Source: Macrostomum lignano (taxonomy: Eukaryota). Taken from it: a DNA stretch of 64,000 bases. Both the position numbers and the translations under genes were made by a program. Positions 1 to 64,000 of the stretch are shown piece by piece. The notes beneath the pieces were generated by a model, which saw nothing but the letters and a program-made list of their open reading frames with translations, ran no database searches and had not been told where the DNA came from. The stretch is taken from the NCBI GenBank assembly GCA_002269645.1, contig NIVC01000294.1, forward strand, positions 1-64,000, written 5' to 3'. How positions within the stretch are numbered: position 1 is the first letter of the stretch; each line of letters begins with the position of its first letter.

Positions 1-225
1 ACTCTCCTAGGGATTGAGTCTGTCACTCTCCTAGGGATTGAGTCTTTCACTTCTAGGGATTGAGTCAGTCACTCCTCGAGTCTGTCACTCTTCTTGAGTC
101 GGTCACTATTCTTGAATCTGTCACTCTTAGGGATTAATTAGGGAGTCTGTCACACTCTTTTTAGGCTTGAGTGAGTTCACCCCCCATGCTATGTCAAATC
201 TGTCACTCAATCTTCCTAATAAAAC
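1..225. repeat. Degenerate ~24-26 bp minisatellite (ctagggattgagtctgtcact) in a TBC1D25 intron
   Basis: The motif ggattgagtctgtcactct recurs with variants before the acceptor at 309-310. Confidence 0.7.
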
Positions 226-310
226 TTGTCACCCCCGCTGGCCTCAGGCTAGATAAATCATTTCTACAGCTGTACAATCACACAATTACTCCTCGTTGAC
301 GTTCCCGCAG

Positions 311-1095
311 GTATGAGCGACTTGGCAAGCCCTCTACTAGTGGTGCAGAAAGACGAGGCCTACGCGTACATCTGTTTCTGCGCCCTGATGTGCCGAACCA
401 TGGACAATTTCCGACGCGAGTCAACAGCTATGCTGACCAAATTCCAGCACCTTCACGACCTCATCGTGCACATGGACGCGGAACTGGCGGCGTTCCTTCG
501 CTGCCACGGCTTGGCCGATATGTTCTTCACGCATCGCTGGCTGCTGTTGGAAATGAAGCGCGAATTTCAATTCGATGACACTCTGAGAATGCTGGAGTTC
601 AGTGGGCTGGGCTGCCGCACCTGTTCACCTTTCCCAAGAGTGCCGATGGTGTACCGCTGCAGGAGGATGCCTGCATCGGTGTGGCTTCTCCAGCCTCCGC
701 CAGCACCAGCGCCGCGGCCGCCGTGTCTCCGCCGTCGCCGAAGGACACTCCCTACCTCCGACTGCAGTCCATGCTGAGACAGTCTCGCGAGGAAGCCTCC
801 GCTCGCTTCTAGTGGCGCCTCGGCCACGGCCGCCGTGGTGCTGAAAGACGGCGTCGTTGAGCTGCCACCGCCCGAGGTTCTGGGCTGCGGCAACCCCTTC
901 CTGCTGTTCATGTGCGCCAGCATGCTGCAGGAGCATCGTGACCGGGTGATGCGTTCCTGTCACGATATGTGCGAGATTGTCATGCACTTTAATCGGCTGA
1001 TTCGGAGTCACAATCTTGGCGCAATTCTTAATCGAGCCAGACAGATGTACACCGAGTACATGGAGGCCAGGATGACAAGTTTTCTTTGGCTTTAA
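311..1095 (+). CDS. TBC1D25: TBC1 domain family member 25 (Rab-GAP, OATL1-like), 3' portion; gene starts before the window; two apparent frameshifts
   Basis: Acceptor cccgcag|GT ATG at 310/311. GMSDLASPLLVVQKDEAYAYICFCALM...MFFTHRWLLLEMKREFQFDDTLRMLE is the TBC C-terminal half. One G restored at ~597 gives MLEVQWAGLP (human MLEVTWSSLP). LPPPEVLGCGNPFLLFMCASMLQEHRDRVMR...HFNRLIRSHNLGAILNRAR matches the TBC1D25 C-terminal motif. A second shift or small intron is needed between ~775 and 812. Confidence 0.85.
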
Positions 1096-1295
1096 CTAGC
1101 GGAGCTCAGTTGGCTGGGTCATCTAATTGATGCTTGACACTATTTTCTTTTAAGTCTGTCACTTTGTCTGAGAGAAATGGTCGATTTTTCAAGTTCCAAA
1201 ATAATAATGATTTTCTTTTGTTTGTTCAAAGTTTCAGTTGTGATATGAGTTTTTGTTTGTATGCATTGCTGATAATAACCTAATAAAATAGTCTT

Positions 1296-1735
1296 ATCTA
1301 GCTATCTAGCGTACGCTGTCTAAAAATAGCAACACTGTTTTCATTCTCTAGTTAGCATACGCTGTGTCTAAAATAGCAACAGTGTTTTCATTTTAGTCAG
1401 CGTACCGTGTCTAAAAAGGTTATCAAGATGCTGATAATAATAACAATAGTCTTATCTTTTTATCAGCGTACGCTGTCTAAAAATAACATGTGTCATTATC
1501 TAGCCAGCGTACGCTGTGTGTCTAAAAATAGCAACAGTGTTTTCATTTTTTATCAGTACGTGTCTAAAAATAGCAAGTGTCATTTTGGTCAGCGTACCCG
1601 TGTCTAAAAATAAACAGTGTTTTGATTATTTAATCAGAATACGCTGTCTAAAAATAGCAACAGTGTCATTATCTCACCAGCGTACGAGCGTATGCTGTGT
1701 CTAAAAATAGCAACATCGTACGCTATACGTATAAA
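1296..1735. repeat. Degenerate ~45 bp minisatellite (aaaatagcaacagtgttttcatt...agcgtacgctgtct)
   Basis: About 8-9 imperfect copies of gcgtacgctgtctaaaaatagcaac. Confidence 0.75.
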
Positions 1736-2534
1736 ATAGTGGCAGCGTTATTAACTGACGCTGTTAAGAACTGCTAACTGAGCTTTAAATTGTGATTTAG
1801 CTTGTAAATAGAAATGACTGATTATCAGTTGGAAAAAGGGTCACTGATATAAATATGATAAATTTATTTTTTTGAATTCAATAATAAATCATTTGTTCTT
1901 TTGATTCATGATTTCTTTAGAATGGAGTGAATTTTTTTGTCTTAAATAGGTTTTTAACTTGAGACTTTTTTGATCATCAGGTTATTATATCTGCTTATCT
2001 CGCTCTTTATTGATTATTATTATTTAACCTTTAGTTATTATTATTATTCAATTGGGTGATGGCCAGCATTTACATTGAGTCGCAATATTATAATTATATT
2101 TAACTGACTATTACAATTATATTGTCGACTTCTTGTCATGCCCTTGCTTATCAGATCAAATTAAAATGTTTGGTAATTATTTACGTATTGATAATGATTA
2201 ATTGCATCAATATAGCAGGTTATCAAAGATTTTGAAACACTGCGCAAACTTTCCTAACTGGCTGATTTGCTATTTTGACATAAATAAAAGTGACTTATAA
2301 TCACTTCATTCACATTCTTTCCCGCGTTATTACTTATTGCTACTTATATTAATATTATCCTGCAATGCTACTGTATGCCTTGGTTCCTGTCCATTCCAAT
2401 TGACAGTTTTTTTGTTCAGACAAAATATACCGATATGCCATGCTGCATTCTGCATTAGAAGTCCTGCAAATTCCCGTTTATCGAATAAGTTACTTGCTGA
2501 CTGCTGCTATCTGCTCTGCTTTTTATGGTCCATG

Positions 2535-3405
2535 ATGCTCCAGATCCTCAGTTGCTGGGCCAGCCTCCCAGATCCTCAGTTGCTGGGCCAGCCTCCCAGA
2601 TCCTCAGTTGCTGGGCCAGCCTTCAAGATCCTCAGTTGCTGGGCCAGCCTCCCAGATCCTCAGTTGCTGGGCCAGCCTCCCAGATCCTCAGTTGCTGGGC
2701 CAGCCTCCCAGATCCTCAGTTGCTGGGCCAGCCTTCAAGATCCTCAGTTGCTGGGCCAGCCTCCCAGATCCTCAGTTGCTGGGCCAGCCTCCCAGATCCT
2801 CAGTTGCTGGGTCAGCCTCCCAGAGTGTCAGTTGCTGGCCAGCCTCCCAGAGTGTCAGTTGCTGGGCCAGCCTCCCAGATCCTCAGTTGCTGGACCAGCC
2901 TCCCAGATCCTTCGTTGCTGGACCAGCTTCCCAGATCCTCAGTTGCTGGGCCAGCCTTCAAGATTCTCAGTTGCTGGACCAGCCTCCCAGATCCTCAGTT
3001 GCTGGGCCAGCCTCCCAGATCCCCAGTTGCTGGGCCAGCTTCCCAGATCCTCGGTTGCTGGGCCAGCCTCCCAGATCCTCAGTTGCTGGGCCAGCCTCCC
3101 AGATCCTCAGTTGCTGGGCCAGCCTTCAAGATCCTCAGTTGCTGGGCCAGCCTCCCAGATCCTCAGTTGCTGGGCCAGCCTCCCAGATCCTCAGTTGCTG
3201 GGTCAGCCTCCCAGAGTGTCAGTTGCTGGGCCAGCCTCCCAGATCCTCAGTTGCTGGGCCAGCCTCCCAGATCCTTCGTTGCTGGACCAGCTTTCCAGAT
3301 CCTCAGTTGCTGGGCCAGCCTTCAAGATTCTCAGTTGCTGGACCAGCCTCCCAGATCCTCATTTGCTGGGCCAGCCTCCCAGATCCTCAGTTGCTGGGCC
3401 AGCCT
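2535..3405 (+). repeat. 28-bp minisatellite (cagatcctcagttgctgggccagcctcc), about 30 copies
   Basis: Direct tandem copies. All three + frames are open, which produces spurious ORFs. Confidence 0.95.
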
Positions 3406-3738
3406 TATGTGATTCTGCCTTTTTACCAGATATTTTAAATTTTATGTTTCCATATACTAAAAATTGGAATCTAAAATAGCCACTTTTTGCCATAGAAGTT
3501 GTCAGAAGTCAACTTTTGTGCAAACTAAAATAACAATAAATTTAGCACTGACAAAAAATAAATTTCTGTTGCAAAAGCTCAGTTAGTGAGACACTAAAGA
3601 CATACAAAGTATATTAAACAACCTGTAAGCCATTCAACAGACTCCGTCATCCAATTCTGGCTAGTACATTATTTCAACATCGAACAAATTAATTTGTGTC
3701 TGTAAATAACCGAACGCAGACGAGAGATTTTCAGAAGC

Positions 3739-6700
3739 ATGTCAAAGTTTAACGTTGACAAGATAACAGTTAGTCAGACCCAGTGCTTTTTTGATAACAA
3801 AACTGGTACGAAAGTGTATGAGAAGCCGAGTCTGATGCAGTATGAAAGTCAGCACTTTAAGTGCAAAGCGATTATTGAGTTGGAGGAGTGCGTTGCCGAC
3901 CGGAACTGGACAATCGGACTCATTCAGGTGAGATTCGAATTTTGTGATAATAAGTTACAGGTAATTGCGTGTCTGATTATTACCGTGTCTAACAGGTTTG
4001 ATGGTGATGATTCCCGTGTCTAACAGGTGTAATGATTCCCGTGTCTAACAGGTGTAATGATTCCCGTGTCTAACAGGTTTGATGGTGATGATTCCCGTGT
4101 CTAACAGGTTTGATGGTGATGATTCCCGTGTCTAACAGGTTTGATGGTGATGATTCCCGTGTCTAACAGGTTTGATGGTGATGATTCCCGTGTCTAACAG
4201 TTTGATGGTGATGATTCCCGTGTCTAACAGGTTTGATGGTGATGATTCCCGTGTCCAACAGGTTTGATGGTGATGATTCCCGTGTCTAACAGGTTTGATG
4301 GTAATGATTCCCGTGTCTAACAGTTTGATGGTGATGATTCCCGTGTCTAACAGGTTTGATGGTGATGATTCCCGTGTCTAACAGGTTTGATGGTGATGAT
4401 TCCCGTGTCTAACAGGTTTGATGGTGATGATTCCCGTGTCTAACAGGTTTGATGGTGATGATTCCCGTGTCTTACAGGTTTGATGGTGATGATTCTCGTG
4501 TCTGACAGGTTTGATGGTGATGATTCCCGTGTCTAACAGTTTGATGGTGATGATTCCCGTGTCTAACAGGTTTGATGGTGATGATTCCCGTGTCTAACAG
4601 GTTTGATGGTGATGATTCCCGTGTCTAACAGTTTGATGGTGATGATTCCCGTGTCTAACAGGTTTGATGGTGATTCCCGTGTCTAACAAGTTTGATGGTG
4701 ATTCCCGTGTCTAACAGGTTTGATGGTGATTCCCGTGTCTAACAGGTTTGATGGTGATTCCCGTGTCTAACAGGTTTGATGATTCGCGTCTGAAGGCTGC
4801 CTACGGCTGTTCAGTCCAAGGACTGGGGGGTCGCCAAACACTCTCAATTACCCCAGCTAATGCTGGCACCCATTTTACAGCTGGGTGAACTGAAGCAATG
4901 CAGAGTTAAGTGTCCTGCCTAAAGACACAGATTGTTGTTCCTAGTGGGTTAAGAATCGAACCCCTGACCTTTCAGTCGTGAGTCTGATGCCCTAACCACT
5001 AGGCTAGAACCCCGTGTCTAACCCCTGTGTTATGTTACATTATTACTCAAGTAATGTGGGAGAAGTAGACTGAAGATTTTTCCTTCTATATTTATCCAGT
5101 TTTGTACTTTTACACTCCATCAGTGACAGAAGCTTCAGTGTGTCTAGCCGATTGATAAATTCTAACACTTGCAACCCGCCCGCAGGCCTGCGACAGCATG
5201 TACCTGGAGAACCGCTACGGCCGGCACGGCAGCTCATTCTGGGAGTTTCATCCCATCAAGTCCGGCCGGCACCGGATGGTGAACGACAGCGACGGCCGGC
5301 AGTATCCTTTCTACAGCGTCACCTCCAGCAAGTGCGAGGTCACCCGGGGAGCCGTACACAACTGCGTAGTGAAGCTGCAGTACGCCGATCACTTCTATCC
5401 CACCGTGGTCTGGGAGCTGCCCTACTGCGGCGGGGCCAAGCTTACTGAGGTTATTCGCAGACAGGACTTCTGGATCTGGCTGGTGAGATCCTGGATGCCG
5501 GCGCATTACATCTCTCACCTCATATCTCACCCCATATCTCACCCTATATCTCACCCCATCTCTCACCCACTCTCTCACGCCATCTCTCACCCCATCTCTC
5601 ACCCACTCTCTCACGCCATCTCTCACCCCATCTCTCACCCACTCTCTCAGGCCATCTTTCACCCCATCTCTCACCCACTCTCTCACGCCATCTCTCACCC
5701 CATCTCTCACCCACTCTCTCAGGCCATCTTTCACCCCATCTCTCACCTGATGTCTCAACGCTTATCTCTCACCCATCTCTCACTCCATCTCTCATTTCAT
5801 ATCTCACCTTATCTCTCACCCATCTCTCACTCCATCTCTCATTTCATATCTCACCTTATCTCTCACCCATCTCTCACTCCATCTCTCATTTCATATCTCA
5901 CGCCATCTCTCACCCCCTCTCATCCCATTTCGGACTCCATCTTTCACCTCATCTCTCACCCCATATCTCATCCAGTCTCTCATTCCATCTCTCATCCCAT
6001 CTCTCATCCCAACTCTCATCCCATCTCTCATCCCAACTCTCATCCCATCTCTCATCCCAACTTTCATCCCATCTCTCATCCCAACTCTCATCCCAACTCT
6101 CATCCCATCTCTCATCCCAACTCTCATCCCATCTCTCATCCCAACTCTCATCCCATCTCTCATCCCAACTCTCATCCCATCTCTCATCCCAACTCTCATC
6201 CCATCTCTCATTCCATCTCTCATCCCAACTCTCATCCCATCTCTCATTCCATCTCTCATCCCAACTCTCATCCCATCTCTCATTCCATCTCTCATCCCAA
6301 CTCTCATCACATCTCTCATTTCATATCTCATCTTGTCTCCCACCCCATTTCTCACTCCATCTCCCACCCCATCTCCCATTCAAAAATCTTATCGGATATC
6401 TCATTAATAGCTCCCGATCAAACATCCCATAGCACATCCCACCCCACAGGTGGCCGTGAGGCGCGCCGGCCACTACAACCGAGGCAACGACGTGTTCCAC
6501 GTTGGCAAAGACGAGTTGTACATCCTGCGCAGCATGCGCTGGCACTACTGCCTGCACATGCGGTTCGACCCAGATGAACGCGTCGGCAACCGCCTGCGCT
6601 CGGTGGCTGACCGTCAAGTCGAAGAGCCGAGCATCCTGTTGCACTCTGACGAGCCGGTGCCCCTGTCGGCTGTGCACCCGCCTCACTGCAACGCTGCCCA

Positions 6701-7007
6701 GTCGCTAATCTGGTATCCCAGAGTGCGCACCGGACACCACAAACCCGAACTGCTGGTGCCGCCTCGGCAGGCCATCGTGCCCTGGGACCGCTGGTCCGCA
6801 GAGATGCTGCCCGGACTGTCGCCTCGGCCGCAGCGGCCCGAGAGCTGCGCGTCTGTCCGCTGTGGTCCAAGGACTCCGACATCGGCGTGGCGCCCGCAAA
6901 GGTTCAGCAGCCGCTGCCATCATCGGAGACATCGCCAGCCGCTCTGGCGGAGAACCCCCTGGCCGAACGTCTGCTTCGAGCTCACAAGAAGCGATGGCAA
7001 TTCTTGA
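3739..7007 (+). CDS. FAM78: FAM78A/B-family protein; exons 3739-3927, 5186-5482, 6450-7007 (about 347 aa)
   Basis: In-phase GT-AG joins: CAG|gtgaga, cgcag|GCC, CTG|gtgaga, cacag|GTG. Motifs HFKCKA..WTIGLIQ|ACDSMYLENRYG..SSFWE, VNDSDGRQYPFY, DHFYPTVVW, CNAAQSLIWYP correspond to human FAM78 WVVGWIQAC..ISDSDGVNYPWY..DNFYPSVTW..NANDAQVLMWRP. Confidence 0.85.
3985..4780 (+). repeat. 31-bp minisatellite (gtttgatggtgatgattcccgtgtctaacag) in FAM78 intron 1
   Basis: Period 31 (e.g. 4081 to 4112), about 25 copies with 28-30 bp variants. Confidence 0.95.
4787..5010 (-). mobile_element. tRNA-derived SINE, family A (copy lacking the 3' tail), inserted in the last minisatellite unit
   Basis: The minus strand begins gggttctagcctagtggttagg (box A) ...ggttcgattc (box B). 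The body is shared with copies at 24.1, 44.8 and 46.5 kb. The satellite motif cccgtgtctaac resumes at ~5011. Confidence 0.85.
5510..6380 (+). repeat. 12-bp repeat (atctctcacccc / aactctcatccc) filling FAM78 intron 2
   Basis: Reads (ISHP/NSHP)n in frame with exon 2. Confidence 0.9.
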
Positions 7008-7544
7008 AAGGCGACGGTTTCGCTGGCAACAGTCGGGCAAAGAGTAAATTGTTGCTCAACTCCACAGATTCTTCCGGGTTGGCCATGTCCATCAAGCAGG
7101 CGGCTGCTGCTGCGGCGGCTGCTGCCGCTGCTTCCGTTGTCTGAAGATGCTTCTGGGCCCAGGATGGACAGACGATTTTTGGTGCATCATTTTTTTTCTC
7201 AAGCTGAAGCAAAAAATAAGTTTCAATTGTTTGCTTCGTTCAATTTTATTTGCTGCATTTTTTCTTGAATAAGTAATGGAAAACTGCTTTAAATGCTTGT
7301 TTTGCTGCGTCAGCTTTCACCGAAAGATATATATGTAATCATATTTTCCCGTTTAAATATTGACCATCAGCAAGTCAAACAGATTTGACCCTCTACTTGG
7401 GTTTGGGCCAAAATGTTCCGGTCTGATCTACAACTGATGGACTGGCGTGTTGCTTTCTCTGCGATTTTGTCTCCTCTTGTTTCTCTCCTTCCAGAGCAGT
7501 TCTTCAACTTTCATCCGCCTGCTCCTGCCCTCTGCCCGCTCTCC

Positions 7545-8165
7545 GCTCCCTGGTCTCTCCCTCTTCCTCCTTCTCTCCTCTCCCCATCTCCTCTTAATCT
7601 CTCTCTCCTTCCTTGCTCCCCCTCTCCCTCTCCCCTCCTACTCTCCCTCTTCCCTCTCCCCCTCCTTCTCTCCCTTTCCCCTCTCCCCTCCTTCTCTCCC
7701 TCTCCCTTCTCCCCTCCTTCTCTCCCTCTCCCTTCTCCCCTCCTTCTCTCCCTCTCCCTTCTCCCCTCCTTCTCTTCCTCTCCTTTCCTTCTCTCCCTCT
7801 CCCCTCCTTCTCTCCCTCTCCCCTCTCCCCCTCCTTCTCTCCCTCTCCCTTCTCCCCTCCTTCTCTCCCTCTCCCTTCTCCCCTCCTTCTCTCCCTCTCC
7901 CTTCTCCCCTCCTTCTCTTCCTCTCCTTTCCTTCTCTCCCTCTCCCCTCCTTCTCTCCCTCTCCCCTCTCCCCCTCCTTCTCTCCCTCTCCCTTCTCCCC
8001 TCCTTCTCTCCCTCTCCCTTCTCCCCTCCTTCTCTTCCTCTCCTTTCCTTCTCTCCCTCTCCCCTCCTTCTCTCCCTCTCCCCTCTCCCCCTCCTTTTCT
8101 CCCTCTCCTTCCCCCCTATCCCCTTTTTCCCTCTCTACCTCCCCCTCTCTCTCTCTCTCTCTACC
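7545..8165 (+). repeat. Polypyrimidine simple repeat (ctccct/cttctc)
   Basis: About 620 bp almost purely C/T. Confidence 0.95.
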
Positions 8166-8954
8166 TACCTACCTATCTCCATCTTTTTCATTCACGAGTA
8201 TACAACCTTTTTGCACTCATTCACCCCGCATCAGATCCAAGACGCCGATCAACTACAACGAGACGGCGCCTCCTGTATTTAAAGACATTTAATTTTTAAT
8301 AATAATAAAGTCTGTAAAATGGCTGTAATAATGAATCACTTGCAGAGAGAGTTACACTGGGCAACTCGCAAGTGAAGCTTCCTTCTGTTCATTGTGAATT
8401 ACAGAAGCAGCAAGCAGCAACCCCACTCCCACTCGCTAAACAATGACTCGGCATAATGGCAGGAACCAGTTTCGGGTGCGCGAAACCCGGCGCGAAACCC
8501 GGCACACAAGACAGTCGGGGGATTAAGCGGCCGGGGGGTTGTACGACAGACACAGACTGGGAAGTATAGGGCATGGCAATATAAATTTGAACAAACACGC
8601 ACACAAAGCTTTTATAACTTTCTAACTCCAGATGCTAGCTATAATTAAAAGTCCCTGAGCTATACGAATCCATTTATAACCCAACCCCCCTCCACCTTTG
8701 CTGGTTTTGTGCCTGCACGCAGTTCCCTCTGACCGATTGGGTCGGGATCCGTTTTACTGTACTCAGAAGTGAGTATGCATGTATAACCGCGTATGAAACG
8801 CTCGATACTTTTTCAATTTTTTTTTCGCAATGAGGCCAATTAACTGAAAGTCGCATTTTAACAATTTGGTAAGTCTTGAATTCTTATAACAATTATAATT
8901 GTCTTTTCAAAAATTTAAACATAGTGCAGAAAAATACATTTCGGTAAGAGCGGA

Positions 8955-9635
8955 ACATGAATCTGATGGCGCCAAAATGAATCTGACGGCGCCAAAATGA
9001 ATCTGATGGCGCCAAAACGAATCAGATGGCGCCAAAATGAATTAGAATGGCGCCAAAATGAATCTGACGGCGCCAAAATGAATCTGATGGCGCCAAAACG
9101 AATCAGATGGCGCCAAAATGAATTGAATGGCGCCAAAACGAATCAGATGGCGCCAAAATGAATCTGATGGCGCCAAAATGAATCTGAGGGCGCCAAAATG
9201 AATCTGATGGCGCCAAAACGAATCAGATGGCGCCAAAATGAATTGAATGGCGCCAAAATGAATCAGATGGCGCCAAAATGAATCAGATGGCGCCAAACTG
9301 AATCTGATGGCGCCAAACTGAATCTGATGGCGCCAAAATGACTCTGATGGCGCCAAAACGAATCTGATGGCGCCAAAATGAATTAGATAGCGCCAAAATG
9401 AATCAGATGGCGCCAAAAAAATCAGATGGCGCCAGAACTAATTAGAGACGCGCCAAAATGAATCTGATGCGCCAAAATGAATCAGATAGCGTCAAACTGA
9501 ATCTGATGGCGTCAAAAAATCAGATGGCGCCAGAACTAATAGAAAGGCGTCAAAATGAAATCTGATGGCGCCAAAATGAATCAGATGGCGCCAAAACGAA
9601 TTAGAATGGCGTCAAAATGAGTTTAAGGCGCCAAA
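8955..9635 (+). repeat. 20-bp minisatellite (atggcgccaaaatgaatctg)
   Basis: About 33 tandem copies, each with a GGCGCC palindrome. Confidence 0.95.
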
Positions 9636-10121
9636 AACATGTCTTAGGTAGTGGTGATTAAGAAAGCATTGACTCACCAGCATGCATAATCTACTCTCTA
9701 CAGATTTAAACTCACACCGTATCCCCTGTCTGCGCTGTAGAAATACGAATAAAGAAGTTAACACGCTAAGTAAACACAGCAAGCCATGCACAGATTTGCG
9801 TTTTCGTCCTTTCGATCAAAAAAATCTGTTCTAAAAATCTGCTTCAGTTCCAGTGTTTCACAGTTCCTGCAGCTGCGACCGCTTATTCTAGATTAGCTGA
9901 GTTCGGGTGAGTCAACACTTACAGCTGAGTGGCTTTTGGACTGCAATAAGCTCTCTGCAGTACAGTTCTAGGCACCGGATGTTGGGCAGTCCCAGCAGTG
10001 CTTACGAGTTAACTGCCAAAATTGCCGACTAGAATGCAGAATTTTATTTTATGTGAAACCGCTTGATAGGGAATGAAAAAAATATTGTCGGGTTTTGTGG
10101 TTAAAATTTTGGATACGGACC

Positions 10122-10455
<334 letters not shown>

Positions 10456-10474
10456 CATCCGTAAACACCATTTT

Positions 10475-10816
10475 TTATTAGAGGCAGGGGGTTGTGTGCA
10501 CCCTGGCGCACTTTAAGCGACACGCACACAACCGGCGAGAGGCATTACTGCCCATTCCTCTGAGCAGGCATACAAGCGCGCGGATACGTACGCAGGCACA
10601 CACTCCCACACAGGAGTGTACAGTGGCCCTATTTATAATATCGTTAGGCATGTACACTTCACTGCGCCTTGGGGGTTGACTCTCAAGGCCGTTAATTGCA
10701 TGAGCAGAGCCAAGCCGAGATTCCAATTCAGCCCCAAATTAATGTGACTGCACTTGGAATCGAGCCTGGGTCGCTGGCACACCAGAGCCTTCGCTACCGC
10801 TGGGCTACGGCCCCCC
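10475..10816 (-). mobile_element. tRNA-derived SINE, family B
   Basis: Minus strand begins gggggccgtagcccagcggtagcg (box A) ...ggctcgattcc (box B). The body (acaagcgcgcggatacgtacgcag, atcgttaggcatgtacacttcactg) is shared with 22885-23203. Confidence 0.8.
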
Positions 10817-10889
10817 AGTAAACACCATAACACCATAACATAACATCAGTAAAACCATAAAATTGCAGAGGTTATAATCCACCGTCTCT

Positions 10890-14938
<4,049 letters not shown>

Positions 14939-14989
14939 CTCTGGACTCTAACCTTTTGTTTATTTACGAGTAGATTAAGTGATTGATAT

Positions 14990-15435
14990 GCGATTTCAAC
15001 AGACGATGACTCATTCTGTTTGACAGGCAATGACTCATTCTGTCTGACAGGTGATGACTCATTCTGTGTGACAGGTGATGACTCATTCTGTCTGACAGGT
15101 ATTGACTCATTCTGTCTGACAGGTGATGACTCATTCTGTCTGACAGGTGATGACTCATTCTGTCTGACAGGTGATGACTAATTCTGTCTGACAGGTGATG
15201 ACTCATTCTGTCTGACAGGTGATGACTCATTCTGTCTGACAGGTGATGACTCATTCTGTCTGACAGGTGATGACTCATTCTGTCTGACAGGTGATGACTC
15301 ATTCTGTCTGACAGGTGATGACTCATTCTGTCTGACAGGTGATGACTCATTCTGTCTGACAGGTGATGACTCATTCTGTCTGACAGGTGATGACTCATTC
15401 TGTCTGACAGGTATTGACTCATTCTGTCTGACAGC
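14990..15435 (+). repeat. 24-bp minisatellite (gactcattctgtctgacaggtgat)
   Basis: About 18 copies just downstream of the MFSD2 stop. Confidence 0.95.
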
Positions 15436-15884
15436 AAGCAAACTACAATAGTGAATTGTTACGTGTAAACCACGGTATAGGAAATGTTAATTTACTCTTC
15501 CAAATTTTAGCATGTTTTCACATTGCTGTTAAGTTCATATTATTGAAATTGCACATAAACTGGTGTTATTTAACTATTTTTAGTACAGCTGTCAACAAAT
15601 ATATTACAGGAGGGCCAAATTTATAAATTTCGTAACGAGTATGCAAAGCTTCTGAGATATGCGGTAAATTATACGGCATTACACTGCACTTGTTACTGCA
15701 AGTAGGCTCTGCGTAGATACTGAATATCAATGCAAATATTGATGGGTAATAGGCATTTTTCACGGAAAAAAGAGCTGAAATTAACGAAATATAGATATTT
15801 TCCTGTTTTTGGCTGTTTAGCGCTGCTGACACCCTGTGTTTGGGACATCTGACATAATGTTGCTTTAATATATGCATCTCACAC

Positions 15885-16412
15885 GCTGGGTTTGGTGTTC
15901 CTGTCACTCTGGGTTTGGTGTTCCTGTCACTCTGGGTTTGGTGTTCCTGTCACTCTGGGTTTGGTGTTCCTGTCACTCTGGGTTTGGTGTTCCTGTCACC
16001 CTGGGTTTGGTGTTCCTGTCACCCTGTGTTTGGTGTTCCTGTCCACCCTGGGTTTGGTGTTCCTGTCACTCTGGGTTTGGTGTTCCTGTCACTCTGGGTT
16101 TGGTGTTCCTGTCACCCTGGGTTTGGTGTTCCTGTCACCCTGGGTTTGGTGTTCCTGTCACCCTGGGTTTGGTGTTCCTGTCACCCTGGGTTTGGTGTTC
16201 CTGTCACTCTGGGTTTGGTGTTCCTGTCACCCTGGGTTTGGTGTTCCTGTCACCCTGGGTTTGGTGTTCCTGTCACCCTGGGTTTGGTGTTCCTGTCACC
16301 CTGGGTTTGGTGTTCCTGTCACCCTGGGTTTGGTGTTCCTGTCACCCTGGGTTTGGTGTTCCTGTCACCCTGGGTTTGGTGTTCCTGTCACCCTGGGTTT
16401 GGTGTTCCTGTC
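15885..16412 (+). repeat. 23-bp minisatellite (ctgggtttggtgttcctgtcacc)
   Basis: About 23 copies. Confidence 0.95.
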
Positions 16413-17110
16413 AAGTGCTCCGCGCACTTCGCGCAAGTCTTTCTTCAGGCTGGGCATCGGCCGCTTGGGTGCTTTTGGCTAACAGAACTTGCGCTGCTTT
16501 TCGGCACTTCGGTTCTTGTCTACGCTGGCGATGCTGCTGGGACTGACTGCTCAGCTGGGTTGCTAAAGCTGGTTGACGACTGCTTGGCCTGATCGGAGCT
16601 GCTGTACTGCTGAATGAGCTCCAGCTGTTGAACATATTCGACACAGGTATCCAGCTTCACAGCTGCGGCAGCGCTCTGGATGAACTCGAGAATCTTGGCT
16701 CGATGCTGCACGTTCTGCAGTCCGCTGATCAGCATCGTCTGAATTCGCAGTAACTGGAGGCATCCCTGAGGCGCTGTGGAAATTGCTGGATCGATTCGCC
16801 GGTCTCTTGCCGAAGTGACAGGAATTTGGACCTCTCCGCAATCACCAGCCTTTTCTTAGGTGCCACTTTCTCCATGATCAGTTTGCGAATGTCTGCGAAC
16901 TCCATATTCTCCTGTTCCTTGGGCTGCGCCATCACAGTCACTCTGCGGACTGCCTCGACTCCCGCCTTGGATAGGAAGAGGTCAGTGGTCTGGGGATCTT
17001 CATTGGAGTCCGTCAGCTTCTTGCTTCGACTGACTGCGTCGAGCCACGTCTCATGGCTGGATCGTTTAGTGGCAGGTGCTTGCGACGCAATTGTCGTGCC
17101 GTGTATTTGG
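16413..17110 (-). mobile_element. Degenerate Ty3/Gypsy-type LTR retrotransposon gag fragment
   Basis: Minus strand PKKRLVIAERSKFLSLRQETGESIQQFPQRLRDASSYCEF is a typical Gypsy gag motif. After a frameshift come LISGLQNVQHRAKILE and a zinc-knuckle-like RCPA*RKTCAKCAEH with an in-frame TGA. No pol or LTR seen. Confidence 0.75.
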
Positions 17111-17167
17111 CAAAATTCATAGATCTATTTCACTTTGCAAACAGCCTATTTAATGATAACATGAGCT

Positions 17168-17640
17168 GTGGGGGTTGATAGATCAATAACAAAATAGGAC
17201 ACGTGATGACAATTACTACAGGGGGTTGATAGATCAATAACACAATAGGACACGTGATGACAATTACTACAGGGGGGTTCATAGATCAATAACAAAATAG
17301 GCCACGTGATGACAATTACTACAGGGGGGTTGATAGATCAATAACAAAATACTGGTAGGACACGTGATGACAATTACTACAGGGGAGTTGATAGATCAAT
17401 AACAAAATAGGACACGTGATGACAATTACTACAGGGGGGTTGATAGATCAATAACAAAATAGGACACGTGATGACAATTACTACAGGGGAGTTGATAGAT
17501 CAATAACAAAATAGGACACGTGATGACAATTACTACGGGGGAGTTGATAGATTAATAACAAAATAGGCCACGTGATGACAATTACTACGGGGGAGTTGAT
17601 AGATCAATAACAAAATAGGACACGTGATGACAATTACTAC
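17168..17640 (+). repeat. ~52-bp minisatellite (ggggttgatagatcaataacaaaataggacacgtgatgacaattactacag)
   Basis: About 9 copies, each with a CACGTG hexamer. Confidence 0.92.
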
Positions 17641-18159
17641 TTTTACTACAATTACTACTTTTAGAGACTGCGTTTAACGCTTCCAAAGCCTGTTTTGGCC
17701 CTTCCAAAGCCTAAACAAATCCTCTGTTTCAAAACCGAATATTTAAGTCTACTTGTGCAGAGGCACTGCCGTTCATAGCATGCTAATCTTCACTTCCCGC
17801 TGCCATGCGGACAGAATGCCAAATAAAACTTTGTTTGGATCACTCAGAGTTTGCTGACTGCTTCAGGGTCATACGGTTTTTTTATTCGAAACGATATCGA
17901 TCCCCGTTCGTTCGAGGATTCCTTCTCTGCAGCAGAAGCAGAGAGGCGGAGGCAGTAGCTGAATGGAGAGAAAAAACAGACATAACTAACGTTATAAGAA
18001 TCACTCTGTAGAGCCTTCGACTCTGCCAACTAAAAAATAAATTTCAGTTTTGAGCTGCACACAAAAGTGAGTCCCGTGAGCGCGTAACTACCATAGCTAA
18101 TTTAGGAAGTTAAGCATACTGTCCTAACAACTGAGACTGGCTCGGCAGGCAATGCTCTG

Positions 18160-18560
18160 CTTCTAGAAGGAGCCGGACAGAAGTCTGCTGGTAGCAGCTC
18201 GGGGAATGGAATTGCTACGGCCATAGAGGGAGACGTGAAACGCCAAGCTTACGCTTTTTCTAGATCGATTGAAGCTCAGGAGGAGTGAGGCGGCCGCGTA
18301 GTCGCCATATTTCCATAGTTGGTCAGGAAACGCAACCAGACCACCAGGGCTGCGGCCAACCAACCCCACCCTCCTGAAGCCAGCAAGTTGCTTACAACGG
18401 CAACTTTGAAAATTTAGCTGCCTTCGCTTGCCGTCCACCCGCCTCTCTGCCGCCTCCTCTCCGTTTTGAAGGAGGCGCCTGGGCTGGTGGCGCTCACTAG
18501 CTGCGACTTCCGTCAGAGAGGGAGATCGAACTCAGCGCCACAATACGATCGTGGGGGCGT
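18160..18560 (-). mobile_element. Possible highly degraded non-LTR (RTE/CR1-like) reverse transcriptase fragment
   Basis: Across shifted minus frames, in order: QLAGFRR..GRS (like QAGFRxGRS), LRFLTNY..RPPH..ASIDLEKA* (like LRQLxEK..RPLH..FIDLEKAYD), HVSLY..SIP..RLL. No YADD motif seen. Confidence 0.4.
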
Positions 18561-19373
18561 GCTTTGAGAAGCTTCGAGAAATCGATAGCGCCTCTTCTAG
18601 GCGTTTGGGGGAAGGGAAGGAGAGGCTATTGATTTTCTTCATTCAGCAATGGCCACCGCGTAGACTGCGCTTGCCCAGCAACAATAGACAGCCTTCCTCT
18701 GCATGGGCTCCCAGTGGAGGAGACGGTATGCATATTTCGTTGGCGACTTCGAACCGAAGGGTTTATTGTAATGGCTTCCTCGGACCCACAGTTTTTTCTT
18801 TCGAAGTGGACGAGAGGGAAGGGAGGCGGTTGGGGGTCTGCGATGAGCCGCCCCGGTAGATCTGGCGGGGTGGCCATTATCCGCCTGCCAGCAACTGTTA
18901 TGCTGGTAGAGTTCCACGGTTGGCGAAGCTCAGATAGAGCCAGGTGCATTTTCTGACTCAACTGACGCTCGCCCCACACTCCCAACTCCGCCCGCTCGCT
19001 ACCAACTGCCGCTCGATTTTTCTCGCGTCAGCAAAGCTTAAGAAGCGCAACAGCCGAGCTGTTTTGCCTGGTCGCACTCCGCGAGCCCTTATTCCCGCCG
19101 CTCTTGCTGCTAGTAGTTTTATCCCCGCTCTAGGAGACCTCTGAACTGCGAACCGAGGCAAACGGATCCGGCGGAGAGGTTATCTTAGGCTCTTTAACTG
19201 GAAATTTGCTGCCTCTCACCTGGCGAGGAATCTATTAAAGAGCTCCTCACCGGTGCGAATATCGGATTATAATATCCTCTCCGTGTTTTTCCCCTCCCAT
19301 CTACTTGCCCAGTTGGAACAACACAACAGGTTGTTGTTAACTGTTGTCGAAAGACGCCAACCGGAGAGCAGCC

Positions 19374-19461
19374 ATGCGCACAGCACTGTGGCTGCCGTTG
19401 GTAGTCTGCGCCGCGTTGGCCCTGTCGGTGGAGGGCAAACCAAGCGACGCGGCCGTTTCGA
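19374..19461 (+). other. Signal-peptide exon of the giant gene (absent from the ORF track)
   Basis: gccATG, MRTALWLPLVVCAALALSVEG-KPSDAAVS: basic N-terminus, hydrophobic core, V-E-G cleavage-like site, then a phase-1 donor A|gtaagt. Confidence 0.8.
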
Positions 19462-22400
19462 GTAAGTGCTCAGCTCGATTTATCCGTAGCGGCGATTCCA
19501 GTTAGTGATGCTCTGATATTGTGTAGCTTGTGTAGAATCTACAAAATTATTCTGCATAGGGAAATTCCCTGTGGTGGGCTTATTGCTGACAGCGACTCCC
19601 TGTGGTGGGCTTATTGCTGAGAGCGAATCCCTGTGGTGTGTTTGATGTACACGTCGCTTCGCAGCGAGGCTGTTTACTAAGTGTAGAAGCTAATTTGATT
19701 TTTAGTGATTTTTCCCTGCCAGGGAAGATTATCTCGACGAATGGAGATTGATAACGATTGTTGAAATAGATAAATTTTATTTATGATTCGCAAAATTTTC
19801 GCAAATCACAAATATTGCGCCTGTCATGCAAACTTACCAGGCACCCGGAGCAAGAGCTGTCCACCAGGCAGCAAGGTGAGCTACATCTCGAAGAAGTGGT
19901 GCAAGTGCGAGCCACCTCAGCCTGAGTTCTACGGCTCCCTTATTTTTGTCATCGACATCACGGGAAGCATGCAGCCCGAGCTCAACGCCGTCAAGGAGAA
20001 CATCGAGCGCATCCTTAGAGCCAATACACGCTTCAAGGACTACGTGGTAGCTCTGTTCGGCGATCCCTACATTCGCAGGGTGCGTCGTTCTTCTAGCAAG
20101 AGCGTAATCTGGAACTTTATCCGACCGATTCGGGCTTCTTCTGGCGGCGACTGCCCCGAGTATTCGCTGTCCGGCATTGAGGACGCGCTCAAAGAGGCCC
20201 ACGGTAAATCAGTGCTGTTCCTCTTCACCGACGCCGCCGCTAAGGACCGGAAGACGAAGGAGAAAAAGGTGATCGCTATGCTGAAGAAGCGACGCGTTGA
20301 GGTGATCGTGATCGCCACTGGTCAACTGTGCCATGGCTCTTACAAAAATGAATACCATAATCTGGTAAGCGTTCGCGGCGGTCGGGTGATTCGCATGAAC
20401 AAGGAGGAAATCAGCGACGTGAGTAATTTTGATGCAAATGCGCTTTGAAGACTGCGAACTAAACTAGCGGAGGTGATCGTATTCCGCCTATTTTCCTATT
20501 TCTAGGTGATGACCTACGTTATCAAGGGTGTGAGCGGCAAGCTCAGTTTTAAGGGCTTTCCCAAAGACGCTGACAAACTCCGAGCCAGCTTGGAAGGCAG
20601 TAAGTCACTAGATGCCCGTTTAATTGGAGATAATGTGTTAATGTGTGTTATGCATTCAGCGCTATAAATGCTCAATCTGACTCAATTTAAGCCTGCTCGT
20701 GTCGCATCGCCAAGATCAAGAAGTGCATACCACTGCCAAAACCAAAGCCAAAGCCAAAACCAGGTAAGTAATTATATGACATGTACGTACGAAGTAGCCA
20801 TTTTTTCGATGTACTCCTACTCCTGATAGAATCAATAAAAGGCTAGGATTGTTGCTAAAAATCTTCCAGTTCTAACTGAGTTCATCGAGTATAAAGCTTA
20901 GAACTTTTCAAGCGTATTATTTTTAACTTAGCTCAAAAAAACTTAATTTACACTTTTTACTTCGTCAATCTCATTAAGATTGTCCGCGTGGCTTCAAGAA
21001 GCAAATAAAGAAAGAGAAGACCTGCTCTTGCAAGCCGATCCGACCAGAAAACAACTACGGCTCGCTGATCTTCGTCGTGGACATCACTAATAGCATGCAG
21101 ACTGAGATTGACATTGTCAAGGACAACATCAAGAAAATTGTGAAGGCCAATCGACGATTCAGCAATTATGTCATCGCCACTTTCGGCGATCCCTACGTTC
21201 GCCAGGTGTTGAAGTCCAACGACAAAAAAGAACTGTGGGACCGTCTTGACAGCATCTTTGCCAGAGGCGGTGGCGACTGCCCAGAATACTCACTGTCAGC
21301 CGTGGTCGATGCTGCCAAAAAAGCCGACGAGAACTCTGTGATGTTCTTGTTCACCGACGCATGCGCCAAGGACTACAAAACTAAACTGGACCAGGCGAAA
21401 AAGATCCTGGTGGAGAAACACACCCAGATTATTACAGTGGCCACTGGAGACCTGTGCAAGAAACAGCGATACCCGTATCACAACGAGTACGATATTCTTG
21501 CCAAGGCTACAGGTGGTCAGGTAGCCCACCTGAGCAAAGGACAAATGAAAAAGGTAAGAGAAAAAGATGGTAGCAGTAAAATTTTATAGATGACACGTGC
21601 TTAGTGAGGTACTCAGACCCGAATCCGAATCGAACACTTTTTCTGCAGGTGATGAAGTTCATGTTGAAGGCCGTTGCCGGCGAGGTCAGCTTCCAAGCTT
21701 TCCCATCATCAGCCTCCAAGCTGGATTCTGTTCTTAAGGGCTGTGAGTGATGAGGGAGGCTCTTAATGATCTACTAGAATAATGATTTTCTTTAAATTTC
21801 ATATTATCCAATTAATTTTTTGTCTCCAGCTTGCGAATGTCGTGAGGAGCTCCTTATCAGCTGCGTCAAGATTGGTAAGCAACACGAATCAATGGCTAGT
21901 TGTTTTCAGTTTGAATCGATTGCATATTTGAGCTCGTGAAAGAAGTACTCATATACCAGTAATAAAACAACTAAAATACCTAAATTTGCTGTAGACATCA
22001 AGTGTCCGAAGGACTACGCTAGCAAAGGTCGCTGCGTGGATGGCAAACGAACGGAAACCCGTTACACCTATCGGGTTGTCAAGGGAGTGTGCGTCAAGTC
22101 GGGTGAGAAAACGATTCGCTACAAAGGCTGCGAGCACACCAAGTGTAAGAAGTCCAAATTTGTCTGGTCGCCCTGTGTGGCGGGCTGGAAGTCTCGAACA
22201 GAGTACCTCTACACTTACAAGGAGTCAGCGCGCAAGTGCGTGCGCACCTCTCGCAAGGTGGGACGATCCAGGTGCAAGATGCCTTGCCCAGTCTACAAAC
22301 GCGTTCTGAAAAAGGGCTCCTGTTACCGCCACAAGGGCAAGTTCTACAGAAATGAAAAGTACCAAACCAACATTCGCCACAAGGTTTACCTGTGCAAGCG

Positions 22401-25400
22401 GGTTACAAAGACCCGGCGCGTTCGCTGTAACTGTGAGTATGCTCTATTTAAACTATTTCAAAATGCTCAGATCAATAGACAAGCTTGATTTTTGTTGACT
22501 TTAAAAATTTTGCACACAATTTTAGTGTCACCCTGCCCGAAATCGCGAGTTGTCCGCGGCGTGTGCAAGGCGCAAAGCACTCGCGGGCACAAGAAGGGAC
22601 GCAAATCGGTTACTTTCAGCCATTCATCTGGGCTCTATACGCACGACAAGCACATTTACTATGTGCGCAATTCCAGAGCGAAGTGCGTTCGCAAAGTCCG
22701 AGTTCAGCGACGCCTGTGCGCCACGAAGAGTGAGCAGAGTTACGGCTATTTTAACGACTTACGTGATCAGAATTTTGGTTGCATCTTATTTTGCGATAAA
22801 ATAGAAAGTCCCAGAAATAAAAGATATTTACAGGGAAACCCGGCACGAGCCCGCTACCAACGCATGGAGAAAGGCACAAAGCTTTATTTATTTAGAGACA
22901 GGGGGCTGTGTGCCACGTGGCACACTTAAGGCGACATTGTCACACAACCATTACTGCCCATTCTGCCGACTACCCTGAGCAGGCACACAAGCGCGCGGAT
23001 ACGTACGCAGTCATACGCACAGGCCTAACTTTATTTATCGTTAGGCATGTACACTTCACTGTGCCTTGGGGGTTGGCCCTCAATGGCGTTGATTGCACGA
23101 GCATTCCAATTTAGCCCCAAATTGATGTGACTGCTTTTAGAATCGAGCCTGGGCCGCTGGCACATCAAAGCGCCGTGCTAGACCACTGGGTTACGGTCCC
23201 CCTTAGATCCAAAGCTTACAGAAGTTGGTTCTTGTTATAGCTTATAAATCTCATGCCGCTTAGTAGTTGTGTCTAGAATCTAATTGCGTATCAAAATATT
23301 CAGTTTAAATAAACCTTTATTATATATAGTAGCAACAAAATAAGTTTACCATTTTCGTTGACTCACAGTGTGCCGCTGCTTTGCCATCGGCGATCCGCAC
23401 TACAAAACGTTCGATCGTCTTCGCATTGACTTCTACGGCGGCTGCAAGTACATATTGGCTGAGACCGTCAGCTCCAGCGGTGAGTGCGCATTCCGCATCT
23501 CAGGCAAGAACTGGTACCGCGGGCGCAAGCTCAAGCACCGAGTGTCTTGGACCAAGTACATCGAGCTCACAATCGGAGGCCACACGTACAAACTTGGTCA
23601 GCAGCGGCTGCTGTTTGTGGACAATCAGCCAACTCTGGTGCCGCATCGACTGCACGACGGACTTGGCTACATCTTCTACTCCGGTCGGGCCATCGAGTTC
23701 GCCTCGGAGAAGTGCGGCATTAATGTCTACTGGGACGGCAAGAGCGCCGCTGGTGTGCAGATCAACCGGGCCAAGTACGGCGGTCATGTGCGCGGTCTCT
23801 GCGGCAACTGCGACGGCGACGCTAGTAACGATCTGACGTAAGTCTTTTATTGACTAATAGCCTTGTTCGCACGGATTTTCGAGCTTGTGTATTTGTGTCC
23901 ACGACTCACACATTCTTTGTCAGCAATTTTAAACTCTCCTTTTGCTACTCGTAAGTAGGTGATTTATTACAGAGTGTTAGGCATGAAGATTTCCAGATTC
24001 TAAAACAAAATGGAAAAATGAATCATCTCTACCACGAAAGATGTTAGATTATCTTTACATTCATTAAATTAAGTGATAATAATATTCAATAATAATTGAT
24101 TACACCTGCCCCAACTGGGCCAGATGTGCAACCGACAGCTCAGCCGCAGCTATTGCGCGGCGCATCTGAAGGCTGCGTACGGCTGTTCAGTCCAAGGACT
24201 GGGGGGGGGGTCACCACACACACCCTTAATAACCCCAGCTAATGCTGGCACCCATTCTACAGCTGGGTGAAATGAAGCAATGGAGAGTTAAGTGTCTTGC
24301 TTAAGGACACAAATTGTTCCAGTGGGATCGCGAATCGAACCCCCGACCTTTCAGTAGTGACTCCGACGCTCTAACCACTAGGCACAACCCCCTTTAAGTA
24401 CTACTTTTAATAAATTTAAGTACAACTTTAAGAATTAAAAAGGCTATGGAACTAAAATTGGCCTGAATTTTCAGCGACAGAGCAGGAACAGTCTACAAGG
24501 ACCGGTCGTACGCCAACGTGCAGAAGCTCGCTCTCAGCTACCTGGTCACCGAGAAGAGCGAAGAATCTGTGGAGGAGATCGAACGCTGCAAAGACTCGGA
24601 CGGCCCGCCTGAGATCTCTAACGAAGTTGAGAAGAAGTACAGCGAGAAGGAATGGTGCGGCATCATCTCCAAGGACAGCGGACCATTCAGCAAGTGCCTG
24701 TCTTCTGGCAAGATCAGCTACGAGTTCTACTTCCGCAGCTGCGTCATCGATCTGAGCTTGCTAGAGGAGCAGCAGACCCTGCTGAAGCAGACTTACTGCG
24801 AGATCATTCAAGCCGTGAATGAGGACTGCGCCGAGGTCGGCTTTGAGGGAATCGACTGGCGAACTCACACGGACTGCAGTGAGTGTCCGCGACGATTCTG
24901 CATCACCGAATGTCATTACTTCTACCTTTTCCTAACCAAAATTGACTCAAAATTTCAGCGCCGAAGTGCCCGGCAAACTCGCACTTCACAACCAAGATGA
25001 ACCCGTGCCCAGCAACCTGCGAGTCAGCGATATTCCACACGAAACGGCAGTGCTTCAAGCTGCCAAACCGAGAGGGCTGCGAGTGCAAGAACGGCTACGT
25101 GTTGGATGGACAGCGCTGTGTCAGAATGGGAGAGTGCTCCTGCTTGTGTAAGCTCCAACTTGAAAATTACCTTTCACACCCTGTTGTTTTATCTCACCTG
25201 GCTGGCGCAAATAAAATTTTAAATCCCGCAAAATTCCAGCTTGCAATGACGCTGCACCAGCCAAGCAGTGCGCCCGCTGGAAGCGTCAGGGCCACTGCAA
25301 GAGCCTGTTTGAGACGTCCGGTATGCTGATGGCCTGCAGAAAAACCTGCGGATTCTGCCACGAGAGTAAGTGTTCATCTTAATTAAGTGCTCGCAAATAA

Positions 25401-28400
25401 ACGGTTGATGAATCAATCAAAACAATAATTTACCATTACACAGAGCCAGCCTGCGAAGATTACATCGCCAGTAGCGTCTGCGCCAAGGCCAAAGCCAGAG
25501 GTAACTGCGACAAGAGCTTCTACAAGCACTTCTGCGGTCTCACCTGCAACTGGCGCAACTGTCCCTGCCGATCGGGTAAAACCATCCGGGGCAAATGCGG
25601 GAGCGATCTCACTAGAAAGGTGACCATCTTCCGCTACAAGAGAGGCCGAGACAGAGAGTGCACCCTGGACCAAGTTGTGCGCCGCGAATCGTGCGGAAAG
25701 TGCGTTAGCAACGTAGAAAAATCCTGGGGCAAGTGCAACTACTGCACAGGCAAACGGGTCGGCAAGAAGGTTGAAACCTACAAGTTCGTTGTCACAAATA
25801 TCTAAACTTGTCGTGTACCATTTATTTATCATTTAATATGAACAGTGTACTTAAATTTTTCAAACAATACACACTTTTAGATCGGGTATCCGATGTCTGA
25901 AGCGAAGATCCGCAATCTACATGTCCTGCAGTCTCTGCAAGTTCCCCAATGGAAAGACTCGCAAAGTCATTGATAGATTCTGCAAAGGCGGCAACACCAT
26001 CATTACCAGGTACAAGGTGAAGCGACAGTCTGGCTGCTACAAGTGCAGCAGCGAGAAAACCTTTACAAGCAAGGTTATATCCTGTCGAAAGAACCCTCGC
26101 GTGTCCACAACGCCGGTTCGTGGCACCAAGACGGAGAAGCTGAAAATCTGCGTGTACCATCTGCGCAGGTGTCGCTGCTTGGAGTCTTGCAAAACCATCG
26201 TCCAGCCCACCGAGTGCAAGCCGAGAAGCCTCATTAAGAAACGGTGCGTTATTCGCAACCGAGCGCCCGTGTGGAAGTCGTTCTGGCAGTATGAGCGTCT
26301 TGTGCGCAAAAAGCTAAAGACAAGGTGCGAGAGGTACAGGAGAACGCACATTGGCCGAGTTGGTAAGTAAAATTACATAGAGGCAGTTTTTGCTTATTAA
26401 AATCAGTTCAAGTGCAGCAAATGGTTGAATTTTCGCTATTTCAGTTTGCCCCAAGCGACTGAAATCAATCACGATTCGCGGCAAAAACTGCAAGTTGTCG
26501 GCAAGAATAACTTTTTACCACGTCAGCTCCAAGTGCGCCTGTACCAAGGTGGTCAAGTATCGATCCAAGGGATTCTACTGCTGCCCGAAGCCCAAGACCA
26601 AGAAAGGACCCTGCAGCATTAAGCGCGGAGTCAACGTGATGCGCACGGTTCGCACAACATTCTACAAGCTGGTGAAAGGAAGTTGCATCAGGCAGACGAG
26701 CGGCAAGCGACACCAGGTGTGCAACTGTCGTCCAAATCGCTTCAAGCGTGATTGCCAGTTTGGCAAGCTCAGCCAAAGAGTGATGAAGTGCCGACTCACT
26801 CGAGGATCGCGAGGCAACTACTGCAAGTGCTGGCAGGAGAAGATAGACATTCCAGTGACCTGCCGCGCCACCTCGACCAGGAAGCTCACCGGATGTACCA
26901 TTAGAAAAGGCCTCAACAGATTCATGAAAGTTCGCTACTTCTATTCTGCTAAGGAGCGCTGCAAGTGCGTCAAAAGGCATCGCGATCGCCTGGTGTGGTG
27001 TGGTAAGTTTTAAAAGCTGCATCAACGCTTCTTTCTGTTTGTAAAAATATACCATTTAATCAATTTTGTTCATATTTTCGATCAAAACAATTTTTTAGGC
27101 TGTCATAGCAAGCCGATGTACGAGGTGAAGCCATGTCCGAAAAAGTGCAAAGACCCCAAGCGATGCAGTAACAGGTGCGTCAAACAGCACATCCGTTACG
27201 TTGGCATGATGAAAGTGCGCAACAAGCGCAAGGTTTGCGTCAGAAAGATTGTAAGCCTAAAGAAAGAGCGTTGCTGCTGCTCACCTGTTGTCTTGGACCT
27301 GAAGCCGCGCAAAAAGTGCGTGTCTGGCAGTCTGCTTATAAAGTACACCTACTCGAAGAAGCTCTGTCATGGAAAACGTTCCAAGCTTGCCCAGTGCTGC
27401 GTTGTTCGGCGTTCTAGGAGCAGGCGAGTCGCTTGCAAGCAGGGAGTGATCAAAACGGAAGCCTCTAGATGCGGCAGAAATGGATATTTCACCATCACCA
27501 AAACCATCGCTAAGCTCAAAAAATGCAAATGCACCAGGAAAGTTCGGCGCTCCACGTGCCGCTGCAAATGTCCAAAGAAAAAGAAGCGCGTTGCGTGCGA
27601 TGCTGGGAAACGAATCTGGCGAGAGACTATTGTGTCATACAAAATCGTCAATTGTAAGTGTAAAAGACGCGTTGTCGCTCGCGAGTTCCCATTGAATCCG
27701 TGCAAAAGGATGCCGAAGTCGCCATCTAAGGTCGGCAAGTGCAACAAGAAGGGCATCAAGAAGCTGTACTACTTCTATTCTGTTAGATCCGGATGCAAGT
27801 GCAAGAAGAGGACTAAAGTTCGAACCTGCCGCTGTCGTAAGCTGATGCTCTTAAATTGAAACTTTTTTCGAACGTATTGTATTTTAAGCAGAAGCATACA
27901 AGCTACATTTTTATCCTACACACTCAGGCTGCTCTAGCAGAGTCTCGTACACCAAATGGAAATGCAACGCCAAGTCGGGACTGCGCACGCGAGTTAAGAC
28001 CTACGTGGTCAGGCGCGGATGCCACTGCGTGGCAAAGAGAAAGGTTGAAAAAAGGCAGACACGTAAGAACACGGCGTAGATGTCTAAATATCTTTTTTAA
28101 TTAAGTTGTTTTGTATCGAGAAAAGTACATTTTAGTTTCGCTCTTTTACAGGTTGCCATCGCAGACGGAAGGTTGAGAAGATTTGCCGGCGCGGGGTCCT
28201 GGCTTTCTTCCTAAGGGAGTACCGACGACGTGGCTGCAAGTGCAGCTGGAAAGTCACCAACGTAGTCAGAAGACGTTGCGATCCTCCTCAGCCGCCCAAG
28301 GAGATTGTAAAGAAGAAGTGCATCAGTGGCAACGTGCGTGTCCTCATCCGCACAAAAATTAGATGGGTAAAGAAAACTATTAGGCTGTTCGATAAGTACT

Positions 28401-31400
28401 ACCATTACACGGAGAAGGTGGTTTCGAAGAGCCGTAATTCTAGCACGGTGACTTGCAAGAAGCGGTTCTTCCCCCCCGATGTTCGCCCGTGCAAGAAAGG
28501 AAAGTACCTGAAAGTTACCAGGTATGTCTATGTTGGCAAATGTAAATGCAAAGTTGGAGCCAAGCGGGTGTTTAAGAGCTGCATATGCCGGAAGAGCATG
28601 AAGAGAGAGTCAACTAAATGTGACAAGAAGCGTTTTGCCATCGTGTCCACTTGGAAGTACAGAAAGTGGAGCTCAGCTCAGGAGAGCTGTATTTGGGTCA
28701 GGAAGACAGTGAGAAGCCCGGTCCACTGCTCATTCAAAAATAGAGTGGTCCGCGGCCGATGCCTAAACGGTAAGACGTACAAGATCACCACTCATGTTCA
28801 ACTGCCTGATCGTAATAAGTGCAAGTGTCTCAAGCTGAAGGAGTCGAGAACAGCCAACTGTTTCTGCAAGCCAATTGTCCGTAGAAAGAAATGCGACAAG
28901 GGCTCTTGCGTACGTTTTACTGTCACCACGCCAATGAAATGGAACTACAAGAAGTCCAGATGCGTTCCGTTCGGAAAAAAAGTCAAGAAGCGCATCATTT
29001 GCTGCTGCAGCAAATCGGTCAAGCGGAGAACATACTGCGCCCCTGACGGTCATAGAAGGGTTACTCGAACTTGGCAAGTTTATTCCTCTCGACCAATTCC
29101 GCGTTGCATTCAAAAGAAGCGGACAGACAAACTGGTGATTAACTGCCAGGCGGCAAAATACCAGACTCGGCTGCTGAGAAGGAAATCCAGTCGAAGCGCT
29201 TGCGGCCGAAACAACTACCTGGTCATCAGATACTACAAACTTCGTCTGAACAAGAAAAAGTGCACTTGCGAGAAATACGTTTACAGGAAGAAACGCTGCC
29301 GCTGCCGCTGCCGACGCGGCGAGAAGTTCGAGCGCAGTTTCTGCAAGAAGGGAACCAACAAACGCGTCCGTGTATACTCTCGAATGCTGTTGAAGAACTG
29401 CGGCTGCGTTAAGAAGTTAGTCTTCCGCGCCAGCAGCGTTCGGTGCCGCAGGAAGCCTATCTCCACAAAATGGAGCCGCTGCAACAAGAAGTCGTGCCAT
29501 CAATATCGCATTGACACTGTGGAACGTCCACGCAACTGCAAATGCAAAAGCCTGATTCGACGCAGGGTGAACATCCGGCGCAAATGCTGCTGCAACAAGC
29601 AGACAACTTCGGACAGCGTGTGCACCAAGATGGGCTGGAAGGTTACAACGGTGTACTACACCTTCGATATTAGAACCCGCCGGTGCGCCAGGAAAACGCG
29701 ACAGAACGTCGTACAAGATGACGAGCTGATCAACTGCAAAAACAACCCGCGACACACTCGAGTGAAGGCCGCAAACTGTGCCCTCGTGATTTATCACAAT
29801 AGGTACTGGATTGACTTCCGTAAGTGCGAGTGCAGGAAGAAGTCCCGACCAGTGAAGGCCGGAAAGTGGTGCTGCTCTAAGAAGCGGCGAGTCAAACGGC
29901 ACTGCAGAAATCGGATGTTTGTGTTTGTTACAACCGTGCAGAAACTAAAAGGAATGAAATGTGTAAACAAGTACTCCTACAGAAAGAAGTCTGTCCCATG
30001 CAAACGGGGCCGCAATGTCAGAGGAAAATGCAACAAGGCAACAGGCTGGGCCACCGACTACATCAGCGAGGCGCGAGTCATGCTTAACTGTTTCTGCAAG
30101 AAGACGCGCGTGCCGAAGAAAAGGCGCTGCGGTAGGCATGAATAATTTAACTTTATACACCTACTGTGCATTCATACACTTCACAGTTAACTAAGCACTT
30201 AATGCTACAAATACTTTTAGCCTGTCCGAAGCCACGATACATCACTGACTGCCTTAAGAACGCCGGAATCGTTCGAAAAATCAAGATTTCCTTCCTTCTC
30301 CGTAGCGGCCGGTGCGTCCGAAAGCGCAAAGTCATCTCCGAGACAAAGGTTTGCACGAAGAAGCCGGTGCTGCATCACTCTAGCGGCTGCAAGAGCAACA
30401 ATTACATCACTGACACGTACAAGGCTCAGAGGCGGGTTGGATGCGACTGCTTCACGAAGTACTTCAACAAGCAGAGGCTTTGCCGTAAGTATATTAGAAA
30501 ATTTACCCATGTTTTTATTGGAAATGATGAATTAATTCAGTTACGCTCATTAATAATAAAAATTTTTCAGGTTGCGAACCTTCTAAAAGCAAAAAGGCAA
30601 TTTGCAAGGGCCGCTATCTCCGGGTTCTGCACTACATGCACTTTGTGAACAAGAAGTACACTGCTTGCAATAAGAAGATCGTCTCGAAGGAGAAAGTTCC
30701 AATCCGTGAGTGTGGCCAAACAAATTAAATATTTTAATTGCCATGAGACCCTTGAACTTTTCTAATGTTTAAATAGTTAAAATATCCCACAATTTCAGGG
30801 TGTCGCAGTTCGACGAACATCGGAAAGTGCCAACCGTCCGGCATGAAGGGACGCATGGTGCAGAGGATCGAAAGAATCATTAGACACATCAAAAAGTGCA
30901 AGTGCAAAACTAAGCGAGTCATCGAAAGTACAAGGATTTGCAAGTGCCCTGACGCCTACAAAAAGAAGGGATCTTGCAATAGAGAGACAGAGAAACGAAA
31001 GATTACGTACTTTAGCTTTACTCTCAATTCGAAGAGAACCAAGTGCCGGCGGCACCAGCGCATCACCTACGAGGTTTGCTACTGCAACAAGCGGGCTCGC
31101 AAGACCACTAAGTGCGACCGGCGCAGCGGAAATAAACTCATTATCTCTACCTGGCGACAGTTCAGCGCTCGCACAAAGTCCTGCGTTCGCAAGAGAAAAA
31201 CGGACATCAGGGAAGTCCAGTGCGATGAGAAGACAACCAGGACCAAAACCGACTGCACCGCTTCCGGTTGGCGCACCGACATCATCAAGAAGCATTACAA
31301 AGATTTCAAATCTTGTTCGTGCCGCCATTCGCCTCGCCCTATTAAGGTGCGCTGCGAATGCGTTCCAAAGTGTCATAAAAAGGTCGTTCGATGCGTTGGT

Positions 31401-34400
31401 GGCCAGCTGGTCATTAAGCAGAAGTGCTACAGGCTTAAGGCAGTCAGTCCGTATGTCAACCAATGCGTGCCATACTACCTAAAGAAAACAAAAAGCATAA
31501 GTAAGTGAAATTTTTCTTAAAAAATGCCTTGATAATTGCATAGCACAGTAGTGCAAAATTTAAACCTACTTTAATTTTCAGAGTGCTGCCGAAGAGTGAA
31601 GTACCAGAGAAATGCTTCCTGCAAAAAGTGCGTCAAGAAATTTCACCTGTGGGTGTACAAGAACATTAAATGCAAGTGCAAGCGAGTGAAGAAATTCTGG
31701 AAGAAGGTCCGTTGCTGCTGTCCCAAGAAGCGGTGCCGCACAACTTGCGAGATGAAAGGAAAGGCAAAAGTAACGCGATGCACTTGGTACAAACTCACGA
31801 ATGGCAGCTGTGTCAGGCACATTGATGTGAGGGTGAAGCCCGTTAAATGTCTAAAGAGGCAGGAATACTGGAGCAAGTGCCGAAAGCAGAAGGCCAACGG
31901 TAGATGGTTCCGTTGCTCTGTTCTGAAAAGTGTGATCAGAAGCGCAGTGAAGAACTGCAAGTGCCAACCCATCAGCACGAAGGTCCATCAGAGGTACTGT
32001 TGCTGTGGTCCCAAAACGGTCCGTAATAGTTGCAACGCCAAGACAGGTGTGACAACCAGGACAATTACAAAGAAAGTTCTTGTCGGCGAAGGATTCTGTA
32101 AGCCGGTTCCGAGAAAGAAGATCATTCCAGCGCCAACTTGCCATGGCACCTACAAGGGCGAAAATTATGGAAAGTGTGACCTCAAACGCAACCAACAAAA
32201 GTTTTTCGTCTGGACCGTGTATCGCCACGGTTGCAAGTGCAAGAAACGCAAAGCTATAAAAACTACGGCTTGCGGTTGCCGGCACAAGAAACCGCTTGGA
32301 CCGTTCTGGACAAAGTGTGTGAAGGGCGTGAGAAAAGTCTACTTCTACTACTTCGAGCGAGTGAAAATTGGTAGATGGCGCTACAAGTGTGTTAAAAAGA
32401 GAGTGAACCACAACGTAGTCGATCGGTAAGTTTTAGAAATTTTTAAAGAATTGAGTAATATGCCTTAGCAAAACGATGTTCTAAAGTTTGGGATCTTTTT
32501 TTTCTTAGGTGTAAACCCTGTGGTAAGCGAGACAAGACGAATCGCGTGTGCAAGGGCGCCTACTGGCTGAGAATCACGACTGGCTGGAGACGAAAGACCC
32601 GTAAAATCAAGATCCCGGGGCGATACCACGGCAGCATCAGGGTCAGCTACCGACTATGCGTTCGAACGAGAAAGAGCAAGCCCAGCAGATCAATCTCCTG
32701 TCCTGACCCGCCGGAGTACAAGGCCAAGTGCAACAACTTCCGAAAGCGCATCTACCGCTATTACAACTTGGTGCGTCAGTGCGCCTGCAGACTGAAGCGC
32801 AGCCTGGTCACCGTTCGTGCTTGTATGTGCCACAAAAAGAACTACTCAACTAAGCGTTGCAACACCCGGACAAACCAAATAGTCACGAGCAACTACATCT
32901 ACACTGCTAAGAAACGAGTATGCATCAAGAAGAGGCGAGATGTTTATAGTAAAGTTCCCTGCCGAGTTGGAAAAGTCGTTCGGGACAAAACAGTTATAGA
33001 CTGTAAAAATGGCCGCCGGAAGGGACTATCGAAGTACAAGAAGGTGCGCTACTACATTTTCTACTACTCGCACTGCAAATGCAAGAAGCGATTCTTCGCC
33101 AAGTGGAAGCTGTGCGGATGTGCCTCAAAGAAGGTAAGTGTTTTATTGTGCTACAATTATTCAATCGTAACCATGAGAGATTAGTGAAAATAATAAATCA
33201 AATTCTTAACACTCACTACACCCAGAAACGAGAAGTCTGCAGAAATGGCAAGTGGTACTCTACCTTGTACTCAGTGACTCCAATATTCGACCGAAACGCG
33301 TGTGAGGTTACCAAGCGATTCGTGAACCGCGATGTTTCCTGTTCGAGAAACGCTCGCAAGAAGCTCCTGTCTCCATGCAATGCGTCGTGCATTAGAAAAT
33401 ATGCCATTTACTATCGTCGTCTCGATCGGCGCACCTGCAGATGCAGAGTCGCGCGACCCATCATCGTCAGGCAGGTATGCGGTTGCAATAAATGCCCGAA
33501 GGTGGGAAGAAACAAGATTACCAAGCGAGTAAGCTGCGACGGTTCGGATGGCATCAAGATCTTTACCACGATCAAGAAGGTGTTCGTGCACAATGGTAAT
33601 CTTTTCAACCGATGGGACATTTCTGTTCCGAAATACACGTGCATCAGGGAGGTGAAACGTAAGAAGAACAAAATCGTGTGCACCAAGGGCTCCGTCATCA
33701 CAAAAGAAAAGTGCGTTGGCGCTATTCGAAAGTTGACCGTGAAGCGCCAGGTCAGAGTCGCTTGCAGATGCCGCGTCAAGTACAACACTGTGCCTGGTGG
33801 TAGATGTAGTAAGTGCCTTTATTGCAGATATTTACGCTTCAATTGTCATAAATTTTGTTTAAAAATATAAAACTTAAACCGAACATATTGTTTTGCTGAA
33901 TTACAGAATGCAAGGGAAAGGAGCCCAAACCACCAAAAGTGTGGAAGTCTGACAACTGCTCGAAGCCCCCATACATGAGACGAGTGACAATTTACAGCTA
34001 CAAATTGGACAAGTCTGATCCGAGAAAATGGAAATGCAAGGTTGTGTCCAAGGTTATCAAGCAGCGCTGCGGCTGCCCGAAAAAGGAGAAGAATTCAGCT
34101 TATTGCAACGGTAAAGGTAGCATCATTCACAAAAAGACATACAAAAAGTTCATCCCCAAGCTTCGATCTTGCGTTTGGAAGAACGTTCTCTCAAAGAAAG
34201 CAGCTTCTTGCTCGAAGGCTCAACTGGCTAAGAATGAACTTCCTCCCAGAAGAACTACTTGCAAAAAATCTACCAACTACATGGTCACTTATGTGAAGAA
34301 ATGGTACGAGGTCGACCCGCGGGACTGCAAGTGCAAGTTAAAGACGAAGCACTGGCGTTGCCCATGCCGTAAGTGTATAAAACGATAAATTTCAACTCAT

Positions 34401-37400
34401 ATGCATAGGTCCCTGATATTTCCTGACACTAATACTCGCACGAATACGACCTATGCTCTCTCTCTCTCTGTTATTACCTTAGTAACTATACTCTATTTGC
34501 AGGATGCGCCCACAAAAACAAGATCGTGAACAAACGCTGCATCAGAGGCCACATAATCACTTACACGGCTGTGAACTTCGTCAAGAAAGGCTGCAAGTGC
34601 CTCAAGACAACACGAGGAAGGAGGAAGTTTGTTACTTGCAAGCACAAGCGGGAAGACCAGCCCGACAGGATCGTTATTGGCCAGTGCCAGAGAAAGGGAC
34701 CGAATAGAAATGCCGGTTACGTGAGGGTCGTCTACGAGAAGGAATATCCTAGACGATGTAAGTGCAAGACAGATCGTCGAAAGCGTTGGGAGCCGTGCGA
34801 CTGTTCTTTGATTCCACAGTATAAGTCAAGAAGCAGACTGATTTGCCACAAGTCTGGTGCCTATTTCAACCGAGTGACAACCTACTATGTTGTGCAGCTG
34901 TCAAGCGAAGGCGGTTCATTCTGTGAGAAGCGTCGCAGATCCGTGATTGTTCGCATTAACAAGTGTTTCGACAGACGCGGACGCCCGCTCAGGCGAAAGG
35001 TGACCTCCGGTTTCGACAAGTGTAGCCGAAGGCGCACAAGATGTAACTATAAAAAGCTCATTCAACAATCGATCGTTAGGAAATGCGCTTGCAAATGGAA
35101 AACGATTGAGGTTATCGGTAAAAAATGCTGTTGTGACAAGCCAACTGTGCGGCGGTCGTGTCTGCGAAATGACACCAAGGTGAAGATCACAAAGTACTAC
35201 ATTCTTGATGGCTCCGGTAACTGCGTTAAGAAAACTAAGAAGCAGAAGTACAAGCTCACAAAAAAGAAGTCTTGCAAGTATTCTAGCGGTTACGTTGTTC
35301 GTTGCACAGGTCGAAGAAAGCAGGCTGTTTACAGAAAATACTACCAGCAAAGTTCCACTTCTCAAACTGTAAGTGCATCCCGTACTACAAAGACTTCCGC
35401 GTTCCTTGTCGATGCATCCCTAAGAGAATCGTTAAGAAGGTCCGCTGCGATGCTGAACGCAACAGGTGGGTTCATGAAGTGGTGGTGCGAACTCTTCGGG
35501 GCAGAAATGAAAGAAAGCGATGCGTGTCAAAGTCTCGATTTAGGTACACCAAAACATGTGTTAGAAAGCCACCACGAACTACGATGGGACGGTGCAATAA
35601 AGCCAAGGTTAGACTAAGAACTACACACTATGAAATCAAAAAGAAATGTCGCTGCGTGCGGAAGAAACGACTGGAAACAATTTCCTGTACATGTCAAAAG
35701 AAAACATGGTGGGTTTCGCTGCAGTCTCAGTGCAAGCGTCACAAGAACGGCTACAGTTATTACCCAAGAATTCTCAAGGGCTACAGGTACGTTGAGAAAA
35801 CGAATCGCTGTGTAACGACCACTCTAAAAACAGCGCACGTAATTTGCGGATGTCCAAAGCCGACTAAGCGGAAGCGATGCGTGAGAAATGCGTGGAAAAT
35901 TACTGAGATCAAGTACATAGTCGACAGGGCGGAAAATACTTGCAAAAAAGTTGTTCGTCACAAGAGAAAGCCGATGAAAGAGTGCAGCACTAAAAAGGTG
36001 CGAACGGAAGAGTCATCGTTTGTGGATGCAAAGACGGGCTACAAAACAATTGTTTACAATGTTGTCGTGAACCGAAGATGCAAATGCGTCAGGTATAAGG
36101 AAACTGAAAAAATCGAATGGCTGTGCGAAGTAATTATGAAATCCAAAATAGTCGAAAGTCAAAGGTGCTTCAAAGGTGTGATTCTGCAAAAGCAAGCCGG
36201 CGAGCCCTACTTCAACCAGGAGAATACTTGCACTGTCGACTACTCAATTATTAAAATCGACATTACAGGTTATTGTCCGAAGGCTGGCAAGGTGCGCCGA
36301 AAGGTGATTGGAGACTGTAGCTCTAAGACTGGTCGACAGAAGGTGCAGTATACTTCGTGGAAGCCAAATTTGAAGAAGTGCACCTGCGAAAGGACCGTTA
36401 AGATTGAACACGAAATTTGTGACTGCGAGCCAATCCATAACCGATACCAGAAGCGTGGCTGCCGCAATCATAACACCAAGTATGTCGATACATTCTTCTG
36501 GACCCTTGTCAACGGCGTTTGCGTGAAAGGACGACAGAGACAGGAGAAGGAGGTCTCATGCAAGGTTGGCCGCTTCAAAAAAGAGTCTCAATGCGATCCT
36601 CTGACCAGAAAGAAGCAGATTACTATAATCCAGCGCAAGCTCCGACACTGCTCCTGCAAGGAGAGAATCAAGAAGTACAAATGCATGTGCAAGTGCAAGA
36701 AAGGTGTACTATCGAAAACTTGCGATTCAAAGACAGGCTACACAATCGTTACAAAGATCCGATACGAGTTGAAGCAGTGCGCCTGCAAGAAGAGAACTAC
36801 CAGGCTCAGGCTGAAGCCTCCCCCGCCATGCGGCAAGAAGTCGATCAAAAAAGGCAACTGTCGCAGAAGCCGCTCAAGTGGCAGTGCCATCGCTGGCTAC
36901 CAGAAAATCACCGTTTGCAAAGCAAAGCGGCGAGGCTGCAGATGCCGGCTCTTGTGCCGCAGCAGAAAGCGCCTGTGCTGTGAGTTAAATATAGAATATC
37001 TACATATTACAGAAATTACTCCATAGTTTTTCTAATGTAAATTAATATCCACTTAAAAAATATATAAATTTTCAGATTGCTCGCCCGATGTTCGGGTGAA
37101 GAAAGTCTGCCTTGGACACACCAAAGTCCGCGTCAGCACGTTAAAGTATTCGAAAAACGCACGCCGAAACCGCTGCGAATGGAAGGAGGTGTCGAAGGTT
37201 ACCATCGACAAGGACTGCTACGGCATGGTTGACATTCCGGACACAAAGCAGTGCAACAAAAAGAACGGCGTTCTGATTATTAAGCACTGGCGCTACCAGC
37301 CCATCAACTGCAAGTGCAGGAAGAGAGTCTACAAAGTCACTAAGGGCAGATGCAGTAAGTACTTTTAATTTATTAATATTTCACTGCTTGATTCGAATTT

Positions 37401-40400
37401 TGATAGTAACTTTCAAATCGTATTCTCTTCTAACAGAGTGCAAAAATGTATGGCGCAAGGTGTCTGAGGGTCAGTGTGACACGACGGACTCTTGCACCAA
37501 GCCGGTGATTTACGAACGTGAAGTTCTGAACGGAATTCGCTGCCTCAAGAAGAGGAAGACAGAGTACGTTACATGCTCGTGCGAGTGCAAGGCGAGCATC
37601 GCAGCTACAAGAAAGTGCGAACGCTCTAGCGGAACCTGGGTAACATCGCAGGTGACATGGAAGCTGCGCTGCAGCCGATCGACCAACTCCTGCAAGTGCG
37701 AGCGGCACATATCAAAGAAGCGACAGAAGCCGAAATGCAACGCAAAGCAGCAGCTGCCGTACTGCAACAAGCGCACCAGACGAGTTGAAGTTCAATACCG
37801 CGAGGAACGCCTTAGCAGGTCAAAATGTAGGTGCTACTGGACCACTGTGAGGACCAAGCATGGTTTCTGCCACTGCCGAAAACCAGAAGTCAAGAGAAGA
37901 TGCGAGGCGGACAAGTACCGCATCAAGCTGACAACAATCACGGAGAGTCTGGACGAGAAACACTGGAGGTGCATCAGAAGTCGCAAATCTACTCACGTGC
38001 CTGTTGAACCGTCCTGCAAGCCGAGAAAATCAGTCAGAAACATTGCCTGCAATGCTCTGAAGGACAAGAAGGAGTGGAAGGTTGTGACAATTCGCAGGTT
38101 GCATCCAAATCTTGCAAGTGCATCCGCATCGTGCACAGGTTCCCCCAGGTTTGCATCTGCGACGAACTGCCGGAGAGGCAGCGCTACTCTGTAAAATGTC
38201 AGCGCAAGACTGGCAAAATTATCAAAATCCGTCGCAGTCGCGTGCTTCGTAAAAGCAAGAACGGCAAGAAGTCGTGCAACATCGTCATCAAGACCACTGT
38301 GAAGCCAGTCAGCTGTGGCGACGGTACCTGGCGCTACGTTGGCAGCCCTGCGTGCCAAATGCTTGCCAAGAAGGGATGCAACAGCTACAGAAAGTACAAG
38401 AGGATCGTGCGGAAGGGCTGTACCTGCAAAGCCGAGTTCAAGCGCAAGCCGTGCAAGTGCTGTAAGTGCTGAGTACTGCATTCTAAATTTCACATTCTTA
38501 CAGGATAAGTTAAAAAACAAACGCCAACGAGTTGAGTATGCTGAACTAAATGTTTTACATAATTTTAGGCTGCCCAAAGCCGAAAAAGACGCGCATCTGC
38601 AGTGCCGATGGTCGGCGATTCCTGTTCACCAAATACATATACGAGAGGCGTAGCTGCAAGTGCGTCAGAAGCACAAGACGCTGGTCTGTGCCAGTTGGTA
38701 TGTCTAGTTCCAGAACTACGCTCATACTATTAAAATACTCGTTGAACTTTGAGGCTCTAAAGGTCAAACAAAAAACACCTATTCACGCACGATTTGAATC
38801 CCTCAGAGTGCAGTCAATCTGTTCGAAGGCGGAAGAAATGCCTCAAGGATGGTAGAGAGAAGATTGTGAAAACTGTTTTCCGTCCAGTCAACTGCGCTTG
38901 CAAGAAGTTTAACAGAACCTCTTGGTGCCGCTGCAGTAAGTCTAACGGCTCGATTGATTAGTAAATATAGATTCTAAAAAATATATTAAAATACATTGAG
39001 TTTAAACTTGTTCGAAAATTATCCGTCTGAACTCGACAGGATGTCCAAAGCCAGTTAGAGAAAGCCGATGCGACTCAGAGAAGCGACAGAAGGTTATGAC
39101 TTTGGTGCAATTCCGGCTTAAGGGATGCAAGTGCCAGTTCAGACAAGACGTCACGCGACATACAATCCGTGAGTTTGCATGGTAGACTAAAGTTAAAGTA
39201 TTGCTATACTACTAGTAGTAGAAAATGATGAACAAATGTAGTGAATACAAACTCTATGATTTCGCTATACAAATTATCCAGGCTGCAAAAAGGGAGGCCG
39301 CAAGAAGTACCGCAAGGTTGGAAAATGCAACATGACTACCAGGATGCAGCTGTACGAGTACTATCAGTCCGAATTCGACGAGGTGAACTGCGTGTGCAAG
39401 AAGAAAAAGATGAGAATCTACAAGCCATGCAGTAAGATTTTTTGAAGCCCCCCCCCTCAATGAATGAAATTTTGTAGACTATTATGCTTGCACTATTCAA
39501 TATTTATTATTTCAGAATGCAAAGGAAGCTCTCGCAAGGTTATTCAACCATGCAACAAGGCCTGCCGAAAGATGGTCCAAGTTACACGGTACCGAATATC
39601 CAAGACGACGTGTCAGCGCAGATCGTACAAGTTCCAGCAGGTCTGCTGCTGCCTCGGCAAGCGGTACAGCATCAAGAGGTGCGATCCAAAGAAGGCAATG
39701 CAAATCACCATTAATAGGTGGGAGAAGATGGAGCAAGACGAGAACTTTGAGTCCGTGTGCAATTGGAAGGAGAAGGAACGACGAACACCAATAACCGGCT
39801 GCAACACCCGCAAGGTCACTTTCAAGGACACAAATGTGTTAAAAGCAAGTACACCCGATCATACTTCAAATATGTGATCCAAGGCAGAAAGAGCAAGAGG
39901 GGAACAGTTTGCAAGTGCGTGAAAACCAGAGTGCGTCAGGAAACCCGATACTGCAAGTGTCCCCGCAGCCGCATCAGCAAAAAGAAGTGCAGGAATAACA
40001 ACGTTCTTGTGTCTACAAAGACTATGTATATTTTGGAGGATGGTCAATGCCGCAGCTACACCAGCCATTCCGAGAAGGTTCTCAGATGTGCTAAATCCAT
40101 TAAGAGAAAGTTTAAATGGAGCAAGTGTGACAAACGTACATGCAAGCAGAAGAAGTATGGAACCCTGTGCTCGTTCAGAAATTGCAAGATTGACATTCGC
40201 GTCGACTATCGCAACCCCAAGGTGTACGATTGCTGCTGCCCGAGCTCGAAGGTCCAGATCAAGTTCCTGGAGTGTCAGGATAAGCAGAAACGCCGTGTCT
40301 ACAGAAAGTTCTGGCAGATTTTCTACCCCAAGAGAATGGTATGTAAGAACTTCGCGAAGAACATTTACAAGCCAGTTCGCTGCGGTGGCTGGAAGGCACG

Positions 40401-43400
40401 AAAAGTGTTCCCCGGAGCTTGCCGAATCCGACGCGCCGATAAGCACTATTATCAGAGACTACGCATTCAATACAATGAATACGAGGAGGGCTGCGCGTGC
40501 CGAGCTAAGACACTTAAACCCCTTCGACTGTGCAAGTGTCGTGGCAACCACAAAGTGAAGGTGCAGACGTGACGGCGTACTACAGCACAGGACCATGAGC
40601 TACCGGTTGGTCAAGACCAAGGGCAAGCGTCGCTGCAAAGCATTCATTGCTAAGCACTGGGATTACAAGCCTCCGTGTGTACCAGCAAGCAAGGCCAAGT
40701 GGAACAAGCGAGTGAGCAAGTGCAATGACGGTATCAAAGTTATCACTGACTATCGCAGAGTGCGGGTCGGATGCAAGTGCAAGAAGCAGGAAAAGGTTAC
40801 GACCGTCATCTGCGGCTGCTCCAAGACAGTCACGGAGAGAAAGCGCTGCAGGCGCGGTCGCTGGGAGATCACCAGGTATGGCAAGAAGCTGTCCTGCCGT
40901 AGCGAGCGCTTCTGCTCATGCGTACCGTACAAGTACACGTTGCGGAAGCTTCCTAACTGCCCGAAGGGCTCCGTCAAAAAGAGTCCTTGCGTACGAGGCT
41001 TCCAAAAAGTGGAAGCTCGCCTTTACGCCATCAAGAAATGCCAGTGCACGATGCGGGAGTTCAGCAGGCACAGGCGTTGCCCAGACAAATGCCCGGATCT
41101 TATTTCCACACGAACATGCGTTAAGCTGATGAAGGAGGGTCTTTGCGAGCATCCGCAGCGAAAGGGCACCGTTGGTCAAATCTGTGCTCGAACGTGCGGA
41201 AAGTGCTTTAAGTGCGAGTCACCCAACACCATCAAATATCGCATGTTTGTTGGATTCAGCCTGAAATCTAACGCTCTCTACTCGAAGCGCTTTTACATCA
41301 AGACGATCCGAAAAACGAAGGTCTCTCACTGCATGATGGCTTGCAAGAAGGATGAAGGTTGCAACTCGTTCGACTTCAACAGCCGTACTAAGACATGTGT
41401 GCTCAACTCCGTCTCAAAATTCACTTTCCGGTATAGAATTAGCACCTTCAAGGAGTCTGATCATAAGGTTAATGTCAACATCGTTCATTTCGTCAAGTAC
41501 TGCAAGCACAGTAAGTTTAAGTTTGTTTAAGCTTTAGTGTATAATTACTATCTGATATTTTTTAAATGTATTACGTAGAATGAATTGCACCGTATAATCA
41601 TTGACTTCAGAGTGCCGCTGTGGAGCCTTCACACCTGTGGGCAAATGCATTTGCGAGGGTAAAGGTGTTCTGAGACGCTGCTACAAGCAGTTTACTCTCC
41701 GTGAGTTCTACAACAAGCCTGATGGTCGCTGCGCCCAGCGAGCCAAGAGTCTTCGACTGAAGGCTGACTGCGGTAAGGATACAAGTTCTATTGCTTCAAT
41801 ATTGGAGCTAAAATAGTAATAAAAAGCATTTGTTTTTAAGCCTTTAAAATTTTGGAACTGAAATTCCAGAAAACCCGTGCGTCGACCAAATTGAGGCCAA
41901 TGTCTGCAGAAAAGAGAAACAAGCCGGCAAGTGCCTGAAGGATCGAGAGACTCGAATCCTCTGCAACAAGACTTGCTCGAGATGCGCGTGCAACAAGCAG
42001 TACACCGTGAAGGTTCCTTGCAAACGAGTCAAGGGAGCGAACAGGCGCAACTTCGAGCGAAAGTTCATGCAGGTCAGATACAAGAGGGCCAAGTGCGGCA
42101 TCTGCACCACTAGCTACAAAATCCGCCGCGAAAAATGCAAGCCGCCGGCCTGCTTCGAGCAGACTATCAAGGTGATTGGCGACTGCATCGGAGGCGAGAG
42201 ACTGGTCATTACCTACGCAATTGAGCTCACCGATATGGCTCAGTGCAAGCGAAAGAAAATCGATGAAGTGAAGTACGGCTGCAAGGGAGTGTGCAGCACC
42301 GTTTCTAAGCAGGTATCAAAGTGCCGCTATCACAAGAAGGATAAGAAATACTACAGAAATGTTATGTCCAGCTTCTGGGTGTCCAGCGGCACCAAGCCGA
42401 AAGAGCTGGCATTCACCAGAAAGTACCTGTGCGATCCCAGCGTGTGCCCCAAGGAGATGTCATTCAAGGGCCCGTGCCTGCTGGGCCACAGGTTCCGCTA
42501 CCGCGTCTACTACGTGTTGGACTACAGGGAGAGATGCACAAAATTTGTGAATGCTCATGGCGAAGAGTGCTCCAGAAAGAAGTCCAAGCGCTGCTTCAAC
42601 ATTCTGCCACGCAAGAAATGCGCCGAAGTTAAGAAGAAGGGCTACTGTTTGCGACATAATGGACCGTCTAGACTCTGCATGAAGACGTGCGGTCTGTGCA
42701 AGCCACACCAAGTTCGCGTTGGCAAGAATAAGAAGACGGTTTCAAAGAAGTCTAAACTTGATAAGAAAAAGCTGAAAGAAGCCTACGACATTATCAACGG
42801 AATATCATCTCGATACGGTGGCAGATACCTCCAGAAGGTAACCTGGGCCACGATCGCTCTCTCTGAGAGTGAAGAAGGCAAAGCTTACATCGAGAGGAGC
42901 TTCAAGATTAATAAGAACAAAATCAACCCACCAAACAAGTCAACATCACTGGAGGGGAAGATCCAGACCGCAGTGCATGAAATTGAAGAAAAGAGCGGTA
43001 AAGACGGCATCCAGAAAATTAAGAAGACAAAAACGACAAAAACAAAGAAGCACGAGAAAACTACCACCGACAAGAACAAAAAGGTGAAGAAGAGCAAAAA
43101 CAGTTCAAGCAGTGGCGGCTCCGAGGAGACAACAACAAAAACTATGACAACAAGGGGTAAAGGCGGATCTGGAAGCCAAACAGTTGTCGTTAATAAAGGT
43201 GGCGAAGAATCTGGCGGAGGTTCAGATTTAGAGGAACATATCATCACCACCACACATGAGGATGATGGTAGCGGCAAAGTCAAAGTGACGCGACACGTAA
43301 CCGTAACTAGGAATGGCAAGAAAACTTCGAGCACGTCAAGCAAAGTAATTAGTTCTAAAGATGCCCGATTAGCTTCTAAGGGCGGCAGCAGTAGCAGCTT

Positions 43401-43515
43401 CAGCAGCAGCGGCAGCAGCAGCAAAGAAAGCAGCAGCAGCAGCGGCAGCAGCAGCGAAGAAAGCAGCAGCAGCAGCGGCAGCAGCAGCAGCAGCGAAGAA
43501 AACAGCAGCAGCAGC

Positions 43516-43553
<38 letters not shown>

Positions 43554-43950
43554 AAAAAGCAGCGGCAGCAGCAGCAGCGGTAGCAGCAGCGAAGAAAGCA
43601 GCGGCAGCAGCAGCGAAGAAAGCAGCGGCAGCAGCAGCCAAGAAAGCAGCAGCAGCAGCGGCAGCAGCAGCAGCAGCGAAGAAAGTAGCTTCGGTAGCGG
43701 CTTCGGCAGCATCAAGTTCAGCAGCGGTGGCAGCAGCAGCGCCAAAGTGACTTCATCTGGCCCTGAAGAGTCGGTTACAACCAGCACAATCGAGGACGAC
43801 GGCAGCGGCAAGATGAAGGTGACTCGAAACGTTTCGACCAGCAAGGGCGGAAAGACTCACAAGAGTTCGTCAACCAAATACATCAAGAGCAGCGACAGTG
43901 CGTTCTCGTCAGAGGACAGCGACGCCCTTGGAATGTCCGGCTTCATGTGA
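19374..43950 (+). CDS. Giant secreted mosaic protein, about 6,593 aa, 36 exons: SP-VWA-VWA-(K/R/C repeats)-VWD-C8-TIL-ShK x2-(~5,000 aa K/R/C repeats with ShK x3 and PAN/apple)-Ser/Gly/Glu tail
   Basis: Manually spliced GT-AG exons with consistent phases: 19374-19461, 19841-20418, 20506-20599, 20692-20763, 20979-21553, 21649-21742, 21830-21874, 21995-22432, 22526-22729, 23369-23837, 24475-24878, 24959-25147, 25240-25365, 25444-25783, 25881-26362, 26445-27002, 27099-27836, 27928-28062, 28152-30131, 30221-30484, 30571-30705, 30799-31500, 31582-32425, 32509-33133, 33226-33808, 33907-34368, 34503-36979, 37076-37354, 37437-38461, 38569-38697, 38807-38935, 39040-39168, 39282-39431, 39516-41510, 41611-41772, 41870-43950. 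Four single-base corrections are needed (~35350, ~38108, ~39826, ~40560). The corrected total of 19,782 nt is a multiple of 3. Confidence 0.85.
19930..20599 (+). other. VWA domain 1 (hemicentin/VWA7 type)
   Basis: SLIFVIDITGSM (MIDAS-like DxTxS), FGDP, GGDCPEYSLSGI, VLFLFTDA. Confidence 0.85.
21058..21742 (+). other. VWA domain 2 (hemicentin/VWA7 type)
   Basis: SLIFVVDITNSM, FGDP, GGGDCPEYSLSAV, VMFLFTDA. Same exon layout as VWA1: large exon plus 94-nt exon. Confidence 0.85.
22885..23203 (-). mobile_element. tRNA-derived SINE, family B, in intron 9 of the giant gene
   Basis: Minus strand ggggaccgtaacccagtggtctagc ...ggctcgattc; (TAAA)n tail; homologous to 10475-10816. Confidence 0.82.
23369..25147 (+). 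other. VWD-C8-TIL module (mucin / vWF / IgGFc-binding protein type)
   Basis: VWD: CFAIGDPHYKTFD...GCKYILAE...VRGLCGNCDGDASNDL. C8: WCGII...GPFSKC...YFRSCVIDL...CEIIQAVNEDC...WRTHTDC. TIL: CPANSHF...PCPATC...EGCECKNGYVLDGQRCVRMGECSC. Confidence 0.9.
24085..24394 (-). mobile_element. tRNA-derived SINE, family A (full length), in intron 10 of the giant gene
   Basis: Minus strand gggggttgtgcctagtggttagagc ...ggttcgattc; conserved body; (ATT)n-like tail. Confidence 0.88.
25240..25560 (+). other. Two ShK (ShKT)-like domains
   Basis: CNDAAPAKQCARWKRQGHCKSLFETSGMLMACRKTCGFC and CEDYIASSVCAKAKARGNCDKSFYKHFCGLTCNWRNC show the C-D..C....G.C.....C..TC..C pattern. Confidence 0.75.
41089..41510 (+). other. 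ShK-like domain followed by a PAN/apple domain
   Basis: CPDLISTRTCVKLMKEGLCEHPQRKGTVGQICARTCGKC, then KTIRKTKVSHCMMACKKDEGCNSFDFNSRTKTCVLNS (PAN C-xxx-C...C-x-S-F-x-F...C-x-L-x-S). Confidence 0.78.
41878..42702 (+). other. Two further ShK-like domains separated by K/R/C repeats
   Basis: CVDQIEANVCRKEKQAGKCLKDRETRILCNKTCSRC and CFNILPRKKCAEVKKKGYCLRHNGPSRLCMKTCGLC. Confidence 0.72.
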
Positions 43951-44759
43951 ACAAGGAACTTGAATGGCTTAACTCAAAGTTAGAGACTGACGATAACTAA
44001 TTGCAAACAAAAAATTCCTGACTAGAGACTTGCTAACGTCACTCTGGGGGCGCAGAGCTAATAGGCGCTTAGTTCAAACAGTTCCAGTCAAGAGAATCCG
44101 CAAATTCATCTGCAAAGATTTCGATTAGATAGATAAAAGCCAGCCAAACGGATTAAGATCAGAGGAGCCGGTAGAATTTTTTCTCCACTATCACGTTACT
44201 TTGACAGCCAAATGTAATACTTTTTCTGCGTAATTAAAGCGCAATTTAAAAAAAACCTGATATTATTCCAATATAAGTTTTCCTGTCTATCGCTTGGGAC
44301 GCTTTACCGTATGATCGCACCCTTTCCTCAAATAAAATGTGCTACGGGAACTTTTCCGTTCTTTTCTGTCTTCTTTCTTTGCGAAAATCAACAGAATAAA
44401 TGAAAGTCGGTATACAGGTACAACTCTACAGGTTTACTTTTAAACTGGTAATAAGGTATACTCCTCCGAAGGAGGAGTTTCACTCGTAAGGTATACTAAA
44501 GCCAACTTTAACTGTAGATTTTGATTACCCACTACGCCTTCGGCGATATCGACCAAAAATCAGCACTGACGGCGACTTTCTAATTTTCAGACCCGAACGA
44601 CTCTATGTGCCTTGAGGAGTTGACCCTCATGGCTGTGAATTGTCTTGACCCATACGCTCGTATTCGTGCACACAAGCCCGAAATGAAGGTGGCTGCGCAC
44701 GGAATCGAATAAGCTGAAAACAACACTTCAAAAACCTCAAAGAGTATGCAGCGAGTTTG

Positions 44760-45053
44760 ATATTAATAATAATAATTGATTACAACTGCCTAAGAGTCAT
44801 CTGTGCAACCGACAGCTCAGCCGCAGCTATTTGCGCGCCGCATCTGAAGCCGATTGCGTACGGCTGTTCAGTCCAAGGACTGGGGGTCACCACACACCCT
44901 CAATTACCCCAGCTAATGCTGGCACCTATTTTACAGCTGGGTGAACTGAAGCAATGCAGAGTTAAGTGCCTTGCTGGTCAAGACTAGGTCAAGAATCGAA
45001 CCCCCGACCTTCAAGTCGCGAGTCCAACGCTCTAACCACTAGGCTGCAACCTC
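44760..45053 (-). mobile_element. tRNA-derived SINE, family A
   Basis: Minus strand gaggttgcagcctagtggttagagcg ...ggttcgattc; conserved body; (ATT)n tail. Confidence 0.88.
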
Positions 45054-45755
45054 TTATTCGATAGGTTTCGAGTTTGAGTTCGCTTCACAAACCACAGACC
45101 TGACGAGCCAGAATACTAATTAGGTCAATAATAAGAAAATGGAGCAACAATGCCACACATTGACTATCAATTACTAAATAATGCAACAGTTTTCCTTTAA
45201 AAAGCACGACCAGACTCCTGCTTGAGTCTGCGGTTGATTTAAATTGTGTATTTAATTTTTATTAAACAAACGATTACATGAGCTTGTATTTTAGCCAAGT
45301 CAGAGTCAGTAGGACAACAGGCGATTAGCAAAAAGTGTTGCCCTAAATTCCTAGTGAATTTGTAACACAACCCCCATTTAGGTTAATATAACTGTGAAAG
45401 AGATGAAACAGAAAATATTACTGAGGGACACGAACTGAGGCAAGCAGAATACAGATTAAATAATTTTAAATAAGAATATTTCAGCAAGTGTTTCATATCA
45501 AACTGAATGATTTTCGTTAAATAAAACAGAATAATTTAATTGATTTTGATTACATAGATTGAGTTCATTTGAGAGCTTAGCTAGATCCGAATAAGTTAAA
45601 TGCCGCGAAATACCACTGATAGATTAATAGGCCTGAAAAAAATAATTAGAGAGAGGAACAATCAGGATCTGCCGACTGCGGCTTAGGATTACTGGACAGT
45701 TAGTTCTAGTTAAATAATTGTCTACAGTGTCAAGAAAATAATTGTTCGAATTAAG

Positions 45756-48700
45756 TTAGTCTGTGGCCTCATTGGCGGTTAATTGGCCAGGTGCGTTCGG
45801 AGCGGCAGCAACATCAGGAACGGCGTCATCCTCGATGGCAGCGGCAGCATCGGAGGCGGCGGCATCAGATGCGGTGTCTTTAGTCGAAACTGCCGCATCC
45901 TCCTCTTCTGACTTTTCAGTCTTAGTAGTCTTCTTTTTGCGATGCTTTTTGTCTTTTGATTTGGACTTTGACCGGTCTTTGTCGCGCTTCGACTTCTTGT
46001 CTTTTTTCTCTTTCTTGGATTTCTTCTTGGCGGATTTCTCAGACTTTGCTTTCTTTTCCTTTTTACGATGCCGTCTATGCTTACGGTCTTTGTTGTCCTC
46101 GTTCTCGTCGGCGTCTTGGTCTTTGTTCTTGCGCAACTTTTTCTTCGGCGGGCCATCAGCTTCCGCGGATTTTTTCTCGTCATCGACTGGCCTGCAGTGT
46201 TGAAATTGAAAATAAAAACAAATTCTAGATGTTCCAACAAACACTAGTTAAACCCAACTCATTATCCATATCTGCTTCTGAGCGAATGTGTTTATGGTAT
46301 GACTTGTTAGCTGCATATACCCCCTCCCTGATATCTGAGACTACTGCTTTAAAATCATCTACGGCTCGTACAATTAAGTAGCCGTGTAGGGGACGTCAAG
46401 GAGGTCAGGTGCCTCCTCTTGCCTAGCGAAAATTTGGGTCATGTTTTATGAACAAAATCCCTACTGTGACATCCTACTGACGCTAAATAATAATAGTTGA
46501 CTATACCTGCGGCAATTAGGCCAGATGTGCAACCGACAGCTCAGTCGCAGCTATTGCGCGGCGCATCTGAAGGCTGCGTACGGCTGTTCAGTCCAATGAC
46601 TGGGGGAGGGGAGGTTCACCACACACACCCTCAATTACCCCAGCTAATGCTGGCATCCATTTTACAGCTGGGTGAACTGAAACAATGCAGAGTTAAGTGT
46701 CTTGCTCCGGGACAAAAATTGTTCCATTGGGATCGGGAATCGAACCCCCGACCTTCAAGTCGTGAGTCCGATGCTCTAACTGATAAGCTACAACTCCTTA
46801 AATATCTAAACCCCTGACGCTAAAATACATACATCCTGTGACGTCAAACTGACACTACAGTCCCTCATGTGACGTCAAACTGACGTTAAAATCTCTCCTG
46901 TAACGTCAAACTGACGCTAAAATATTTGTCTTATCTGAAAAAATCCTAATTAGAGGAACGAAAGCACTTACCCAACGTCGCTAGCCTTTGTCATCTGATC
47001 GTCCTGACTGCCACCAAAGCTGTCCTGAGACACGCCGCTCACTGACAGCACGTCAGCATCGTGAATTTCCTGATCAGTTGACGCGGCACCGGCGGCCTCC
47101 GTCGCCCCAACGGCAGTTTCCGTAGCCTCTTGAGCTTTGGCGGTCACCGCAGCGGCGACAAGATCTCGCCGTCGAGTCAGTCGCGCTCGAAGATCTTCGT
47201 CGCGATTGTCGCGATCAGCGTCGACTTCATCGGCCGCGACGCTTTTTGGCTCGGCGACGGAAGCAGCAGCAGGATCAGCAGCTTTCTCGGAAGATTCAGT
47301 TGAAGAAGATTCTTTCTCGACTGACTTTCTGCTGTCAGCAGCGCTCTGTTGGTCAGGTTTCGAGGTTTTGTCCGCGACAGTTGAGCGGCCTTTCCCACTG
47401 CGCCGCTTCTTTCTGTCGCTGCTGGCGCTGGAACTGTTATCGGCGGCCGAGTCAGAAGAGGAAGACCCAGAAGAAGATGAAGGCGATGTAGAACGATTCC
47501 TCGAGCGTTTCTTTTGCAACGAGGAAGAGGTTTGCTTCTGGTCTCTATGCTTTCGCTGCTGCTCCTGCTCCGTGTGTTTCTTCTGCTTTTGCAGCTCCGG
47601 CGAGGCTCTCCGACGCTGCTTATCGCGAGCGGCTGACGAGGACGAATCGGACCGATCCCGGTGACGGCGACTGGTGGCAACGCCGCCGCTGCTACTGCCA
47701 CTGGCTTTGCCGCCACTTTGCTGCATCTGCTCAGCGAAAGCCCTGCGGATTGTGCGCACAGATTTACTTCGAATTATGTAGGAAGTATGAGTGTCAGGAA
47801 AGGTCTGATATGAGTGTCAGGAAAGGTCTGATATGAGTGTCAGGAAAGGTCTGATATGAGTGTCAGGAAGGGTCTGATATTAGTGTCAGGAAAGGTCTGA
47901 TATAAGTGTCAGGAAAGGTCTGATATGAGTGTCAGGAAGGGTCTGATATGAGTGTCAGGAAGGGTCTGATATGAGTGTCAGGAAGGGTCTGATATGAGTG
48001 TCAGGAAAGGTCTGATATGAGTGTCAGGAAGGGTCTGATATCAGTGTCAGGAAGGGTCTGACATGAGTGTCAGGAAAGGTCTGATATGAGTGTCAGGAAA
48101 GGTCTGATATGAGTGTCAGGAAGGGTCTGATATGAGTGTCAGGAAAGGTCTGATATGAGTGTCAGGAAAGGTCTGATATAAGTGTCAGGAAGGGTCTGAC
48201 ATGAGTGTCAGGAAGGGTCTGCTTAACCCCCGAGGTCAGGTGAGGTCACTTACTTCATAAACATGTCAAAGGCCTCCTTAGTGAAAGCTGACGGGTCCAC
48301 GCCGCTACCGCCAGTGCCACCGCGTCGCTTTGCAGCGGCAGCGGCCGCGGCGGCGGCAGCGGCGACAGCGGCGGAGGATCGATCAGAATCCTCGGCCCCA
48401 TCGCGGCCACCACCTCGGCGCTGCTGCTGCTGCCGACGCTGCTCCCGCGGCGACCGACTGCGGCTACGGCTTCTTCGATTCCGATGTCGCCGCGAGGACG
48501 ACGGCGAAACCGGGACGCGTCGGTCGTGGCGTCGACGACTAGACGAAGATGCGGCGGCTGGAGGACTTCGGCTCCGACTGCGACTGCGCGTACGCCGACG
48601 CCGCCTACGACGCTGGGAATTATTTGTCGGCGACTTCGACTTCGACAGTTTTTTAGTCGACTTCAATGGCGGCTGCGTCGGCGGCACCGGCTGCTGCAGC

Positions 48701-51700
48701 TGATGCGCGTGAGGGGCAACGACCGCCATTGGCGGAGGCTGCGGCTGCATCGAAGGAAGCTGCTGATGCTGAGACACAGTCGAGGCAAAGTTCGGCATCA
48801 GCGGCGCCTGCGGTTGAGGATGCGGCATCATGGACGGGGCTGCTGGATTGACGTAGCTTGCGAAAATGTGCTGGGCGGCATTTGCTGCTGCTGCTGCTGC
48901 TGTTGCTGCATCGGTATGCCGTAAGGATTGGCGTGATGATGAAGCTGCTGAGGAAGCTGAGGATGCATCATGGGCTGATGATGGTGCTGATGCTGCTGCC
49001 GCTGCTCGAACATGTAAGGATGTTGCAGATGCTGCTGGTGAACTGTGGGCATAGCGGCGGGCAAACCGGAACCGGATATGAACGCGGCTGGAATGGAAGC
49101 TGGAGCCATGTGCCTGGCTTGCTGGCGGGGCTGGTGCTGGTGATGCTGTTGATGCTGCTGCTGGTGATGCTGCTGCTGGTGATGCTGGTTAGGCTGCGAC
49201 TGCGCAGCGACATCTTCGGTCGGTCTCAATGGAGCGGCTGGTAGAGGCGGGGTGTCTGCAAGAAATAAACGATAGCATTTTGTCAAATAGATTTTCACTG
49301 GAATATGCGGCAATATAAACCGAAGAAAGACGACGCCTAAATAGACGGATGGCGCCAAAATTAAGATACTCCTAGATGGACTCAAAATAAAGATAGCAGG
49401 TGCCAAAATGCGGATTTATAGCGCCAAAATGAAGGCAGATGGCGCCAGAATGAGCAGATGGCGCCAGAATGAAGATAGATGGCGCCAAAATGAAGACAGA
49501 TGGCGTCAAAATGAAAATAGAAGGCGCCAAAATGCAGATAGAAGGCGTCAAAATGAAAATAGAAGGCGCCAAAATGAAGATGGATGGCACCAAAATGAAG
49601 ACAGATGGCGTCAAAATGAAAATAGAAGGCGCCAAAATGCAGATAGAAGGCGTCAAAATGAAAATAGAAGGCGCCAAAATGAAGATGGATAGCACCAAAA
49701 TGAAGATAGATGGCGCCAAAATGCAGATAGAAGGCGTCAAAATGAAAACAGAAGGCGCCAAAATGAAGATGGATGGCGCCAATATGAAAATAGAAGGCGC
49801 CAAAATGAAGAAGGATGGCGCTAATATGAAAATAGAAGGCGCCAAAATGAAGAAGGATGGCGCTAATATGAAAATAGAAGGCGCCAAAATGAAGATGGAT
49901 GGCGCCAAAATGAAGATGGATGGCGCCAAAATAAAGATAGAAGGCGTCAAAATGAAGATGGATGGTGCCAAAATAAAGATAGAAGGCGCCAAAATGAAGA
50001 TGGATGGCGCCAATATGAAAATATCAATAGAAGGCGCCAAAATGAAGATGGATGGCGCCAAAATACGATAACTGTAGAAATGGCGCCAAAAAGGAGATAG
50101 AAATGACGTAAAGACGGTTCAGACGTCTAGTAAAATTAAAGCCGCTATTTAAACGGCATTAAGGACCAGCGTCATTACCATCGCGAGTTTTAGCCTCCGC
50201 AGCCCCGGCCGGTTTCCCTTCGACCTTCGGCTCAGATTGCTCAGACGCTGGGGTCGGCGCTCTCTCCAGAGGTTCAGCGTCCTCTTTGCCTGCCACTGCC
50301 AGAGGACTTTGACCGGCGCCAGCAGATGGAGACACGGATCGGGCTGGAGAGGCAGCTGGCGAAGGCTTGCCAGAGGTGGCGGACAGCAGCGAATCCACAC
50401 GAGGATGGCGCAGTCGAAAGGCGGCGATGGCCTCCCGAATGTTCTTATTCGGCACCAGCGAGTCCTGGTCGTTGCCCTCGGATCTGCAGGACGGGCACAG
50501 ACCTCCCCCGCTGCTGGCCAAGGCTTTCAATATGCAGGCCTTGCAGAAGGACATGCCGCAGCAGACTATGAGCTGCGGGTCAGTCATGATTCGATGGCAC
50601 ATCGGGCAGAGCATCTCGCCGGGCACTTGGATGTTGGACGGAGCCGCTTGCTCGGCGACGTCCCCGGAGCTGCTAGCCGGCATCTCGGTGTCGCCACCGC
50701 CATCGTCTTTGACATCTGCCGAGTCCCCTGGCGAGCTCTACAAAAAATGCAAACTAATTGCCATAAAATATGTTGTTAGACTATTATTAATAATAATTAA
50801 CGTTCACTCACCGACTCTGTCTTAGTTTTCTCATCATCGATGGCTGCTTTTGGCTACAAAAAAAGAAAAATAAACAGTTTCTTCTTGTTTGATTCACTAA
50901 AAACAGTTTCATTTTAATTCCTAAAAGTCAAAATATGAAATAATACAAGTTGATATCAAAATCTCACCCTAATCTACAGACTGAGATCAAAATCTCACCC
51001 TAATCTACAGACTGCGACAAAAATCTCACAGTAATTTACAAACTGAGATCAAAATCTCACCCTAATCTATAGACTGAGATCAAAATCTCACCCTAATCTA
51101 CAGACTGAGATCAAAATCTCACCCTAATCTACAGACTGAGATCAAAATCTCACCCTAATCTATAGACTGAGATCAAAATCTCACAGTAATCTACAGACTG
51201 AGATCAAAATCTCATACTAACCTACAGACTGAGATCAAAATCTCACCCTAATCTATAGACTGAGATCAAAATCTCATACTAACCTACAGACTGAGATCAA
51301 AATCTCACCCTAATCTACAGACTGAGATCAAAATCTCATACTAACCTACAGACTGAGATCAAAATCTCACCCTAATCTACAGACTGAGATCCAAATCTTA
51401 TCCCTATTTACAGACCGAATGTAGAACCTCCCCAGACGATTTCGCTAGTACCAACTTACCGCTGAGGATGGCTGCTCCGCAGATTCTGCATTCGTTTTGT
51501 CAGTCTTTTTTCCAATGACGTCATCTTCGCGGCTGGGGTCCGAATCTTTGTTCGCTTCGCCGGCGACCGTTAACGAAGGCGGCGGAGTGGGCGTGCGCTG
51601 CTTCTGTTGCTGCTGCTGTTGTTGGGGCGGCGCCCTGACAACTAAAACGTGAGTGCCCTTCTCCACGGATTCTTCCTCCTCCGTGAATACTGCGCGATGA

Positions 51701-52995
51701 GGGGGCAGGTGTGGGAACAGACTGTGTAATTAGCACATTATAATAGCACATTATGTAATTAGCTATCTGGGGGTGCTTGCTATTGTATTTGGGGGATGCT
51801 TGCTATCGGGGGGTGCTTGCTATTTGGGGGGGGGTGCTTGCTATTTGGGGGTGCTTGCTATTTGGGGGGTGCTTGCTATTTGGGGGGTGCTTGCTATTTG
51901 GGGGGTGCTTGCTATTTGGGGGTGCTTGCTATTTGGGGGTGCTTGCTATTTGGGGGTGCTTGCTATTTGGGGGGCGCTTGCTATTTGGGGGGTGCTTGCT
52001 ATTTGGGGGTGCTTGCTATTTGGGGGTGCTTGCTATTTGGGGGGCGTTGCTATTTGGGGGGTGCTTGCTATTTGGGGGGTGCTTGCTATTTGGGGGGTGC
52101 TTGCTATTTGGGGGGGGGGGGTGCTTGCTATTTGGGGGTGCTTGCTATTTGGGGGTGCTTGCTATTTGGAGGGGGTGCTTGCTATTTGGGGGGTGCTTGC
52201 TATTTGGGGGGTGCTTGCTATTTGGGGGGCGGGGGTGCTTGCTATTTGGGGGGTGCTTGCTATTTGGGGGGGGGTGCTTTCTATTTGGGGGGCGCTTGCT
52301 ATTTGGGGGTGCTTGCTATTTGGGGGTGCTTGCTATTTGGGGGTGCTTGCTATTTGGGGGGGTGCTTGCTATTTGGGGGGTGCTTGCTATCCGGGGGATG
52401 TTGTCTATTTAGGGGAATGCCTGTTATCTTTGTGAAGGCTTTATTGCGTTGTCTGATTGTTACTTTTAGACAAAAGAGATTCATAGCAAACATCTTTGGC
52501 TGTGACAATTTTACTCGAATATGGTAATTTATAAAACTGAAGAAGGAATTATTTCTAAGTAAATGTACTTTTTACTGAATTTGCATTATTTATTTTTGCT
52601 CTGCTTATTGGGTGCCCCGAAGGGGACACTAGATTGCTAGTCTATTCTAATTGTTAATAAATAATCTTAGCTAGATTAGCAATCCAATATAATTGTTATT
52701 ACATAATCTTGGCTAGATTAGAAATCCATTATAACTATTAATACACGTTGGCTTGATTAACAACGCATTCCTAATTTAATGAATCCAATTCTATCAAAAT
52801 TCTACTTTAGAATCCTGCAAATGCTCAACCTTTTCCATTCTCAGTGGACAGTTTCAAGTCGTACTCCACGCTTCTCAGGCCGCATTTAGCTCGAATAGCA
52901 TTCTTCAGCTCCAGCACGCCCATCGAGTCGCCATCGAATGCGATGACGTCATAGCTAGGGTTTGACTTGAATCGGTAATGAATTGTAGAAGACAT
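45756..52995 (-). CDS. RBBP6: RBBP6/Mpe1-like E3 ligase (DWNN + RING + Pro/Gln-, RS- and Lys-rich regions); exons 52995-52830, 51689-51460, 50853-50812, 50737-50179, 49255-48254 (1-nt loss ~48864), 47766-46972, 46191-45756
   Basis: DWNN: MSSTIHYRFKSNPSYDVIAFDGDSMGVLELKNAI...YDLKLS...|VFTEEEESVEKGTHVLVVRAP. RING: VPGEMLCPMCHRIMTDPQLIVCCGMSFCKACI...CPSC...LVPNKNIREAI. RS-rich stretch present. Splice phases are consistent. Confidence 0.85.
46485..46797 (-). mobile_element. tRNA-derived SINE, family A, in the last RBBP6 intron
   Basis: Same body and box B (ggttcgattcc). It sits among degenerate tgacgtcaaactgacgct repeats (46450-46490 and 46815-46925). Confidence 0.85.
47785..48222 (+). repeat. 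23-bp minisatellite (gagtgtcaggaaaggtctgatat) in an RBBP6 intron
   Basis: About 19 copies. Confidence 0.95.
49345..50095 (+). repeat. 21-bp minisatellite (ggcgccaaaatgaagatagaa/ggat) in an RBBP6 intron
   Basis: About 33 copies. The GGCGCCAAAATG core is shared with the 8955-9635 array. Confidence 0.95.
50950..51415 (+). repeat. 31-bp minisatellite (aaaatctcaccctaatctacagactgagatc) in an RBBP6 intron
   Basis: About 14 copies. Confidence 0.93.
51765..52400 (+). repeat. ~18-19 bp minisatellite (gggggtgcttgctattt) in an RBBP6 intron
   Basis: About 32 copies with variable G-run length. Confidence 0.95.
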
Positions 52996-53959
52996 CAATT
53001 CGATTCAAGCCAAGCTGCAAATAAAAAATAATTTATTATTAAGAAAATATTGGTATCTATTTCAACTCTCCAATCTGGCTACTTGTGAAGTTTGTTAAAT
53101 AGTAGCATCTATACTATACTATCTTAGGTAGTTTTTACAAAATCTGAAACAAAAACCAAACCAAAATTTAGCAAACGTTTCGATTTTGAATCTTCGACTC
53201 TGAAATGCGAGAAGGAGGTGGATTTGTTAAAAAAGAATGTCAGTTTGTCGATTTTAATTTTTTTATAGTCGTAACACAAAAGTACGTCTCTTAAGCATAA
53301 TTATATATTAATAATTATATAATTCCAGGTAAAATATCGAACAATAACCTAATCAAAAATACAAATTTATTTCCAACACTGTTATGCTTACCTGAAAATA
53401 ACGTGACCGAACAGACCGACCAGTTCATCAGCGGATGCACTAAAGTAAAACAATTAACAAAATAAAATTAACAACGATTTCAACAATTCCTGCTCAACCG
53501 CAGGTAATCAATAAAATCTAATGTTCATTTTCTATATTTTAAACTTATTGAGCAAAGGAATAATAGCTTATATAACCATAGGATCTAAAAACTTTATTAA
53601 TTGAATTAATTAGCAGTCATGTCTCTTCGCTATGAGCAGTCGTGTTGTCAGAGGCGACCCCAGACTTTTAGTCCTCTCGCGGCGATCCTGAAGCAGACAG
53701 AAACAAGGTGGAGGGGGGGGGAAGATGAAGAAAATTCAAAACACTTCTAAAAATATATTTCAATGTATTAAACATAAAAAATCCATAAAGTTGATCTTTG
53801 TGGGTAAATCTTTGCGCCGTAATCATTACGTAATCATTAGGTAATTATTTTTAATTACTGAATTAGGTAATTATATTTGAATAATGAAACGCAGATCGCA
53901 GTGTCCCAATTCCTCAGGTCACAATGTTGCGTCATTAGGGACCACTCGATGATGTCACT

Positions 53960-55250
53960 AAGCCACTGAAGGACCTGTCACGGATGTCACAAAGCTACTG
54001 AAGCACCAGTTGCAGACGTCCCCAAGCTACTGAAGGACCAGTTGCGGATGTCACCAAGCTACTGAAGGACCAGTTGCAAATGTCCCCCAAGCTACTGAAG
54101 GACCAGTTGCGGATGTCACCAAACTTCTGAAGGACCACTTGAGAATGTCAGCGTCGATAATGTCTCCAAACTGCTGAAGGACGAGTTGCAAATGTCACCA
54201 AGCTACAGAAGGACCAGTTGCAGATGTCACCAAGCTACTGAAGGACCAGCTGCGGATGTCACCAAGCTACTGAAGGACCAGTTGCAGATGTCACCAAGCT
54301 ACTGAAGGACCAGTTGCAAATTTAATCAAGCTACTGAAGGACCAGTTGCAGATGGCACCAAGCTACTGAAGGACCAGTTGCAAATGTAATCAAGCTACTG
54401 AAGGACCAGTTGCAGATGTCACCAAGCTACTGAAGGACCAGTTGCAGATGTCACCAAGCTACTGAAGGACCAGTTGCGGATGTCACCAAGCTACTGAAGG
54501 ACCAGTTGCAAATGTAATCAAGCTACTGAAGGACCAGTTGCAGATGTCACCAAGCTACTGAAGGACCAGTTGCAGATGTCACCAAGCTACTGAAGGACCA
54601 GTTGCGGATGTCACCAAGCTACTGAAGGACCAGTTGCAAATGTAATCAAGCTACTGAAGGACAAGTTGCAGATGGCACCAAGCTACTGAAGGACCAGTTG
54701 CGGATGTCACCAAGCTACTGAAGGACCAGTTGCAAATGTCCCCCAAGCTACTGAAGGACCAGTTGCGGATGTCACCAAACTTCTGAAGGACCACTTGAGA
54801 ATGTCAGCGTCGATAATGTCTCCAAACTGCTGAAGGACGAGTTGCAAATGTCACCAAGCTACAGAAGGACCAGTTGCAGATGTCACCAAGCTACTGAAGG
54901 ACCAGCTGCGGATGTCACCAAGCTACTGAAGGACCAGTTGCAGATGTCACCAAGCTACTGAAGGACCAGTTGCAAATTTAATCAAGCTACTGAAGGACCA
55001 GTTGCAGATGGCACCAAGCTACTGAAGGACCAGTTGCAAATGTAATCAAGCTACTGAAGGACCAGTTGCAGATGTCACCAAGCTACTGAAGGACCAGTTG
55101 CAGATGTCACCAAGCTACTGAAGGACCAGTTGCGGATGTCACCAAGCTACTGAAGGACCAGTTGCAAATGTAATCAAGCTACTGAAGGACCAGTTGCAGA
55201 TGTCACCAAGCTACTGAAGGACCAGTTGCGGATGTCACCAAGCTTCTGAA
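53960..55250 (+). repeat. 32-bp minisatellite (caagctactgaaggaccagttgcagatgtcac) with a ~656-bp higher-order duplication
   Basis: Period 32 (54231 to 54263). The unique variant cacttgagaatgtcagcgtcgataatg occurs at 54136 and 54792. Confidence 0.95.
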
Positions 55251-55724
55251 GAAAAAAATGAGTCAAGCCACAAAACTGCCGCTGGACCAGGATCTCATGT
55301 CAGATCGGAACGACGGTGAAAAAGTGAAATGAATGTTACAGACCCAAATGAATAAATACAGTAATTTCCTTTCGAAGTGCCTGTTACTTTAACCCCAATG
55401 CATCCAGATAAAAGTAACAGAAAATACAGTTTATACCAGAAACGTAGTCAAATAATTTGATTTACCAACGCGTTAAAAATTAGTTTTGCTTAAATAACTT
55501 TTGATTCACTTTACAAACCATTTCTGTTTTCTGAAATACTAGATAAGCTGTTATTCACCTTTTGAATATTTAAAATAAACTTTTTGACGATTGACAGCAA
55601 ATGAGAAAATGGCTTAAAACAATAGAATATAGGATATAGACATCCAAGAATTTTAAAGTGACCAGACTTGAAGAGATCTGCGAGGGTTGTCCAGCAGATA
55701 AAGATTTGGGAGGGAGACTTCATA

Positions 55725-56010
55725 AATGAGCATCTGGGAGGCTGGCCCAGCAATTGAGGATCCGGGATGGTGGCCCAGCAACTGAGGATCTGGAAAGCTG
55801 GTACCCCAGCAACTGAGGATCTGGGAGGCTGGCCCAGCAACTGAGGATCTGGGAGGCTGGCCCTGCAACTGAGGATCTGGGAGGCTGGCCCTGCAACTGA
55901 GGATCTGGGAGGCTGGCCCAGCAACTGAGGATCTGGGAGGCTGGCGGTGGCCCAGCAACTGAGGATCTGGGAGGCTGGCGGTGGCCAGCAACTGAGGATC
56001 TTGGAGGCTG
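55725..56010 (-). repeat. 28-bp minisatellite, reverse complement of the 2535-3405 family
   Basis: ggaggctggcccagcaactgaggatctg units. Confidence 0.9.
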
Positions 56011-56408
56011 GCAGAAGCTTGCAGTTGTCACTTCACAGGTAGCGGTCGGCATATGACGGCATATGAAGATCGGAGAGTAGAGAGAATGCTTTAATAACCA
56101 TTACCTTCTTACCTGCATCAAATAATTTGTATGGAAAACTGTATTCGTACAATAATTACGATAATTGTATACAGTAAAAAGGAGGGCACAACAAAACCAA
56201 AGCGATTGTTTGTCCATCCGAAACGCTGGCAAAATACGATTCAGGCTTGGCTTAAAAATCGCTTGTTTGATATATTTTTTCTCATCATTTTTTTTCACAA
56301 TTTTTTGGGGGGGCAAAAATTTGATCATGAAACATGAATATAATAATAATAATAATAAACAGTAATTAATATTATTTACTATTTTTCTTTCTTCTCTTAT
56401 TTCTCTCC

Positions 56409-57778
56409 CTAACTGCTCTCTTTCGCTTTCAAGTCAGTGTCGAACCCGGTATCCGCGTCCAGCACGATGTTGACATCCGGGCTAGCCAATGGCGCCGCCG
56501 AACCCGACGACAAGCCGCAGCCAGTCGGCAGAAACTCCAGCCCGATATTGTGCAGCGGACACGTCATTCTTAGCTGGTTGTAACGCTCGCCAGTTAGCAG
56601 CACGCTGGACTGCTCAGGCCGATCGTCTGAGCCTGACAAATAGTGCTGGGCGATGGACAGTCCGGACAGAGAGTAGCAGCAGTGATAGGGGTCCGGACTG
56701 CCCGGTGGCTTATCGAACAGACCGCCAGTGCGTTTCTGACAGCATGCCAGTACGTAGCATTGCAGGCGTTCCTGATCGAACAGCCAGGCACCCTCAGCCA
56801 GAGTGGCCAGCCTGGGCGGTAGGCTGCTCTGCAACGCCGGGAACAGGGCCGACAGCCAGAAACTGTAGCACGAGTCCACCAGCTTGTTAGTCCGGCCCTG
56901 GAAGCCGCCTTCGAATCGCATCTGACGCGTAGCGGCCCAGCGAAGCAGGCGGCGGCAGTCGCAGGCGTCAGTCCGATTCAACAGTTTCAAAGCGGCAAAT
57001 GCACAGTAGGCGTAGCCGCCGTGAGCTTCTGAGCCGGGCACACCGCCAAATCCGCCTTCGTAGGTTTGACAGCGACCGACCCACTCGGCGGTGCCTCGAA
57101 CAAGCTGTCAAACTCTGGCAGATTCAACAGCCTAGCAACCGACACGGCGCAATAGACGCCGCGTACATCTGTCTCGCCGTCGACTTGCATCCGGTAGGAT
57201 CCGTCAGCCTGGTGAAGACTTGACAACCAGCTGGACATGGCTGGTTTATCAACCAAATCCAGTCGCCCCAGGATGCACAGACAGTTCACGGCGGCATAGG
57301 TCACAGCTAGGTGAGCAACTTGATGAGGTCCGCCACCGAAACCGCCAGTTGTTCGACACTGCATCGTAGATAACAAATCGGCAAGCGACGCGGCAATGTC
57401 ATCGTCCAGGTCTTCGCCGAGTAGATAAAGCGCGTGCACAGACCAGTAGGCTAGCCAAGCCTGACTCGCGTCCAAGCCGCTGAAACTGGCAGGCAGATTG
57501 CGCAATCGCCTGGTCAAATAGTCGATATGCTCTTCTCTTAGAAGCAGCAATTGCTGCTGCTGCTGCTGCTGTTGATCGCCGCTAGAAACCGAGGCGGCAG
57601 CCGCCGCGGCGTGACGCCGAAGACAGTCGTAGCAGGCCTGCTCTTGTTCAACCTGAGCGTCAAGAGTTTGAGACTGGCTGATTTGGCTAGCTGTAGCGGA
57701 TGTCATCTCGTCTGTGTGCAGCGCTATGATGCTGGATGCTGTAGGCAGGTGAGCAGCCTGTTGCTGGTGTCGCTGCAT
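56409..57778 (-). CDS. FNTB: Protein farnesyltransferase subunit beta, intronless; 1-nt loss at ~57094
   Basis: LLREEHIDYL...LDASQAWLAYWSVHAL...GGFGGGPHQVAHLAVTYAAVNCL...DGETDVRGVYCA. One G restored gives [38 protein letters not shown]...RQMRFEGGFQGRTNKLVDSCYSFW...GLFDKPPGSPDPYHCCYSLSGLSIAQH. Confidence 0.92.
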
Positions 57779-58324
57779 GCTGGCTGAATTTTTTTAAACA
57801 GAAACGGAAGAGTTTATTGAGTGAATTTTTATTTCAGTGAACTATAGATGACAAATACTAGCTAAAGTTTTGCCCCCCTTCGGGGAGCAGAAATAATTAA
57901 TATTCGTCTAATATAATATACCTTTTAGCAGGAGTACTTTAAGTGTCTTTCTTAAGCTTAAGCTTAAAATAGGAATTTTTGGAGATCGTTAATAACGCAT
58001 TTTAGGTAAAACAAAACTATCAACTTTTTACAGTTTTTTAGTTTAGAGCCCTGTATATGTCAACGTGTTTGATAAAAATTATTTTTATCATTTTTGATAA
58101 AAAATGGCCTTCGGGTGGCCAATAAGCAAGGGACGAATCCTTTTAAATGAAAAAAAATTCTTAGGGAGGGGGCTAGGAATCGAATTCTCATTTTAATTCC
58201 AGGCTTATGTACCAATAAAACATGTTTGTGCAGAATTTTATAACAGACATTGAAATTCAACCATACTTGCCTTCTTTCAGAGCTACTTCTACCAGTATGC
58301 TTCAGTACGCTACCAGTACCCTTG

Positions 58325-59260
58325 TAAGCCTTGACATGTCAGCAATCCCCCCCACAAGCCTTAACATATCAACTCCCCCTTGACATCTCAGCAATGCTCC
58401 CACAAGCCTTGAAATCTTAAAAAATCTGTCTATTTTCTAACCCTAACCCTAACCCTAACCCTAACCCTAAAGCATTGAAATTTCAGTAATTCTCTCTAAG
58501 AGTCTATAGCACTACTACAGCATTATAGCGATTCCCTGCAAGCCTCGACATCGTAGGGATTCCCAAATGAATCTCTTAACTTTGACATGAAGCTTCTTTT
58601 TTTTTTACATTACGCTTTTTCTATCAGCGATCCCTCCCGTGAGGAGCCAACAAATAATGTAATAACTTTTTTCCAATAAACTACATGTAGCTTCTGACAT
58701 TAGCCTTGACATCTCATTTATTCCCCGTGAGCCTTGACATCTCAGCTATAGATAGATAGATAGATTCCCCTCGTAAGCCTTGACATGTCAGCGATGCCCC
58801 CATAAACCTTGAAATCTAAAAAATCCCCTGTTAACCTTGAAACGCGCTAAAATCTAACCCTCAACCCAAACCTGACGTAAACCTAACTTTCACCCAACCT
58901 AAAGCCTTGAAATCACAGCAATTCTTCTTCCCTAAGCCTTGGCATTTAAGTGATTCCTTCTTTAAGAATCACAGCACTATAACGATTCCCTCCAAGCTTT
59001 GACATCGTAGCAATTCCCAAATGAATCTTTTAACTTTGACATGACTTTTATTTTATGTATACATAGTGCTCCTTTTATTTTTACATGACTCTTCTTCTAT
59101 CAGCGCCCCCCCCCACCGTGGCAAGCCAACAAAGAATGCAATAAAAAACTTAAGTAAAGTACATGTACTTTGAAGTAGCTTCTGACTTTTGCTTTAACAT
59201 CTCAGAAACCCCCCTGTAATCTCAGTTATTCTCTGTGAGCCTTGACGTCTCAGTAATTCT
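58325..59260. repeat. Degenerate ~450-bp tandem duplication
   Basis: Paired motifs: gccttgacatgtcagc (58329/58778), gacatcgtag..attcccaaatgaatct (58547/59001), ctatcagcg...agccaacaaa (58621/59097). Confidence 0.7.
58437..58470 (-). repeat. Interstitial telomeric repeat (TTAGGG)5-6
   Basis: ctaa(ccctaa)5 on the plus strand. Confidence 0.8.
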
Positions 59261-59329
59261 CCCCAGCACAGCACTGTACTATAGCTTCATTTAATTTTTA
59301 TATGACATTTCTTTCATGTCTGACATGAC

Positions 59330-60135
59330 GCTTCTTTTGATTTTTACGTTACGCTTCTTTTATTCTTCCATGATGCTTCTTAATTTTTTAAATGACACAC
59401 TTTCATTAGTTTTTATATGAGGCTTCTATAATTTTTTCATGACGCTTCTATGATTTTTACATGACGCTTCTATGATTTTTACATGACGCTTCTATGATTT
59501 TTTACATGACGCTTCTATGATTGTTTACATGACGCTTCTATGATTGTATACATGACGCTTCTATGATTGTTTACATGACGCTTTTATGATTGTTTACATG
59601 ACGCTTCTATGATTTTTACATGACGCTTCTATGATTTTTACATGACGCTTCTATGATTGTTTACATGACGCTTCTATGATTGTTTACATGACGCTTCTAT
59701 GATTTTAACATGACGCTTCTATGATTTTTTTACATGACGCTTCTATGATTGTTTACATGACGCTTGTATGATTGTTTACATGACGCTTGTATGATTTTAA
59801 CATGACGCTTCTATGATTGTTTACATTACGCTTCTATGATTGCTTGCATGACGCTTCTATGATTTTTTATGACGCTTTTATGATTTTAACATGACGCTTC
59901 TATGATTTTTTTACATGACGCTTCTATGATTGTTTACATGACGCTTGTATGATTGTTTACATGACGCTTTTATGATTTTAACATGACGCTTCTATGATTG
60001 TTTACATTACGCTTCTATGATTTTTACATGACGCTTCTATGATTTTTACATGACGCTTCTATGATTGTTTACATGACGCTTCTATGATTGTTTACATGAC
60101 GCTTGTATGATTGTTTACATGACGCTTCCATAATT
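59330..60135 (+). repeat. 22-23 bp minisatellite (catgacgcttctatgattgttta)
   Basis: About 32 copies. Confidence 0.95.
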
Positions 60136-60289
60136 TTTTTTGTCTTGGCGTTAAAAGGCTTTAATTAAAAAAACTCTACTCTCTAAAAATTCGAACCATC
60201 GTCCCTGCATTTAGCAGTTTAGTCTGTTTACCTCTAGGCTAGCTCTCATGAATTTTAGTCATTACCCCTAAATAGAAAATATTCCCAAG

Positions 60290-60500
60290 ACAGCAAGCAT
60301 CCCCCAGTAGCAAGCATCCCCTAATACTCCTAGCAAGCATCCACCCAGATAGCAAGCATCTGCAGATAGCAAGCATCTTGCAGATAGCAAGCATCTTGCA
60401 GATAGCAAGCATACCCCAAATAATGTAGAAGCATCCTTCCAGATAGCAAGCATCCTGCACATAGCAAGAATCCCTAAATAGCAAGCATCCCTGGATAGAA
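60290..60500 (+). repeat. Degenerate (tagcaagcatcc) repeat, reverse complement of the 51765-52400 family core
   Basis: About 10 tagcaagcat motifs. Confidence 0.7.
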
Positions 60501-60534
60501 ATAATCCTATACATGTAGCCAAGCTTATCAAGCG

Positions 60535-62865
60535 CAGTAATCCTTGGCTATCGAGTGCAGTAATCCTTGGTTTATTAATAGCAATAATCCATGGCTTATC
60601 GAGTGCAGTAATCCTTGGTTTATTAATAGCAATAATCCTTGGCTTATCGAGTGCAGTAATTCATGGTTTATTAATAGCAATAATCCTTGGCTTATCGAGT
60701 GCAGTAATCCTTGGTTTATTAATAGCAATAATCCATGCCTTATCGAGTGCAGTAATCCTTGGTTTATTAATAGCAATAATCCTTGGCTTATCGAGTGCAG
60801 TAATTCATGGTTTATTAATAGCAATAATCCATGGCTTATCGAGTGCAGTAATCCTTGGTTTGCCAAGAGCAATAGTCCTTGGCTTATCGAGTGCAGTAAT
60901 CCTTGGTTTGCCAAGAGCAATAGTCCTTGGTTTATTGAGTGCAGTAATCCTTGGTTTATTAATAGCAATAGTCCTTGGTTTATTGAGTGCAGTAATCCTT
61001 GGTTTATTAATAGCAATAATCCTTGGCTTATCGAGTGCAGTAATCCTTGGTTTGCCAAGTGCATAATCCTTGGTTTATCGAGTGCAGTAATCCTTGGTTT
61101 ATTAATAGCAATAATCCTTGGCTTATCGAGTGCAGTAATCCTTGGTTTATTAATAGCAATAATCCATGGCTTATCGAGTGCAGTAATCCTTGGTTTGCCA
61201 AGAGCAATAGTCCTTGGCTTATCGAGTGCAGTAATCCTTGGTTTGCCAAGAGCAATAGTCCTTGGTTTATTGAGTGCAGTAATCCTTGGTTTATTAATAG
61301 CAATAATCCTTGGCTTATCGAGTGCAGTAATCCTTGGTTTGCCAAGAGCAATAGTCCTTGGTTTTTTGAGTGCAGTAATCCTTGGTTTATTAATAGCAAT
61401 AATCCTTGGCTTATCGAGTGCAGTAATTCATGGTTTATTAATAGCAATAATCCTTGGCTTATCGATTGCAGTAATCCTTGGTTTGCCAAGTGCATAATCC
61501 TTGGTTTATTAATAGCAATAATCCTTGGTTTATCGAGTGCAGTAATCCTTAGTTTATTAATAGCAATAATCCTTGGCTTATCGAGTGCAGTAATCCTTGG
61601 TTTATTAATAGCAATAATCCATGGCTTATCGAGTGCAGTAATCCTTGGTTTGCCAAGAGCAATAGTCCTTGGCTTATCGAGTGCAGTAATCCTTGGTTTG
61701 CCAAGAGCAATAGTCCTTGGTTTATTGAGTGCAGTAATCCTTGGTTTATTAATAGCAATAGTCCTTGGCTTATCGAGTGCAGTAATCCTTGGTTTATTAA
61801 TAGCAATAATCCTTGGTTTATCGAGTGCAGTAATCCTTGGTTTATTAATTGCAATAATCCTTGGCTTATCGAGTGCAGTAATCCTTGGTTTATTAATAGC
61901 AATAATCCATGGCTTATGAGTGCAGTAATCCTTGGTTTATTAATAGCAATAATCCTTGGCTTATCGAGTGCAGTAATCCTTGGTTTGCCAAGAGCAATAG
62001 TCCTTGGCTTATCGAGTGCAGTAATCCTTGGTTTGCCAAGAGCAATAGTCCTTGGTTTATTGAGTGCAGTAATCCTTGGTTTATTAATAGCAATAATCCT
62101 TGGCTTATCGAGTGCAGTAATCCTTGGTTTGCCAAGAGCAATAGTCCTTGGTTTTTTGAGTGCAGTAATCCTTGGTTTATTAATAGCAATAGTCCTTGGT
62201 TTATTGAGTGCAGTAATGCTTGGTTTATTAATAGCAATAATCCTTGGCTTATCGATTGCAGTAATCCTTGGTTTGCCAAGTGCATAATCCTTGGTTTATT
62301 AATAGCAATAATCCTTGGTTTATCGAGTGCAGTAATCCTTAGTTTATTAATAGCAATAATCCTTGGCTTATCGAGTGCAGTAATCCTTGGTTTATTAATA
62401 GCAATAATCCATGGCTTATCGAGTGCAGTAATCCTTGGTTTGCCAAGAGCAATAGTCCTTGGCTTATCGAGTGCAGTAATCCTTGGTTTGCCAAGAGCAA
62501 TAGTCCTTGGTTTATTGAGTGCAGTAATCCTTGGTTTATTAATAGCAATAGTCCTTGGCTTATCGAGTGCAGTAATCCTTGGTTTATTAATAGCAATAAT
62601 CCTTGGTTTATCGAGTGCAGTAATCCTTGGTTTATTAATTGCAATAATCCTTGGCTTATCGAGTGCAGTAATCCTTGGTTTATTAATAGCAATAATCCAT
62701 GGCTTATGAGTGCAGTAATCCTTGGTTTATTAATAGCAATAATCCTTGGCTTATCGAGTGCAGTAATCCTTGGTTTGCCAAGAGCAATAATCCTTGGCTT
62801 ATCGAGTGCAGTATTCCTTGGTTTGCCAAGAGCAATAATCCTTAGCTTATCGAGTGCAGTAATCT
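60535..62865 (+). repeat. Composite 24-bp satellite (ggcttatcgagtgcagtaatcctt / ggtttattaatagcaataatcctt / ggtttgccaagagcaatagtcctt) with a ~790-bp higher-order duplication
   Basis: Alternating 24-mers form 48-bp dimers. Rare variants recur 790 bp apart (61485/62275; stop codons at 61919/62709). Confidence 0.95.
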
Positions 62866-62939
62866 AAGTGTTTTTATTTAGTCCTTTAATAAAAGCTTTT
62901 AATAAAAAATTTTACACTACTACTTTTAAACTACTTAGA

Positions 62940-63003
62940 TTAGATTCGAACCCAGGTCGCTGCATTAGCAGTCTGGTCTGCTCAGCTCTAGGCTAGCTCT
63001 CAT
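62940..63003 (-). other. tRNA-like/SINE-head fragment; a second, more degraded copy lies at ~60185-60250
   Basis: Minus strand gatgagagctagcctagagctgagcagaccagactgctaatgcagcgacctgggttcgaatc has box A/box B and a ctGCTaa loop-like motif but no complete acceptor stem. Confidence 0.5.
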
Positions 63004-64000
63004 CGAAGTTATCAGTGAATTTGTACCACTTATATAATTAATTCAACACTCACACCAAGTCAGGTAGAGTAAAAAGTCACGCGAAGCAGTTATGACATAA
63101 TCAATTTCTTAGGCAAGTCAGTACCAGTGTCTATGAAAGTTAACAATATGGTTACGTAATATAAATTCAGTACTGCACTATACTTTCACCCTCAAAGCTG
63201 TGACGCAATTCAATTGAGTGTCAAATTCAGCCAGTACACAGACGATAAATAAAGTGTATTGTGATGCAATCTATTTCAGAATCAGAATTCAACCAGTCAG
63301 ATTTTTCTCTAGCATTCTTACAATGCATTTCAGGTCGAAAGAGCTGCTTGACCTTTGCAAAAAATCATGTTTTTCGAATATTTAATCCCTTTAACATTGA
63401 GCAATTTCTTAGCCAATATGCATGTACCGTCCCGGGAAAATTTCTGATCGAATGGTGCAAGTTTGAAGAAAATCGGTTGAGCCGTTCGGGAGAAAATCAA
63501 TTACAAGCAAGCAACCAAGCATTTCATTTTTAGTATATTAGATTATGTAATAGACATGTTAAGCTAAATTCTTTATTAATAAGCTAAGTTTTTGTTAGGG
63601 TACAATTATTGGTCTGACCATTCCTTGTTGTCCCCTAGCTCAAGTGTTGGCTTTATAACCAATAACTAAGGTTCTTAATGTTGTTAGACCTAACTCAACA
63701 CCAGATTAGTATTTAAAAATAAACTAACCTCCTAACATAGAAAAAAGGTCATTAAAATAAACAACTTTTGATATTAATTAAAAAACAAAGCTAAAATAGC
63801 AATTAGTTAAGATAAGATCCAACTCTTAATCCCAAAATACCTAATATCCTAGGAAGATTGTTACATTATTATTTCTTAATTTAAAAAATGGCACATATTT
63901 AATGTTTATTGATTATAAAAGGCATGTGTTATTGATTTTGATTGCATTAATTGAAATTTAAAACCTTATAAAGTTCCTTACATTGTTTGAAAGAATGATT

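What the first reader, a model, noticed from the sequence alone, without database searches (positions are those of the whole stretch)
19374..43950. Giant (~6,600 aa) polycationic, Cys-rich secreted mosaic protein: candidate undescribed bioadhesive/mucus/cement component
Seen: signal peptide, 2x VWA, VWD-C8-TIL, 5 ShK-like domains, PAN/apple, about 5,000 aa dominated by Lys, Arg and Cys, and a Ser/Glu tail, all in one phase-consistent 36-exon model. Established: VWD-C8-TIL drives multimerisation of mucins and vWF and is used in flatworm and sea-star adhesive proteins; Macrostomum Mlig-ap1 is a large Lys/Arg-rich VWD-containing glue protein. Inference: this architecture (hemicentin-type VWAs, ShK, PAN, disulfide-rich non-GRK repeats) differs from ap1/ap2 as I know them and may be a separate gland secretion system, such as mucus/rhabdite, egg cement or seminal plug.
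Basis: partly seen in the sequence, partly recalled or inferred. Interest (0 to 1): 0.9.

Follow-up and report, generated by a model that had tools for sequence, protein, structure and literature searches.

The report
Giant cationic cysteine-rich secreted flatworm protein
This is a real, expressed but uncharacterised gene of the flatworm Macrostomum lignano that encodes a ~6,550-residue secreted protein made mostly of about 100 copies of a previously undescribed, positively charged, disulfide-stapled beta-hairpin module; it looks like a glue, mucus or matrix polymer, but no data yet say where or for what it is used.

Summary
On the + strand, 19374-43950, I reconstruct one gene of 35 exons and 6,550 aa (761 kDa, pI 10.2, net charge about +1270, 543 Cys). 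The window is M. lignano contig NIVC01000294.1. The first 27 exons match the RNA-seq-guided annotation BOX15_Mlig022224g1 (PAA86075.1, "hypothetical protein"), which stops at 4,112 aa because of a frameshift. The remaining ~2,500 codons are unannotated and need four single-base corrections, probably assembly errors.

Domains found: signal peptide, 2x VWA_4, a full VWD-C8-TIL assembly, PAN, five ShK-pattern domains (the first pair passes Pfam's cut-off as one two-stretch hit) and a Ser-rich tail.

New here:
- The Lys/Arg/Cys region is an array of ~100-110 diverged ~47-aa modules, alternating in two types to give a ~94-aa, 8-Cys unit.
- Phase-1 introns sit at a fixed point in the module.
- AlphaFold predicts a beta-hairpin fold. 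There is no Pfam or PDB match, and only two credible relatives among 1.84 billion proteins.
- The VWD starts with a GDPH self-cleavage motif.

It is not Mlig-ap1 or Mlig-ap2. A secreted structural or adhesive role is inferred from anatomy only; tissue and function are unknown.

The parts
19374..43950 (+). Whole gene: 35 exons, 6,550 codons plus stop. Equals BOX15_Mlig022224g1 (PAA86075.1) extended by ~2,500 unannotated codons.
   Evidence: Identity to P0006 and its accession. Contig coordinates equal window coordinates.
19374..19436 (+). Signal peptide MRTALWLPLVVCAALALSVEG
   Evidence: Only hydrophobic stretch in the protein. Exon 1 is 19374-19461 in the annotation.
19936..20403 (+). VWA_4 domain 1 (hemicentin-type VWA; metal-site variant D-I-T-G-S)
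   Evidence: Pfam PF25106, E 9e-37.
21062..21538 (+). VWA_4 domain 2 (D-I-T-N-S)
   Evidence: Pfam PF25106, E 2e-39. M. lignano paralogues at 37-49% identity.
21997..22729 (+). First block of four Lys/Arg/Cys hairpin modules, upstream of the VWD
   Evidence: Module segmentation.
23377..23838 (+). VWD domain
   Evidence: Pfam PF00094, E 5e-23. Aligns end to end with FCGBP, VWF and MUC2/5 D assemblies.
23389..23400 (+). GDPH motif (residues 737-740): predicted autocatalytic Asp-Pro cleavage site
   Evidence: Aligned column for column with GDPHY of several FCGBP D assemblies. Requirement for D and H is from PMC10880436; cleavage with disulfide retention is from PMC8267560.
24653..24878 (+). C8 domain
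   Evidence: Pfam PF08742, E 2e-11. Exon end at 24878 from the annotation.
24967..25137 (+). TIL domain
   Evidence: Pfam PF01826, E 3e-8.
25147..25562 (+). ShK-like domains 1 and 2 (25147-25358 and 25449-25562, an intron between them)
   Evidence: Pfam PF01549, E 4e-9, two stretches, above the cut-off. Coordinates.
25563..41077 (+). Main array of ~100 Lys/Arg/Cys beta-hairpin modules (~47 aa each; ~94-aa A/B double module with 8 Cys)
   Evidence: Cys autocorrelation peaks at 45-47 and 93-96. Alignments A1 and A3. A/B alternation, Fisher p 3e-5 to 9e-5. Introns at a fixed module position. AlphaFold pLDDT 80-92 for two of three modules. No Pfam hit.
35287..35350 (+). Frameshift 1 (one base missing from the assembly); it ends the annotated ORF prematurely at 35614
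   Evidence: Frames 2 and 1 overlap here; the module pattern continues only in frame 1.
38085..38105 (+). Frameshift 2 (one base missing)
   Evidence: Correcting it restores a canonical module, C-x22-CKC-x10-CIC.
39800..39835 (+). Frameshift 3 (one base missing)
40555..40566 (+). Frameshift 4 (one extra base)
   Evidence: Correcting it restores CKC-x10-C-x21-C.
41087..41206 (+). ShK-like domain 3
   Evidence: Six-Cys pattern; Pfam ShK E 0.07, below the cut-off.
41213..41503 (+). PAN/apple domain
   Evidence: Pfam PF00024, E 2e-9, above the cut-off.
41875..41985 (+). ShK-like domain 4
   Evidence: Six-Cys pattern only; no Pfam hit.
41986..42588 (+). Further Cys-rich basic region with degenerate modules
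42589..42699 (+). ShK-like domain 5
   Evidence: Pfam ShK E 0.13, below the cut-off; six-Cys pattern.
43099..43947 (+). Ser-rich C-terminal tail (41% Ser). A 110-aa core is 69% Ser with SSSEE motifs. It is flanked by two copies of a ~36-aa motif, EDDGSGK(V/M)KVTR...
   Evidence: This is the only DNA-level tandem repeat in the gene (43385-43677).

Best explanation
The locus is a single, transcribed M. lignano gene for a ~760-kDa secreted, strongly polycationic, disulfide-rich protein. I read it as a structural, polymer-forming component of an extracellular secretion such as a glue, cohesive matrix or mucus-type material.

Shown by sequence and tools:
- An N-terminal signal peptide and no membrane anchor.
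- Two hemicentin-type VWA domains whose metal-site residues (D-x-T-x-S) are kept.
- One complete VWD-C8-TIL assembly of the mucin/VWF/FCGBP type, starting with a GDPH motif.
- About 100-110 copies of a ~47-aa basic module. AlphaFold models it as a short strand plus a long amphipathic beta-hairpin closed by cysteines.
- The modules alternate between a 5-Cys and a 3-Cys form, which gives an 8-Cys unit of ~94 aa.
- ShK-like and PAN modules near the C-terminus.
- A tail that is 41% serine.

Inferred mechanism:
1. The D assembly drives disulfide-linked oligomerisation, as it does in mucins and VWF.
2. The Asp-Pro bond in GDPH cleaves itself in the secretory pathway. That would leave a ~740-aa VWA fragment and a ~5,800-aa fragment held together by a disulfide, as in FCGBP.
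3. The long chain of stiff cationic hairpins (about +1,270 net charge, 8% aromatic residues) binds polyanions such as glycocalyx, sulfated glycans, conditioned surfaces or a partner secretion. It coheres through electrostatic and cation-pi contacts.
4. The VWA, PAN and ShK modules dock it to other matrix or cell-surface components.
5. The serine tail, if phosphorylated or O-glycosylated, supplies an anionic or hydrated counter-segment.

Which gland or tissue makes the protein is not known.

The four frameshifts are most likely assembly errors, so the true product is the full-length protein.
For: Gene reality and expression:
- 27 exons are identical to the RNA-seq-guided annotation. The annotation method is described in PMC5730564.
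- There are 34 GT-AG introns, nearly all in phase 1.

Secretion: a signal peptide and no other hydrophobic segment.

Domains.

GDPH aligned with the FCGBP cleavage sites: PMC8267560, PMC10880436.

Module array:
- Periodicity.
- Invariant Cys columns.
- Introns inside the second C|x|C of the module in about 20 junctions.
- A/B alternation.
- AlphaFold pLDDT 70 for a single module, and 80-92 for two of the three modules in the triple model.
- No DNA-level tandem repeat, so the array is old and diverged rather than an assembly artefact.

Charge and composition.

Precedent in the same animal: Mlig-ap1 is a Lys/Arg-rich cohesive protein with VWD-C8-TIL, and its function is blocked by heparin (PMC6410801).

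Assembly-error reading of the frameshifts:
- The module pattern, PAN and ShK domains stay intact for 2,500 codons after the first shift.
- There is no in-frame stop, although 5.6% of possible substitutions there would create one.
- A conserved prenyltransferase gene in the same window also needs a one-base insertion.
- The assembly is PacBio/Canu polished with Pilon.
Against: - There is no expression pattern, proteomic detection or phenotype for this gene. The ID is absent from every supplement I could search, including the Wunderer 2019 SI files held as text.
- The protein has only one D assembly and no C-terminal cystine-knot hit, so the mucin/VWF head-to-head plus tail-to-tail polymerisation scheme cannot simply be assumed.
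- The VWD has RGLCGNC rather than the CGLC motif of the VWF propeptide.
- The disulfide map of the module is not established. I had no access to model coordinates, and the Cys count per single module is odd.
- The tail is nearly neutral unless it is modified.
- The frameshifts could be real, in which case the product is the annotated 4,112-aa protein.
Confidence: 0.5

Rival explanations
1. It is a tissue extracellular-matrix protein rather than a gland secretion. In this reading it acts like hemicentin: a fibre or track-forming component deposited at basement membranes or cell junctions, with the cationic modules binding heparan-sulfate-type glycans.
For: The N-terminal VWA domains are of the hemicentin type (PF25106). 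The protein is very large and modular with phase-1 exons. PAN and VWA are common matrix-docking modules.
Against: None of the other hemicentin parts (Ig array, G2F, EGF, fibulin-type end) was detected. A pI above 10 with 26% Lys+Arg and a mucin-type D assembly with GDPH fit secreted gels and glues better than basement-membrane proteins. M. lignano has a family of small secreted basic 2xVWA_4 proteins, which looks more like a secretory toolkit.
Confidence: 0.15
2. It is a host-defence product. In this reading the ~100 cationic, amphipathic, disulfide-stapled beta-hairpins act as antimicrobial units. They could work either within the intact polymer in surface mucus, or after cleavage at the many dibasic sites.
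For: The predicted module is a basic amphipathic hairpin closed by cysteines, which from my own knowledge is the design of tachyplesin- or protegrin-type peptides. Dibasic pairs are very frequent (sequence). ShK domains occur in defence and toxin contexts.
Against: There are no regular processing spacers or conserved cleavage sites between modules. The modules are highly diverged rather than being copies of one optimised peptide (mean column identity 20-23%). The VWA, VWD and PAN architecture points to assembly and anchoring.
Confidence: 0.1
3. The frameshifts are real. Then the locus encodes the annotated 4,112-aa protein (or is a decaying copy in this neopolyploid genome), and the 3' 8 kb with PAN, ShK and the Ser tail is no longer translated.
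For: All four frameshifts lie in the last third of the gene. None of them sits in a long homopolymer. The GenBank annotation ends at 35614. With four indels under neutral decay, the chance of seeing no stop codon is still roughly 0.1-0.2 by my estimate.
Against: After each shift the module pattern, invariant cysteines, phase-1 intron positions and Pfam-significant PAN are fully preserved. There are no nonsense codons in 2,500 codons. A housekeeping gene in the same window shows the same kind of single-base defect. Indels are the typical error of long-read assemblies.
Confidence: 0.12

Closest known systems
Mlig-ap1, the cohesive adhesion protein of the same species (GenBank MH586844; PMC6410801)
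   Same: Both are giant secreted proteins (5,407 against ~6,550 aa) and extremely basic through Lys and Arg. Both contain one VWD-C8-TIL assembly and are cysteine-rich in the structured part. Both are M. lignano genes.
   Different: The basic regions of ap1 are low-complexity repeats (for example SRKPRRKNRKSRKP 56 times), and none of these occurs here. ap1 has a C-type lectin and 17 EGF modules, which were not detected here. This protein instead has 2x VWA_4, five ShK-like domains, PAN, a Ser-rich tail and ~100 folded Cys-stapled modules. ap1 is reported on scaf1170 of Mlig_3_7, whereas this gene is on contig NIVC01000294.1 (I did not map contig to scaffold). It is not an ap1 orthologue or close paralogue.
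FCGBP, gel-forming mucins (MUC2, MUC5AC/B) and von Willebrand factor
   Same: The VWD-C8-TIL assembly aligns over its full length (E 4e-25 for a single FCGBP assembly, about 1e-22 for VWF). The GDPH motif sits in the same column as the self-cleaving sites of FCGBP.
   Different: There is only one D assembly, against 13 in FCGBP and 3-4 in mucins and VWF. No cystine-knot or VWC hit was found. There is no long central Pro/Thr/Ser mucin domain; the bulk is a cationic Cys-rich array.
Hemicentin (for the N-terminal VWA type)
   Same: VWA domains matching Pfam VWA_4 (PF25106) at the N-terminus of a giant modular extracellular protein.
   Different: Here there are two VWA domains. No Ig, G2F, EGF or fibulin modules were detected.
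Sea-star footprint protein Sfp1 and other marine cohesive proteins (as described in PMC6410801 and from my own knowledge)
   Same: Large multi-domain secreted cohesive proteins with VWD/C8 and high Cys content. From my own knowledge, Sfp1 is also cut into disulfide-linked subunits.
   Different: Sfp1 has galactose-binding lectin, discoidin and EGF modules and is not polycationic. There is no sequence relation outside the VWD.
Fibronectin type I / 'finger' modules (a resemblance only, from memory)
   Same: Similar size (~45 aa), an all-beta small disulfide module, and comparable spacing C-x17-23-C-x-C-x8-10-C.
   Different: No Pfam fn1 hit even at E up to 5. Foldseek found no PDB match for the models. 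The typical Tyr/Trp core positions are not conserved. This resemblance is untested as homology.

Membership tests
VWD-C8-TIL 'D assembly' proteins (mucin / VWF / FCGBP type) | VWD domain followed by C8 and TIL, in that order | tested here: met
   Pfam VWD 5e-23, C8 2e-11, TIL 3e-8. Residues 3-353 of the query align to whole D assemblies of FCGBP, VWF, MUC2 and MUC5.
VWD-C8-TIL 'D assembly' proteins (mucin / VWF / FCGBP type) | GDPH Asp-Pro autocleavage motif at the start of the VWD (a subset of the family) | tested here: met
   The motif is present at residues 737-740 and aligns with FCGBP GDPHY. Actual cleavage cannot be tested with these tools.
VWD-C8-TIL 'D assembly' proteins (mucin / VWF / FCGBP type) | C-terminal cystine-knot dimerisation domain and multiple D assemblies (gel-forming mucins and VWF proper) | tested here: not met
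   No Cys_knot or VWC hit in the C-terminal 927 aa or in P0006 at E up to 0.1, and only one VWD. It is therefore not a gel-forming mucin or VWF orthologue.
Mlig-ap1 / flatworm ap1 family | Low-complexity Lys/Arg (GRK) repeats with the published peptides | tested here: not met
   No occurrence of SRKPRRK, KNNKRRV or KSRKVN in any of the six frames of the window.
Mlig-ap1 / flatworm ap1 family | C-type lectin domain plus an array of Ca-binding EGF modules around the VWD-C8-TIL | tested here: not met
   There are no Lectin_C hits. The only EGF-type hits are sub-threshold (E 0.002) and overlap the TIL.
Mlig-ap1 / flatworm ap1 family | Expression in adhesive gland cells and presence in footprints | not testable with these tools
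   No expression data are available here. The ID is absent from the supplements searched.
Hemicentin | N-terminal VWA_4 followed by a long Ig array, G2F, EGF and a fibulin-type C-terminus | tested here: not met
   VWA_4 is present twice. None of the other modules was detected.
ShK (ShKT) domain | Six-cysteine pattern and a Pfam PF01549 score above the cut-off | tested here: inconclusive
   All five show the Cys pattern. The first pair passes as one two-stretch hit (37.2 bits against 20.9). The third and fifth score 14.2 and 13.2 bits, and the fourth gets no hit.
PAN/apple domain | Pfam PAN_1 above the gathering score | tested here: met
   34.9-37.4 bits against a cut-off of 21.4.
Lys/Arg/Cys hairpin module (provisional new family) | A ~47-aa unit: CxC, 8-10 residues, C, an ~18-residue hairpin, CxC, 9-11 residues, CxC. 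Three invariant Cys, tandem arrays, phase-1 intron in the second CxC. | tested here: met
   Alignments A1 and A3 and intron positions. In a profile search of 1.84 billion representatives, the only hits were this protein, one M. lignano paralogue (A0A1I8HCF7, 26-31% identity), one 281-aa protein of unknown origin (UPI000608D073), and one weak, probably spurious metagenome hit at E 5e-4.

The most novel reading that the evidence does not exclude
The Lys/Arg/Cys double module is a new extracellular domain family that builds a semi-rigid polycationic rod. The protein would then be the main structural component of a flatworm secretion whose molecules are still unknown, for example rhabdite or epidermal mucus, egg-cementing glands or another gland type. 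It would work as a single-chain self-coacervating glue: about 100 cationic hairpins, plus a phosphorylatable or glycosylated poly-Ser counter-segment, plus a self-cleaving, disulfide-multimerising VWD head.
Probability: 0.2. Interest if true: 0.8.

Novelty: new variant of a known kind. Interest (0 to 1): 0.6.

Why it matters
M. lignano is the best-developed model for reversible underwater adhesion, and so far only two of its secreted structural proteins have been characterised. This gene would add a third giant polycationic secreted protein. Its charge is carried by a folded, disulfide-stapled repeat instead of low-complexity sequence, which is a different design principle for cohesion or polyanion binding and could be copied in biomimetic materials.

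The module has no Pfam or structural match and almost no relatives in public protein space, so it is a candidate new domain family.

On the practical side, the GenBank entry is truncated by 37%. About 2,500 codons, including PAN, three ShK-like domains and the Ser-rich tail, are missing. Any proteomic or RNAi work that uses the current annotation would miss them.

Tried and rejected
1. Word-indexed homology searches with two module-array exons (659 and 526 aa) found nothing. That tool apparently does not return the window's own protein, so the blanks are weaker than they look. The exhaustive profile search is the informative one.

2. My first splice model used four 'introns' of 31-47 nt to keep the frame. 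I rejected them because the annotated introns are all at least 78 nt and because frameshift correction restores canonical modules. The C8-to-TIL junction is an 80-nt intron in the annotation.

3. An iterative HMM started from one module found only ~35 copies, because the modules are so diverged. Segmentation by cysteine spacing worked better.

4. The alignment of overlapping two-module windows (A2) came out staggered, so I did not use it.

5. Foldseek against the PDB gave only generic hairpin or immunoglobulin noise for both the single-module and the three-module models (E above 0.5, TM below 0.3 for the triple model). I propose no fold assignment.

6. I considered an Fn1 ('finger') relationship from the Cys spacing. 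It has no support from Pfam or Foldseek and remains a lead only.

7. I looked for tissue information by searching 'Mlig022224' in full texts and in the held supplements of seven M. lignano papers. There were no hits. Some of those files were cut when stored, so absence is weak evidence.

8. Contig look-ups for the paralogue P0008 and the foreign relative P0007 returned nothing, so the source organism of P0007 stays unknown.

Full report
WHAT IS THERE

The window is the first 64 kb of Macrostomum lignano contig NIVC01000294.1 (assembly Mlig_3_7, GCA_002269645.1), and window coordinates equal contig coordinates. On the + strand an ATG at 19374 opens a reading frame that runs, through GT-AG introns, to a TGA at 43948-43950.

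A splice-aware dynamic-programming parse trained on the locus's own codon usage gave 37 exons and 6,440 aa with no internal stop. A version that also allows frameshifts gave 6,577 aa.

An exhaustive profile search later returned the locus's own GenBank product: PAA86075.1 / A0A267GJ37, 'hypothetical protein BOX15_Mlig022224g1', 4,112 aa. Mapping that protein back to the DNA gives 27 exons, 19374-35614, with introns of 78-639 nt. Of these, 24 are identical to my ab initio exons. The three differences are the exon-1 donor, an extra 45-nt exon at 21830-21874, and two alternative splice sites.

That annotation comes from a genome-guided RNA-seq transcriptome plus TransDecoder (PMC5730564). The gene is therefore transcribed and its 5' two-thirds are independently supported.

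THE 3' THIRD AND THE FRAMESHIFTS

The GenBank ORF ends at 35614 after ~90 residues that have lost all resemblance to the preceding sequence. In frame 1 the same DNA continues the repeat pattern. No gene is annotated in the next 10 kb.

Annotated introns are all at least 78 nt. Holding to that, the downstream part is best read as exons:
- 34503-36979
- 37076-37354
- 37437-38461
- 38569-38697
- 38807-38935
- 39282-39431
- 39516-41510
- 41611-41772
- 41870-43950

This reading needs four single-base corrections: one base missing near 35347, 38098 and 39829, and one extra base near 40561. At 38098 and 40561 the correction recreates a textbook module, whereas the alternative 31-38-nt pseudo-introns delete its cysteines.

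The final model has 35 exons and 6,550 aa. It weighs 761 kDa, has pI 10.2, 1,000 Lys, 712 Arg, 441 Asp+Glu and 543 Cys.

I think the shifts are assembly errors, for four reasons:
- After each shift the module pattern, the phase-1 intron positions and a Pfam-significant PAN domain are intact.
- There is no in-frame stop in 2,520 codons, although 5.6% of all possible substitutions there would make one.
- A conserved prenyltransferase beta-subunit gene in the same window also needs a one-base insertion (GAGGCACC should read GAG GGC ACC).
- The assembly is PacBio/Canu polished with Pilon.

This is not proof. I give a real truncation or a decaying copy about 0.12.

KNOWN DOMAINS

The N-terminus MRTALWLPLVVCAALALSVEG is the only hydrophobic segment.

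Two VWA_4 domains follow (E 9e-37 and 2e-39). Their D-I-T-G/N-S motifs match the metal-site position. Their nearest relatives are other M. lignano proteins at 37-49% identity, including a complete 512-aa secreted protein made of just two such domains.

After four basic Cys modules comes a full VWD-C8-TIL assembly. It aligns end to end with the D assemblies of FCGBP, VWF, MUC2 and MUC5AC/B.

Its first strand reads CFAIGDPHYKTFD, and the GDPH aligns with the GDPHY of several FCGBP assemblies. In FCGBP every such site is cleaved between Asp and Pro before secretion, and the fragments stay linked by a disulfide (PMC8267560). Asp and His are both required, and cleavage stabilises the domain (PMC10880436). 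Cleavage at Asp738-Pro739 is therefore predicted here, not shown.

Two ShK-like domains follow; as a pair they pass Pfam's cut-off.

Near the C-terminus lie:
- a third ShK-like domain;
- a PAN/apple domain (above cut-off);
- a small Cys-rich exon;
- a fourth ShK-like domain;
- ~200 aa of degenerate basic Cys-rich sequence;
- a fifth ShK-like domain;
- a Lys-rich linker;
- a 282-aa tail.

The tail is 41% Ser. Its 110-aa core is 69% Ser with SSSEE motifs and is bracketed by two copies of an EDDGSGK(V/M)KVTR... motif.

THE LYS/ARG/CYS REGION IS AN ORDERED ARRAY OF A NEW MODULE

Cysteine positions autocorrelate at 45-47 and 93-96 residues. Cutting the sequence at each long Cys-free loop yields about 110 units whose modal length is 47-49 aa.

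The aligned units share the pattern CxC, [P/K] plus 8-10 residues, C, 3-5 residues, about 18 residues of alternating hydrophobic and basic positions, CxC, 9-11 residues, CxC. Three cysteines are invariant or nearly so, and two are facultative.

The facultative cysteines are not random. A unit that has the first CxC tends to have the second (odds ratio 12.5, p 9e-5). Consecutive units alternate between having and lacking them (odds ratios 0.05-0.08, p 3-5e-5). The real repeat is therefore a double module of ~94 aa with 5 + 3 = 8 cysteines, enough for four disulfides.

In about 20 junctions the intron splits the codon between the two cysteines of the second CxC, always in phase 1. Four exons (129-150 nt) hold exactly one module each. 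This is the signature of an array built by exon duplication.

At the DNA level nothing in the array registers as a tandem repeat, and mean column identity is only 20-23%. The array is therefore old, and it is neither a recent expansion nor an assembly artefact.

AlphaFold2 was run with the modules as their own alignment. For one module it gives a short strand plus a 12-residue-per-arm beta-hairpin at pLDDT 70. In a three-module construct two of the three modules reach pLDDT 80-92.

Pfam finds nothing in the array even at E up to 5. Foldseek finds no PDB relative.

A profile of the module was searched against 1.84 billion representative proteins. The only hits were this protein, one M. lignano paralogue fragment (A0A1I8HCF7, 26-31% identity), one 281-aa protein of unknown origin with clearly the same module but less basic (UPI000608D073), and one probably spurious metagenome hit.

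HOW IT PROBABLY WORKS

Shown: the protein is secreted, has no membrane anchor, is enormous and polycationic, is rich in structural disulfides, and carries recognised assembly and docking modules.

Inferred:
- The D assembly oligomerises the protein through disulfides and self-cleaves at GDPH.
- The chain of cationic amphipathic hairpins (26% Lys+Arg, 8% aromatic) binds polyanionic partners and coheres by charge and cation-pi contacts.
- VWA (metal-dependent), PAN and ShK modules anchor it to other components.
- The Ser tail, if phosphorylated or O-glycosylated, gives an anionic or hydrated counterpart.

The closest functional precedent is Mlig-ap1, the Lys/Arg-rich cohesive protein of the same worm, whose action is abolished by heparin (PMC6410801). 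I put 0.5 on 'structural component of an extracellular secretion'. Rivals are:
- a hemicentin-like tissue-matrix protein (0.15);
- a defence polymer or polyprotein of cationic hairpins (0.10);
- a truly truncated or decaying gene (0.12).

I cannot say which gland makes it.

COMPARISON WITH KNOWN PROTEINS

It is not Mlig-ap1 or Mlig-ap2. Their epitope repeats are absent from all six frames. Ten probe primers quoted from the SI table, which for the identifiable ones belong to ap2 transcripts, do not map. ap1 and ap2 are reported on scaf1170 and scaf3366, and the domain sets differ.

It shares the D assembly with mucins, VWF and FCGBP but lacks their multiple D assemblies, cystine knot and mucin domain. 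It shares the VWA type with hemicentin but nothing else.

The module's Cys spacing recalls fibronectin type I fingers. That is memory, and no test run here supports it.

NOVELTY AND SCORE

The gene exists in GenBank as a truncated hypothetical protein. I found no publication, in situ record or supplement entry for it.

The overall kind, a giant VWD-bearing secreted structural protein of a marine invertebrate, is known. The module array and the architecture are new, so I rate it 'new variant of a known kind'.

Interest is 0.6. It is a well-defined, testable candidate in a model system for bioadhesion and a likely new domain family, but it has no functional evidence yet.

Noticed in passing
window 56412-57793 (- strand), shift near 57080: The prenyltransferase beta-subunit gene is split into two overlapping ORFs (Pfam PF00432 positions 1-145 and 150-304). 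The conserved sequence ...SLFEGTAEWVGRCQTYEGGF... is restored by adding one G (GAGGCACC should read GAG GGC ACC). This is either a single-base assembly error or a pseudogenised copy.
   Followed up: partly
window 2540-17640 and 47786-62864: The gene is flanked by at least 20 separate short-period satellite arrays (units of 4, 12 and 18-52 bp, 15-190 copies each). One 28-bp unit occurs at 2540-3405 and, inverted, at 55727-56012. There is also a 2.3-kb array of a 48/431-bp unit at 60525-62864.
   Followed up: no
window 10878-13085 (+ strand): Exons of an MFS_2-type transporter gene (Pfam E 2e-9). An (AGAC)n microsatellite of ~750 bp (11294-12042) lies between its ORF segments, so that region would translate as endless TDRQ or CLSV repeats.
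   Followed up: no
window 253-1092 (+ strand) and 50162-50737 (- strand): A RabGAP-TBC domain exon lies at the very start of the contig (E 1e-14), and there is a U-box/RING-type E3 ligase exon (E 4e-7). Both are ordinary neighbouring genes.
   Followed up: no
L001 (NIVC01000032.1) 10001-13333; proteins P0001-P0005: M. lignano has a family of small secreted, Arg/Lys-rich proteins built only of two or three VWA_4 domains joined by CxC-containing linkers, and two of them also carry an LCCL domain. At 37-49% identity they are the closest relatives of this gene's N-terminus and are themselves uncharacterised.
   Followed up: partly
window 20692-20763 and 21830-21874: After each VWA domain there is the same pair of small exons: a linker of type VMxxxxKxVxGxxSFxxFP, then a short CxC-containing exon. 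The N-terminal VWA unit was therefore duplicated as a three-exon cassette. The 45-nt exon 21830-21874 was missed by my ab initio parse and is known only from the annotation.
   Followed up: partly
protein P0007 (UPI000608D073): A 281-aa protein of unknown organism carries 4-6 copies of the same CxC-hairpin module with far fewer Lys and Arg. This suggests the fold came before the extreme charge. Its source could not be traced with the tools left.
   Followed up: partly

What the first reader, a model, noticed from the sequence alone, without database searches (positions are those of the whole stretch)
43090..43950. Acidic Ser-rich tail on a polycationic body: single-chain coacervate glue design?
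Seen: a Cys-free tail with about 110 aa of (AGC)n-encoded SSSSGSSSEESS, many S-x-E motifs, and Ser-Gly next to acidic residues (EDDGSGK twice). Established: FAM20C phosphorylates secreted S-x-E sites, acidic Ser-Gly sites accept glycosaminoglycans, and sandcastle-worm cement forms by coacervation of polycationic proteins with poly-phosphoserine protein. Inference: both charges may be built into one chain, allowing intra- or intermolecular condensation or Ca/Mg-triggered curing.
Basis: partly seen in the sequence, partly recalled or inferred. Interest (0 to 1): 0.7.

Follow-up and report, generated by a model that had tools for sequence, protein, structure and literature searches.

The report
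Serine-rich tail on giant flatworm protein
The serine-rich stretch is the real, translated C-terminal tail of a huge, positively charged secreted protein of the flatworm Macrostomum lignano. It looks like a flexible, fast-evolving spacer between two small folded modules, not a built-in negative partner for a self-condensing glue.

Summary
Window 43090-43947 (+) encodes a Cys-free 286-aa tail with 41% Ser, 79 AGC codons, 14 S-x-E, five SSSEE and two EDDGSGK.

It ends a gene of about 24.6 kb (19374-43950) in Macrostomum lignano. The product is about 6,470 aa: signal peptide, 2 VWA, VWD-C8-TIL, ShK, PAN and about 100 copies of an orphan 45-aa Lys/Arg/Cys unit, with net charge near +1,230. Public annotation splits it into hypothetical proteins. 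It is neither Mlig-ap1 nor Mlig-ap2.

In the published footprint proteome (PMC6410801), 28 peptides map to it, and it outscores both known glue proteins. That sample also holds cell debris, and the tissue of origin is unknown.

- The unmodified tail is nearly neutral (net -3).
- Even full phosphorylation would offset under 20% of the body charge.
- Tail peptides covering one SSSEE cluster and both EDDGSGK sites were detected at unmodified masses.
- EDDGSGK lies in a predicted beta-turn of a duplicated module.
- The poly-Ser core differs by 28 aa and by E/K swaps between two 95%-identical copies.

Best reading: a slippage-generated disordered spacer between two beta-modules. Phosphorylation is untested.

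The parts
19374..43950 (+). Whole gene: about 33 exons with mostly 80-100 nt GTAAGT...CAG introns. The conceptual product is about 6,470 aa, about 750 kDa, pI about 10.1, net charge about +1,230, with 529 Cys.
   Evidence: Splice-site chaining and approximate model. The 5' 4,112 aa equal the public model PAA86075.1 / BOX15_Mlig022224g1. Published peptides map to 34547-43812, two of them across predicted junctions.
19374..19461 (+). Exon 1 with start codon and signal peptide MRTALWLPLVVCAALALSVEG.
   Evidence: Read from the sequence. Same N-terminus as P0002.
19841..21586 (+). Two hemicentin/VWA7-type VWA_4 domains (ORFs 19783-20445 and 21077-21586).
   Evidence: Pfam PF25106, E about 1e-37 each, 1.9e-74 on P0002. 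Nearest relatives are M. lignano paralogues, then hemicentin/VWA7.
23368..25326 (+). VWD - C8 - TIL cassette.
   Evidence: Pfam VWD 4.8e-23, C8 1.5e-11, TIL 3.8e-06.
25240..25600 (+). Two ShK domains directly after TIL (coordinates approximate, spliced).
   Evidence: Pfam PF01549, 37.2 bits, above the 20.9 cut-off, 2 stretches.
25600..42590 (+). Polycationic body: about 100 tandem copies of a 43-47 aa unit (CxC-x8-10-CxC-x6-9-C-x20). It has 27-31% Lys+Arg and 8-11% Cys, about +40 to +77 net charge per 250 aa, and is interrupted by the ShK-like/PAN island.
   Evidence: The profile of the unit finds only this gene among 1.84 billion representatives. A 669-aa piece has no homologue in 5.8 billion proteins. 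The AF2 model of one unit is weak (pLDDT 62, two strands).
41078..41443 (+). ShK-like motif (sub-threshold, 17 bits) followed by a PAN/Apple domain (41285-41443).
   Evidence: Pfam PAN_1 1.3e-08. ShK 0.0084.
41870..43950 (+). Last exon. It carries a six-Cys ShK-type motif (41878-41985, no Pfam hit), Cys/Lys/Arg units, a sub-threshold ShK-like motif (42592-42699, 13 bits), a helix-hairpin-helix region (42769-43002), a Lys/Thr linker (43003-43101) and the tail.
   Evidence: Acceptor at 41869 confirmed by P0001 and by the junction peptide LKADC|ENPCVDQIEANVCR. Coordinates. Secondary structure. Pfam ShK results.
43174..43374 (+). Beta-module 1 (SQTVVVNKG...KVISSKDARLA). EDDGSGK at 43258-43278 is the turn between strands 2 and 3.
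   Evidence: AF2 single-sequence model: strands 152-159, 171-181, 186-197 and 200-211 of the query, pLDDT 84-90. Homologous to module 2 (local score 132). Peptide GGEESGGGSDLEEHIITTTHEDDGSGK seen unmodified.
43375..43740 (+). Poly-Ser core: about 120 aa, 81 Ser (79 AGC), 12 Glu, 4 Lys, net -8. SSSEE starts at 43447, 43486, 43582, 43606 and 43669. Predicted disordered.
   Evidence: pLDDT 33-40. TRF array 43385-43677. The last 25 aa were seen as an unmodified peptide from the sister copy. In-frame indels of 63, 24 and 3 nt against L001.
43741..43896 (+). Beta-module 2 (AKVTSSGPEE...STKYIKSSD), with EDDGSGK at 43792-43812.
   Evidence: AF2 strands 341-346, 351-359, 364-375 and 378-389, pLDDT 76-83. 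Peptide VTSSGPEESVTTSTIEDDGSGK seen unmodified. From 43741 to the stop codon: 4 synonymous and 0 non-synonymous differences against L001.
43897..43950 (+). Acidic C-terminal peptide SAFSSEDSDALGMSGFM plus the stop codon TGA.
   Evidence: Identical in L001.
35300..35620 (+). Apparent frameshift (frame 1 to 0, no usable intron). Two more lie at about 39.83 kb and 40.565-40.595 kb. They are probably assembly indels, and they cause the public gene model to end at 35617.
   Evidence: All 28 published peptides on both sides were listed under one frame of transcript RNA1509_476.

Best explanation
The region is the C-terminal tail of a giant secreted protein of Macrostomum lignano (about 6,470 aa, about 750 kDa). 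The protein is disulfide-rich and strongly cationic: signal peptide, 2 VWA, VWD-C8-TIL, ShK, about 100 orphan 45-aa Lys/Arg/Cys units, PAN, then the tail. Its transcript is RNA815_5.1 / RNA1509_476, and its 5' half is annotated as BOX15_Mlig022224g1.

The tail is not one uniform acidic block. It has two homologous beta-meander modules of about 60 aa, and EDDGSGK is a hairpin turn in each. Between them lies a disordered poly-Ser segment of about 120 aa. That segment is written almost purely in AGC and grows and shrinks by replication slippage.

Shown: the tail is translated, stays in frame, and is present in material the worms leave on glass. A detectable fraction of it is unmodified.

Inferred:
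- The poly-Ser segment acts mainly as a flexible, hydrated, weakly anionic spacer or tether between the two modules.
- The modules are the more likely interaction surfaces, for example for pairing within or between chains.
- If a Golgi casein kinase phosphorylates the SSSEE clusters, the result is a local Ca/Mg-binding or cation-docking patch. It would not be a stoichiometric counter-ion.
- The body's roughly +1,200 charge must be balanced by external polyanions (sulfated glycans, acidic glycoproteins, anionic surfaces).

The producing tissue is unknown. Candidates are body-wide mucus or rhabdite-type glands, egg-associated material, or an unrecognised glue component.
For: - Gene anatomy and secretion signal.
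- Organism and annotation.
- Translation and retention of the tail: 28 peptides of RNA1509_476 in the sheet footprints_Trypsin_intact_1 map to 34547-43812, two across predicted splice junctions. Tail peptides came from both gene copies (I and V variants).
- Unmodified masses of the three tail peptides.
- Slippage signature: 98% AGC in the core against 15-39% elsewhere. Indels of 63, 24 and 3 nt, all in frame, and E/K and S/G swaps against the 95.5%-identical copy L001.
- Purifying selection: 0 non-synonymous and 4 synonymous changes from 43741 to the stop codon (module 2 and the C-terminus).
- Structure: the AF2 model gives pLDDT 76-90 for the two modules and 33-40 for the poly-Ser core. The modules are homologous.
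- Charge arithmetic.
- Not ap1/ap2: different domain set and transcript ids, the ap1 antibody peptide is absent, and no C-lectin or EGF array was found.
Against: - No direct test of modification exists. The published search could not detect phospho- or glyco-peptides, and unmodified peptides only show that modification is incomplete.
- The N-terminal two-thirds of the core has no peptide evidence in the stored part of the data.
- The five SSSEE clusters are far above chance and match a known kinase motif. They may be selected rather than being slippage by-products.
- The AF2 model comes from a single sequence with pTM 0.26, and there is no PDB fold match.
- The footprint sample also contains actin, tubulin, ribosomal and vitellogenin-like proteins. 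Deposition by secretion is therefore inferred from domains and the signal peptide, not shown.
- The stored supplementary files are truncated.
Confidence: 0.5

Rival explanations
1. The tail is heavily phosphorylated by a FAM20C-type kinase and/or carries glycosaminoglycans. It then serves as the built-in polyanion that condenses with the chain's own cationic repeats (self- or head-to-tail coacervation) and cures with Ca/Mg.
For: - The protein enters the secretory pathway.
- Five SSSEE clusters and 14 S-x-E; hierarchical S-x-pS priming could reach 40 of 81 core Ser.
- FAM20C phosphorylates S-x-E/pS and polyserine, and it is expressed in tubeworm cement cells. Sa-3C joins an SY-rich and a GY-rich region in one chain (PMC12621633).
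- Worm attachment and detachment are sensitive to polyanions and to Mg2+/polycations (PMC6410801).
Against: - The charge ratio is at best about 1:5 (about -235 against +1,235) and more realistically about 1:14.
- The SSSSSEESS-containing peptide and both EDDGSGK peptides were found unmodified without enrichment.
- Ser-Gly is not enriched over composition.
- EDDGSGK is a predicted beta-turn.
- Core length and acidic residues differ between copies.
- The body is made of Cys-rich repeat units.
- The gene is not among the adhesive-gland transcripts, and ap1+ap2 knock-down abolishes all adhesive vesicles.
Confidence: 0.12
2. The Ser/Thr-rich tail, with the Lys/Thr linker before it, is a mucin-type O-glycosylated brush. 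It hydrates and extends the C-terminus, as PTS regions do in VWD-C8-TIL mucins.
For: - VWD-C8-TIL architecture.
- Ser 41% and Thr 8% in the tail, and a T/K-rich linker at 43003-43101.
- O-linked Gal-beta(1-3)-GalNAc is documented on Mlig-ap2 in this species.
- No peptides from most of the core were found in the stored data.
Against: - A 25-aa peptide with 15 Ser and a 22-aa peptide with 6 Ser and 5 Thr were seen unmodified in the 'intact' (not deglycosylated) sample.
- There is no Pro, which is typical of PTS domains: 1 Pro in 286 aa.
- The protein was not found in the stored part of the PNA pull-down data.
Confidence: 0.15
3. The poly-Ser core has no function of its own. It is a tolerated (AGC)n microsatellite expansion in a coding exon, kept only in frame.
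For: - 98% single-codon usage.
- Length polymorphism between copies.
- Substitution density in the tail is like that of the 3' flank.
- Predicted disorder.
- A Ser run also occurs in the unrelated neighbouring nuclear-type gene at 46968-47759 on the - strand.
Against: - The regular GAAGAA interruptions give SSSEE five times.
- All three indels preserve the frame, and the conserved module 2 lies downstream.
- The core sits exactly between two duplicated modules, which suggests a linker role.
Confidence: 0.18

Closest known systems
Mlig-ap1 (Macrostomum lignano adhesion protein 1, MH586844; PMC6410801, PMC8621496)
   Same: Same species. Giant secreted protein with a VWD-C8-TIL cassette and very high Lys/Arg content. 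Found in the same footprint proteome.
   Different: In ap1 the cationic regions are Cys-free Gly/Arg/Lys low complexity, and the core has a C-type lectin and 17 EGF domains. This gene instead has 2 VWA, ShK, PAN, about 100 Cys-rich 45-aa units and a Ser-rich tail. The transcript ids differ, and the ap1 antibody peptide is absent from the window.
Sabellariid cement proteins Pc-3/Sa-3A/B (poly-phosphoserine) and Sa-3C (PMC12621633)
   Same: Long serine runs in a secreted protein of a system that also contains polycations. Sa-3C also joins a Ser-rich and a cationic region in one chain.
   Different: Pc-3/Sa-3 are small proteins (about 200-400 aa), mostly Ser/Tyr, and are proven to be phosphorylated and stored with Ca/Mg and sulfated polysaccharide. 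Here the Ser segment is under 2% of a 6,470-aa chain, has no Tyr, and was seen unmodified. There is no sequence homology.
Casein / SIBLING-type FAM20C substrates (SSSEE phosphoseryl clusters, DSPP Ser-Ser-Asp repeats; own knowledge)
   Same: Five SSSEE pentapeptides. AGC-dominated serine repeats as in DSPP. Secretory-pathway protein.
   Different: Phosphorylation is not demonstrated. The tail is near-neutral before modification. There is no homology outside the low-complexity motif.
Gel-forming mucins / VWF / zonadhesin / sea-star Sfp1 (VWD-C8-TIL multimerising proteins)
   Same: N-terminal VWD-C8-TIL cassette. Very large, Cys-rich and secreted. Carries a Ser/Thr-rich low-complexity region.
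   Different: No C-terminal cystine-knot was found. The Ser-rich region is short, Pro-free and C-terminal. The bulk of the chain is an orphan cationic repeat.
Serglycin-type proteoglycan attachment sites (acidic residues next to Ser-Gly; own knowledge)
   Same: EDDGSGK fits the loose 'acidic cluster + Ser-Gly' rule.
   Different: Both sites were detected as unmodified peptides, and both lie in predicted beta-turns. Ser-Gly is not enriched over composition.

Membership tests
FAM20C-type secretory phosphoprotein (casein / SIBLING / Pc-3 class) | Enters the secretory pathway (signal peptide) | tested here: met
   MRTALWLPLVVCAALALSVEG at 19374-19436, same as P0002.
FAM20C-type secretory phosphoprotein (casein / SIBLING / Pc-3 class) | Clusters of S-x-E/pS or polyserine | tested here: met
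   14 S-x-E and SSSEE five times (no shuffle of 5000 reached 5). 40 of 81 core Ser are reachable by S-x-pS priming.
FAM20C-type secretory phosphoprotein (casein / SIBLING / Pc-3 class) | Phosphoserine actually present at high occupancy | tested here: inconclusive
   Three tail peptides were found at unmodified mass.
FAM20C-type secretory phosphoprotein (casein / SIBLING / Pc-3 class) | A FAM20C kinase expressed in the producing cells | not tested
   No kinase gene lies in the window, no query sequence was on hand, and the one literature search returned no paper on FAM20C in flatworms.
Proteoglycan core protein (GAG on Ser-Gly) | Ser-Gly flanked by acidic residues | tested here: met
   EDDGSGK at 43258-43278 and 43792-43812.
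Proteoglycan core protein (GAG on Ser-Gly) | Site occupied by a glycan chain, so the bare peptide is not recovered | tested here: not met
   Both EDDGSGK peptides were recovered unmodified with high scores (XCorr 9.3 and 4.6) from a non-deglycosylated sample. Partial occupancy is not excluded.
Complex-coacervate cement (sabellariid type) | Oppositely charged polyelectrolytes in roughly balancing amounts | tested here: not met
   Body +1,235 against tail -3 (unmodified), about -88 (primed phosphorylation) and at most about -235.
Complex-coacervate cement (sabellariid type) | Flexible low-complexity polycation | tested here: not met
   The body consists of about 100 units of 45 aa with 4-6 conserved Cys each and 8% Cys overall. 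The fold itself is only weakly predicted.
Complex-coacervate cement (sabellariid type) | Storage with Ca/Mg in dense granules of a cement gland | not testable with these tools
   The tissue of origin is unknown.
Mlig-ap1 / flatworm ap1 family | C-type lectin + VWD-C8-TIL + EGF array flanked by GRK low-complexity regions | tested here: not met
   Only VWD-C8-TIL is shared. No lectin or EGF array was found in Pfam scans of the ORFs and of P0002/P0003. The peptide SRKPRRKNRKSRKP is absent.
Adhesive-gland product of M. lignano | Expression in adhesive gland cells of the tail plate | not testable with these tools
   The gene is not among the ten adhesive-organ transcripts listed in PMC6410801. Its peptides are abundant in footprints but absent from the stored (truncated) part of the amputated-tail proteome, where ap1 and ap2 are present.
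VWD-C8-TIL multimerising glycoproteins (mucin / VWF type) | VWD-C8-TIL cassette | tested here: met
   Pfam hits above threshold.
VWD-C8-TIL multimerising glycoproteins (mucin / VWF type) | C-terminal cystine-knot dimerisation domain | tested here: not met
   No Pfam family was found in the last exon, and the tail is Cys-free.

The most novel reading that the evidence does not exclude
This never-described protein outscores Mlig-ap1 and Mlig-ap2 in the published footprint proteome. It could be a genuine third component of flatworm surface attachment. Its casein-like SSSEE tail, once phosphorylated, would act as a built-in anionic sticker that docks onto the cationic Cys-rich repeats of neighbouring chains or bridges them through Ca/Mg. 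That would give a self-complementary, charge-switchable network, and a protein-borne candidate for the polyanion/polycation sensitivity of attachment and release.
Probability: 0.1. Interest if true: 0.75.

Novelty: new variant of a known kind. Interest (0 to 1): 0.4.

Why it matters
Temporary adhesion in Macrostomum is currently explained by two proteins. The published footprint data contain a third giant polycation that scores higher than either and has not been discussed. It is split into 'hypothetical' pieces in public annotation because of assembly frameshifts.

If it is part of the deposited film, the two-protein model and the biomimetic designs drawn from it need revising. If it is mucus or egg material, it marks a contaminant to control for.

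For the tail, the work narrows the question. The tail cannot neutralise its own chain, and it is at least partly unmodified. So any electrostatic role would be as a local sticker. This can be tested directly by re-searching existing spectra.

The 45-aa Lys/Arg/Cys unit and the tail beta-modules have no detectable relatives and are new domain candidates.

Tried and rejected
- Homology searches: the last exon and a 669-aa body piece gave only a partial M. lignano model or nothing. The profile of the 45-aa unit against 1.84 billion representatives returned only the gene itself.
- Mlig-ap1 identity was rejected on domain content, transcript ids and the absence of the antibody peptide.
- Foldseek of the tail model against the PDB gave no match with E below 0.1.
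- The AF2 model of a single body unit, using 20 internal repeats as the alignment, reached only pLDDT 62, so no fold is claimed.
- Self-BLAST of the model protein returned only the identity hit. An iterated HMM was needed to count repeats.
- Tissue of origin: searches for RNA815_5.1, RNA815_1860, RNA1310_9, RNA1509_476, Mlig008957, Mlig022224 and PAA86075 in full texts found nothing. The supplements of the positional RNA-seq paper also held nothing. The eLife transcriptome tables gave only an assembly-table row with no tissue assignment.
- A literature search for FAM20C in flatworms was badly targeted and uninformative.
- The - strand ORFs over the tail (42885-43844 Leu-rich, 43369-43641 poly-Ala) are mirror images of the triplet repeat and were dismissed.
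- Divergence as a selection test: low divergence upstream of the tail includes introns, so it reflects recent conversion or low divergence, not constraint. Only the syn/non-syn split within the tail was used.

Full report
**Observation**

The + strand has one stop-free frame from 41848 to 43947, with the stop TGA at 43948-43950. The finding's span, 43090-43947, encodes 286 residues:
- no Cys, 116 Ser (40.6%), 37 Gly;
- 24 Lys, 5 Arg, 23 Glu, 9 Asp;
- 14 S-x-E motifs and 18 Ser-Gly;
- EDDGSGK twice.

The Ser-rich core (43375-43740, about 120 aa) has 81 Ser, 79 of them AGC. That is 98% AGC, against 15-39% in four other parts of the gene. It is the only trinucleotide array TRF reports in the window.

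Shuffles that keep composition give these results:
- SSSEE occurs 5 times against 0.1-0.4 expected.
- S-x-E is only mildly enriched (14 vs 9.3, P about 0.03).
- Ser-Gly is not enriched (18 vs 15).

The description is therefore accurate. 'Acidic' is generous, though: the unmodified tail has net charge -3 (pI 5.9) and the core -8.

**The gene**

The window is Macrostomum lignano DNA. The tail ends a gene that starts at ATG 19374 with a classic signal peptide. The gene runs through about 33 exons with short GTAAGT...CAG introns.

Domains, in order:
- two hemicentin/VWA7-type VWA_4 domains;
- VWD, C8 and TIL;
- two ShK domains;
- a very long run of Lys/Arg/Cys-rich sequence;
- a sub-threshold ShK-like motif, a PAN/Apple domain, and two further six-Cys ShK-type motifs (one sub-threshold at 13 bits, one without a Pfam hit);
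- a helix-hairpin-helix region and a Lys/Thr linker;
- the tail.

An approximate conceptual product has 6,466 aa and about 750 kDa, with pI 10.1. It has 973 Lys, 698 Arg, 439 Asp+Glu and 529 Cys, for a net charge of about +1,232.

The body consists of about 98 recognisable copies of a 43-47 aa unit, CxC-x8-10-CxC-x6-9-C-x20. A profile of this unit finds only the gene itself among 1.84 billion representative proteins. A 669-aa piece has no homologue among 5.8 billion.

That single hit, P0002, is PAA86075.1 (BOX15_Mlig022224g1, 4,112 aa). It starts with the same signal peptide and ends at 35617, where the window has an apparent frameshift. Two more apparent frameshifts lie at about 39.83 and 40.57-40.59 kb. 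The published peptides on both sides of them were listed under one frame of one transcript. They are therefore most likely assembly indels.

**Not a known glue protein**

Mlig-ap1 has Cys-free Gly/Arg/Lys low-complexity flanks, a C-type lectin and 17 EGF domains. Mlig-ap2 has 255- and 221-aa repeats, LDL and TSP-1 domains. None of these features is present here, and the ap1 antibody peptide is not encoded in the window. The nearest relatives of the N-terminal VWA pair are M. lignano paralogues at 37-45% identity, followed by hemicentin and VWA7.

**Protein-level evidence**

Searching the supplements of Wunderer et al. 2019 (PMC6410801) for predicted tryptic peptides gave hits in Dataset S2, sheet footprints_Trypsin_intact_1.
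- Transcript RNA1509_476 (= RNA815_5.1, RNA1310_9) has 28 peptides and a score of 106.5. Mlig-AP2 scores 49.6 and Mlig-AP1 scores 31.9 in the same sheet.
- All 28 peptides are encoded between 34547 and 43812. LKADC|ENPCVDQIEANVCR and WSVPV|ECSQSVR are absent from the unspliced frames and span the predicted junctions at 41772/41870 and 38697/38807.
- A second short transcript (RNA1509_39787 = RNA815_1860.1) represents the sister gene copy.

The tail peptides are:
- GGEESGGGSDLEEHIITTTHEDDGSGK, the window allele;
- GGEESGGGSDLEEHVITTTHEDDGSGK, the sister allele;
- ESSSSSGSSSSSEESSFGSGFGSIK;
- VTSSGPEESVTTSTIEDDGSGK.

Their measured masses equal the unmodified theoretical masses within 0.015 Da.

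So the tail is translated in the Ser frame, is retained in deposited material, and is bare in at least a detectable fraction. This holds at one SSSEE cluster and at both EDDGSGK sites.

The limits of this evidence are:
- The sample also contains actin, tubulin, ribosomal and vitellogenin-like proteins.
- The stored files are truncated.
- The protein is not found in the stored part of the amputated-tail or PNA pull-down data, where ap1 and ap2 do occur.
- No paper or supplement I could search assigns the transcript to a tissue.

**Fine structure of the tail**

AlphaFold2 on the last 409 aa (single sequence, pTM 0.26) gives two confident islands. Residues 152-219 have pLDDT 84-90 and residues 341-389 have pLDDT 76-83. 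Each is a four-stranded antiparallel meander. The 120-aa Ser core between them has pLDDT 33-40.

The two islands are homologous (local alignment score 132). EDDGSGK is the turn between strands 2 and 3 in both. The twice-occurring motif is therefore part of a duplicated module, not an isolated acidic Ser-Gly site. Foldseek found no PDB relative.

**Evolution**

A second copy, L001 (NIVC01003319.1, assembly GCA_002269645.1), is 95.5% identical over 3.6 kb. In the tail it differs as follows:
- In-frame indels of 63, 24 and 3 nt, all inside the Ser core, giving 286 against 258 aa.
- E to K and S to G/N/R changes in the core.
- 3 non-synonymous and 3 synonymous changes in the N-terminal flank of the tail (43090-43379), which includes module 1.
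- 0 non-synonymous and 4 synonymous changes from 43741 to the stop codon (module 2 and the C-terminus).

The core therefore drifts in length and charge while the frame and the distal module are kept. Upstream of 42.96 kb the copies are almost identical, introns included. That points to recent conversion rather than constraint, so I did not use it as a selection test.

**Assessment of the coacervate idea**

Points in its favour:
- a secretory protein;
- casein-like SSSEE clusters;
- FAM20C's known preference for S-x-E/pS and polyserine, and its expression in tubeworm cement cells;
- the existence of Sa-3C, which combines a Ser-rich and a cationic region in one chain;
- the sensitivity of Macrostomum attachment and release to heparin, Mg2+ and polycations.

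Points against:
- Charge arithmetic. The body is +1,235. The tail is -3 unmodified and about -88 if S-x-E seeds propagate through S-x-pS, which reaches 40 of 81 core Ser. It is at most about -235 if all 116 tail Ser carried two charges.
- The bare peptides.
- The structural explanation for EDDGSGK.
- The lack of Ser-Gly enrichment.
- The non-conservation of core length and acidic residues.
- A body built of Cys-rich units rather than a floppy polyelectrolyte.
- No evidence that the gene is expressed in adhesive glands, whose vesicles vanish completely when ap1 and ap2 are knocked down.

**Conclusion**

The most probable reading (about 0.5) is that the poly-Ser segment is a slippage-generated, disordered, hydrated spacer. 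It joins two small beta-modules at the C-terminus of a giant secreted polycation, and the body's charge is balanced by external polyanions. Sulfated glycosaminoglycans are known in planarian rhabdites, but that link is only a lead.

The rivals are:
- a mucin-like O-glycosylated brush (0.15);
- a functionless tolerated microsatellite (0.18).

The kind of thing is known: a giant VWD-containing cationic secreted protein with a low-complexity Ser tail. This particular protein, its repeat unit and its tail modules are undescribed, and the protein is prominent in the footprint proteome. That merits a simple follow-up: re-search the spectra for phosphate and glycans, then do in situ hybridisation and RNAi.

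Noticed in passing
window 35300-35620, about 39830, 40565-40595 (+): Three apparent frameshifts inside the coding sequence with no usable intron. The public model PAA86075.1 ends at the first one, so the gene is annotated in pieces. Published peptides on both sides lie in one transcript frame, which suggests assembly indels.
   Followed up: partly
window 40944-47000 vs L001 1-6029: Divergence between the two copies is 0-2 substitutions per 250 nt from 40.9 to 43.0 kb, introns included. It rises to 4-9 per 250 nt in most bins from about 43.25 to 45.75 kb. This is a sharp boundary just upstream of the tail, as expected for recent gene conversion of the body.
   Followed up: partly
PMC6410801 Dataset S2, sheet footprints_Trypsin_intact_1: The top-scoring 'footprint' proteins are not ap1 or ap2. 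They are two vitellogenin-like lipoproteins, a 6,570-aa VWA/zonadhesin-like protein (pI 9.7), a 3,108-aa collagen-VI-like VWA protein (pI 10.4), a VWD apolipophorin-like protein, and this gene. None of the other proteins' peptides is encoded in the window.
   Followed up: partly
window 25600-42590 (+): The 45-aa Lys/Arg/Cys unit has no detectable relative outside this gene in 1.84 billion representative proteins. Exon boundaries often fall inside the CxCxC motif (for example ...CRCR|C..., ...CKCC|C...).
   Followed up: partly
window 45756-50683 (-): A U-box/RING domain (50162-50683) is followed by Arg/Ser-, Ser- and Lys-rich ORFs (48250-48831, 46968-47759, 45756-46244). This is probably one RBBP6-like nuclear gene. 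It has its own Ser run (SPSSSSGSSSSDS), showing that Ser runs are not confined to secreted proteins here.
   Followed up: partly
window 56412-57778 (-): Two adjacent ORFs together match the prenyltransferase alpha-alpha toroid domain (PF00432, E 3.7e-51 and 3.4e-40). This is a protein prenyltransferase beta-subunit-like gene.
   Followed up: partly
window 1-19000 and 47786-62864: Very dense minisatellite arrays with periods of 4-52 nt, many with 15-190 copies. An example is the 48-nt unit repeated 49 times at 60525-62864. They generate long spurious ORFs on both strands.
   Followed up: no
window 42769-43002 (+): The region just before the Lys/Thr linker (KLKEAYDIINGISSRYGGRYLQKVTWATIALSESEEGKAYIERSF...AVHEIEEK) is predicted as helix - beta-hairpin - helix (pLDDT about 60-67). 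It has no Pfam match. Three of the most readily detected peptides come from it.
   Followed up: no
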